Positions 1-64,000 of a stretch of DNA of 64,000 bases are shown piece by piece. The notes below the pieces were generated by a model. That model saw nothing but the letters and a program-made list of their open reading frames with translations, searched no databases and was not told the DNA's origin. This DNA is from Negaprion brevirostris. Taxonomy: Eukaryota. The DNA lies in assembly GCA_030324005.1 (NCBI GenBank), contig JARDVH010000121.1:9737539-9801538 (forward strand). The letters run 5' to 3'. The position numbers and the translations under genes are program-made. The first letter of the stretch is position 1. Each line of letters starts with the position of its first letter.

Positions 1-714
1 CAAGCGTGCATCGTCCATGCCCACGCACATGCAGTGCCAGATTTTTTTTTTTTTTGTGATGTGTTGTCGTCTATGTGTAGATTGAGTGGTTGTAGGGTTT
101 CCTGTCTCTTGGCGCACCAACAATGGGACAGTGAAGATACATATCCAGGTGAGTATTTTGAGAAATTACAGGCCGTACTTCGACGGAAAAAAGAATCGCT
201 CTCCTCGGTGAATACATGGCCGAACAAACAGTTGTGCTAGTGATATTCTTAGCATAGGAAAGTTTTTTTTTTAGCTAGCATCTGGACATTAGGCATCACA
301 TTCACGAACCACTTGTGGTTGATATCAGCCGGAAGAATGTTCACAACTTCTCGAACTGCAGGACTTTGCGTTGCAAATTGTTAAATTAACTAATTGCAAC
401 ATCACGCATCCAGGTGTTTGTAAAATAGCACATCAATGGATTTTTTTTTTTTAACTGAGCAGGAGCTGATGAGTCAGAAGATGACTAATTCGTTGAATCG
501 TCCCCAACCAATGACTAACTCTCCTATCTGCAGATTCATTTGGCTGGTGCCCATAAGCTGACCAAGACAGTGCAGAAATAATTCTCACCATGTGTTCTGC
601 CCAAAGCCCTCATGTTTGAGGATCAGAAAATTCCTACAGTATTGATTGGGTCAGGTCTGCACCGTCCACAATTCCACGTAGATCCTATTCCGGGTACCTA
701 TTTAACTGCCAATT

Positions 715-915
715 CCGCTGACACTAGAGTGAATTCAGCATGGCAAATAAATCCAAACCGCAGGTGTTTGGACTGTCAAAGGAAACCAGAGCACCCGGAG
801 GAAATGCACGCGGACACAGTGACAAAGTGCAAACTCCACACATACAGTGTGTCGAGGCCGGTATTGAACCTGGGTTCCTAGCGCAGTGAGGTAGCCGTTC
901 CAACTACTGTGCCGC
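715..915 (-). mobile_element. tRNA-derived SINE (V-SINE/HE1-like)
   Basis: Antisense core ggaaaccagagcacccggaggaaa...tgcaaactccacaca and B-box-like ttgaacctgggttcc; similar copies elsewhere in the window; ends approximate. Confidence 0.8.
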
Positions 916-1971
916 TCTGCAGTCCACTCTGTCACCATGCGGATTTCACATAATTCTTGCAAAACATTCATTCAAAGACCTCCTCTGTGATGCGGACACA
1001 TATTGTGTCGTGGAACCCTGATTTAAAAAGCTATCTTGTAAATCTGTTTTGCACGTGGTGGTTGGGCATATGTGTGTTAAGATCATGTCTTGAATGTGTA
1101 GTGTAGTTCTTTCTGTTTCGTTTATGCGTTTTGATTCATAATTACTCGGGTCATGCAGCAAATAAAACTATGTTGTTTCTTGTTTTCACCTGTCCAAACA
1201 TTTTCAAGCATCTGTACACAAATTTTAGCCTAGGTCGTTCTGTCAATGAAATTACTAATTTCGTTTTTTGTTGTTGTTGTTGCCACATTTTACTGTTACC
1301 TAGTGTTAACACTTGAGCCGTCTTAATATCATCACTTTCCATGGCGAGGATGGCAAAAATACAGGTAATACCTCTGAAGTGAAAATGTGTTGTGGCAACA
1401 ATGATGGGACTTTGAGAGGGAGAACAATGATGATGGTGCGCACGTTCCGTGCCACATACCAAATCAAACATTGTAAATGTTTTTTTTTTATGTATAATAT
1501 GCTGTGGGACAGATGGATGGGTCCAACTATAACGATTTGAGGATATCCAGTGTTTGAAGCACCCACAGACTTACTGTCACTGAGTCTCTGATGTTGTTTG
1601 CACTTTTTTCTCTCGAAGTGTTCGTTCCTCTATCTGTCTCCATCATATTCTCACCGTAACTGTCTGAATTAGGTTCTCAGTCCACTTCCGGCGCATATGA
1701 TTGCATTTTGTCAAAAAAAAGTAGCTGCAGTTGGCTGGCTATCACTGTAGGTATTGCGAGTTGCTCAGATTCCGAACCCATTGTCACTTGTACAAGTCAT
1801 TGCTCGAACATGAATGAAAACATTTGTGTACAATACAATATTGTTTGCATTCGCGTTCCTCTAAGTTACCGAACTGCGTGATTGCCAACACGAAAACAAG
1901 TGCTGAATAGTGTGTGTCCTATATCTTGCCAATTAAGTACATTAATATGCATCGTAACTTCACTTTTACAG

Positions 1972-1998
1972 ATGAAAAGTTAGCAATAATGGCGGACG
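1972..1998 (+). CDS. 27-nt phase-1 micro-exon (D)EKLAIMAD
   Basis: cacttttacAG|atgaaaagttagcaataatggcggacg|GTaatc. Confidence 0.65.
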
Positions 1999-3456
1999 GT
2001 AATCTTGCAATCATTTGATTAAAACCGCATTTTTAGTTTTTTTTTAGGTGTTGCACTCGCTATATTATAAACCTTATTTGTAGCGGGCCGCTGGGGAAGT
2101 GTTCGGCCACTTCGCAGTGCGGATCCAGTGCAATACGGGATAAATGAAATGCCATAAGATGAAAACTGAACACACCCTGCTGCCTCCAGTAAATTCGGAT
2201 CAGTAGTGCACATGGAAATTATTTCTGCTCAAATGGAAAATCTTGCAATGTTTAATGGCTATTGTTTTCTTCTCACTATCGAGGTAACATGCTCGGCATT
2301 ACAAATAGCAATGCCTCAAGTTGGATGATATGAACTGATATTCTTAGCTTGCATTGGTTAATATATTTCTCCCCAGGAAAATACGATTGCAATCTCAAAC
2401 GTGAAATCACTTTGCGCGTTATTGCATCATGAACTATTTGCAGGAAAGCTTGGGAAATCGTTCAAAGTTGCTATCTTCATAACTAAAGTTTTCTGAACAC
2501 GAGCGATGCGATAAAAGTGCAATCCTCGATAGGACATGTGACTGGATGTTTTCAATGTCGCAACATTCCCTTAATTGCTTTCACATTTTCCTTTACCCAC
2601 CCCGACCTGTCGGCATTAATGCTGCTTGACTGAAGATGTGTGTTTCCGACCGTTAGCACATGGGATATTAGGGTTTCTGTCGGAGAACAGCGGTTAATCG
2701 GATTGACCGTCGGTGGGGATCGGTGATGTGGGAGGTTTTGTGTGTTCGAATCCCACACTCGTCATGTTCCTGCGTTAAAGCTTGCACGGGATCATTTTGC
2801 ATTTCTGTCACAGCACGTACAGACTCCGGAACCCCATCATATGCAAGTGCATTCATTAGTTCTGCCGGCGATCTACTTTAGAAGTCTGCATTATCCTCGA
2901 AAACACCCGTCTCTCTCGTATTCAACTCCACACTGCGCAAAGGCAGTAACAGATTCCGAGAGTTTGAAATTGGATAGAGTATATTTTCAGTATCATCCAT
3001 CGATTTGTCTGGCACTTCAGTAAGAACACGTTTCCGCATCAATATATACTATGAAGTCCGCTAGCAGCGCAATATTTCGAAATGTATCTTCTCCTACCGT
3101 TGTTGAAATCGAAAAAAATCCCATTTGTCAGGCTTCCCATACTGCTGCCTTTGAAAAAGCGGCTGCATTTCAAAGAAATAAACTTGAGCTTTGCAATTGA
3201 TCCCACGAATCACAATTCCACAGATTTTATCTCCCATTTCATGGTATCAATTTGATTTGAATATTCAGGCGAATCTTAAACCACATGGGACATTTATCCA
3301 TATGTCTCCGTTTTCCGTTGCGTTGTTTTGGAAAACATTTAGAAAATGTATTGTTGTTTTCGAATGTTTTTGAAGCAGACTATATGCAAAACAAAAACAT
3401 GTATAGTCTCATGAATTGAACTTGACCTGCTCTTTTGCCGCATGTCACAGTTGTAG

Positions 3457-3492
3457 GGCTGGACTCACGTCCAAAAGCTGTGGAAGATCCAG
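3457..3492 (+). CDS. 36-nt phase-1 micro-exon GLDSRPKAVEDP (alternative in-frame acceptor at 3451 would add VV)
   Basis: cacagttgtAG|ggctggactcacgtccaaaagctgtggaagatccag|GTaagg. Confidence 0.65.
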
Positions 3493-3871
3493 GTAAGGAA
3501 AATAATGTTTTATTTTGAAATCCAATGGTAAACATTTCAACTTGGATCAGCGATAGTCACCTGTTTTCAATTCGTCTGATTCTCGTCGCAAATGGTGTCG
3601 ATGCAACTGAAAATAAACAGAGTGTAGAATTTGCCGAGCACGCATTACACTCTTAATGCCAGTACTTTCGGATGGAAGGGAATCCATGGGGAGTTGGCGG
3701 ATGTTCGTGCAGGGAAAGTACATATGGCGAAGTTATGTCTTAGTTCATATGACTATTCTTGCAATATAGACAGTTGATTTATTCCCGCAGCATTGGCGTC
3801 AACCGCAGAATGACATGTGAAGTTTAAAATTGTGCTGTTCAATCTGAATGTCAGTAATTGACGCGTTACAG

Positions 3872-3898
3872 AAAAGAAGCTGAAAGCCAAGCATGACG
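3872..3898 (+). CDS. 27-nt phase-1 micro-exon EKKLKAKHD
   Basis: gcgttacAG|aaaagaagctgaaagccaagcatgacg|GTacct; 379-nt intron after the 36-nt exon; splice sites weak. Confidence 0.6.
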
Positions 3899-5685
3899 GT
3901 ACCTGGTTTAAAAATACATTTCCCAGCATTTCATAATCAAAGCACTTAGAAAGAAAATAGTGACAGAGGAATACTATTCAGTCAATCAATATTTTCTACT
4001 TGTAGGGGATTCAATATTGATTCTCTTAATCTTTGGCAAAATCATTTTGTCATTGAAATATAAACATGACTCAAAGCATTTCACTGATTGCTTGTATTAT
4101 GCTAGAGAAAACCATGATGATGTAACTGGTAACAATGAAGGGAATTGGTTTTATCAGTCGTTATAAATATATGACATTGTTCAGGTAATAGAGTCTGGAC
4201 CATTTCAAATCTACACCTCCGCTCACTACCCACTACTTATTCGTTGCCGCCAATTTCTTAGAGATCAAGACGTTACATTTAGCACAACCTCGCTTTCACA
4301 CAACCCCACCAGCATATCCCAGTACTGAACTTTATCCTTATTATTTGTGAGGATGATTAATATTTAGTTTCTCACAGTTAAGAAATTCGCATGTTAAATT
4401 TCAAATTGCAATAATCGAAGAGGTTCATAGCAATTAATATGTGTCCTTAAATTAATGAATTTGAGGAAAAATGATTGAGCTGACTTCCCCGAAATGTCGT
4501 GCAATTCTGTAATTATATCAAGGAAAATAATACATAAATTGTTGGGTCTAGCTGTAAAATTCAAGACGAGGCATTAGACACGATGTCTTTGATTCATCTG
4601 CAATGTTGCAGGTAAGCCCACACGATTATATGCTGCTAAACATTATTGGACTTTAGATTAGCAAGGCATTCATGCGGCGTTCCTCAATCATTCTTCCTCA
4701 AATACGTAAATCCAATGGCACATATGACGTGCGTTGAAACGCAAGTTGTAATCTAATCCAGGTCTAAACGTGTGTTTAAACTCATTTAAACGTAGATGAA
4801 AACAAGTTGTGTATCTTGGAACTTGTTTGAATTGTTGAAGCATTCTTCCTCATAGACTGATTGTTTTCAGTATAGAGAAGGCGTTCCGAGTCTGTGTTCA
4901 TGTGATTCGGTTGAGTATGGACAATTTGGCAAAGGAGCCTAGGATTAAGATCACGAAACTTTTGATATGAATGGCAGGACAGGCTGAAGAGTTCACATGT
5001 TTGTTGCTGTTCCAAATGTGCATATTCATGCCAAAGGTAGTTTGGAAATTTCGTGCAAAATACATACATTCACTTTGTCTGATTCATGTGTTCTCACTTT
5101 CGTCTTGCAGCACTGGAAAATTTCCAATAATTAGCAAATAATGCCTTTGTTGTTGAAACTCCCGGAACATAATTTCGGAATCACTCATTTTGTTTTTTTT
5201 TTAATGGAGTTATACATGGCTACTCTCCTTTGCCTGGGTTCCACAATTTTTCCAACCCCCATAACGATTGATTACGTTCTTGGGAAAGTACGTTTGACAT
5301 AAAGACCAATCTGAACCAAGCGAATATAATATAAGGGAACACATCAACCTTCTACGTGTCGTGTGTGAGCATCCATTTCCTTAATTAGTGTCCACAGTAC
5401 AGAGTTAAGCTTTTGAAATATTGAATTAATTATGCTATTGATTGTTGCATTCATAACGTGTCTCTCCAGTTCAGTGTTGATCACCGGCCAAAAACAAAAA
5501 GACAACTCACAGAAGGGAAGCAAATTTTGCGGCCCGAATTCAGGAACAATGTTAAACGGTCACCATATGACCATGGTTGCTCCCCGTCCGAGAGTGCGAG
5601 GTTACTGGCGACGAGCAAGTTTGAGAATAAGAGTGCGCCTGAATAATCTGAGCCAGCTGTCACGCTATATGCATGCTGTTGACGT

Positions 5686-5721
5686 AGCTTTGTAAATCAG
5701 GCCAGTCGTCCGAAAACTGAG
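5686..5721 (+). pseudogene. Degenerate 36-nt exon copy ELCKSGQSSEN*
   Basis: Starts AG CTT like the 36-nt class and ends G|GTaaac, but the acceptor is lost (ctgttgacgt) and there is an in-frame TGA. Confidence 0.4.
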
Positions 5722-5809
5722 GTAAACAAATTGGAAGAGCGGCTCGCGCTGCTGCGTCACAGCGAACAGGACCCGCTTTCGATTTGAAGCTTCGTCACTG
5801 TTTCGTCTG

Positions 5810-5965
5810 GGGCGGCACGTTCTGCCGTGTCTGGTTGGGTTTTCCATGACTGTTCCGGTTTCCTCCCACAGTCCGAAGGAACTGCGAGTTAGGTGCGTAG
5901 GTTATGCTAAACAAAAACTCTCTCCGTGAACATGTGCAAGCTTCTAAGCTTGGTTGCTAGGGGAA
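5810..5965 (+). mobile_element. Partial V-SINE/HE1-like SINE
   Basis: gcacgttctgccgtgtctg...tccggtttcctcccacagtccgaag core. Confidence 0.7.
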
Positions 5966-6337
5966 TTTCGCCGAAACTCTATTGCGCTGTTCATATATGC
6001 CTACTTGACAAACTAATAGATAAACTTGAAATAAATTCCGCGGCTATTGATAGGGAACTGCAAGTGTTATTGTTTTGTTCCTGCGACTATTATCGAGATT
6101 CAACAGTTCTCGTGGCTCATAATTCTTTGTTCCTGTTACACCTACGGAGAATAATTTATATTGCATCGTAAAATAATCCCGAAGTTTTACATCGATGCAA
6201 TTTGCCCGACACCAGTGTCGGCAATCTGGGGAAATGGCTAACGGCCCCTTAACTGATGTATTCATCTTGAATACTGGGATTGGATCAACTGTTGAAGCTC
6301 AGACTTCAAAATGAATTGAGACTTTGGCTGTCAAACA

Positions 6338-6340
<3 letters not shown>

Positions 6341-6371
<31 letters not shown>

Positions 6372-6393
6372 GTTGTTGTTATTATTATTATTA
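6341..6393. repeat. (TTA)n/(TTG)n microsatellite
   Basis: Direct reading. Confidence 0.95.
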
Positions 6394-6585
6394 TGAATTG
6401 CTAATTGTTATAGGAATTTGCATTGCAAACACCAGAAGTGTTTCTCAATCCCATAACTTTACTAACTCGCATCCGACATATCACTTGGTGTTTATTTGAA
6501 ATAAAAAAAGAAAATTCACTGAGATATAATATGGATTGCATGTACTTCGCCTGATCGATTATGCTGTCCTCAATCCAATTTACAG

Positions 6586-6612
6586 ACGAGACCAGTAAGA
6601 TAAAAGAGAAAG
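6586..6612 (+). CDS. 27-nt phase-1 micro-exon DETSKIKEK
   Basis: ccaatttacAG|acgagaccagtaagataaaagagaaag|GTaagt (consensus donor). Confidence 0.7.
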
Positions 6613-8165
6613 GTAAGTAAAAGCGTATTAGATTGTTTAAAACGACATGGAAGTCAACTTTTTTTTTCAAAGCCTTTAAAATAGATATTTGTTCTCGTGT
6701 ATGGGTGATGTAAAAAAGAATTGGCTGTTTGCCTTTCTCGCAGTTTTTTTTCTACAAGTGCAGGGGCACGTACATCTGTGGCATATGCCACATATTACAT
6801 TCACTCTGCAATTCAGAGTAATTGTTTGTTCTCTTCTGTTCTGAAAGCGAGCTTAATTGCTGCTGTCTCGATGGTTATTTTAGCTGGTCCTTCTTTGTTC
6901 CAATTCACGAAAACGAGCATCACAGAAATGGATAGCAAATCAGGTGTCACGTTTCATCACCACTGCTGAGTCAGTAAATTCCTTGATATAAACGTGCATC
7001 TGGAGAACTGATTTTTCGAAGTTTCTGAGGAATTAGAACTCTCGCTTTTCCGGCCATGCACTCGTCTATAAACATTAGCGACATATTACCGAATGTGTGG
7101 AAAATCTCGGAAGCGGGAAATGAATCAGCTTCATCTGAAACGCAAGAATCAGCTACAGCCATAACCTTCCGGCAGCAGCATGCAGGGAAGCGATCCTTCC
7201 ATACGATGTCCTCCCTCCGGCCTCATCAAACAGGTTTGCACATTTTTGTGTGAGTCAGAAAAGGTTTTCTCAATCAATCAATCGTTTTCGGCTGAGGCGT
7301 TCCATTTGCACTGTGAACCCTATACCGAAAAACAATTGCTTTCATCGTGCGTCTGTAAAAAAAAAATCCACCGTACATTTGGGCGTGTGTATGGAATGGT
7401 ATATGTGCTCGTCTTGAAGACTGATCAGGCTAAATCCTTTCTTGTTTTATTGATCTCTTTAAGATGGAACATTCGATACCATTTTATTAACGGCATAAAC
7501 ACTTCCAGGAACAGTTTCAATCATTAATTGCCTCACTTGGTTTTCACAAAAATAACTTGTTCCTGTTGAGAAAACATGCGTTCCAATATTTTAAGTGAAA
7601 TGGAAATTAACATAATAGTGTCCTGTAAACAACTCGTATACTTCTTGATATTTAAAAGTTTCAGGCATGTCATGCTTCCTTTATTCGTGGTGTTATCACT
7701 TTTCCAGTTACTTAAGCCAGGATTGGGGCAATGAGTTACCACTTAGTTTCCCTTTGCCTGTGAACTTTTCTCATGACCACCAGTGATTTGGTATCAACGC
7801 TGCATTTTGTCCAATTCCAGGGAACGTGGTGAAAGGACGTACGCATTCTTGTCCATTCTCACCTTTTTGACTCATTTCGTTTTAACAAAATGGGACAAGC
7901 GTTGTGTTCAAATAAGTGCGGTCTTATGCGGCTTAAGATTCGGTTCTCGCCGAGCGTTAATTATCAGAATGGCTTTTGGAGAAGTAGCTTCGGGAAAATT
8001 AAAGCTGCTCACATTTCGTTCCCGATTGATGCAAACATTCAGCATTACATTTCGGTGTCTGGCTGGTCACCGACAGTAATTGCCTCTATATGTTCAACGA
8101 ACAACTTCTTTGCGCTCCTATATAAAACACTTTTCCTGCCCTCGCGTCTGGCCTGCACATGAACA

Positions 8166-8308
8166 GTAAGAAGTCTCACAACAAGAGGTTAAAGTCCAAC
8201 GAATTTATTTGATACCGCTATCAAATAAATTGGTTGGACTTTAACCAGGCGTTGTGAGACTTCTTACAGTGCTTACCCCAGTCCAACGCCGGCATCTCCA
8301 CATCATGA
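8166..8308. mobile_element. Short palindromic Penelope terminal remnant
   Basis: About 49-bp inverted arms (8166-8214 and 8219-8267); the right arm matches the Penelope end at 33711-33756 (caaataaa..ttggactttaacc..ttgt.agact.cttac). Confidence 0.75.
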
Positions 8309-8993
8309 CTGCACATTGACACCAGAGGCCCTCGGAATTATAAGTCTGAAAATTCGTATATTTTATTCTGGCGACTGTTAACGTTTTCAGCAAATAGTTA
8401 CTGCTACTTTGCTATTTCGGAAACTGCTGAGCTGCTGTAAACTTAATTGGCCGGGAGCTCTCTCACAAAAAAAAGTTTCATTCCCACTGAATATTTTGAC
8501 CCTAGAACGTTCTACAGAGACTTGTCTCACTCGGGGCCCGCCAGGATATGTGGCATGAATTGCTCTGGGCTTTCGAAGGTTGGTATGGAAACAAATAAAC
8601 ATGGAATCCAGAAATGTATTTCCAATTTTGCTGCTGTAGCTTTCGCTAATATTCCTCAAACCAGGAGCTCCCACAATCGTTTGCAATGTTTACACTTGCT
8701 TCTGCCTAGCTTTTTTTGTACTACATTTCCGCCCGCCGCTTGACTTTGAGTGGAAGATTTCCTTCAATTAATCCCACGGTGTCCTCGATGCATATTTTGC
8801 CACGTTTTAAATTCATTTTTTTCTTTGTTTGAGCCATATTTTATGAAATGTCTCAGAGTAACTTATGGACCACGTAAATGTTTTTCATCCGATGGATTTT
8901 GAGAGTGGAATTGACAAGATTTGTTTTTTTATTCATCTTTGGCGCTTTTAATTTAAATGCAGCCTCGAAAGTCTATATAATCCTCTTTGAAAG

Positions 8994-9026
8994 AAACTGT
9001 ATGTAAAGCAGCTTTGAAAGATTGCG
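8994..9026 (+). CDS. 33-nt variant of the 36-nt class, ETVCKAALKDC
   Basis: tcctctttgaaAG|aaactgtatgtaaagcagctttgaaagattgcg|GTaagg; retains C-K-x-x-L-K-D. Confidence 0.65.
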
Positions 9027-10824
9027 GTAAGGAAGTTGGCTCGTCAATTTCAACTCTGAGTGCTTTCTGACAACCATTTCATGTGATAAAGGAACACCGC
9101 AGATGTCGTATAGCGCTTGCCCCCTGTTTCAAACATTGCTCTGCTCTCAATCTAGCTGATTCCGATGCATGCAAATATGAAAGCCGATATTGGATTCGGA
9201 CAACGATAAGACTTGATCAGCATATTCGCCCGTTCGCAAGGAAAATGATGTAATACTGTTTCGAGTGTTTGCTTTGCAGTAGCGGAACTTTCGATGAGGG
9301 GAAAGCAAATTCCCCTGCCGCATGAGTGAAATGCTCTTTGGATTACCACTGCTTCATGGGATGCAATTGAAGGTGCAGCAAGTTGAAGTTTGTCTGTTGT
9401 CTGAGATTCAGCAAAAATGATTTACACACGAATACAGTTTGATTTGGTTAATTTGTTGTTGTCACTTATTTTAGTACGCAGTGAAAAGCATTGTTTCCTG
9501 TGCGCCATAGGTGCACGAGCATAAGGTGTGTATTGTTACTTATTTTAGTACGCAGCGAAAAGTATTTTTCCTTTGCGCCATACAGAAAAAAAAAAAGGTC
9601 ATTGAAGGAACCTTTGGCCATTTTGACAGTTAGGCACCAACGTTCGTTAACATGTCAAGGTTTCAAGAAGTGAATACCTATCACTCGAAAATTGAAAGTG
9701 TATTTCAAAGTGCACTGAAAGTTCGGATTCGCTTCTGAGGAGAGCGGTTAACTTCCCGGCTGTTAAAGAAGGACTGTATTTACTTAAATGTATGAAACTT
9801 TAATAGTATCAAGTCAAATGTATAAAGGCTCTACAGCATAAGGTGTGGAAATTTAGATATTGACATTGCTTAGGCCTTTCGAGGGAACACATTTTCATGA
9901 AAATTTGTGTTTATGTATTACAATATCACAGTGTGTTTTAAATGAAACCATTCTCATCACACACGTAATCAAACATATTATTTAAAATACTCAAACATGG
10001 CTTTGGCATGCCCGGGATACACGGCAATTTCCAAGTCTGCAAATTACCTTCCTACCGTCCACCCCTTTCCCGTTCCCTCGCCTTACAATCTTCCGCGAAT
10101 TTTGCATAGAAATGGGGAAGTCGAGTGGATGACACCAGAATTTGCCCCTTTGTGACAGTCAAGTCGACATTTCGAGGCAAAACTGTCTCGGTCGGTTATA
10201 CCGAACTTCAAATCTTAAGAGTAGTTCAATTTCAAGTCATCGTTCATTAAATCTTGGCTCCTGCTGATCGCAGGACCTCTTTGCTGGCAGAGGCTGCGAA
10301 GGTTTTAGTCTTGTGCTGTTGGTACTCGTTTGCGTGGAGCAGTCCCTGTACATAGCAAAGGTATAAAAATCAAAATAATCTGCATGCCCATGCGCAAGTA
10401 AGGTATCAACGGGAACAGGACAGGAACAGTGGGGAGTGAATTGGCCAAAGCCCAACAGTTTCTCCAAACCTTGTGGGAAGGGGAATCGTCTCAGAAGGAT
10501 GTTCCAGGGAGAATCTAATGCAGAGATCAGCAATAGCCCCACTAAATCAAGATGAAAATCAGGAGAAGGGAAAGAGTTGACCATAGTGTAATAAAGTTCA
10601 CTGGGGAACAGAATCGATGCAAAGTGTTTCCGACAGCAATTCTGGAGAACTGACAGGAAAACAAAAACAAGCCTGGAAACTATGTCAAAAGACATACAGA
10701 GAAAGCATACTTTTGCCTGTTGTTGTTCTCTGGCTGGACCTGAACGCGAGCTGATAGTGTGCTTCACCGTTGAAGCTTGACTGTTGTCTGAGATTCAGCA
10801 CAAATGACTTACACACGAATACAG

Positions 10825-11165
10825 TTTGGTTTGGTTAATTTGTTGCTGTCACTTATTTTAGTATGCAGTGAAAAGTATTGTTTCTTGTGTACCATAGAGA
10901 AAAAAAAAACTTCATACAGAAGGAGAAAAAAGTGAAGAAAGTAGTATTACAATCATAGCTAGAGTGCTGAACAAGATCGACTTAATGCAAGGTAGGTTCG
11001 TTCAAATATCTGATGGCAACAGGCAAAAAGCTGCTCTCAAGTCGGTTGGTTCATGACATCGGACGGAAGAAAGTGGAAGAGAGGATGTTCGGAGTGTTTG
11101 GAGTCCTTAGTTATGCTGGCAACTTTGCCTAGGCAGCGGGAGATGTAGACAGAGTAAGTGGATAC
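10825..11165 (-). mobile_element. 3' end of a Rex1/Babar-like LINE
   Basis: 11090-11165 is similar to 13190-13265, which is contiguous with the Rex1-type RT fragment. Confidence 0.6.
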
Positions 11166-12659
11166 TGAAAGCTTTGACGCAGATCTTGTTAGGAGAGATC
11201 CGCATTGCAGAAACTGTTGATGGAAATTCCAGAATTTTGACTTGGAGATTGGACACTCGTGTGAGAAGCACTGGGATTCGGTGAAATCGGGTAACCCACT
11301 GCATGACAAGTGTGTTGTTGGGAAACCTGACGAAACTGCTTTCATGAGAATTGCTATTTCAATACTGTCATCATGCCTTTGAACTCAGCTCACTAGCTAC
11401 TTCACATGTACTGAGGTTTACCCTGAGAATTAAGTTACACATTGGAAGGAGTAACTTATTTTATTTTGCCATGATCTATTGTATGGATAAATAATGATGC
11501 CAACCAGAAATAATGAATATTTATTAAAATAGTTTGAGCTTCTATTGAGAGCTTCCAAGTCGATGTTTACTCTTCCAGACGGGAGCTCTTTGAATGGTCA
11601 TCCAGAGAAATTTGTACAATTATCTGCAAAAGTTGAAATAGAAAACAAAAACTGTAACAAGTATGAAATCACTATAACAATATCTCTTCTGTAACATTTT
11701 CACTGATGCAGGGGTTAGTAATACACAGACCAAAAGATATTTGTGAAGTTAGCCTCGACCCTTATTGTTAATTTTGATTTTGGCATTGCTGTGTAAAATG
11801 TGCTTCACCGGGATATGACTCCAATGACAAACTCGGAGAATATTATCAAACAAAGTTTATTTCTGAAGACAGTTGAAGTAAAATTAAAAAGAAAATCACC
11901 CTGACCAATTACAAGACTTAAATAGGACATAACATTAACGCTGATAGCTAACTGTCTCTGTTGTTCCGAGTTAAATTTCATGAAACAGACATATACCCTT
12001 GTTCAAAGTTGGTACAAATTAAGTATGCTCAAATGTGCGGGATTTTCTGCTACGTAATTCCTGCCGTAAATTGGCCATTGGGAGATCGGATTGCATTTCT
12101 GAGGCTCCTTAATCATGGAGTGTACTGAAAGTCTCTTGAGAGAAAAACAAGAAACAGAGACACTGCGTCCTTCCAGCAGCTTTTGTTAGCAACTGAGCAT
12201 CGAAATTAAAACTTGCAAATCTCTAAATAATAGCTGACCATAGAGAGTTCACAGAACCTGCCAATCCAGTTGCAATTACATTTTGAATGGTGCTATTGCA
12301 AACATAGAACGGAACTCTTCATTAGTAAGGGTTAAAATCAACATGGTATCAGTCGTAAGTCTAGGCAAAAATACAGGACATCGGCGAAGACAACATGATG
12401 CCAACAATATATCCTGCAAACAGATAGGGATAAATCAAATTTCTTCAGGGAATATTTGTCGACATCTCCCAATTTAAAAAAAAACATCCATATACAAAGG
12501 CGTTTAATTTTTCAATAACATTTAGTTTCTTCTAACTTTGGTAATAAGCATAAAAGGGCGAATTTTCGATCGCTGATCTCTTATCACACACTGTGGCGCT
12601 TTTAAATTCTGTCAGGTTAAATCGTCAGCACTATTCAATGTTTCACTAACATTTTACAG

Positions 12660-12686
12660 ATAGTGTGATAATGTAGTCCCAGAATG
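12660..12686 (+). pseudogene. Degenerate 27-nt exon copy DSVIM*SQN
   Basis: Good branch point and acceptor (cactaac attttacAG); 27 nt ending CAG AAT G; donor reads ctgact; in-frame TAG. Confidence 0.45.
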
Positions 12687-13189
12687 CTGACTCAACAATT
12701 TCCCTTTGATCAATTTAAGTGGTCCTCTTCCCTCATGACTAAAAATCAATTCAAATGCCCTGAATTTCGTTCATTCATTAGGTGTATACCTAAATATGAA
12801 AACCTGCAAATGGAACCCCATTATCTCAATCCTCTCGGTAAACTTGGAAATACACCCTCAGGCGTGCCCTTATATGTTGACGTCAATGCCACATTATTCT
12901 CTGCGATTTCAGATTGTACACAATTAATTTAAATTATTTTCCTAATCAGTCCATTTCCTCCCCGAATAAGTTCGATGTACAACTTGATCTTGATGAGTTT
13001 GCACATCTTTGGCTAGCCCATATCCAGTTAAAAAATGTACAATTCACTTTGCAATAATATTGAGTAATTAAATGGGCGTTGGAAATCTAGTCGTGGCATC
13101 AATTGTGATGAATGCGTTTCACTCTCACTTTTCATTATAGTGAGTGAACAGACAAATAAGAAGTACACTATAAAGATAGCAGACAGTAC

Positions 13190-14095
13190 ATCGGGGTGCA
13201 CGGGGTCTTTGGTTTAGCTGTCTGCTATGCCAAGGAGTAGGGAGTGTAGACAGAGTGAATGGATGTGAGACTGGTTTCGTGATGGACAGAGCCTCATTCA
13301 CAAATGCTTGTACTTTTTTGCGAACTCAGGCAGACCATGATAAAAACAGAAAGACTGTTCTCTTTTTTTTACCCCATGGTGCATCTGTAAACTGAGAGTC
13401 GTAGCTGACAAGCCAAATGTTCTTAGACTCCTGCGAACTTAGAGGCGTGGTGGGCTTTCTTATCTATAACGTCGTCATCGAGGGTCCACGACAGAATGTT
13501 GGTAACTCAGATACCTCGAAACCTGACGTTCAACACCAGTTCCTATTCATCGGCGTTGATGTAGATATAGGTGTGTTGCATCCTTGAGGAAGAGGTGACT
13601 ATTGTCGTAGCAGTTCACCAGGTAATTTTATCTTCCCTGCACTGTGTCTTCTCATTATTTGCTGGCCCAACGCAATAGTGTCATCAGCAAAGTTATAATT
13701 CCAGTTGAAGGGGGATTTCTCCACTCAGACACGGGTGCAAATGGAATAAAGTAAGGAGCTGAGGACGTAGCTTTTTGCATCACCGGTGTTGAGGATGGTC
13801 CTGGAGGAGGCGTTGTTTTATATGCTTACTGATTGTGCTTTGTGTGTTAGGAAACCTTGGAGGAAATTATAATGAGGACAGCACACGAAGCAAAGTCGTT
13901 TGATAATTAGGTTTCCAAGAATAACTGTCTTGAAGGCTGAGACGTAATCAATATACAACGGCCGATCATAAGGGTCCTTTTCATCCAAGGGATCCAGGGT
14001 TAAGTGTATGGACAAGGAGATTGTGCCTGCTGAGGGTCTGTTGTGGCGACAGAAAACTGTGGTAAATGCAGGCCATCATATATGCGGGACGTGGC
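13190..14095 (-). mobile_element. Degraded Rex1/Babar LINE reverse-transcriptase fragment
   Basis: ORF 13818-14015(-) LDEKDPYDRPLYIDYVSAFKTVI...FLTHKAQSV resembles the Rex1 motif YVRMLFIDYSSAFNTI...FLTGRPQ. Confidence 0.75.
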
Positions 14096-14144
14096 GTGGA
14101 CAGCAGATTTAATTCCCTAAACGCCAACGGTGATTTTTTTTTTT

Positions 14145-15620
14145 AAATTCATTCGTGGCATATGGGCGCCCAATGCTTGGCAGCTTTTTTTTTTTTTGCC
14201 CATCCGTAGATTCCCTTGAGAATCTACTTCTTGAGCTGCCTTCTTGAACAGCTGCAGCCTACGTTCTGTGAGTTGACCCACAATACATGTAGGGAGGGAA
14301 TTCCAGGATTTTGATCCAGCAACTGAGCAGGAACGGCGATGTTTTTTTTTCAAACTTGTATTGTGAGTAGTTTGGAGTGGAACCTGCAGGTGGTGGTGCT
14401 ACCATTTATCTACTGCACTTGTCCTTCAAGATGGAAGTGGTCGTGGGTGTTATCTAAAGATTCTTCGGTGAATTGCTGCAATGAAACTTTTAGATAACAC
14501 ACACTGCTGCTACTGAGCTTCGGTAGTGATTGACCGGATCTGTGTAAATGTTGTGCCAATCAAGCGGGCTGTTTTGACCTGGATGGTGTCAAGTTTCTTG
14601 AGTGTTTTTGAAGCTGCACCCTTCAGGCAAGCGGAAAGCATTCCATCACACTTGTGTCCTGTAGATGATGGATTGTAGTCTGGAGTTGAGTTACTTACAG
14701 CAGTGTTCATAGCCTCTGACCTGCTCTTGTAGACACTGTGTTTATGTGGTGAGTCCAGGTGAGTTTCTGGTCGATAGCAACAGCAAGGAATTTGACTATG
14801 GGGGATTCCGTGGTGGTTACTCCATTCCATGTCAACAGGCTGCTGTTAGAGTATTGCTTAATCGTGATGGTAATTGCCTCGCATTTGTGTGGCACGAAAG
14901 TTAGTTGCCAGTTGTCAGCTCAAGCCTAGGTAATGCCAAGGTGCGGTTGCTTTTGAACATCGGCTGCCTCAGTATCTGAACAAACACGAATGGTGCTGAG
15001 CATTGTGCAATCATCGGTGAACATCCCCATGTCTGACCGGAGGATCAAGCAAAGGTCACTGATGAAGCAGCTGAAGATAACTGGGCCTAGGACACCACCC
15101 TATGCGAGTCCTGGGGAGATGTCCTGGAACTGAATGACTGATCCTATACAATCAGCCTCCAACGCGCCAGATATGACTCCAACCACCGGAAAGCTTGCTC
15201 CCCGATACCCATTTGTTTCAGTTTCACTCGGTCTCTTTGATGCCAAACTCGGCTCAATGCAGCCTTGATGTCAAGGCCTGTCATTCTCACCTCTCCTCTG
15301 GAATTCAGCTTTGTGTCCATGTTTGAACCAAGGCTGTAATAATGCCAGGTGCCGAGTGACCTTGGTGAATCACTGTGCAGGTGATAGCTGAGCAGATGTG
15401 CTTGACAGCACTGTTGATGACACCTTGCATCACTTTTCTCATGATCGAGTTTCGACAGATTGTGTGAGAAATTGCCCAAGTTGGATTTGTCCTGCTGTTT
15501 ATGTACAGGAAACCTGGACAGTTTTCCACATTGGTGGGGAGATGCCAGTGTGGCAACAGTGCTGGAAGAGCTTGGCTCTTACAGGGGAGCGGCAAGTTCT
15601 GTTGTTTCAGTAATCGTGAG
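14145..15620 (-). mobile_element. Degraded L2/CR1-superfamily LINE, 3' half with RT
   Basis: Frameshifted pieces: GEVRMTGLDIKAALSRVWH..KLKQMGI..WLESYL; IDQKLTWTHHINTV; LDTIQVKTARLIG; KSWNSLP. Confidence 0.85.
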
Positions 15621-16221
15621 TCTTGCATTGGCTGAACGTTTCTTATTGCCTCCCGTATAAAGAAAAATACTGTTCAGTGTATTAATTGGTAACAAGACAG
15701 TCACTGCAAGTGGAATTAATTATCAACAGCTGTTGCCAGGTGGGGCAGCAAGTTGCCCATTTTTAAATTGAAAATACCGTAAAATCCGACGTGCTTGATC
15801 TTCTGTGTCATGTATTTCAATATAAAATCCTCCATTATGCGAATTAATGAAAATATTCAACCCTATCTTTTCAGGCAATTTGATTATTACAATATTATGT
15901 TCACTTGACATCTGTCTGAATTTCGTGCAGACACTTTGAGACTGAACTCTGATAATTATGCCGCTAACCATTCTGATTCTTAACTGGTATCTACCATGTA
16001 ATATCATTCTGATATATATAATTATTTGGCGATGCATTATCCAGACTTCACTAAGTAACACATGGGACATCGTTTTGAGATTTTTGGACAAACTCCCTTG
16101 GGAGGCGTGCATACAATCTTCGAATGAAAATTAAGCTCATTTTGTGTGAATATGACCTTATATTTCCAGTCAATGATGCTTGAAATTCAAACACTTCAGC
16201 GTTCTTTGTTCATTATTTCAG

Positions 16222-16257
16222 AGCTGAACAAATGCAAAGAAGTTTTGAAAGATTTTC
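16222..16257 (+). pseudogene. 36-nt exon copy ELNKCKEVLKDF with non-canonical donor
   Basis: cattatttcAG|agctgaacaaatgcaaagaagttttgaaagattttc|GGaagt; clearly paralogous to 36228-36263 but GT is replaced by GG. Confidence 0.7.
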
Positions 16258-17519
16258 GGAAGTGAATAAACGATTCACTTTGGCAGCTTCTGCGCTAGTC
16301 CAAAATAAAAATTCAATTCTGGTTGAACAGCAAGAGACAAGATGTCATATTTCTATTCAATTCTAAACTTCGCTGGCCCGCAATTCAATTGATGTCGATG
16401 CGGCTGAACGCGAATCTCAAAACATAAGCACCAGTATTTATATTCCAAACAAGACAGCGCTTTCGCACAAGATGTTCATGCAGCGAGGTTTATGGAAGTA
16501 ACTTTCAGCTTTTCTGTCAGCTATATTACGAGAAGCGAACAGATGCTCTGTTTTAACTGCTTATCAATATGGCATCCTTGGCTCCGAAATGTATCATTTG
16601 AACTTAAGGGCAGCAATTCTGTGTTACTGAAGAAAAACTGCAAGCCAAAGAGGACGGTACAGATGCACCATGGGGAACAAGAAAGAAAGCAGTCTTTCTG
16701 TTTTTTATCTTGGTCAGCCCGAGTCCGCAAAAAGTACAAACATTTGTGAACTAGGCTCTGTCCATCACTAATATTTTTAATCCATCCCAGTGGAATTCAA
16801 ATTTATTTTGAAAATTTGTAGCATAACTGATTCCAACATTCGTGTCGTGGAATTATCCATGTCACTTTGACTCTTTATCTTTTCAGGCACATTGATATAA
16901 TTGCAATTACATTGAGACTATTCAATATGGACAGAGGAGGGAGGCGGGGAAATAACGGGGCACGGAGGTTATGGCTAAGATACTCTGTAAGAGTGCAGGG
17001 ACGATGGGTCGTTTGGTCACAATCTGCAATGCACGACTGAGATGGATTCCATGGATGTCTTACATTTTTCCCTATAGTCAGAAGCTGAGAACAAGCTTTA
17101 TATTACTCGTCTTTTGTTGCCACCACGACACGAATTGCAAGCCGAAATTCGTAGACATTTCAACAGCCTATCAGCTCTTTTCCTGCAACTTTAGAGGAGT
17201 CAGCGTCATAATTGCAAATAAATGTTTCGTATTTTTCAAAGTGTCTGAATATGTTATACTTTGACCATTCTTTATGTCGCCAACACTTTTTACTGACACA
17301 CATACTATATTGTAAAACTGCAATAATGCGTGGTTAAAAATGTTTGTTCAGACATATGTTACGGATAATAAGGAAAACAAATGATGGATAGCGCGCATTG
17401 GTTTGCACTTGACGATAACATCTCGACAAAATTGTGAAAATACATGGAATCATTTTCTAATTTCAGTGCGATGTATCAGGGACTGTAACATGAAATTCTA
17501 CCTTATCTTTCAATTTCAG

Positions 17520-17546
17520 AGGATAAACTAACTCACGACCAGAAAG
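17520..17546 (+). CDS. 27-nt phase-1 micro-exon EDKLTHDQK
   Basis: ctttcaatttcAG|aggataaactaactcacgaccagaaag|GTacgc. Confidence 0.7.
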
Positions 17547-18399
17547 GTACGCAAATAGAAACGTTTAAATATTGAGAATTAATATTTGACGAAGAAGTGA
17601 CAATGTCACAGGTATAGTCAGCTGAAAGTCCAGTTTTTTAGGCTGTTGTTGTAACTTTAAAATCTAGCGGAAAAAAATGTTTAACTCTACCTGGAAATCA
17701 CATTTATCCAGGCAAATTTGGCTATGAAATAATAACTGCTGATGGATCCACCAGCGTATTTGTGTGATGATAAACTACGGATCTAACTTTGTTTTACCTG
17801 TACGTGACGGCAGATACGTCGTTGGACCATCAACACACTGGAATTTCCAGATTACCTATTTCATATCATGAAGACTCTCCACCAGATATGACAAAATTAA
17901 TGAACACATTCGAATAACAGGAAGTTCCTCAAGATAGTGGAAATGGCACGGAAATAACCATTAGTCACAAAGTATCCTTTCAAAGTTCTGGTCGCATGTG
18001 CAAACTAAAGGGAGCCCTCTAAAGCTCAGTCAAGCTCCAGAGTCTCGTACTCAACAAAAAAAAAATGATNNNNNNNNNNNNNNNNNNNNNNNNNNNNNNN
18101 NNNNNNNNNNNNNNNNNNNNNNNNNNNNNNNNNNNNNNNNNNNNNNNNNNNNNNNNNNNNNNNNNNNNNNNNNNNNNNNNNNNNNNNNNNNNNNNNNNNN
18201 NNNNNNNNNNNNNNNNNNNNNNNNNNNNNNNNNNNNNNNNNNNNNNNNNNNNNNNNNNNNNNNNNNNNNNNNNNNNNNNNNNNNNNNNNNNNNNNNNNNN
18301 NNNNNNNNNNNNNNNNNNNNNNNNNNNNNNNNNNNNNNNNNNNNNNNNNNNNNNNNNNNNNNNNNNNNNNNNNNNNNNNNNNNNNNNNNNNNNNNNNNN

Positions 18400-18472
18400 A
18401 AGAAGAAGAAGAAGAAGAAGAAGAAGAAGAAGAAGAAGAAGAAGAAGAAGAAGAAGAAGAAGAAGAAGAAGA
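18400..18472. repeat. (AAG)n microsatellite adjoining an assembly gap (18070-18399)
   Basis: Direct reading. Confidence 0.95.
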
Positions 18473-21400
18473 GAAACAATTTAAGTAAAACAAGCGTTTT
18501 GCCACGCGTAGCGTTCGATGGGAACAGGCATGCGCAGCCCAAAATTCCAGACTACAAAGTTTACTGCATAAAATCTCACTTTCAGTTTTGAAAACGTTCA
18601 CTGAATTTGAGGATGACCAGGATTTGTGGGTGAATATTCAATGATTCTGCACAAATAACGTCACTGCAACATGTTCGTGACAAACTTTCCTGTTATTTGT
18701 ATAATATGAAGCATCAGGCCGGTCATATAACAGTTTGCCCATACACTAAACCAATCATAGGTTCATTCCTATATCCAATTCAATATACTTCTATCTATCT
18801 ATCTATCTGTCTATGATTTGTTTATCTCGTCAATGTTCATTTATTCCATAATTCAAATTTCAGTCTCGCCACAAGAATCACTGCAAACACAATTCATCAA
18901 TTCTCTTGTTTCTGTGACAACTTCAATTAATGGATTCTGAATAATTTTGTCCGTCCTTCTATGATTGTGGTGGATGCATTTGAGTACTTTATAGTGTTAT
19001 TATCTCTTCATTTTCCACATCACAAAATATATAACGTTGTAATTTCAAGCTAATCGGTAGTACTCTAACAATATCATTGATGTGCATCTTTTTTTTTCAA
19101 CTCACCATAAAATACAACAAATTCTGCACATGGAGAGAGTTTGGATGTGGCTACTTTCGTTTTGATGCATTTTGCAGAGCAGCAAAGAAACTCAACGATG
19201 AAGGGACACACCTATAAAATAACTATACTTGCAACAGATGATTATGTATAATATTTCGCTCGAGCGGTGGGGTGCGCAAGGGATTCACTAGATAGGAGGA
19301 CAGCCTTGATTCAGGTGTTCTCTTGCTGGTGTCAAAAAGCATTCTTCTTCGTTGCAGCACTTTTTAAAGACAACATTTTGGATTTTTTTTTGGTTAGTAT
19401 TCCAATCCAACTATCCAACTATGAGTTTTTTTTTCTTCCTTTAATTTGTTTTAAATTTAAAACGTTAATTAGAAATGTTTTCCTTCTGATGGGATCACTA
19501 CATTTTTTTTTAAATGTCATTTAACTCGTAAAATATATTTGTTTCACGATAATGTAATGATACGAATTAATAAATAATTAACTCAAGGAGTTCACCGTTA
19601 CCTCGATGAAGATCTTTTTTTTTACACACGTGTGTTCATCTATGTGCAACAGCAAAACGTAAATGTTGATATGCCCATTTTGACCTCAGACGTACAGCTG
19701 GTATTCAGAAGTCACTCGGAATTAGTTACGTTCGTACTCTCTTAAAAATTAAAACACTGCATTCTATTTATTTTTTCTCCGTCTATGACTGCATGTTTCA
19801 GGGCACTTTCCGTGAGAAAAGTTAAATCCCGACTATGCCGCTCAACTATTCATAAATTGCGCCAAGTAACTTCGACCCCATAACTGCTGCTTTAGTTCAC
19901 GCACCTGTATACACATTTTCTGGTTCATCCTGAGAAAAGGTCATCCATGACGTTCCACTATGTAAACATCTCTCTTAAAAACACAGTTTTTGCTTAAGCC
20001 CACGGTTCTGTCTCGCAATAACTAATTTCTGTACGATGGCAAAAAGTCCTCTGCAGATATAAACAATGTTCATGTTGTACGTGTGTATATAAATTCCAAA
20101 CACATTTTCCTGCTTAGTGGTTTTCATTCGTGGTTTTAAAAGTGGAAGACTGCAAAGACGCTTTGAGAGATTTCGGTGACAGAAATCTGTCCTTTTTGAT
20201 GTTTTTTTTTCACAATTGTTGAGCATGATTATCACCTGGAAAGGACACGTTCAATAAGCAAATCCCATTGACAGCCCGTTCTAAACAACTGTATGTTCCG
20301 AACTGCTGATCACGTTCGAGGTAAACAATGTGCAAAAGTGGAACTGGCAGATGAAGCCATGTTAATCATTTGCTGCCTGCAATTTAATGTTATCTCCCGC
20401 ATCCAAGCATTAAACAACATTTATTGGTATGAGGGCAACGTTCAGAAACTGTACTTTTCCCGTTTGGAATTTGCTAAGCATCTTCTTCCTATTTTTTGTA
20501 GAATGGAATTCTTAGCGTTGTCCTTTCCTGTCGAATCTCAAAGGCCATGCTTGATGCATTTATTGAAGTAAGGTGACGACAAATTTTGATGATATTTGGT
20601 TTGACACCTTCATTATTGCAAACAAATTATGACGGGTGCTAGCAATGAAATCGAAACAGTTGAAGAGCATTCAAGAAATAGCTTAATTCCAGTTATAAAA
20701 CACTTGAAGATGTGGCTGGGACATTCTGTAGTATGTACTAATGCACAGTTGCGGTCTGATATTTCCCTGGAAAGCAAGTGGGTTTGACATTTTTGAACTG
20801 GAAGATTCGTGGTTTCATTGTTGAATGGAAAAATAAACGAAGGAACATTATCGTATTAACATAAAATATGTTTTCAGAGCAATTATAGTAATTTAACACG
20901 GGAACGCTACATTTTGTTACTTTAGTAATGCCAATTTCAGACCGGGGGGCCTATGCAATTCCCTTGATATTTGAGATCGTGAGTGTTTGCGATTTGTGAT
21001 TAATTTACTTTGGATACAAAACGTGTTTTGCTATTCTCGTTTCGGCATCGGGCGATGTTGGCTGCCGATTTTGGAATAAGTGTTTCAGTTAATATTTCAG
21101 TATTTTTTCTCTGCGATTTATCTTTTAAGGCAACGAAACAAGATCGGGTAATTTTATTTCTGTTTTGGATCAATCACAAATGAGTTAATATGCAGGTACA
21201 GCGACTGATTAGACGGCAGATTTAATTTAATTTTGTGATGAACGTTGAATCCAAAATGGAACATCTATTAAAGTTATGCTGTGAACTGGTGATAGAGCCG
21301 CTCATGGCTGCGTGGTCCTGTGACCTGTANNNNNNNNNNNNNNNNNNNNNNNNNNNNNNNNNNNNNNNNNNNNNNNNNNNNNNNNNNNNNNNNNNNNNNN

Positions 21401-22669
21401 NNNNNNNNNNNNNNNNNNNNNNNNNNNNNNNNNNNNNNNNNNNNNNNNNNNNNNNNNNNNNNNNNNNNNNNNNNNNNNNNNNNNNNNNNNNNNNNNNNNN
21501 NNNNNNNNNNNNNNNNNNNNNNNNNNNNNNNNNNNNNNNNNNNNNNNNNNNNNNNNNNNNNNNNNNNNNNNNNNNNNNNNNNNNNNNNNNNNNNNNNNNN
21601 NNNNNNNNNNNNNNNNNNNNNNNNNNNNNNNNNNNNNNNNNNNNNNNNNNNNNNNNNNNNNNNNNNNNNNNNNNNNNNNNNNNNNNNNNNNNNNNNNNNN
21701 NNNNNNNNNNNNNNNNNNNNNNNNNNNNNNNNNNNNNNNNNNNNNNNNNNNNNNNNNNNNNNNNNNNNNNNNNNNNNNNNNNNNNNNNNNNNNNNNNNNN
21801 NNNNNNNNNNNNNNNNNNNNNNNNNNNNNNNNNNNNNNNNNNNNNNNNNNNNNNNNNNNNNNNNNNNNNNNNNNNNNNNNNNNNNNNNNNNNNNNNNNNN
21901 NNNNNNNNNNNNNNNNNNNNNNNNNNNNNNNNNNNNNNNNNNNNNNNNNNNNNNNNNNNNNNNNNNNNNNNNNNNNNNNNCACATTTTTTTTCTGTTCCT
22001 GATAAGTATGCACCATCGTAAATTTCACCTGCCACCCCCCCCGCTCCCCTCCCCACACCACATACCGCCCTCTATAATTCATGCAATGCCCTTTGTAATT
22101 AAGTCACTAGATCAGCACAAAACACTCAATCTGTGTGATATATAATGTATAGTACACTTCAAGTATGAACGATGTGTTCTTATGTAATTTGTCAGGTCTA
22201 ATTAAATTATCCCAAATAATTCCTTAAGTCCAAAACAAGGTGACCATCTGTCTGTTGGAATCTGGGGACAATTACAGAAAGATCCTTCCCATCTGCCCAG
22301 CAGAATTTCACGGTTCGTTTTATAATAATCATCAGTGTCTATCGTTCTCAAATACATTATTTTCCGTTTTGTGCCGTGAATTCCATTTACTTTTTTGTGA
22401 ATCTGTTGATTGTCCTGAGATGTTCCTTCTCTTCATTGAATTCTGACTCACTTTGAGGCATGAGACTCTGATATATCATTCCCCATACTTATCATCAAAT
22501 CATTAAAATGTTCGACGCACAGGAAACACTCTTGACGGAAGTTCTGGAAAATAAATTTAATCTGATCACAGTCAGAGAAAATTCCATGCGCCAGTGCACA
22601 CATTTTCTTCAAACTAATAAACTTTTGAAAAAGATGTAGTTTTGAAACGAATGCAATTTATTTCAAATT

Positions 22670-23975
22670 ATTTATCCATCATTTGGAAAGATGCAGCTTA
22701 ATCTGGAATAGACAGCACGGATACGTGAAGGCTAAGAGCTGCCTCACAAATTTGATTGGATTCTTTGAGGAGGTAACTATGTGTGTAGATGAAAGTAGAG
22801 AAGTTGGTATCGTGCAAATGGATTTTAGTAAGGCATTTGATAACGTTCCTCGTGATAGGCTCATGAAGAAAGTAAGGAGGTGTGGGATAGAGGGAAATTG
22901 GGTCGATTGGATAAGTAACTGGTTATCTCATAGAAGACAGAAAGTGGTGGTGGATGGAAAATTTTCAGACTGAAGACCAGTTGTTAGCAGTGTACCACAG
23001 GGATCAATGCTGGGTCCTCTGCTATTTGTTATTTTATCAATGACTTGGAGGAGGGGGCTGAAGGGTTTGTCAGTAAATTTGCTGATGACACCAAGGTTCG
23101 TAGTAGGAGTAGTGCATGAGGTGGAGAGCTGTTGTAGGCTGCAAAGAGACATTGATAGGATGTGGAGCTGGGCAGAAAAATGACTGATGGAGTTTAACCC
23201 TGATAAGTGTGAGGTAATTAATTTTGGTAAGACAAATTTGAATATGGATTATAGGGTCAACGGCCCGATTCTGAGGAATGTGGAGGAACAGAGGGATCTT
23301 GGGGTTCCTATCCACAGATCTGTGAAGTTTGCCACTTCAGTGCATAGAGCGGTGAAGAAGGGGTACAGTGTTTTCGCGTTTATTAACAGGGACTTTGAGT
23401 TTAAGAGCCGTGGTGTTATGCTGCAACTGTACAGGACATTGGCGAGACCACAATTGGAATATTGTGTGCCGTCTGGTCACCTCACTATAAGAAGGATGTG
23501 GAAGCATTGGAGAGAGTGCAGAGGAGATTTAACAGGATAATGCCTGGTTTGGATGGTAGGTCTTATGGGGAAAGTTTGAGGGAGCTCGGGCTTTTCTCGT
23601 TAGAGCGGAGGAGAATGATATGTGATTTAATAACATAGTTATAAGATGATGAGGAGGAGCACTAGAGTGGACGTTCAGAGACTATTTCCTCGGGTGCATT
23701 TAGCTGTCACTGTAAGGTTCATTGTAGGACATATAGGAGGGAACTCGGAGATAGATTATTTACTCAGAGAGCGGTTCAGCTGTTAAATAGACTGCCTGCT
23801 GTGATAGTGGATTCGGGCACTTTAGGAACTTTCAAGCGGTTATTGGATAGGCACGTGGAGCACACCAGAATGAAAGGGAGTGGGATAGCTTGAGCTTGGT
23901 TTTAGACAAAACTTGGCACAACATCGAGGGCAGAACGGCCTGTACTGTTCTGTGGTCTGTGTTCTATGTTCTATC
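22670..23975 (+). mobile_element. 5'-truncated CR1 LINE (RT C-terminal half and 3' tail)
   Basis: QHGYVKAKSCLTNLIGFFEEVT, MDFSKAFDNVP, SVPQGS, FADDTK, MEFNPDKCEV, LYRTLARPQLEYCV; ends in ttctatg-type repeats; has stops and frameshifts. Confidence 0.92.
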
Positions 23976-26938
23976 ATGCCATTAATATCTGGACAGGACA
24001 CTTCGTGAAATCCATCTTGACCACTGCAATACCTGCGGCGGGCCAGGACAGATCACTCGATGAAATCCATCGTAACCACATCAACCATAATCCCCTCATC
24101 AATGTTCCTTGTTGCCAAATCTGAAATTCAAACAACTTGTTCAGACAGGAGTCTGACAAATCGATGCTGACTGCTCTTCATTAATTCATGTCTTTTTCAT
24201 TGACGGATTATAATCTAAATCAAAATTAATTCAAATAAATTGCTCCCCATCGATTTCACAATGAGTAGGTAGTAACGATTTGTTATATTCCTAGACCCCT
24301 ACACCCCACTCCCCCGATCACCAAACGTGTAATGTTAACTGACCTCAATTGCATTGCCGTCGTCCTTTATCTAGCATCAACTGCGGAAAGCGGATTGATC
24401 TTCTGTCTCTTCCTCCCAGCTATTCTTTAACAAAATTAATTCAATTTATACATGACTTTAACATTGTCAATAATTCCAATTAATTTAGTCATTCTTCTTT
24501 TGCTCTCTTTGTCACATTTGAAACTTCACATACCCCCTTCTTTACTCTAATGTCTGCACCCAATCTGGGTTGTGAGGACAGGCCTCGTGTGTTCAGCAGA
24601 AATATTGGGTCCAGACAAACCAATTAGAATTCGCTTTTAATTTCATTTCTTTCTGCAGTTTTTCTAAGGACTTACTATATTGATAACGTATGCTTAACAT
24701 CGCCCTTACATTTCTTTGTTAGTAAACATTCGTCCTTTCGCTTTGCTTGCCTTTTTTTTGTTTTCAATCGTACTGTTTACTAAAGTATGTCATGACATTC
24801 TGCACTATTCAAGATGTGCTGCTAGACCCAGAAACATCTTGAAATCAACGTTGATCAACGATTCCCCGCTCCGCCATTTTAGTTATAGAGAAATAACCAT
24901 TGTAGACCATTTGCAAGAAATGTTTCAAACGTACCCATTGTCCATACGTTGAATGATATAGAATCTGTTCGGAGGAGGCGTTTTTTAATTCAGACGTCAG
25001 CGTACACTTGTCGAAAATAGCAATCATAAATCATCTTTAGCATTTAAAATTTAACATTACAACTTTAATAATAACTACTTCTTGATAAAATCCAACAGCA
25101 CCCCTTCACCACCTCCCCTCCCCCCACCACATATGGCTCGCCTTACACTAACCCAAATTATTCCAGAAAATTAAAGTCAAAATCGTATTAGTTACTGTTG
25201 ATGCGTTTCAGCAAAAAAAAAGGTTGACTGTAAATTATGCTCACTCCATTCTATTAATCTTGATCACGTCAAATTTTGTTACTTAACTTCTGTCAGTATT
25301 ACCGTCCAACAGTTTTTTTTTCTGCAAGATCTATAAACTGGCACAAGAATGGGGATGAGTAAACTTTCAGCCATGATTGAATGGTGGAGAAGACTGGATG
25401 AACTCTGGGGCCTAATTCCGCTCGATGTTTTATAGTCTTATTTTCTATATTGTTTCGATGCTGGTGGTGCTCTTCTACGAGCCTTTGGGAGTGACCGTCC
25501 AGTTTCGTTTTCTCGGATCAATCGAATTGGTGTCAGTTTATAATGCCATTTGTTTATCACTTCCGGTCCCAGCTGCAATTGTTTTTTTTTTCCAAAGGAC
25601 GAATATTGGGCTAAAGATAGATAAACATGACAATTATATTGGGAAGAAAAGTAGTATGTCTCTAATCATAGACTATAGCTCTCAAGGTCTACAAGAAAGT
25701 CTTAAGAAGTATGGGCAAGGTCCCACGCATTCAAAAGAACCACACAATGCCTGCTTACCTAGCTTTAGATTTAAACAACGATTAGATTGCAATATATAGC
25801 GATGCAAACATAACATAAATTCCCTAGTAGTGGTTCTTTGCAAGCATTGTGTGTGCCACGAAATCGCAATTGACATTCAATCCCTTGCAGCTTATATAAT
25901 TATTATTCCTATATTTTTGTTCATTTGTTCAAAAATCGTTCGCAATTTCAAAAATACTGGTTAATCACAAACAGTCTCATGTAACAGAACTAGAAACTAC
26001 TTTAGGACCCGAAAGGTATAGTTCCCGTTACGCACTATCATTCCAAAAAACAATTCTTTAAACACGAACGTCATTTTTTTGTTTGCACAGGGAAAGATCC
26101 GGTGATATATAATACATTTTCCTTCGATCAATTCTGCTTCTCCATGACATAATTGGATCACGTCAGAAAAAAAATGTTTTCTCAGTTTCAAAATGTTATC
26201 CTGACACTGAACCACAAAATAAATGAAGTCATGGTTATAGAGACACAAATTACATTTATATATCCTGCTTTTAAAGGGGAATGTAACACCTAAAGGTTGT
26301 ATTTGCCACAGCTGTTGGATACGTAACATAACCCGAAGGGAAGTTGCCCAACAGTCCGAATAGAATGTCAACATTTCCTGCCATTTGGCTCCAGACTTCG
26401 CACTTATCTATCACTTCCCGAAGACTCTACTTATTCATAGCCATAACAGTGAATACAATAAGAAGAGNNNNNNNNNNNNNNNNNNNNNNAGAAGAGAATT
26501 TCCCCCAGTTGGACATGAGTTTTCTGGCATCAATTCTGTCGCTTCGTGCATACTAAGATGTTTTTGTCCTTTTTTTCGCATCACACTTGTGGGGATTGTT
26601 TTTATGATCATATCAATGAGTAAATGATTATTTTTCCTTGTATTTTTTTGTTTACCAGCTCATATTTTTTATGCGCAAGACATTTCAAGCAACTATTTAA
26701 AAAAATGTTGTTTTATGCTTAAAGCAAAACTGTTATTGACATAAAACAGACTTCCGTTCTTACAGGGTCTCTGCCCCAGAATCAGCTATTGCACGCAGAT
26801 CAGGAAACGAAAATATGTGTTCAGATTGGATTTAACACACCACATAACAAACATATCAGAAATTCAACATTATTGAAATATCCTACCGTGTACTCAAATG
26901 TTTGGTTCGTACTAATTTGCTTTACTGCATTTCAACAG

Positions 26939-26968
26939 AAAAAAGGCAAATGCAAAGCAAAAGAGATG
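26939..26968 (+). CDS. 30-nt variant of the 27-nt class, EKRQMQSKRD
   Basis: Branch point actaat, then ttgctttactgcatttcaacAG|aaaaaaggcaaatgcaaagcaaaagagatg|GTgagt. Confidence 0.7.
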
Positions 26969-27598
26969 GTGAGTCGTGACAAAATCGATGCACCACACTG
27001 GGAATAAGTCATTCAATTTGTTTTCCATGTGGATATAAATAAAATACTGTCACTTCATTTAGATTGTGGTGAGATTGATAAGCAACCGATAACTCAGCCA
27101 GGCGCGTTTAGAAACATTTTGGTTATTTTTGACATGATGCTGCAGATTTTTGACCTCAGCCTCGACGTTTGGATTAAATTGCAGAAGGGTACACTTTTCA
27201 CGGATTTTTTTTTTGGAATGCACATCTTGACGCACATGTTCAAACTTCAGAATCGATCTCCAATAACCTCTTACAGTTAGAGTAGGGGGTGTGTTTACAC
27301 TCTTGTCTCAAATCTCTTACAATGCTTACCATTACTTATGAACTACTCGAAATATTTGTTCGCAGTATCACAGAAGCATAAGTCCATCAGCCACGTCTGT
27401 GACCAGGGTTTGATTTGTATCACTGGTACTTTGAAAATTTCATTCGTAACGATATGAAGTTCTGAAAGTAGCAAACGGGTCAAAAATTTTCAGGTCTTTC
27501 GTTTGTTTACTGTTTTTTTTTCCTTTTGCACACCTTGCAATATCTAATTAAAATACTTCCCTATTAATATGCAAATACATTATCGATTTTCATTACAG

Positions 27599-27634
27599 AA
27601 CTGTTCGAATGCAGAACAGATTTGAAAGATTTGG
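27599..27634 (+). pseudogene. 36-nt exon copy ELFECRTDLKDL with non-canonical donor
   Basis: ttttcattacAG|aactgttcgaatgcagaacagatttgaaagatttgg|ATgagg; GT replaced by AT. Confidence 0.7.
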
Positions 27635-28017
27635 ATGAGGAAAAAAAATGCTTCGCAAATTCATTGTTGCATAGCAAGTGCTTATATTTCCTGGAATAGA
27701 AATGCGTTGAAATCAATTATTTCGTACAGTTCTTGTTTTATTTTTTATTTTTTCTTCACTGCTACGACTACAATTAACTGGAACCTTCGATAGGTGATAG
27801 ATACAATCAAAGGCCTTTCTGTTCTGTGGGAATTCAGGAGCCAAGTGCCAGGATATTTTGACGTTTTATTCAGACTGTTGGGCAGCTCCCCTTCGAGTTA
27901 TGTTCTGCATTCAACAGCAATGACTAATAATTGCACTCGATACCAGGGAAACTACTTAACTACTTCTGGTGATGTACTTTGGATTTCAAGCTCAACGTAA
28001 TATAATTCGCTTTACAG

Positions 28018-28044
28018 AAACAAATATGAAAGAAAATCAAGACG
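28018..28044 (+). CDS. 27-nt phase-1 micro-exon ETNMKENQD
   Basis: ttcgctttacAG|aaacaaatatgaaagaaaatcaagacg|GTatta; 383 nt after the 36-nt copy. Confidence 0.65.
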
Positions 28045-29149
28045 GTATTACGTTCCAAAATACAATCAGGGTTAATTCCGTTATTGGCCACCTGCAATAA
28101 TAAGAAGGTGTCTCGTAGTTGTCTTTCAACCAATTGCAGCAATTAGCTTGTTATTCATGAAAAATAAACTGCAGATTGGTTAAGCAGACACATTTATTTG
28201 TTTACATCTATCTCTTTGATACAGTGGCAACATTCGCTAAACTTTTAGGTGTGACATTATCCTTTAGAAGCAACACACATCGATGTGATTCGCGTCTACA
28301 CAACAATCACTTAATTTCGAACAAATGGAAAGGGAAGAACATGAAAATAAAACGCGAGATTGTGCACTGAAGGGAAATAATCTCAACTCTTTTAGCAACG
28401 ATGAAGGAAGGAAATTATGTCTGCTGGATGGTAAATCATCACGCTTATAAGAGCAAAATCTGCATTAATGAAATGTAGTTAGGACAATTTAATAACAACA
28501 CGTTCTTCTCTTTTAGTTTGCGAAGAAATTAACATGCCATCACTCACAACCAATATTTTAGTTCATTTGCATTTCTGCATTTTCAATTAATTGATTGTCA
28601 ACATTTAACGTGGCATATTTGCCTCACTCCCAGCATTGTGTGAAGTAAAAATGTTACATATGATACAAGTTAGCAGATTATTAATTTTGCCAAGTTCCAC
28701 ATCTTTCTTCTACAATTGACCTAAATTGAGCAACAAACACTATGTTCCTAATGATGTTAATATTATTTGTTTCAAGGGACGCATTCTACCAATATATGCA
28801 TGCCTTCCATAAGATAAGGAGGGTTCCTTTTTATATTCTCGCATCCAATGACATTTAAGACAGGATGCAACAGATACGCGTGGATAGGAATGTTAAAGAC
28901 AAGATGCATTTTGATAATCAATATATATATATGCAGACCAAAAAATGGTATGAAAGATATGGAAGACATCCAAAACTCAGCACACGAAATGGAACGTAAG
29001 TTTTCTTCTCCACAAGTGACACTATTAAACTGCATATATCAGACCAAAGATATAATAAAACTGCAACGAAAGTGTGCGTCTCGGATTGTCCCAGGACTGA
29101 TCAGGCGAGCCCTCCAAAACAGAAGATGGTGAGTAATACGTAATATGAA

Positions 29150-29650
29150 CATGATTAATTAGCATGGATTAAGAATTACTGACGAGACAGAAAACAAAGA
29201 TTGGGAATCAATGGGTCCTTCTCAAGCTGCAACTAGTAATAACGTCTCCCAGGGATCAATAATTTGGTTAGGTTTTTGGCATGAATTTCAATGATTTGGA
29301 CAAGGTAAGCGAAACAAACATGTCCAGGTTTGTTGATGATGCATTAAGTTAGGTGGTGAGGATGATGTTCAGATCCAACGCCGAGCAGACGTTCAGGGAA
29401 TGGGATNNNNNNNNNNNNNNNNNNGAGGGGGCATTATAATTGGACAAATATGAAGTTACCTACTTCTGACAAGAAAGAAGATCAGAATTGCATTATTTGT
29501 GATACAATGAGAAATGTTGATACAGAAAGGGACGGTGGTGTTCTAGTCTAAATGTCAATGACAATAAGCATGCGAGTACACAAAAGAGTTAGGAAACAGT
29601 GTTTGCACTCCATTGCAGGCGGCTTAGGTTTGGGAGTGTAGATGTCATAA
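29150..29650 (+). mobile_element. Old CR1 fragment, left half, interrupted by Penelope
   Basis: Decayed cccagggatc (PQGS) and tttgttgatgat (FADD-like) motifs; continues after 33760. Confidence 0.6.
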
Positions 29651-32600
29651 CGAAATGGGACAAACAATGGCTATGTCAAATCCTCAACCACCTCATACAC
29701 CAGCTCGACAGCAAACACCGCGTCCTGGATTCTAAGATAGAATACATACTCTCAACTTCTGCCCTGGGCGTAGACCAGTTGCGAAACTGTGACAAACAGA
29801 GGAGAGAATGTAACTACGCCGTGTTCATGCACACCAAGTTCAGAAAATTGAGAAACCCAACATCACCACCAGCAGCAACCAACCTTGCGTCGTTACCACA
29901 GTAGAAAACAGTAACACTTCAGGAAAGCCCATTGCCAACCTGCCGGACTACACACTTCAACCAGATGAAAACAAAGTTCTCAGCCGAAGGCTCAATTTTT
30001 GCCCCACTGATAACATACACCCCATCAGTCTCGCAGCAGACACAGAGGAATTCATCAGGCAAATGTGGCTGCAGATGTTCTTCCACAAACCCAAAGAGGC
30101 CAATAACAAACAAAATGAGACAGCCAATGAACCGGGACAGCCGACAGAGAGATCTGCAGTGCAGCAACCGAACGGGAAAGTGTCGTATTGGACACTTCTG
30201 GAAAGCCACTGCCCTCGACTTGAGATGTATGCCCAAGCCATCAAGAGGTGCGCCAACACCAAGTTCGTCAGCTGCACTCACAATACAGCCCTGAACATCA
30301 CCCAAGCACAACACAATGCCATGCACGGTCCGAAGACGAACCACAACGTTGTCAGCAAACCAGCAGTCAAAGGACGACCATCGTCATATTAAACAAAATA
30401 GATTACTGCAAAGAACTGTACCCACAATTGAACAACGAGGAACACTACAGAGAGTTACTCACAGATCCGACCAAAGAAAACCGTCAACTCAACACTCTGA
30501 TCATGACCTTTGATCAAGACATTCAGATCACCTTCTTTGCTCTCAATCCACGTGTTCCCCGCGTTGGCGATCTCTACTGCCTCCCGAAGATACACAAAGC
30601 AAACGCACCCGGCAGTCCCATGGTTGGCAATGGAAGCTTGCGAGAGAACCTCTCCAGCTACGTTAACGGCATCCTGAAATCCATCGGATAAAGAACTCCC
30701 GGCTTTTGTCGCGACACTCAGGTCTTCGTATAGAAACTCACCACACAAGGAGCAGTTGAAACCGGAGCACACCTCATTGCAATGGACTTCTCGGCATTCT
30801 ACATCAGCAATTCCCACGACGATGGAATTGCTGCCACTGCCTTAGTACTCAACGCCGATAACTACCAGTTTCCAGATGCAATTTCACAACTCATCCATTT
30901 CATCCTGGACCACAATGTCTTTACCTTCAAAAAACAGTTCTTCATCCAGACACACGGAACAGCCATGGGGACAAAATTCGCACCTCAATATGCCAACATC
31001 TTCATGCACAGATTCCAACAAGACCTACTCACTGCACAAGTCCTTCGACAGATGCTAGAAACAAGATACATCGATTACATTTTCTTCCTTTGGACTCATG
31101 ATAAACAATCACTGAAACAAATATATGACGCCATTAACAAGTTCCATCCCACCATCAACATGGACTACTCTCCGCAATCGGTTGCATTCTTGGACACACG
31201 CAACTCCATTAAGGGTGGTCACCTCAGCGCCTCACTGTAACGCAAGCCTATTGATATCCTCACGATGGTCTCCTTCTCCAGCTTCCACCCTAAACACGTT
31301 AAAGAAGCCAGCCTCTACGACAGGCCCTCCGTTTATCCAGGATCTGCTCAGATGAGGAGGGTCGCAACAGACACTTCCAGGCGCTGAAATATGCTCTCAT
31401 AAGAACAGGATACGGCACTCGACTGCTCGATCGAGAGTATTGACGTACAACAGCGGAAAACAGCATCAATTTCCTCAGAAGACAAATACGGTGACCAGAG
31501 TACCGTTCATCGTCCAGTACTTCTCCGCAGCCTTCAACATGCCATTGATGAATACGAACATCTCACCAGGGCTATCCCCACACCCCCAAGTCTTACCTTC
31601 AAACAACCGCACAATTTGAAACAGACCATTGTCCGCAGCAAACTACACAGCCTTCAGGAGGACAGTGACCACGACACCACACAACCCTACCATAACAATC
31701 TCTGCAAGATGTACCGGATCATTGACATGGATGTCATCATCTCAGGTGAGAACACGATTCGCCAGGTACACGATACACACTCTTGCAACTCGGCCAAATT
31801 TGTCGACTTGATACGCTGCAAGAAAGAATGTCCCGAGGCATGGTCCGTTGGGAAGACCATGCGGGCGCTATGACAGCGGATGAATGAATGCTGTTAATCA
31901 ATCACCAGTCAAGACTGTTCTCTTCCTGTGGGGGCACNNNNNNNNNNNNNNNNNNNNNNNNNNNNNNNNNNNNNNNNNNNNNNNNNNNNNNNNNNNNNNN
32001 NNNNNNNNNNNNNNNNNNNNNNNNNNNNNNNNNNNNNATGTGAGTGGAGATAGCATTAAGCACAGGTTAAAGAGATGTGTATTGTCTCCAGACAGGACAG
32101 TAAGTGAGGTTTTGAAAACCCAGGCAAGTCATGGGGGTTACAGATAGTGCGACATAAACCCAAGATCCCGGTTGAGGCCGTCCTCACGTGTGCGGAACTT
32201 GGCTATCAGTCTCTGCTCAGCGACTCTGCACTGTCGTGTGTCGTGAAGGCCGCCTTGGAGAACGCTTACCTGAAGATCAGAGGCCGAATGCCCGTGACCG
32301 CTGAATTGTTCCCTGACAGGAAGGGAGCAATCTTGCCTGGTGATTGTCGAGCGGTGTTCATTCATCCGTTGTCGTAGTGTCTGCATGGTCTCCCCAGTGT
32401 ACCAAGCCTCGGAACATCCTTTCCTGCAGCGTATCAGGTGGGCAACGTTTGCCGAGTTGCAAGAGTATGTACCGTGTACATGGTGGATGGTGTTCTCATG
32501 TGAGATGATGGCAACCATGTCAATGATCCGGCATGTCTTACAGAGGTTGCTGTGGCAGCATTGTGTGGTATTGTGGTCACTGTTCTCCTGAAGGCTGGGT

Positions 32601-33757
32601 AATTTGCTGCGAACAGTGGTCTGTTTGAGGTTGTGCGGTTGTTTGAAGACAGGAAGTGGAGGTGTGAGGATGGCCTTGGCGAGACGTTCGTCTTCATCAA
32701 TAGCATGTTGAAGACTCTGGAGAAGATGTCATAGCTTCCCTGCTCCGGGGAAGTACTGGATGACGAAGGTGTTCTGTCCACCCACCGTGTCCCGTGTTTG
32801 TCTTCTGAGGAGGTCAGTGCAGTTTCTGAAGAGGTCGGTGCTGACCTCCACAGTGGACAGAGTACCCTTCATCGTCCAGTACTTCCCCGGAGTGGGGAAG
32901 CTACGACATCTTCTCCGGAGTCTTCAACAAATCATTGATGAAGACGAACATCTCGCCAGGGCCATCCCCACACCCCCACTTCTTGCCTTCAAACAACTGC
33001 ACAACCTCAAACAGTGACCACAACACCACACAACCCTGCCACAGCAACCTCTGCAATACATGCTGGATCATTGACATGGATGACATCATCTCACGTGTGA
33101 ACACCATTCGCCAGGTACACAGTACATACTTTTGCAACTCGGCCAACATTGTCTACTTAATACACGGCAGGAAAGGATGTCCCGAAACGCGGTACATTGG
33201 GGACATCATGCAGATGCTATGACAACGGATGAATGAACATCACTCGACAATCACCAGGCAAGACTGTTCCCTTCCTGTTGACGAACACTTCAACAGTCAC
33301 GGGCATTCGGTCTCTGACCTTCGGGTAAGCATTTTACAAGGCGGCCTTCACGACACACGACAGCGCATGGCTGCTGAGCAGCGATAGATTGCCAAGTTCC
33401 CTACACATGAGGACGGCTCAAGCGCGATCTTGGGCTCATATCACGCTGTCTGTAACACCCTCGGCTTGCCTGGACTTGCAAAATCTCACTAACTGTCCTC
33501 TCTGGAGACAACACACATTTCTTTAACTTGTGCTTAATGCATTCTCCGCTCACATTGTCTGTACGTTAAGATTTGAATAGCTGTAAATACTCGCATTCCA
33601 AACATCATTCTGTAAATTGAATTCGTGCATTTATATGACCTGTTTGTGAAAAAGAACTCCCACTCACCTGAAGAAGGAGCAGCCCTCTGAAAGCTATTGG
33701 TGTTTGCTGCCAAATAAACCTATTGGACTTTAACCTGGTATTGTAAGACTCCTTACT
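29650..33757 (+). mobile_element. Penelope-like retroelement, degraded: RT plus GIY-YIG, with inverted and direct copies of its 3' region
   Basis: LYCLPKIHKANAPG, FIQTHGTAMGTKFAPQYANIFM, RYIDYIFFLW (PLE RT); LIRCRKGCSEAWYTGETMQTLRQRMNEH (GIY-YIG) occurs three times: + near 31800, - near 32400, + near 33170. Confidence 0.92.
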
Positions 33758-33759
33758 AA

Positions 33760-34260
33760 GTCAATACATGCAGTATTGAGTGTGATTTTGTTCTTCCCAT
33801 GGAATAAATTAAATCCTTGATTTTAGCGAATGTAATGTAAATTCACCAGACTGTTTCCTGCGATTTCAGGTGTGTCTTCTTGAAAATTGATCTAGACAAA
33901 CGGGCAATGAAATTGAGGGAATGTGGGTAATGAATTGAATGATACTTTTTGGCCTGACTGGTCATATACGATGCAGCAACATTGTTTTCTTTATTTGGAT
34001 GTCTGTTCAGAAAAAAAGGGTCACAGTTTCAGGATAAAGGTTAGATTAGATTTCGCGGATATGTGGCAAAATTGACTGACAGTGTTGTGAACTTGTACAA
34101 GTCTCAACTGCAGAAATCTCAGAATGGCAAATCAATCCGTACAATTGAGAAAAAAGAAAATGATTTCCAAACTCGAATGGTATTGAATAGTAGAGAGAGA
34201 GCGCTGTTATATGGATTTAATGTGCTCGTTCAGCAATGAGAAAGCTGAATGCTTGAGAAG
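33760..34260 (+). mobile_element. Old CR1 fragment, right half
   Basis: gcagtattgagtgtgattttg (LEYCVQFW-like), attcaccagactgtttcctg, gggtcacagtttcaggataaagg. Confidence 0.6.
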
Positions 34261-36227
34261 GTTTGAGACACTCGGGCTCCAAACTTTCGTTTCCATGCCT
34301 CTATCGCTCGGAAATAAGCCTTGGTAAATTAAAATCTCAGATATAATTTTATTAATAATTATGTGAACAAAGGATCCTATCTGACATTCTAGGAAATAAG
34401 TTTATCTCTGCCAAAACCCATAGAAATTGGACGGTATGCATCACTTGTTAGCGTGGATTTCTTCTCGTTTATTCGTTATTCCTTTTCGTTTTTGAGACAC
34501 AAAAGCGACAGATATTTTTCGAGCAAACACTCAGGGAGCAATATTCACACAATTTAATTGACAAGCTATTTTGGAAGTTTGCATGCCGAAAAAAAAAGGA
34601 TACATCCACGGAAACAACGTCAGTGTATAATGATGCATCTTAGAAGAAAGCCATGGTTTTGATAAATGCAGAATAGTTACTGCTAATATCATGAATGTCA
34701 TCCAGTGATTTTAAATATTCTACTTCTTTCAATCGAGAACTCTGGACATGCAAAGATACGTTAACAACATTTGGTAAGAGAGTTGTGCATATTAGTCTAA
34801 AGTTAGCATAATGTTTATCAATAACAGATCTAACATTTGTAAAGCTTTTATATGACAATACAATTTAACATCATGTTTTCCGTTTAGAATTGTGTTGAAT
34901 TGACATTGCTTTCGCCAATGTCTGCAAATCTGTAATATGACAATGTGTGGTAACTGAGATTTCTAATCAAACTGTGTTGAAGCATGTCTCCTGTTGACAT
35001 CTATATCTGAGATGTGCCAAAGCTTTTGTAGCTGTACGTTTCGTGAAGTGAATGCCAATGGTCTTTAATGATTCGATATTAACAGGAGAACAATTGAAAG
35101 CAAAAGATGAGGGTAATTCCTTGTATTCCTTTTTCTTTTCTATTAGCTCCCGAATTGGAACATACATTATTATTTGTTTCGATCTGTTGGAGCTGCTGTC
35201 ATTACAAGATTATGAGTGAGAGGGAGTAGGAAAAGCCGTTATTCATTTTCGAAGCATTAATTCAGAACATTGGGTTTCTTATATGAAGAACTGATTTGAA
35301 TATGCCTGGGGCACTCTTACATTAACTATATTATTCCTGTTCAGCATTTCACATTCACAAACATGCAATTAGTGAGAAATTTGTGACAGGCAAATATTTC
35401 CTTCTCATTGGGATAACATTTACCACGATGACGGACAGATATTCGTGGAGAGCGCGTCTATGTGTTTGCATGTTGCGGTATGAATTCTCACAACGCCAGT
35501 TAAATTTCAACAGGTTTATTTATTTAGGTACTTACTTAGGAGCTTTCAGACTGCTCTCTTTCATCATTTGTGTGCGAAGGGAAGGAATGAGCCCTTAGCC
35601 CTATTGGTTCTTCACACTTGTTTTTTTGACTATCTCAAACTTAAAAATGACAAGCTTCTGCATGCAATGAGCGTTTCATGAAATAGCATTGTTAAACAAT
35701 TCTGTTGTAAATATGTGTATTATCCTGAGCGCTGTCTGGGTTTACCAACAGGCAACGGTACTCAATTACATCTGGAAGTGGAAAATCCACTTTTCTTCAG
35801 CTGACCGGGTTTGCAAAAGCACTCTTCCTCTCAATATCTTCCTTCCTTCAAATGCCATTTACTTGTCGAGACTAACGTGATTTCCTTGATGCTGGTGATT
35901 CTGAACCATTAATTGGCCCCACTCTGAAATGAGCACGTGCTGTTAACGACCTACTGAGCCAGAATTCTTCCCCTTGTATGGCTTTGTTTCAACATTTTCT
36001 TTTTGTTCACTAGCTGCTGCATTTCAATACATTGTTTTAATCAATTCTGTAACTTATCCAAATGTCTTAATTCTGTTACGTTTTTTATAATTTATTCCGC
36101 ACAGTTCACTGTGTAGAACTACATTTTTCTGGTACTGTTTACAGTCTATTACATGAAAAGCACCAAGTAAATGAAAGTGAAGCGTGCTTCAAATTAATGT
36201 GTCCGGACTCTTACATTGTCATTTCAG

Positions 36228-36263
36228 AGCTTGCAGAATGCAAAAAAGATTTGGAAGATTTTA
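36228..36263 (+). CDS. 36-nt phase-1 micro-exon ELAECKKDLEDF
   Basis: cattgtcatttcAG|agcttgcagaatgcaaaaaagatttggaagatttta|GTaagc. Confidence 0.78.
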
Positions 36264-36659
36264 GTAAGCAAATAGACTTGTATTGTGCAATCTGTCTCAA
36301 CATTCCAGGCCAATAATGTCATCTAGGACAAAAACTCAGTATCCATAACATTGTCCCCGGCACAGTTACTTTTTAATTGCTCACATTCAATTCCATTAAT
36401 TTCCATGGACACAAATCTTACTCAGAATGCTGAATGTTTTTTCGAACTGGTAAACGCTGAATTACCTTTTCCGTCTTGAGGCTGTCCTCAGTGACACACG
36501 ACAAAAGACATTGACTTTCCGTAAGATTCGCCCCCTGTCCCGCCTCAATTCCCCGCGATAAAAAAGAACTAAAAAAAAACTATGTGTGATTGAAGGGATT
36601 AATGGCGACTAACTATTCAGTTATGTTCTAAAGTTAAAACCCAGACTTTTACTTTAAAG

Positions 36660-36686
36660 ATAACGACATGAATGCAGTGATAAAAG
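36660..36686 (+). CDS. 27-nt phase-1 micro-exon (N)NDMNAVIK
   Basis: cttttactttaaAG|ataacgacatgaatgcagtgataaaag|GTaagc; 396-nt intron after the 36-nt exon. Confidence 0.7.
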
Positions 36687-39600
36687 GTAAGCCATTTTGG
36701 AATTGAAACTTAAGGCAGTATTGTTAGTGTGAGTAAGGGAACAGAACAAAATAGCTGCCCTGAAAACCAATCGATCAATTCGAAATTAAAAAAAAACATA
36801 TAAATGTATATATATATGTACGTATACTTTCTTAATTTTGACAAGCAAAACATGTTTCAGGATTAAACACGTTTAGCAATATGAATAACCATTAATAATG
36901 GATAATCTGTGATGTGCCGTAAAGTATATGGGTCCTATCGAATTCAAATACACAAAATGCCTGCAGTTTTCCATTTTCTGACAAACTCAGATGTAACGAT
37001 TTAGCACTCTAAGAGAGAAAATATCTCTCTCTTGAAGAACGGTCACTTACTACGAATAGAGGATGAACAGCTCTCAATTCCACAGCAACAGGACGCTTCC
37101 TGATCATGTCAGTGTTGTCCAGATCCCTCAGGATTCTGGAAGTTTTAATGGAGTCTCACAACACTCTTTTGACCTGCAATGAATGGACGCCTAAGTTAAC
37201 CAAGCTGCCCAGATATGACAGGCGTTCTTTCCATGCGTACGTCGAATAAGCTATTTTTCTTTCCTAACTGTCCCTGACGTATTTGAATAATGATTTGATT
37301 ATGAAAATTAAAACTGAGAATATATTTCGGATTTCGTCAAGCAGCATGATATGCAACTCAAGAATATCCTACTGAATGTTTTCGTCACTTTACGTGACAA
37401 CAAAAGAAACATTATTCATTCATTTCTTAGCTCCTTGCTAATCCTGCATAATTGACTTTTGAGATGAAAGCAGAACAGATTGAACCTCAGTATTCTGGAA
37501 ATGTTCGTCTTCACGATTTTTTTTATTATTTAAAAGTGGACTGTTGCACATGCCCCACATTATACTTCCTTCCCCATTTTTTCCCCCCTTACTGCCTTGA
37601 AATGTATGACTGGATGTAAAGGTAAATTCGCCATCGATCCATACGACGAATTTTTGCTTTCGCATCGAAGACTTGTGTTGATTTAATTTGTCGGCCACTC
37701 TTCCTCAGATCAGGGCAAGGTTGGAAACGCGGAACTTTGCGCATAACCTCAACCTGTATGGGAATTGAAACCGTCCTTCCGGCAACGTCATCCCTATGAC
37801 AGACGGAAGTCTCTTTCCATCACCCTCCCATTTTGAATAACGGTATTCCTTTTCATTCCAATNNNNNNNNNNGGGGGGGGGGGGGGGCCCCAACAATGCA
37901 GTGAAATTTGTGGAATTGAATTCAACACATCAAGCCTGGCCTGAATCTTTTCAAGTTCTATGTGCAGCTCAAACCAAATCTGACGGAACCGGGGACGGAG
38001 TGAACAGTCTTAACCCCAACAATTTGCTTAAGAAAAGTTGATTGCAAATTTTATTTTTGGAAAATTATATTTAAATGATTTCACATGCAGAGCCGAATCA
38101 CTTTTGCCTATTGAACATTATTAACATCAGGGTAAGAAAAGAAAATAAAACACAAGGGAGATACACTTTCATGAATCTATTGACTGATGAGTTAAAACAT
38201 TGCATGTTGTTCTTCCTCGAGAACAGGACAAATTCAAAAAAAGTTACGATGCATTAATAAGCACAGACCCAGTAGTGCTAATGACGTTGAACTGTAAATG
38301 CTACCTTGCCAGTAGATGTAATCAGCGTCGTCTTGCCTTGGGACTACGACGTTTTGTGTATGTACACCATTAGATGTCGAGCGGTTTAAAGGTTGGTTTT
38401 ATTTACATGTTTGCACTGGTTGTTTCGTTTGTTCCTTTGCACGAAGTTAACTTTGAACTCAGCCATTATTGAGATGTGAATGTGACACAATGGGCCGGTA
38501 AAGAAATTCGTTAATTTCACGATTGATACCGTTATTTATGAAAGACAAACATTGACACGACAGCAACTAAAATGTGGAAAAAAGACCTGCAGCAAGTTAG
38601 CATAAAGTAACTCATGCTCAATGCCTCTGCATATCACAAATGTCCAGACATATAACTGATGAGGAATAAAGGAAGGCCGACAACCGCAACAATCTGCAAC
38701 GAATAAGCCCACGACAGCAGCTTTACTTTCAGAGAAACATATTTGCTACGTGAAAGATACATGTTGTCAATAATAATTTAGCACGATAATTACCGGATTT
38801 AAATCATTAAGATGAATGAGCAGNNNNNNNNNNNNNNNNNNNNNNNNNNNNNNNNNNNNNNNNNNNNNNNNNNNNNNNNNNNNNNNNNNNNNNNNNNNNN
38901 NNNNNNNNNNNNNNNNNNNNNNNCAGATCTGACGTCAATATGTTAACCACGTTTCTCTCAAGCAGAATCAGTGCAAATACAGAATTATATCCCACGAATT
39001 CGTTCAGTTTTATGTTTGTCTTCCTATGCCAATGCCAGAACGTAGTGTACCCCTTGACTAAGTGACAAGATAGTAAGTAATATTACTCACCTGGCAAAAC
39101 ACCTTTGAAATTTAATGACTTGGAAATGCAAATTGTAATAATCAGTGTTCTATCTTCGCCTATGCCTCTGGTCCCTCGCATCACAGAGGTCAACTTTCAT
39201 CCTATTTCATTCAGTGTCATTAGTTCAAGAACAGAGTGAATTCATTGACGACAGCAAGGTCGATCATGCATTGTGCATCCCTGCTCCAACCTGCAAGGTC
39301 TCGAGGCAACATGCTTCAATGATTATCTTTGTTCCATTACCATGCCAGAAGTTGTGGTGTTGGCTGATAATTGTAGGACGTTTGGCACCTTTTGAGAATT
39401 AATCGACACTGGAACTTTCAAAGCCCAAATGCAGGAAGACCTAGACAATATACCTATCTCACAATGACCACGCGCAGAATGTTACAACATACAATATGGA
39501 CATAATATAATATGAATTGGTGTTCAATGGCATTTGTAACACAGAATCCCCTATTGCCGCAATCTTCTGGTTCGCCATTATTCTTAGTCTATATCGAGCA

Positions 39601-40569
39601 GGCACTGAATTACAAAAATTGATCAGATCCGACGAGGAAACATTGAACACATGTCTCAGATCGTGCCAACAATCTTCAAGACACAATTTGGGAGCTGATT
39701 AGCCGCTGGAGGAGTGCAACTAACAGGACAATCTGGGACTGGAAATGAGCAAGGATGAATGCAATATGAACATGTGTTTTCGTCTGATTGAATTTTAACT
39801 CATGCTCCTGAAACAAAATTTAGAAAAATGCAAGTATCGGACACAAACGCCCGTTTAAAAATTAATGGATATTGCAAAATCTGCGTTCTTTTCCATACCT
39901 ACGCCGTGACACATGGCTTTGCAGTCTTGGTAGGTCGTAAATGATGATTCCGCAGAAAATTGTCCATCGCTGGTGAACTCCATCTGTACATGCCTACGAC
40001 TTACGCAGTTTTATTTGCTCAACATGCGGCATGGAATGTTTTTGGTACCAGTCCTCGGTTGTTCCTTTTTTGCTGCAGTGTTGGCCATCAATAGGCATGC
40101 TTTGCGTCCACTCTATGGACTTTTTGAATGATCTTGACGTTTGTTTTGGGACATGAATAACAAACTAAAATAATGCAATCGCACATCTGCTTGTAACTAC
40201 TCAAAGGATAATTGCAGGGTGCTGGCGGCAATTATGATTAATTTGCACTGCCTCCCCTCAAAATAAATAAATACCTACTCGGCTGTCGTTCCCAGAAATG
40301 ACAAGACAGCATGGATTTAAATTTACTCAAGCTGAGACGTATCCAAATTATGTTGTCCTAACTCCGCTGAAACTGAAGATTGTGTCATTCATACAAACGT
40401 TTGTTGTGTTTCCTAATTCTTTATTGTAAACGTTAACGAAATAAAAAGTCAAATTAAAAGATCGCGTTAATTGCGCTCGATCTTAGCATTTGACAACGAC
40501 AAGACGATGTGTGGTTTTCTTGTTTATATTTGGTAATTCCAAGCTGAATTAGCGTACGCAATTTTCGTG

Positions 40570-40991
40570 GCATTAATGAAAGTAACATGCAAAATGTACC
40601 AGGTTAAGGTGACGGCATGCTGACTGCTACGGCGTCTATTTGATTTATTGCTGCACTGTAATTATGTTAAATTATGTTGGTGTGACTCCAATTGTGATAA
40701 TTTACTGTAGCATTTATTGTGTGATTAGACTTTGATTTGATTTGATTGTTCGCTGTTGCAGGCGCACTTTGAAATAGGTGCCAGGCCCATTTTCATTCAC
40801 ATTACAGGGAACGTACTAAGATCGCTTTGCATATGGCGATATGGCGTACAAAGATTGCATTGTCAGCCTTTTCACCTTGATATTTATAAGCTGCAACCGA
40901 GTATCGGCATGGCTTTAATTTATTTATATTGTTGTATGTTATAAAATAACACCACGCAATGCACATATTAGTACACGAGAAAATGCTGAAG
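40570..40991 (+). pseudogene. Possible decayed exon pair: GINESNMQNVP (40570-40602) and DISTRENAE (40965-40991)
   Basis: Both keep GT donors (gttaag, gtcagt) but lack AG acceptors; 362-nt spacing matches the other pairs; INES resembles LNES of the 44762 exon. Confidence 0.35.
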
Positions 40992-43900
40992 GTCAGTGGA
41001 CTTTGGAGTATATATCTGCAGACAATTGAACGGGACAACACAGTTAAATAATGTGGTTAATTTGGTAAATGTAATACATGTATTTATTAACCGAGGCATA
41101 GAACATGAGGACAAAGATTGCGTGCTGGAATAGTATAAACCAATTGTGAACCGACACCTAAAGTACGGCGTGCAGGATTTTTTAGTGGCCACGTGTTTAA
41201 TGGGGCGACGTGATGTAATTGAAGATGCAAAGTAAATTCAACAGCAACTCATCCTTGCGAAGATTTGCAATTATTGTGATAAAACAAATGAGCTAGGACT
41301 GTTTCGGCAGGAAAAAGAACAGTTGAAGGTGGGACTTGATATAGTTGTGTCGGAATATGAGTGGCATTGATACCATGTGTAGAAATGCATTTGAATCACT
41401 CGTACTGAGTGAAATGAACAGGGTAAGAGAATGAAGTTGAGGAATAAAAACATAACTGACTAGTTGAGGTGCAAATAATTGATTCAGAGAGTTCTGGGAA
41501 TCTGTAACCACTGGCTGATAGTTTGGATGAGTCAAAATCTGTTGTAACGTTTATGTGTTTAGATATGATTCATGCTGCCATAAATTGCAGTGCTATGGAC
41601 CGATCACTGGGAATTTTGTACGTTTAATGAGATATTTGGTGTCCTGCTAAAATATTTTGGCAGAATGATTTTCTGTCTTTTTAACTTCATTGAACATGAT
41701 GCAAAGAGCATGGTATCCAGGATTAATTCGCCCGACTCCGCTTGTCATCACAACATAATATATGTTTAGTGTCAATGCATTTCTTGGCTTTAAAAGCAGG
41801 AACACAATCATTTTTAAAAACACAAAAACAAAAAAAAAAGAGCAAAAGAACGAAGCTTTCAACTGTCTTCAATTCCCCAACATTTTATCGTATGGCGCGT
41901 TATATACATGGCTAATTTGAAGTTCACCAATTGTGACCAGTAGTCAATCATGGATAGACTGTTTTTTCAACTTCTTGGAACATGGTCGCTATTTCACGTA
42001 CAATCACAAGCATACCCCTCTTTCCCGACATTCCTCAAACAAATTCACCTTGAGAAAACTAAGCTTCGATACATCCAATGTTCTGTAAAGGGTGATATGG
42101 ACTCGAAGCGCCAGATACTTTTTTCTCTCCTTACAGATGCTACAAGACTTGCTGACATTTTCCTGCATTTTTCCCTTTTAGGTTCACGTTACAGCATCTG
42201 CAAACAATCGTTTTTATGCACTGTAATACAATTTATTCATGCAGTATGGCACCCCTTAACAACTACGTCTGTGATGAAACCTTTAGCCCATCCTACAGCC
42301 CAATTGATGCCTATTCATCATGATCATTAGGTTTGATATGTGAGATATATTGATCAAGTAAAACACCAATTAATGGCGTTTCATGGGTCAATCGACATGT
42401 AAAAAAAAGTTTAAAAAAATACTTCTTACGAATTCCAGAGCTATCCACTTGCAACGACGATGTGAAAGGTTCAGCTGAGGAAAATTACTTCTGCGTATAA
42501 AATGTCAAGCATACATAAGGTTGTCATTTAACAAAATTCGAAACTGATACCGTTTTAATCCGGCGTCTACTAAACATTTTGATTCAATTTCGTTGCACGT
42601 TCAATCTTTAAACACAATGAGTTGTACTGAATACCGGTCAATACAATGGCATACCATAAGCACAACTCGCTGTGCAGTATTTCCAGGACGACATTACTGA
42701 TTAGACAGAGGTTTTTTTTTTCACCCTGATCATTATTAGCAGCAATACTGATGTTAAAATCATCATCATTGATACATAGAACTTTTTCGATCACGATTTT
42801 TTTTTTAGTTATCATGATTGTTATCCATTCATGAGCAGCAATCACAATTGGCAGGGCAAGTAATTGTGCTTTATGTTCAAAGAGCTCAAAAAGATAGAAG
42901 CAGCAATTCGCAGTAGGCGATGCATGGAAAAAAAAAACTCCACTCTCTGCTTAGCAGGGAACAAACTGAAGTGAAGTCGAAAATCGGCACGATTTTACAA
43001 ACCTTCGATCTTCAAAGATTTGCTTCAGCTCTAGACGATCGGTTTTGCTGAAATTCCTACAATATATCACCTAAAATGTAACTTTAAGGGGAAATGTTAT
43101 GTTGCTTCCTAGTTTAAGCTATGTATAACGGGAAACAGCTCTGACTATAATAGATCAAATGTGAAGACCAATTGCAATCTTGAGAACATTACATGCTTGG
43201 TGGCTGTTTGCGTTTGTTTTTTTTTCTGTTTCTATTTCTCACTTGCGGAGAAAGGGGGAGGGGACACTTCACTCATGTTCTAACAGTCCTCAGCCATTGA
43301 AATGTTTGAACAAGCAGTATAAATAAGCTTGGAGGTTCCTCTTCAATGTTCATCACACTTTTTTTTAGAATTGCCATACATTGCTGCTAAAACTGCAAAC
43401 CTTCATTTGCTGTGCGAGCGGACCCTAAATCAGACACTGTGCAAATGTTAGAATTCCTCAATCAACAAGTACGCGAAATTGAGAAAGCTTCACCGTACAT
43501 TTGATGTCATCAAATATCAACAAAATTAAATACATTATTCTACTTAACGATGTGTTCTTCATGCTAATTGCTTATAATGAATAATAACAGAAGAAAAAAA
43601 CAATGAAAAGTAAAGATCGGGGTTTAAATGCGATTTGTTTTAACAATGGCAATTCTGTTGAATTTGCATATTTTGAAAATAAACAAAAATGGATTGAGCA
43701 CAATAGATATTTGAAAATATGGATAAATAGGAAGATTGATGAACGTTTAATAGTTGTTCATCATCTATGTTGTTCATCAACTATAGTTGTTGATTAAAAT
43801 GTCTGGCACTGATGTGTGAGTGAGATTCGTTAAATTATTCCTAATGCAATGCTCTCAAATTTCATGTTCATTTGATACTATAGTGGATTTGAAAATGCAG

Positions 43901-44761
43901 GATTATTTTGTTTTTTTTTTATATTCACCTGTTGACCATGTTTGCTATACGGGCTGGAACACGCCAAAACATAAATGGGAGGAATGGCCGTTCAAAGGCT
44001 TGTCAGCGCAACATTTTTACTTCATTTGTCATCGTCTTTCTGTGGTTATCCGGAAACTTTTTGTCATATTCAGCACTTGCATGTGGATCAGAGATTGCGA
44101 TTTTTCAATCCAATGGTCAATCAAAGATTTGTAATGTCCAACTGAAAAATATTCGGAACAATGTCGGGAATTTCCTAAATGGGTAACATAACCCGTTTTC
44201 GACATCCAGTCATCGTTTGATTCCACTGAATACTGACGACGTCACCCTTCTTTATAAGAACTCATAGCGTTGCCGAAATTTTTACGCACTATCATTTTGG
44301 ACATGTGTGTATCAAGGAGTGTCATCATTGGCAGCTATGTGTCACTTTCTACGTTTCAATACCTGGAGGCCAATAACATTCTGCAAAAGAAAATGCATCC
44401 GCATGTTTCTCTTTCCTTCACACTCCGTTACAGCGAAGAAATCATGGACAGTTTTGCGATAAATACTATGACTTTTAGTGTGCGCTTGTGGGACTGTTTA
44501 TGAAAACATATATATCGAGCAATGCACGCAGCCAAGTGCTGCAGTTGCTCCGTGAGGCCCCACAGGCTTCTACTATATCCCCGTGGTGTTGTATCGATGT
44601 AAACTAATGCTGGTTTGAGTCAGACTTGTTATTAGTGCTTCTACAATATGTTGATTACGAACCACTGAAATATCTAAATGAATGCAAGGTCTATAGAATC
44701 TACACATATGACATGTTTCAAAGGGATAAAGGGGCAGAAAATTATTTTCCTTCTGTTGCAG

Positions 44762-44797
44762 AGCTCAACGAAAGCAAAAATTATCTGAAAACCCTCG
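44762..44797 (+). CDS. 36-nt phase-1 micro-exon ELNESKNYLKTL
   Basis: ttttccttctgttgcAG|agctcaacgaaagcaaaaattatctgaaaaccctcg|GTaagt (strong sites). Confidence 0.78.
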
Positions 44798-45102
44798 GTA
44801 AGTAAATATATATCATGAAGTTTGCGTCATTATTAGCCAGCTTTAAATATGACAAATCTATTTTATTTTTGGTTCACTTCAATGAATATATCAATAGTCG
44901 TAAAGTACGGCCGGTTCTATAGAAACACACATTTTGGGATTTCAACTGACAAGGACAGGAATGTCTGGCATATTAGGGAACTTAACAATTACCAGCAATG
45001 TGCCCTATTTTCGCTCCAGTGCAGAAATTTTGTGAAGCTAGGACTATGTTCCAGTCTGTATTCCTGTTGATTCTGACAGTTAAAATAAAATCTGCTTTAC
45101 AG

Positions 45103-45129
45103 AAAATGAGTTGAGCAAAAAGGCAGAAG
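45103..45129 (+). CDS. 27-nt phase-1 micro-exon ENELSKKAE
   Basis: tctgctttacAG|aaaatgagttgagcaaaaaggcagaag|GTaacg; 305-nt intron after the 36-nt exon. Confidence 0.72.
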
Positions 45130-45444
45130 GTAACGATTTAGTGAACTAAAATTAGAAAACAAATGATGGTAATTTTCCCTTGGAAAACAGGCGTCATTGA
45201 ATTTGTGGACAAATACATTTTTATGTGCACCTTTTATGCTGTTAGGATTATAAAGAGAAGAAGCAAATATCGCGATGCGTATGTGCGTTCCAACCAAAAA
45301 ATTATTGATGTTGACTGTGACAGTTGTGATGCTGAAGAACCTAACATGGATAACAAAAAAAAGACACTTTTCATGTGCCGACTGACAAAGTTTAAAGTTC
45401 ATTTATCAGCCACTAGTCGGCGTACATTCACACGGAATTGAAGT

Positions 45445-45686
45445 TACTATGGCAATCCCCAAGTCGCCACACTCTGGCGCATATTCGGGTACACCGAGGG
45501 AGAATTTAGAACAATAAATTCACTTTACCTGCACATCTTTGGACTGTGGGAGGAAACCTGAGGCCCCTGATGCAACACACGCAGAAACAGGGGGAATGTG
45601 CAAACTCCATGAAGACAGTGACCCAAGTTGGGAAACGAACCCAGGGCCCTGGTGCTATGAGGTAGAACTGCTAACCACGCTGCCTA
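45445..45686 (-). mobile_element. V-SINE/HE1-like SINE
   Basis: tttggactgtgggaggaaacc...tgcaaactcca...gaacccagggccctgg...gctaaccac. Confidence 0.8.
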
Positions 45687-47029
45687 CATTTTCGAACAGA
45701 TATTGCGAAGTGTAACGGCAAATCCACTGAGTGAAACTTGATATTTCATATCGGAGGACTGTTTATCGTTCTTTTTTTTATGACAGAAAGTTTCTAATGT
45801 TGTCTTCAGAGTTAACACTAGTGTCTGCCTTAAAAATATTCTGATATTCAAGAGAGAATGGTAATTTTATTCAGTGCAGGAGACACAATGTGAATGAGGG
45901 ACATTTGTTGTGAGGAGTATACTAATGAACTTTCAGATCTGAACATTTCAGAGACTCATGCTGTCCAGCCCTATAATCAAAGTGCTGACGGGGCTGTCGT
46001 TCTACTTAATCTGCATTGTGTTATGGTACACTCACTGGCGTAATTATCATTTAATTCAATGTTATCATCGATTTGCCATCCCGGCATCTGGACCACTGAA
46101 AAGGTATTTGGTCGGTGAGTCTGTGAATACCCATATATCGGAAATGTTTTCCCACATTCTGACATGTTATTGCGTCTTCTGTCAATTATGGTTGCGTATG
46201 GGTTTCAATTTAAGTTAGTGGATGTTTTTCATGTTCGAAATGTGCTCTCGAGCGTCGTTAATGGTCGCCTGTGTGCAGGGAAATGCGCCATGAACTATGT
46301 GGAAAACGGTTGTTGCTTTTTTTTTTGCTTTGGACATTCTGCGTGAATAATTTGAAATTCAGATTTATGCAGATACACATCAACTGTTTTACTGTACATA
46401 TGTATAAAAGGCTGGCAGGAATGAGCCTTTCCCAAATAAGTGAGGCTGTACTATCACCTTCATTGCCCAAGGAAACGAATAGCTCTCAATATAGTTGGGT
46501 GAGGGCACGCTGCAAACACCTTACAAATTCATGCACGGTTGCCTTTGAGGGCCACTGACTAATTCTGAAAATATTCAAATTTTCAACAGTTTAATCTATA
46601 CCATTAGGCTGAATTACCTCATCTGCCACCACGCTGTTGAAAATATTTGCATTCCGGATCTGCTCTATGTCATTGCAAATCTACCACTTAATCCTGACGA
46701 TACTTCGAATGCGTCCCTGCGCACATTTAATGAGTCTCCACAGCTGGAACTTCAGCTTCTATTCACTTACGGTTTCTGCCCCAAGTAAGAACATAAGCCC
46801 TATCTGAACTAACTGTCTTGTCTTCACCATTCTGTTACGAATAGAGAAGCGCATTCAACGGATAAACAGAAGGCAACGCATGTGTCATGTAAATATGCAA
46901 ACTGTCACGCTTAATTCTCTGAGCTTTCTGTGCATGGCTTCTGAGATTCAACTGTAAAGCTAAGGGGGGAAATCATACTGATTATTAATTAGTCACAAAT
47001 AAGGCTTACATTTGCAGTGCAATGTAGCT

Positions 47030-47266
47030 ATCTCGAAATTCCCATAGTCGCCGACGTTAGGCGTTTGTTTGGATCATTACACCTAACTGGCACGTTTTTT
47101 TATCAGAACCTGGGAGGAAACCCGAGCAGCCGGAGGAAACACACACAGACATGGCGAAGACGTACACACTACATACAAACACTGAACGACACCGGAAATC
47201 GAACCCTTGACTCTGGAGCTGTGAGGCAGCAGTGCCAAACACTGTGCTACTGTGCCACCGTAGGTG
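47030..47266 (-). mobile_element. V-SINE/HE1-like SINE
   Basis: tgggaggaaacccgagcagccggaggaaac...atcgaaccc...actgtgctactgtgccacc. Confidence 0.8.
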
Positions 47267-47859
47267 GGTGAGGGCACGCTGCCAACCTTCGCAGAAATCA
47301 GCAAATTCGGCTGGGCGAATTAAGCAATAAGAATCGTTTGTCTGGTTCTATGATATTTTGCATGCTGAAATACATATTAAACCACCCAGACAAGTCATGT
47401 CGCCGTTCGTAGATTTTGAACATATATTTAAAATGATAATACCTAACACGAGGCAGTGATATGAAGATCAGTTTGCCAGCATGCATACAGAACAATTTTG
47501 CGTGCAATAATAGAGAAGTCTCAGGACGGAGAACTCACTGAGTTCAAGTTGTCATTACGAAAAATACGATTTTGAAATGGTTTGCAAAGCAGAGACGGAA
47601 ATAATATACATTTTTTTTTCGAAACAACTCCATATAGTTGAGGTGAATATCGTTCCTTTGAGAGGAAATGTTTGATATCACTCCTTGAAGGCAATGAATA
47701 CGATGCCTTTTGGGAAGTAGGCCATTTCACGGGTTATAATTATTTGTTATCAGACGCCAACTTCTTTACATGACTATCTTCCAGTTTTGTTTTGTTTTCT
47801 TAAATGATAGCCATCGTTGCATTTTTCTTAAGGAGCGTCAAAATAACACAAAAGGAGGG

Positions 47860-48410
47860 AAGACCGTGACCCAGTGGCAGTACGGCTAGACGATTAATCC
47901 AATCTTTTCGTTAATGAGCTACCGGACTCGAATCTCGCCACGGCAGTCATTCGAATTTGAAATTAATTAAACATATCTAGAATTAAGCATCTACTGATGG
48001 CATTCAAACCATTGTTAGTTGTCGAGAAACAAGAAAAAACGCCTAGTTCACTAAGAAACACGGAATATTCTGTTCATTGTTGCAGATTCACCCATCGTTC
48101 CAACGTAACTACGGACACAGTTATCATATGCACAAAAAACTCGGTCAAAACTGTGCTGTTTTCGTTGAATTGTTAGGAATCTGAATTGAATCTTACCTTC
48201 AAACTGAATTTCCGAGGAATATAACCTTTTTTTTCGACAGAGATTCAAGGGAACAAATGGAATGGAATTCTGATGTCCTTACCTGGCCTGGCCGTCATGT
48301 GTCTTCAAAGAAACATTGACTTGGTGACTATCAGCTACCCTCTGAACAAGGGACACCAGAGATGGAAAATAATTGCTGGCTTCCCAGCGACGCCCAAGTG
48401 CCGTAAATGA
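47860..48410 (+). mobile_element. Second SINE family (LINE-tail related), split by an inverted 200-bp insert
   Basis: Similar to 60040-60240 and to the antisense copies at 61025-61385 and 61930-62250; interrupted at gttcacta by 48053-48256. Confidence 0.6.
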
Positions 48411-49080
48411 ATTCAAAATGCATTAATTATTGTATCAGTACTTGAAAAATGTTATGATGTGAATGTGAATTCCCACGTTCAACAAAAATCCTTGGGATAC
48501 GACACTTTCAATCCAGTTTTCTTTTGGTTCGTACCGCATCGCCTTAATTTGATATGCCAATCGTTCTTGTTTTAACTACCATGAAACTTTGGACAATACG
48601 TATATATATATATATATAAAATCGCCGAGAAGTCAAATTGCACTCGGAAGTGCCTGGNNNNNNNNNNNNNNNNNNNNNNNNNNNNNNNNNNNNNNNNNNN
48701 NNNNNNNNNNNNNNNNNNNNNNNNNNNNNNNNNNNNNNNNNNNNNNNNNNNNNNNNNGGCAGGAAATTCTCCTTCGGTAACAAGTCTGAAGTGACGACGA
48801 ACGTTCTGATGCAGACTAAAAGCCAATGTTCGTTCAATACAGCCTAATAATTGACAGCCTTTACAAGTGACTTGTTCCCTTCAATCATCTTTCCAAAAAA
48901 GTATTATATTCCTCTGAAATTCAGGTTGAAGGTAAGATCAATTCAGATTCCTGTCAATTCAACGAATACAGCATGGTTTTGACCCAGCTTTCTGTGCATA
49001 TGATAACTGTGTCCTTAAGGACAGTTATGTTGGAACGATGGGTGAATCTGCAACAATGAACAAAATAATCCGTGTTTCTT
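48053..49080. repeat. Inverted repeat: 48053-48256 versus 48872-49080
   Basis: About 205-bp arms alignable by eye with scattered mismatches. Confidence 0.9.
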
Positions 49081-49549
49081 GTCCGCAACTAAAAATCTCA
49101 GCGTTTTAATGCATTTTAAACACATTATGTATTTACAGTAGTGAGCATTTGACATTAAGAAATCAGGCCCCAAAACACCGTTTAGAAGATAAGTCGTCCG
49201 ATTAAAAAAAAAATGAACTCGAATTACAACAATCGAATGGCACAGGTAAAATAACATAAACCAATGCCACATTTTCGAAATCAGCATGACTGTCTTTCTG
49301 GTGATATGGACGGATAACTATTACACTGAACATACCTCATTGAGGTGATTACACGTCAGTCGTTCTGTTCTCGGCGCACAAATAAAGAGCTTTGTTTTGG
49401 AAAATAGATCAAAGACATGATTTCTAAGTGGCATTTTTCCATGCACTAACGTATTGACATTCTAAAAATCCAAACGGCCTGATTCAGTTGTCCTACGTTT
49501 TTAGCTATCGCAAGGTGTCATTTTTGTTAACAAACATTGATATTGAATT

Positions 49550-49690
49550 TTACAACATCACAGCGCAGTACAGGCCCTTCGGACCTCGATGTTGCGCCGG
49601 CCAGTGGAACCAATCTAATGACCCTCTAACCTAAGCTATTCCAATGGTATCCATGTGCCTATCCACTGACCATTTGAACGCCCTTAAAGT
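49550..49690 (-). mobile_element. CR1 3' tail fragment
   Basis: cagcgcagtacaggcccttcggacctcgatgttgcgcc matches 58990-59120 and the reverse complement of about 23830-23950. Confidence 0.8.
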
Positions 49691-50859
49691 GTTAGATTGT
49701 ATTTTGGAACGAATGAGTTGACATAGTGTGTTGCTCGAATTACGAACGCACGGAATACGTTTGTTTTTGCAAGTAAATATATATGGCAGTGGGAGTTTCC
49801 AATCCAATGAAAATTCAAACGCACAAATCCACTGAATACTGGCATGTCCGACGCCTCATTCATGATTTAAGTATAGGAGATGAAAATCACACGTATGTTT
49901 CTTTAGAGCTTATTTTTTTGGTAAATTTGGTATCGACAGCCATTATTATGCTTCACTTTCACATGTATGCATTGGAATTTTGAACGCGCATTGCTGGCTA
50001 CGTTAACAGTACCTGCTTGTCTACAACAGATAGCGCGAATATTATTCAACATGAACTACGCTATCGCTGTCAAATTTCCCTTAAATCATGGAAAATGTGT
50101 ACTTGTCTCATCAATTAGCCTCGTTGGTGCTGTCATTTAAAATCGCCAATGTAAACACAGCAGTGTCAGATTTGGAAATTTGCAATGATCAAGTGTCTGA
50201 AACGTGCACTGTATATTGTGGTCCATTTTCCCCCGAACATACATTGTTCCTGTAATTTCGAGCATCAAAGCTCGACCCTCTGTGTGTCATTTTATGTTGT
50301 ATTCACTGTGTTTTTAGATCCGTCCGTCGCTGTCTATGTCCAACACGGGTGTCTAAGGATATTTTCACACATCAAATTGATGAATCAATTCATGAAATCG
50401 TTATTCAGATTTCTTTTGAGATTGACAACGGCTTTATGGTTCACTAAAATTCAACCCCTTGCATGCTTAATCCCATAACACATATTCACCTGATAGTAGG
50501 ATTAAAAGCAGGCACCAAAGTATGCCAAATCTGAATTTCCAGAACTGGACATATAACATTCGAAAACGCAAATTATCTGAAAGCTTCCGCAGAACTTAGA
50601 AATATTTAATCAGAATGTTGAATGTTTTCATGCACCTTAACAGGAAAACATATTAACTCAAAAGGGGCAATTAATTGTGAAATCATTACTTTCCAACGGC
50701 AAGGAAATTCGTAGTCTTCTTGTTTCCCTCATTTATCCATTGATCGAAATTCAGCTTTGTATAAATGACTGGATGGGAGCTGGAGATATCGATGCCGCTT
50801 TTGCTGGTGTTGATTTAGATGAGACATTGAAATTTGCGAAGTGAAAACACCCCTCCAGA

Positions 50860-53800
50860 GCTAAACAGAAGAAAAAGGATCCAATAGCGGCAGCTGAGGA
50901 ACTTCACGGCTGTAATCTGGGAGATGTCGGCCCAGGGACATCTGCTAAGAAGTGGGAAGCTGAGGAAGCCCTCCAGTAATCAACAGAAAGAAGAACATCC
51001 CGTTAAGGCAGTTGAGGGACTTTGTTGTTCCATTCTGGGAGAAGTCAGCCTCGCAACGTCTACTGAGAATTGCAAAATAGAAGAAGACCATAACGATAAG
51101 TAGGAGAGAGAGCGTCCGCTAGAGGCAGCTGAGGGAATTCAATGGTTCATTATGGGAGACGTCGGCCCAGCGACATGTATTAAGAAGAGGGAAGCGGAAG
51201 ATCTGCTGTCAAGGAGACATAAGCTTGAAGCAATACGTTAGCGTTTCCCTCCCTCCTTCCTTCTCTGACCAAAAGAAAAAAAGGCCAATATGAGTAGTTG
51301 AAAGTGAAGGTAAGAGTTTTATTGACGTTCCTTAAATAATTAATTACTGCTCGAAATTTCAGTAAATGGGGCGAAGTTCTGCACTTTGTGCGATGTGACA
51401 GAACCCGGTCTCGGACGACGACATCTGTAGGAAGTGCACCATTTTGCAACTGCTTACAGACGGCGTGGATAGGTTACAGCAACAGTTGGATGCAATTAAG
51501 AGCATGAAGGTGGCGGAAAGCATTGTAATAGGAACTTTAGCGACGTTGTCACTCCCAAATTGCAGGTGGGTAGACGGGTAACCCCGGGATGGGGCAGGCA
51601 GACAATGCAGGAATCCTCTGTGGTCGCTCCCCTCCCGAACAAGTACATAACATTGGAAAATGTCTTATTTTTGGCTAAGAACAGTCACTAGAGCAATGGC
51701 ACCAAGGCTGGCTCCCTGGTTTAACAGGGTAAGACAAAGAACATTGGAGCAATTGTTTTTCAGAGACTCTATAGTTGGGGGGGGGGGGAGTTAGGGGGAG
51801 GACTTAAGTTCGTTCGGCAGAGGAGTTGGAACAAAAGCGAAGGTGAGGGAACTGAAGGCGGACTAGAGAGTTGGGCCAATGGTTTTCAGAGAAAGATTCG
51901 GCAGAGCATGCTTGCTTTTCAAAGGGGGTCTAGTGTAATGAAGTTATTTTGTTTCAGTGTGAGAAGTCTAAGAGGTGAGGCAGATGAACCTAAAACTTGG
52001 ATTGGTGCTTGGAAATAAGCTGTTGCTGTTGTGGAGATTTGGTTAAGGGGAGGGCTGGTTTGGCAGCTTAATGTTCGACCATAAAGATATTTCAGATGTG
52101 ATAGGAGGAATGTAAAAGGGTGGGGGGGGGAGGGTGGTGGTGAGTGCACTACTGCTACAGAGAAGATCACAGCTGTATTGTGGGAGGACACCTCGGAGGG
52201 CTCAGAGAGAGGCAATATGAGTAGCAGTCTGAATTACGAAGGGTGCAGTCACAATTTGGGGGTTTGCTGTCGACCGCCCAGCAGCCAGCGTGAGATAGAG
52301 GAACAGACATATGGGCAGAGTATGTCAAGGTGTAAAAGTAACAGGGTTGGTGTGGTGGGAAATTTTAATCTCCGCTATATTGACTGGGATTCTCTTAGTG
52401 CAAGGGGCATGAATGTGGCAAAGTAGAAGCATCCAGGAGGGAGTGCAGAAACTGTATTCAAATAGTCCAAATAAGGAAAGAGTCGAACTGGACCCTGTAA
52501 ACGAGTCTGGCCAGTTGTGCGACGTTTCTTTCAGGGAGCAATTCAAGAAGAATGTACACTATGCAGTGAGCTTTAAGGCAATGTTGGATAAAGTGAAGTC
52601 TCCAAGTGAGAATACTAATTTTGTGGAAGACAAATTATAACAGTATTAAGCAGGACTGAAGAATGTAGATTGGGGGCAGATGTAAGACGGCAAACCAACA
52701 TTCGAAACGTGGGAGAATTTCAAGTGTAAGTTGATAGGAATTCAGGACCGGCACATTTCTGTACTGGTCATGGATGACAATGGCAAGTTACGGCAATCTT
52801 GGATAATGAGAAATATTGTGAGCCTCGTCAAAGACCAGAAAAAAAGAAGCATTGCCAAGGCTAGCATCCTGGGGAAACAGGAATCAAGTGTGAAATATAA
52901 GGAAAGTGGACAAAAGCATAAGCAAGGAGGCTATAAGAGGTCACGAAAAGTCATTGGCCAGAAGGACTAAGGAAAATCTTAATTTAATTGATGCTTTATG
53001 TAAAGAGTAAGATGGCAGCTAGGGAAATGGTTGGACACTCAAGGACAGGCGAGGGAAACTATGCATGGAACCAGAGAAAATAGGCGAGGTACTAAATGAA
53101 TACTTTGTGTTTGTATTCACCAAAGGAATGTGCTGCATGATGAGTCTTTGGAAGGGTGTGTAGGTAGTTCGAGTCATTCTGAGATCAAAAAGGAGGCAGT
53201 GTCGGGGTCTCGACAAACATTATATTAGACAATTGGATGAGCCTGATGGGGTATATCCCAGGATACCAAGAAAGGCAATGGAGGACAATGTTGCGACCTA
53301 GTGAGGAATCTTTGTATCCTCACTGGCTGCAGGGGAGGACCCAGAAAATTGGAGAATCCCCAATTTTGCTCCTTTGTTTAAGAAGTGTATCATGTATAAT
53401 CCAGGATATTACAGGCTGGTGAGGCTTCCATCAGTGATAGGGAAATTATTGGAAGTGATTATTCCAAACAGGATTTTTTTTTCCCACTTAAGCGTATTAG
53501 CTAGAGGCAACATGTTAAAAAAGGGTAGCAAGGATGATCCAGATAATCAAAGGCCAGTGTTATGTCAGCTATAGCGAAACTATTGGAGAGGATTCGTCGA
53601 GAAAGGATTTACTCTCACTTGGAAATAAGTGGATGTACCTAAAAGAGGCATTAGGGTGTTGTGAATGGGAGGTTGTGTCTCACTAACTTGATCGACTTTT
53701 TGGAGGAAGTGATGAACATGAGTGATCTGGAAATGCTGGAGGGTGTTGTCCACATAGACTTCAATAAAGCTTGTGAACACGTCCCTCACGGCAGACTGGT

Positions 53801-54905
53801 TCAGAAGGTGACGTCAGGCGGGATCAGAAGTGAGGTAGTAAGATTGGTATGGAACTGGTTCAGTCATACAAGACAGATAGTACCATTGGGCGTTTGCGTT
53901 TCTGAATGTAGTGCTATGAAAAGTGCTATTCTTCAGAGATCACTTTTCGGACATTTGCTACATGTAAGTGAATTGGAGGGAAATGTACCTGATTTGATTC
54001 GTAAGTTTGAGGTCGACACAAAGGTTAGTGGGTTCACGGATAGTGAAGAGGACCTACAGACCTTACAGCAGGGTATCGATCGGTTGGAGAATTGGTTTAG
54101 AGATGGTGGATGGATTTTAATCCAGACAATTGTGAGGTAATGCATTTTGGACGTTCTGATAAAGATAGGAAATGCACAATGGATGGCAGGATTCTTCTGA
54201 ATTTCATAGGCAGAGGGATCATGGGAACACGATCACAGATAACTGCATGTGGCAATGCAGGTAGTCAAGAAGTTACATGGCAGGATTCCCTTCGTCGGCT
54301 GGGAATTGGGTTTAACCATTGACAAGTCATGTTGAAGCTTTATAGAAACTTATTTCGGCCGCACTTGGAATATTGTGTTCAACTCTGGGCAGCACACTAT
54401 CAGAAAGTTATTGTGACATTGGCAAGAGTACAGAACTTATTTACCAGGACGTCCCTGGTATGGAGGGCATTAGCTATGAGGAAGGGTTGGAGAAACATAG
54501 TTCGTTCTCACTGGAACAACAGAGGTTGAGACATGACATGGCGGAAGTAAACAAGGTTATAAGCAGCATGAACAGAGTGGATAGTTAGAGGCTTCTTCCT
54601 CGGGTGGAAGAGACAATTTATAGGAGGCGTAAATTTAATGTGCGAGGGATAAGGTTTACTAGAGCTGTACGAGGAAAGGTTTTTACGCAAATAGTCGCGG
54701 GTGTCTGGAACTCGCTTCCAGGGGGTGGTAGTGGAAGCAGATACGATTGTGAATTTTAAGGGGGGTCTGCACAAATACTTGAATAGGATGGGAATAGAGG
54801 GATTAGGTCCCCAGAAGGGTAATAGTTTTTGGTTCAGTCGGGCAACATTATTGTTGCAGGGTGAAGGGTCTAAGCGTTATTCCTGAGCTGAAATTTCCTT
54901 TGTCC
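50860..54905 (+). mobile_element. Near full-length, degraded CR1 LINE
   Basis: ORF1 remnant CRKCTILQLLTDGVDRLQQQLDAIK near 51430; endonuclease remnant LGVCCRPPSS..VVGNFNLRYIDW; RT CLTNLIDFLEEV, IDFNKA, MDFNPDNCEVMHFG, LYRNLFRPHLEYCVQLW; CR1 3' UTR. Confidence 0.9.
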
Positions 54906-55647
54906 TTCGTTTTTTTGTTTACTTCATTTTCCAACCCTTCCACCCTCGCACAGCGACACTCTACCCACTTTCCAGCTACAGACTAGATCGTCAATTCCCA
55001 GGAGCTTCTGCCCGCTCCACGTTGAAACATTTCACGTAGAAATTTACGCTATTGGCATTATTACCATTACTAATTCCGTCAATCATTTGAAAAGCGTTAA
55101 GTAAATGTTAATTGTCGAATATTTCACTCGCTGGGAAACCGTGATTTGGCTTATTTGTTCGTTTTGTACTTTCTGGTGAATCTAAATATATCTCTCGCAT
55201 GTTTAATTTTACAAAAGTTGTGTCTCCTCGCATGGTTGACATGAACATGCAATATGAGATTTACAAACCCCTTGCATCTTGAATCACTCGCGCTGTCAAT
55301 ACTGAAAGCTGGGATCTAAAAGTGGAAAAGTTAAACTTTACACAGCGGAGCGCTTCATGTTTGAAAGGTGTGTCTGGTGTTTATATAATGTTCAAACCAT
55401 GAAAACAATGGTTCTTATCCCTGTATTACCTTCGCTGAAAAAGAAGCGGAGTTGACAGAGAACGGAAACTTATTTTGTACTCATGCCTCAGAGAGAGCAT
55501 ATGAGTCAAATTGCTATTATTTTTCAGTCCAAAGATTGGTGCGTAGGTGTGAGCTCATTGCTGGTGTTGAATGACCGCCATCAGCAATTATGTTTTGACC
55601 AATTTAGCTGCCTCCCACACGTTCCCACGCTTGCGCACAGACACAGG

Positions 55648-55672
55648 CACACACACACACACACACACACAC
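55648..55672. repeat. (CA)n microsatellite
   Basis: Direct reading. Confidence 0.9.
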
Positions 55673-55769
55673 AGACGCACAATTTGAATAGAGACATATT
55701 TATTTCGAACATGAGGGATTTCCAAAAAGTGCAACAAAATTAAATTGCTCTCCCAGTAAGTCAGATTAC

Positions 55770-55988
55770 GGGGGTCACGATGGCACAGTGGTTAGCACTG
55801 CTACCTCAAAGCGTCAGAGACCCGCGCACGATTCTCGGCTGAGTTCAGTGTCTGTCAGGTGTTTGCACGTTCTGCCCCTGTTTGCACGCGTTTACTCCGG
55901 CTGTTCCGATTTCCTCCCACAGTCTGACAGACGTGCTGGTTAAGGTCATTGACCCGAACAGGCGCCAAGTGTGTCAACTAGGGGAATT
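55770..55988 (+). mobile_element. V-SINE/HE1-like SINE
   Basis: A-box-like tggcacagtggttagcactgct; core gtttgcacgttct...tttcctcccacagtc. Confidence 0.82.
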
Positions 55989-56649
55989 NNNNNNNNNNNN
56001 NNNNNNNNNNNNNNNNNNNNNNNNNNNNNNNNNNNNNNNNNNNNNNNNNNNNNNNNNNNNNNNNNNNNNNNNNNNNNNNNNNNNNNNNTAACTTGAGAGA
56101 ATCAAAACTTGAATTTTCCTCGATCTTCATTCACCTTGTGAATAACATAAAACAAAATGATTTCAAGAATATTAACGCTTCTGAAATTCTGACCACTCCA
56201 ATAATGAAACTAACGAATTCGACGCCCTCACTTAAACAATTCTGTTGCATTCTGCATCGCTCTAATGGTGCTGAACTGCGTGTTATTTAATTATTTGGCT
56301 AAGAATTTGCAACAATGTCCATTACCGTTTAGGGACTCCATCAGGGTCTGATTCTAAACGTTGACCATGCACTTTGCCCAAGATCACTTACTGTTACTAT
56401 TCGCTGACACAGTTTTAACTTACCAGTAGAATATATGACAATACATGCATGAAATAGATCCATTTAATTCGTTCTGGCAAGTAAAATGTCGAGGGCTAAG
56501 AACAAAATGCAGGAACAATTTGCACCACGTGTTTGACCTATATCCGACGCATGCATGCAGAGACATCATTTTGTATTTGAGGAATTATATATCTGGTGCT
56601 GAGCTTTGTTTTTTTTTTGCACTTAAAATTACCATTTTCCAATTTGCAG

Positions 56650-56676
56650 AAGAAAAACTGAAAGTTACGCAAAACG
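56650..56676 (+). CDS. 27-nt phase-1 micro-exon EEKLKVTQN
   Basis: cattttccaatttgcAG|aagaaaaactgaaagttacgcaaaacg|GTatga. Confidence 0.72.
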
Positions 56677-57019
56677 GTATGAAGTTATTTCACTCACATG
56701 AAAGGGAACCGTTCACACACTTCTTTCAAAGCGTATAGACCAACAGGTGAAAACGTAACACGTAGATATTTTTAAAAGGATGTTGGTGTCAATTAACATT
56801 ATGTAATGGAAAGCACACTAAGCGTTGCGAAGGCAAGATGAATCCCAGACCAGGTGCATTTTTCTGGCAATACGCATGCTGATACACATTAATAAACGTT
56901 TTTGGGGGGAGTTCTGTACACTGTCGTCTATTATGCAGCGTACAGTTATTCCGTCGTCAAATGAAATTGCTAAAGAGAGTGGAACATAGAAAGATGGAAA
57001 CGTAAAATATAGCAACAAG

Positions 57020-58240
57020 AGGATGTCATTCGGCCTTGTGAGCCTGGTCCGGCATTCAAAACTCTCGTGGCTGATCTTCCAACGCAATAACGATTTCCTC
57101 CTTTCTCTCCACATCATTCCGTTCGCTCGATGTGCTATACCTAGCCATCCCTTGAAGACGTTCCATATCTTAGCATCAACTACTTCAAGTTTGTTTGAAG
57201 AAATGTCTCCGCTTCTACTTCCTAAGTGGCCTACCCTTAATCCTCAGACTGTGAGCCCTGGTTCTGGACATCACCACTACAGGGAACATCCTTCCTATAA
57301 CTACCCTGTCAAATCCTGATAGAATGCTGTAGTTATTTATGAAGTACCTTCTCATTTGTTTGAACGCCAGAGAAAACAAACCTAAACTAGTCAAACTCTC
57401 CTCATACATCAGTCGCAGCATCCATGGAATCAGGTTAATAAAACTTTGCTGAACTCTCTCGAGAGGAAGAACGTTCTTCCTCAAAGAAGCGCATAACTGC
57501 ACACATTATTCTAGGCGTTGCCTCATCAAGGCCCTACATAATTTCAGAAACGCATACCTGCTTCCATACTCGAAACCTCTCGCACTGAGTGTCAACTTAC
57601 CATTATTTACGACCTGCTGCAATTGCAGGTTTACCTTCAGCAACTAGTGCAGAAGGTCAACCAGGTCTGGCTGCGCACTCCCCTTCCCAATTTCGAGCCA
57701 TTTAGGAATTAATTTGCCTTCTCGTCTTTGTATTCAACGTGATTATTCTTACCTGTTTCCGACATTTATTGCATCTGACACTGATTTGCCCACGCACTCA
57801 ACATGTTCAGATAATGCTGAAATACCTCTCATCGTCACAGTTTAGCCTCCCACACAACTTTTGGTAATTTGCAAATTTTGAGACGTTAAATTGTGTTCCC
57901 TCATCCAAAAAAATAATATATATACATATTGTGAGTAGCAGGTGGCCGAGCACTGTGGAACGCCATTAGTTACCGCCTGCGAATTTGATAAGTACATATT
58001 AATTCCTACTCTTTATTTCGTCGTGCCAAACCGTTTTCCTTCCATCTGAATACATTTCTCTAAATCCCATACAGCTGATCATGCACGATGTTGTTCGATT
58101 ATTCATTTTGTCAAATGCTTATGAAAGTCCAAATTAAGCAAGTCGACTCTGTCGACTCTCCTAGTTATATCTTCATAAAACTCCAACAGATTTGTACAGC
58201 ATGGTTTTCGCTTCATAAATGCATGCTGGTTCTCTCTGCT
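57020..58240 (-). mobile_element. Old CR1 LINE, 3' part
   Basis: ORF 57215-57502(-) LERVQQSFINLIP..YEESLTSLGLFSL..RTRAHSLRIKG. Confidence 0.85.
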
Positions 58241-58694
58241 CCCTGCTACTGCTTTCAAAATTCTCCACTCTGAAGTCAAAGAACAAAGAACAACCTAGCA
58301 CGGGAAACAGGATTTTCGGCCCGACGTCCCCGCTCCGGCATTTCAACATTGTGAGTCCCCACTCTACCCATGACCCTTGTCTATGCTTATGGCATTCCAC
58401 ATTGGAAACCAGATTGAGGGGAGACTAATTTAGGGACGATTTGTTACGCCAATCAGCCGAAGAAATTATTTTGAGAATCTTCCCACTGCAGATGTCAGAT
58501 AAGATGGTCTTAAGTTCTTCATTGTCTTTCTCCCTAACTTTTTGAATATTGAAGTGACATTAGCTGCATCTCATTCTGCAGGGCTTGTTTCAAAGTCGAT
58601 AATACCCTACAAGATGGCCACCAATTAATCCAGTTCTTCCAGAGCCAGTTCCTTAAGTGCTCTGCGATGTAGATTATCAGGTCTTCGGAAGAAC

Positions 58695-58772
58695 GTACGA
58701 ACTCCACACAGACAGTGACCTAGGCTGGGATTGAACCCATCTTCCTGGTGCTGTGAGGCAGAAGTGTTACCG
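58695..58772 (-). mobile_element. SINE 5' fragment
   Basis: aactccacacagacagtgacctaggctgggattgaaccc...gctgtgaggcag. Confidence 0.7.
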
Positions 58773-58969
58773 TGTCTAGATATTAGCCGTTTGTTGGTGT
58801 GTTTGGGCTTGGGTGCCTTCAGCATCGCTGGAGTCGTACATCTGTCTAAATTCTGGCCGGTAATGAAAGAACATGCCCATGCTGGAAAAGTCATTGATGG
58901 ATCAGGTCAGCATCTTACACCTGGAAAACTAGCATTAGGTGCCTGCTGCATTGATGCTAGATGCAGATT

Positions 58970-59655
58970 AGACCATAGAGCATAGAACATTACAGCGCAG
59001 TTAGCCCCTTCGGCCTCGATGTTGCGCCGACCTGTGAAACCAATCTAAAGCCCCTCGAATCTATACTATTCCAATATCATCCATATGCTTATCCAATGAC
59101 CCTTTAAATGCCCTTAATGTTTGCGAGTCCACTACTGTTGCAGACAAAACATTCTATGCCCTTTCCACTCTCTGAGTAAAGAACCTACCTCTGGCATCTG
59201 TTCTATATCTATGACCCCACTATTTAAAGCTATTTCCCCTCATGCTCGCCATCTCCATGCGAGGAAAAAAAACGTTTGCTGTCTACCCTATCTAACCTTC
59301 TAATCATCTTATATACCTCTATTAAGTCACCTCTTAACCTTCTTCTGTCTAACAAAACAGCCTCAATCCCTGACTTTTTTTCTCACACGCCCTCCCAACC
59401 ATACCAGGCAACATCCTGGCAAGTCTCGTCTGCACTTTTTCCAATGCTTCCACATCCTTCCTGTAATGTGGCGACAAGAAGAATTCACAATAAGTCCAAG
59501 TGCAGCCGCACCAGAGTTTTGTACAGCTACAACATAACCTCATGGCTCCGAACCTCAATGTCTTTACCGGAGACAAATCTCTCTACCAATACGACTTCTT
59601 AACGATCCTATCAACCTGAGTGCCAACTTCCAGGGAAATAAGCATATGGACACCG
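58970..59655 (-). mobile_element. CR1 3' fragment
   Basis: ORF 59349-59576(-) SPHYRKDVEALEKVQTRLARMLPGM; catagaa-type tail at about 58973-58990. Confidence 0.88.
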
Positions 59656-60039
59656 AGTGTGCGCCAGATTCATCATAATGTTGTCTTTTGAGTTTTACTT
59701 TTGAGTTTCTGCTGATGAAACAAAATACTTCATTGCTGCGACGTTCTGAGTTGGGTGATGTGTTCGAATCGAGTGAAATATAGCTCAGCGTTATTGCCAC
59801 ATATCTGAATTGCATATTTGTTTATTCAAATCTTTAGATATGAATTTCCCTGTATTAGAATTGTACTGTAATCACTTCTCCCAATTCTTTCATAGTCACA
59901 TCAATGAGCGTAAGATAATTTGTTGTAGAAAAACCCAAAGGTCGCTTGCCGTTCCTAGTTCGCTCTCACTTTCCACAGTTCCATCCCAAACACAGCTTGT
60001 GCACTTTCATAGGCCTCGTAGCTTGGAGACCGAGGGAAA

Positions 60040-62250
60040 TGCTCTGGGGACCAACTTCAACTTTCGCTTCGGCGAATCATGAATTTCAGTTCAACAAAAA
60101 TCTGGATATAAAAACATCTGATGACCATAAAACAACCGTTGATTTTTCAGTTAAAAAGAAAATCACTTTTCGTTCACTAATGTCCACGAGAGAAGGGTAT
60201 GTTAGGCTTTTTTTTTAACCTGGCTACTGCGTAACAACGTATCTGCACCTTAAGTGTCCGGTGAAGGGTGACATTGGGTATAGATTAGGGGACAGAAAGT
60301 GACGCTGTAGCCCTACGAATAATATAAAGTAATCACAGTCAGCCAATGTGATACTAACCTCTTCTTCATTAGTGTTCCAGCATCCAGGGTATATTTTATG
60401 CCACTGCTATCAAAATACGTCTTCCAATTTTTTTCACAAGCAGGGGTGCTGATTAATAGGTTGTCCCCTGAGGAAGAGCGGTCAATTGGATGTGAGTTCG
60501 GGTTGTGTGGATGCTGCAGTTTGTGGAGTAGCAGATACATATGCGCAGGAAATATCCTAGTCTAAATTTAGACAGACATCACCAGGTACCATCGGGATGT
60601 GAACCGATGATGTGATAATTCACATGTACCTCTACCGATTCAGTATCACAATGGGAGACCCCAGATGGCTGAAGTCTGTCAATTGTGTTGTGATTAACCA
60701 AAGGTTAGTTGCGGTGCTAGCTTGGCACTTTCTTGCAATGTATGTATGTGAGAAATAACTGCCAGAATTGACTAGAGTATAGCACAGAAAACCACGTGTT
60801 TGTATCCACAACACCTGTTAGCAAGGAGGACTTAAAAGTGCCATGGGCTGTTGTATTTGAATTGCCGACGCCAAAGCTTGGCCAACACGCAGCAATCCTT
60901 ATTTTTTCGCCATTGCTTCACACTTCACTGAAAGTTGGAAATATCTGGTTGGCTTGCTGCGATCTTCTGAGCTTACTCATGGTTATCGACGTTGTTGTCC
61001 AGTGAAAGTCATTTTTTTTTCTTATTTCGTTCTTGTGATGTGGGTGTTGCTGTCTCGGACAAACAAATTGTCATCCATTCACCTCACCCCTTTGCGATGG
61101 TATGAGTGACAGAAATTAAAAGCAACTATTTTGCTGAAGACCGGGTGTCATGTGTAGAGCAGACTGGTTTGGGATAGAATTATTGTGCTCCAAAGGACAT
61201 GAGGTAATTGCCTACTAGAGAAGAACAAAAAAAAAACAGTGATTATGGTTTATTGGTTACCATTCGGTTTTCAGTTCCACATGCTGATTGAATCAAAATT
61301 CCAACATACTTTGTGATGCTTTTTGAAACCGGGGTCCAGCAACACATTACTTGGCTCTCTGGATTACAAAACCAATGACAACATAAGATGTTTCGAACAT
61401 TTCCGTAAGACAGACCATATAAGCCAGTTTGCCTTCCAGAAATTCATAGATCTTGAATGCATTAGAAAGTGGTTTCATTGTTTAAATATCAAGAGATATT
61501 TCTTATTTGCCAATTTCTGAATTTACCATGGATTAATAGTCCACTGAAATTATCACATATTCCCCACCACAACAAAGCCCCTCACACCCACAGCCCCAGT
61601 CCCAAAATAAGGCACTCAGCGATTCCATTGAATTTCTTGTGCGAACATTCGAAGATTCTGACATTGTCTCGGAAGCGAAGAGATACATTTCGTGCTTTGC
61701 ACGGTATAAAACTTGAGGTAAGCACACAATACTTCGGTAGTCTACCTACTTGTGAGTTTCATATCCGGTCAAAATAGAAAGTACTTTAAAACGTAAGCGT
61801 TGAATGCAAACACATTTCAATGTCCACGGACAGCGAGAGCAAAGTTTGTATTGTTGATAAAACCGGTTACTTTGGAGTGCAATGCCAATTCAGTGACATA
61901 TATTTGTGAGTCAATTTAAAACAAAATATTTTGTTATTTGTTCTTGGAGCGTGTACGCCGCTTTCTGGGCTAGCATTATTGTTTAGCATTTCCTGCCATT
62001 GAAGGGCGTTCGGGAGTCAACTACGTTGCTTTGGCTCTGGTGTCACATGTGGGCAGGACCAGATAAAGGCATCAGTGAACCAGATGAGTTTTCCTACATC
62101 GACAGTGGCTTCATTTTCTTAATTCCAGAAATTGTATATAAAAAAAAAATCAACTTGTACCACCTGCCGTGGCGGGTATTGGACTCGGGTATCCAAAACA
62201 TTCGCTGAATTTCCGGGTTAATAGTCGAGCGATAATACCACTGGTCCATC
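60040..62250. mobile_element. Three degraded SINE copies: 60040-60240 (+), 61025-61385 (-), 61930-62250 (-)
   Basis: Shared motifs gttcactaatgtcc and gcatcagtgaaccagatg, with an attcat/tttgtt..tgtgggtgt 3' end like the LINE tail at 14145; boundaries approximate. Confidence 0.6.
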
Positions 62251-63683
62251 GTCTCCTCTGTATTTTATTCATAATGCCAGATATAATGGTGGCGAATATC
62301 CGCTGGCCACTCAAGTACATAATCGGCTGTGCTGCATGAATGCAGGAATTAAATGAGGTAATTTTGGCTTCAACAGCCTGCACATTACATGTGCGCAAAA
62401 ATTCGAAGATTATATTTTTGTAGAATCTTTGTTGTGTCTGTTAGTTGCATTAAACATACTTCAACAGAAGAAACCACTTCACCCAAAGAAGAAGTTAAGT
62501 CCCTCAAAACANNNNNNNNNNTTCACTTTTGACGTTGATGTAAAATCAGACTGTTTTAGCCCTTATAGGGTGGACAAATAACTTTGAGTAGACGTCTTAT
62601 TAGTACTAACAATATTTATTTTAACCCACACAATCAATAATTACCCACCCGACCAACAGTAATTATCTTACAGAAAATACTAGAATTCAAGTACAATACA
62701 AGACCTTGAATTAACTTTACGTCACTGACAAGTACCCAAACAGATATTGGCCTGTAGCTCTGCACTGGCCTTNNNNNNNNNNNNNNNNNNNNNNNNNNNN
62801 NNNNNNNNNNNNNNNNNNNNNNNNNNNNNNNNNNNNNNNNNNNNNNNNNNNNNNNNNNNNNNNNNNNNNNNNGGGAGGCCGATGATGAGCTACAGGGTGC
62901 TAGCGCATCGTGTGTCGTTCTGTTACTTAAATCTTAGTTACCATTGTCTGCAAACGAATCTTCCTAGTTTAAGGTAGATATGAGTGTGAATCTGGAAAAC
63001 AGACCAATTATCTCCAAAATCTACCTCCTCCACTTCAATCGCTGGTTGTACGAGAATCTGCTGCTCCTTTGTCGTTATGACGGATCGAATATTAACAGCA
63101 ACATATGAACCGGAATGCTGAAATAGAACATGTTTCATTAACTATTCAGCGTTCCAAACACATTCATTCTCTTTGCGTATCCTTTCCTTGGAAGGGGCGA
63201 CATTGTGAAACTTTTCGAAATGTTTCTTCTTCGCCAATGCTCAAAAGAATATTTCCCCACGGCACGGTAGCACCTGTAATTATTTACAGTTTGTTGAAAT
63301 CCGATAACTGGCGTATCAAGCCTTCATAACATTTTGTTCGCTATTTATGTTATGTCGTAATTGCAAACCTCAACAAATACGTGTTTTAGAAAAGGAGGAG
63401 CAAATATCCCATTACGTCCTTCCTGACAGATGAGCGATATTTTGCAACAGTCTTGTTGCTTTGGCGCAACTGTGATTTCGGATTCGTTTCACATGCCCTT
63501 TATTTATTTATTTGTGTGTCGCAGCTGCCCTTTGAACATAATTTCGTAGATTTTCAAGTGAGGTGCTCACGGGTCCGCCTCAACGTTTTATAGATAAGGG
63601 AATGCAAACCATCTTGAAGAGTTAGGAGAGGAAAAGCATTCCGAATTTATACTGTCTCAGNNNNNNNNNNTAGCTCGGCAGTT

Positions 63684-63821
63684 TCATCAGCGCTGGAAAT
63701 ATAACCAATGCGAAAATGTCCAGACCAGGCGTTGTACCCCGTGCCATAGTCATAATGTTGGCACTGGGTACAACGCCTGGTCTAAACATTTTCACATTTG
63801 TTATATTTCCAGAGCTGATGA
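63684..63821. repeat. Imperfect palindrome with 63-bp arms and a 12-nt loop
   Basis: 63684-63746 is the reverse complement of 63759-63821 with about 6 mismatches. Confidence 0.92.
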
Positions 63822-64000
63822 CATATTTATGAATTGCAATTCATCGCATAACTTGTATAAAATGTCCTTCGCTCATCAGCCTTGCTGTTTAAGTAAGGAC
63901 CACAAGATTCAGTGTCATGATGTCAAATTCAACTGTTCAGTAAATGTCTTTAGCTTAAATTTGGTGATGCACGTTTATAAAGCGAAATTTGATCCCGCAA

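Follow-up and report, generated by a model that had tools for sequence, protein, structure and literature searches.

A probable giant micro-exon gene of Negaprion brevirostris encoding a predicted coiled-coil rod with a C-terminal B30.2 domain

The analysed window, a 64,000-nt stretch of the Negaprion brevirostris genome (1..64000, + strand), lies wholly inside an array of very short exon-like units that extends from ~328 kb upstream of the window up to a B30.2/SPRY exon lying 559 kb past its downstream end. The units are of two main classes, A (36 nt) and B (27 nt), and the ~950 kb of the array contain 185 candidates, 143 of them with intact splice sites (~1,480 residues). As 136,535 of the 952,057 bases of this span (14 percent) are N, a further terminal or first exon could hide there, and the span could comprise more than one gene. 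Within the window, 23 positions were examined for micro-exon copies, of which 13 have intact AG/GT sites (nine of class B and four of class A), nine are splice-dead and one is doubtful:

1972..1998, + strand: class B micro-exon, 27 nt, AG/GT intact
3457..3492, + strand: class A micro-exon, 36 nt, AG/GT intact; use of a stronger acceptor, located 6 nt upstream, would make it 42 nt
3872..3898, + strand: class B micro-exon, 27 nt, intact, acceptor weak
6586..6612, + strand: class B micro-exon, 27 nt, intact
8991..9026, + strand: class A copy, acceptor dead (GA)
16222..16257, + strand: class A copy, donor dead (GG)
16630..16656, + strand: class B copy, acceptor dead (TG), module partner of 16222
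17520..17546, + strand: class B micro-exon, 27 nt, intact
20140..20175, + strand: class A copy, acceptor dead (AA)
25679: doubtful copy, AG/GC, weak
27599..27634, + strand: class A copy, donor dead (AT)
28018..28044, + strand: class B micro-exon, 27 nt, AG/GT present, acceptor and donor both weak
34738..34773, + strand: class A micro-exon, 36 nt, intact
35086..35112, + strand: class B micro-exon, 27 nt, intact, acceptor weak
36228..36263, + strand: class A micro-exon, 36 nt, intact
36660..36686, + strand: class B micro-exon, 27 nt, intact
42439..42474, + strand: class A copy, donor dead (CT)
44762..44797, + strand: class A micro-exon, 36 nt, intact
45103..45129, + strand: class B micro-exon, 27 nt, AG/GT present, acceptor weak
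50644..50670, + strand: class B copy, donor dead (TT)
55438..55464, + strand: class B copy, acceptor and donor both dead
56650..56676, + strand: class B micro-exon, 27 nt, intact
62468..62494, + strand: class B copy, donor dead (TT)

The copies at 28018, 35086, 45103 and 3872 are those with weak site scores among the intact ones. The letters of the copies at 27599 and 42439 are identical in run X1, which behaves as a set of DNA contigs and contains no splice joints, and a duplicate of the 42439 copy, located 32 kb downstream and outside the window, has intact splice sites. The first-pass annotation of this DNA had reported at least 13 canonical exons, a number that agrees with our count, but two of the four 36-nt exons that it quoted as canonical, those at 16222 and 27599, have dead donors. 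It overlooked the splice-dead copies, which make up about 40 percent of those in the window (9 of 22 clear copies) and one of which (62468) lies past its end coordinate, as well as the clustering of the gene with at least five others.

All eight peptides quoted in that annotation map to the + strand at exon-like sites. Equal numbers of hits on the minus strand or in shuffled sequence, which it had named as the outcome that would speak against the array, were not observed: when models were built from 35 A and 35 B copies that lie outside the window, with the AG/GT dinucleotides hidden from them, 15 strong copies (>20 bits) were found on the plus strand of the window (eight of class A and seven of class B); the minus strand and 20 dinucleotide shuffles yielded none. 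At lower cut-offs class B is noisier, 12 bits giving 12 plus-strand and 3 minus-strand hits. The strand bias holds on a larger scale, with 93 candidates on the plus strand vs. 6 on the minus strand from -330 kb to the B30.2 exon, and 38 minus vs. no plus candidates over the divergent neighbour gene, the exon order of which shows no significant collinearity with that of the array (rho 0.24, p 0.13).

The proposed alternation of 36-nt and 27-nt exons is not strict inside the window, because the intact set comprises nine B and four A exons and nine further copies are splice-dead, but it is evident along the gene, where 103 of the 137 adjacencies between intact copies alternate, as compared to 69 in shuffles (0 of 5000 shuffles reached as high a value). 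Introns of 280-480 nt separate A from the following B in 19 of 62 cases, and B from the following A in 1 of 61. Segments duplicated inside the gene are 65-72 percent identical, an example being the stretch at 40-45 kb of the window and one at 72-78 kb. The a/d heptad pattern noticed in the window is borne out as well: hydrophobic residues recur along the array with a period of 3.5, as in oligomeric coiled coils, and in 51 adjacent A+B pairs, which were partly selected by composition, positions 2, 5, 9, 12 and 16 of the 21-residue unit hold a hydrophobic residue or Cys in 82, 73, 78, 63 and 92 percent, respectively, and position 19 is mostly polar. Cysteine occupies one core position in 21 of the 37 A exons of the central block (64-420 kb) and in none of the 15 near the 3' end.

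The exon in which the array ends has the same orientation as the array and a phase-1 acceptor:

G000:C121:10360663-10361196 (L106:9125-9658), + strand: terminal B30.2/SPRY exon, interrupted by a 10-N gap

Run X1 does not bridge the gap, but both parts of the exon are open and no residue is missing relative to the paralogues. The second part matches SPRY with 35.3 bits (cut-off 26.3) and the first with 21.3 bits, while four paralogues score 47-58 bits. The PRY half gave a sub-threshold match in one of six pieces, and the alignment of the same region to TRIM21 starts at its first strand. The solved structures closest to the B30.2 domains of the family are those of TRIM21, the best match of the window gene's domain, and of the BTN3A1 B30.2, which matches that of a paralogue with E 1e-24. 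AlphaFold2 modelling of a paralogous B30.2 exon from a seven-row alignment reached a pLDDT of 47.5. The presence of this exon supports the likeness to butyrophilins and chicken BG suggested in the first-pass annotation; of the flanking exons that it recommended searching for, the B30.2 exon was found, and Ig and lectin exons were not found in the stretches scanned. Five further paralogous B30.2 exons, each preceded on its own strand by exons of 36, 27 or 21 nt, are located within 4.7 Mb of the same scaffold (C121), which makes a cluster of at least six genes.

Relatives of these genes are all chondrichthyan where named, in agreement with the earlier suggestion that the coiled coil is an expandable part of a lineage-specific protein. 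In a quick, midpoint-rooted tree of 67 B30.2 rows, all 15 family rows, including predicted proteins of sharks, rays and a chimaera, form one branch (SH-aLRT 100) apart from 10 Ig-bearing and 33 TRIM rows. Members of this clade include XP_042192744.1, XP_038668997.1, XP_055510696.1, XP_069775385.1, XP_042191567.1, XP_038672308.1 and XP_078422387.1; they are automatic gene models, mostly truncated, and most are fragments of 175-460 aa. No close orthologue of the window's gene was found among the named XP_ models, the best identity in the part tested being 39-41 percent. In the 1,697-aa chimaera model, SPRY is the only domain over the cut-off and is accompanied by a long coil; the 12+9 module was recovered only weakly in this protein (B after A in 4 of 22 A hits), and a complex prediction for two copies of its residues 380-660 scored 0.02. 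In chimaera, catshark and electric ray, relatives have predicted isoforms that are distinguished by blocks of nine residues. None of 50 candidates reached E 1e-10 in a homologue search with the partial B30.2 of the window's gene, and a search with the whole chimaera protein returned only that protein and an earlier model of its gene. No published study of this family was found in the accessible literature, which excludes most subscription journals.

Results of our analysis indicate that the window is probably the middle of one giant gene, the predicted splicing of which would yield a coiled-coil rod of ~1,500 residues followed by a C-terminal B30.2 head.

That this gene encodes a true butyrophilin- or BG-type receptor, with the signal peptide, Ig-V domain and membrane helix in a gap or missed and the array serving as a giant cytoplasmic tail, is unlikely. 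Heptad micro-exons followed by B30.2 correspond to the plan of a butyrophilin tail as given in PMC8813856 and PMC4046983, five exons of the array are of 21 nt, ~16 kb between -328 kb and -268 kb are N, and there is one hydrophobic candidate for a first exon, which is not common to the paralogues:

L098:9727-9871: putative first coding exon (candidate, unproven), hydrophobic

However, no Ig, RING or B-box was found in the 5' ORFs (>=80 aa, -380 kb to -225 kb; 150 of 191 scored) or in seven family proteins, and in the 6-11 Mb part of C121 neither butyrophilin IgC (55 of 55 candidates scored) nor V-set (150 of 927 scored) gave a match; the family B30.2 domains also branch apart from the Ig-bearing rows. 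No Ig or transmembrane exon that would bear out the receptor reading of the first-pass annotation was found in the scanned stretches of a span that is 14 percent N. An ATG-plus-hydrophobic scan, an exon scan and the cross-comparison of three 5' intervals revealed no common first exon; in extra sequence upstream of two paralogues the arrays simply carry on, and the two database models that open with a hydrophobic stretch may owe it to intron sequence. A TRIM protein whose coil has expanded and whose RING and B-box exon is hidden or was missed is very improbable: the relatives bear the database names TRIM39-, TRIM58-, TRIM69- and A33-like, and TRIM21 is the best solved match, but besides the lack of RING and B-box in the 5' ORFs and family proteins mentioned above, no B-box was found among 150 of 289 scored candidates of C121 6-11 Mb, and the clade is separate from the TRIM rows. 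The repeat of CD23 is exon-encoded and 21 residues long, like the unit described here. Nevertheless, a CD23-type C-type lectin receptor with the array as its stalk, the other comparison made at first, is largely refuted, since the arrays of the window's gene and its five paralogues end at B30.2, and a pattern scan of 1.06 Mb for Ig, lectin, RING, TNF and SRCR motifs, in a stretch that did not include the B30.2 exon, gave only noise.

Uniform decay of a recently dead pseudogene could account for the broken splice sites, dead or non-GT in 9 of the 22 clear copies of the window and in 29 of 108 copies at 0-420 kb, and would agree with the failure of homologue searches to find a close full-length protein and with pN/pS values that do not clearly differ between dead and intact copies (0.69 vs. 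0.63 in A, 0.47 vs. 0.37 in B). We consider this quite unlikely, as the loss of a quarter of the sites (~8 percent change per base) predicts stop codons in ~9 of the 79 intact copies, while none was observed and 0 of 500 simulations gave none; the B30.2 exon is open in both parts, and alternation is more regular in intact copies than in all copies together (124 of 179). At 5-15 percent neutral change 5.6-14.6 stops would be expected in the intact copies, and two were found in the 29 dead ones, although the test is slightly biased because the copies used to train the models were stop-free. The dN/dS ratio is 0.56 in five A pairs and 0.18 in six B pairs, and class B exons are conserved no more than their flanks (0.64 vs. 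0.65). Going by the avoidance of stops, purifying selection appears to act on the intact copies. A less remote possibility, though not the favoured one, is that the gene is as described and its job structural, e.g., that of a germ-cell or filament protein, with B30.2 as a docking head of no immune role. The gene structure is the same as in the preferred explanation, and the difference concerns function alone. The very long charged rod with its core cysteines in the central block, and the fact that the cluster is on C121 and the main TRIM and butyrophilin cluster on C84, are in line with such a role, as is the chicken zipper protein, a soluble BG tail that acts on actin-myosin according to PMC4046983. 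On the other hand, the identity of the paralogous heads to the first row of their alignment is no more than 33-39 percent, as in diversifying recognition families.

Every unit of the array has phase 1 at both ends and a length that is a multiple of three, so copies can be gained or lost without a frame shift, and a 36-nt exon joined to a 27-nt exon supplies 21 residues, i.e., three heptads. Self-similarity shows that the array grew by tandem duplication of genomic segments carrying an A-intron-B module; single copies are disabled by one changed base in AG or GT and would then be skipped, and the rod would lengthen or shorten as individual exons arise or are lost. By analogy with known families, the protein would oligomerise through the rod, joining two or more B30.2 heads, the proposed ligand-binding parts at the C-terminal end, and would act like a butyrophilin or BG tail drawn out to ~200 nm; a role in recognition or scaffolding inside the cell is the most likely one.

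A heptad tail built of small exons is already known from chicken BG and butyrophilins, and the array described here, with its 36+27-nt unit, is a new form of it. Chicken BG genes, as described in PMC4046983 and PMC5938342, resemble the shark gene in having a coiled-coil tail encoded by many small frame-preserving exons of variable number and in forming a tandem multigene family, but their exons are of 21 nt and one heptad each (13-36 per gene) and accompany an Ig-V domain and a membrane helix without B30.2. The shark gene has a three-heptad pair of exons in more than 140 copies over ~950 kb, with a B30.2 end and no Ig exon found. Butyrophilins (BTN/BTNL) likewise have heptads ahead of a B30.2 exon at the end; they carry IgV and IgC domains plus a membrane helix, and their heptads are few (PMC8813856), and the shark B30.2 forms a separate long-branched clade with a PRY half that is barely detectable. 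In the TRIM proteins with PRY-SPRY (TRIM21, TRIM39, A33-like) a coiled coil also precedes a terminal B30.2; the coil of the shark gene is many times longer and built of micro-exons. Enterophilin combines a zipper with B30.2. Guinea pig enterophilin-1 and the chicken zipper protein, which are soluble, have long leucine zippers and belong to the butyrophilin sphere, are far shorter and serve as analogies only; enterophilin-1 interacts with SNX1 (PMC13749957).

More tentatively, cartilaginous fishes may possess a family predating the chimaera-shark split, with megabase-scale genes of 100-200 micro-exons each that encode Ig-less and RING-less B30.2 sensors on ~200-nm rods, their length tuned over evolution by exon duplication and splice-site death, and within the cell by cassette splicing. 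If true, TRIMs and butyrophilins would be joined by a third B30.2 system, among the most exon-rich gene families of vertebrates. Apart from this tentative reading, the array reveals a multi-megabase gene cluster where annotation shows short TRIM-like fragments only, since exons of 27-36 nt in kilobase introns go unseen. The duplicated modules, in which intact copies stand beside copies with one dead base, preserve within one gene a natural record of how exons arise and die. The standing question of the role of the long, length-variable heptad tail of chicken BG becomes testable in a second lineage, because in the shark gene the tail and the B30.2 head share one chain.

The micro-exon array is a real feature of the window. 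All eight peptides quoted in the first-pass annotation were located on the plus strand, flanked by intron-like sequence. From 35 class A (36-nt) and 35 class B (27-nt) copies outside the window we built position-weight models that ignored the AG and GT bases; above 20 bits they gave 8 A and 7 B matches on the plus strand of the window, and none on its minus strand or in 20 dinucleotide shuffles. The earlier count of 13 canonical exons was reproduced, with AG and GT present at 13 of the 23 checked window positions; a dead splice site was found at nine positions, and one is doubtful. The four 36-nt exons quoted as canonical proved to be so in two cases, while those at 16222 and 27599 have dead donors. 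Along the gene, the proposed A/B alternation is seen in 103 of 137 adjacencies of intact copies (mean of shuffles, 69). It is interrupted within the window, because the intact set there comprises nine B and four A exons. At 27599 and 42439, an assembly error is an unlikely cause of the dead donor, because contigs of X1, a sequencing run that behaves as DNA contigs, cover both sites and show the same letters throughout, although X1 may derive from the source sample. Two further symmetric phase-1 candidates with good splice scores and no class match, at 5872-5892 (21 nt) and 26939-26968 (30 nt), might fill runs of B only. Between 29814 and 33750, the window contains remains of a Penelope/LINE-like retroelement with an inverted duplication inside, one ORF with a sub-threshold reverse transcriptase match, and very high X1 copy depth.

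The features recorded around the window, in scans of 1.46 Mb of this 2.69 Gb genome, are as follows (the window is C121:9737539-9801538, and its coordinates are continued along contig C121, with negative values upstream):

from about -340 kb outward, minus strand: divergent array
-388,350 to -377,294, minus strand: neighbour gene with a triplicated Gly/Pro-rich 45-nt exon class and an adjoining 48-nt exon
from about -328 kb onward, plus strand: the array that includes the window
-328,398, plus strand: lone class A-like exon, 47 kb ahead of the next one and at most 15 kb from the first minus-strand exons; the lone exon may belong to either of two head-to-head genes
about -271,200 to -265,300 and about 414,800: intronic pol and env remnants, retrovirus-like and broken, one with a weak envelope-family match (E 0.027)
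-146,128 to -137,600: recent triplication within the gene; its copies are 85-91 percent identical, and no younger multi-kilobase duplication was observed
about 112,316, minus strand: strong class A exon in reversed orientation, in a 1.2-kb contig that lies between N gaps, contains a palindrome and is probably mis-oriented
623,125: B30.2 exon ending the window's array, with a phase-1 acceptor, an open frame and a stop

A generic exon scan gave 93 plus-strand vs. 6 minus-strand candidates from -330 kb to +623 kb, and 38 minus-strand vs. 0 plus-strand candidates from -700 kb to -330 kb. The terminal B30.2 exon has a 10-N gap in its middle that X1 contigs do not span, and comparison with its paralogues reveals no lost residue. 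A genome-wide SPRY search, in which 150 of 186 candidates were scored, returned at least 143 matches, including at least six on C121 (6.23-10.95 Mb). Each of the five other C121 B30.2 exons is preceded, on its own strand, by 36-, 27- and 21-nt exons, and two of these arrays go on beyond 167 and 200 kb of sequence.

From -328 kb up to the B30.2 exon we listed 185 candidates (a composition filter was used for part of the list, and N makes up 14 percent of the span), 143 of which are intact and stop-free (68 A, 70 B, and five of 21 nt) and would encode some 1,480 residues, among which K, E and L are abundant. The heptad pattern suggested previously is borne out by a hydrophobic period of 3.5, with the core at positions 2, 5, 9, 12 and 16 of the 21-residue A plus B pair; position 19 is mostly polar. 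Cysteine at position 5 of A exons is concentrated in a central block: it is present in 1 of 11 A exons upstream of the window, in 2 of the 5 inside it, in 21 of 37 between 64 and 420 kb, and in 0 of 15 near the end. In the minus-strand neighbour it is absent from the first four exons and present in the next ten (10/10), and this recurrence of block order favours the reading of the array as one gene. Exon-by-exon collinearity with the neighbour gene was not significant (rho 0.24, p 0.13). Introns of 280-480 nt account for 19 of 62 A-to-B but 1 of 61 B-to-A intervals, and entire segments are duplicated within the array at 65-72 percent identity; thus, judged from the sequence, the unit of duplication is a genomic module.

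As to the fate of the copies, stops are found in none of the 79 intact copies at 0-420 kb, against a neutral expectation of 5.6, 8.8 and 14.6 at 5, 8 and 15 percent change, respectively, and in 2 of the 29 copies without AG/GT in the same region. The dN/dS ratio is 0.56 for A (5 pairs) and 0.18 for B (6 pairs). Uniform decay of the whole gene is disfavoured, and we infer that loss copy by copy fits best. Against the reading of selection on the intact copies, the pN/pS of dead copies is similar to that of intact ones and B exons are conserved no better than their flanks, which suggests that constraint is loose and deaths are recent, or that some dead-looking copies are still in use.

Ig, RING and B-box sequences were not found near the gene starts in pattern, ORF and domain scans on C121, in which 150 of 191 ORFs on the 5' side and, at 6-11 Mb, 150 of 927 V-set, 55 of 55 IgC and 150 of 289 B-box candidates were scored. 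At -320,273 lies a 145-nt candidate exon with strong splice sites and an ATG accompanied by a hydrophobic stretch. That it is the true first coding exon seems improbable, because five site pairs as strong occur in the 1.46 Mb (both strands), cross-comparisons revealed no paralogue of it, and T-rich sequence gives a hydrophobic translation by itself.

A profile built from six B30.2 exons and searched against 1.84 billion representatives yielded a small set of single-domain matches scoring above ordinary TRIMs. The named ones come from catshark, little skate, electric ray, basking shark and elephant shark, and two others are Logan proteins. In the longest, XP_042192744.1 (1,697 aa), a long coil is accompanied by SPRY as the sole domain above the cut-off. 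Predicted isoforms from three species differ by blocks of 9 residues, and also of 6 and 7, as would be expected of cassette micro-exons. In a 67-row B30.2 quick tree, the 15 rows of this coil-plus-B30.2 family form one branch (length 0.8, support 100) that includes none of the 33 TRIM and 10 Ig-bearing rows, and one C121 paralogue shares 75 percent identity with the catshark protein. Another scaffold, C84, carries the genome's main TRIM and butyrophilin cluster. Within that cluster (C84:93461004-93461510, minus strand) lies one more B30.2 match, the seventh and a more distant one, with 32 percent identity to the skate protein; it may mark the place where the family arose. The coil-plus-B30.2 plan is probably not confined to this family, since ESM Atlas chordate clusters (55, 79 and 137 members; scores 0.79-0.92) hold long SPRY-bearing proteins with many isoforms; we treat this as a lead only. 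Bowfin model P0082 (632 aa) carries a hydrophobic stretch and a long repeated coil together with a PRY-SPRY of conventional type that falls outside the family clade, and may be an independent or a mis-joined coil-plus-B30.2 protein. Literature searches retrieved no published study of this family.

In chicken, BG tails are built of 13-36 exons, each 21 or 24 nt long, and BG molecules have an Ig-V domain and a membrane helix and lack B30.2; butyrophilins have a few heptads followed by B30.2 (PMC4046983, PMC5938342, PMC8813856). A further paper describes butyrophilins from cartilaginous fishes; its accessible text contains no mention of the coil-plus-B30.2 family (PMC12841164). In its proposed working the window gene would resemble the heptad tail of BG and butyrophilins, but the scans described above gave neither the Ig domains of butyrophilins nor the RING and B-box of TRIMs, and in the quick tree the B30.2 domains of the family fall apart from those of both.

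The sequence of the locus shows that the units are symmetric in phase 1, that a pair of them spans three heptads, that modules have been duplicated, that some splice sites are dead and that a B30.2 exon closes the array. We propose that the exons would be spliced into one mRNA, with dead-site copies skipped. Given the coiled-coil rise of 0.15 nm per residue, the product would be an oligomeric rod of about 200 nm, bringing B30.2 heads together. Losing one A or one B would displace the heptad register locally, so that runs of unpaired exons like those of the window would correspond to kinks or hinges; in the rod of the neighbour gene, the Gly/Pro-rich 45-nt exons are possible hinges. By analogy to the B30.2 domains of butyrophilins and TRIMs, such a rod may have a recognition or scaffolding role.
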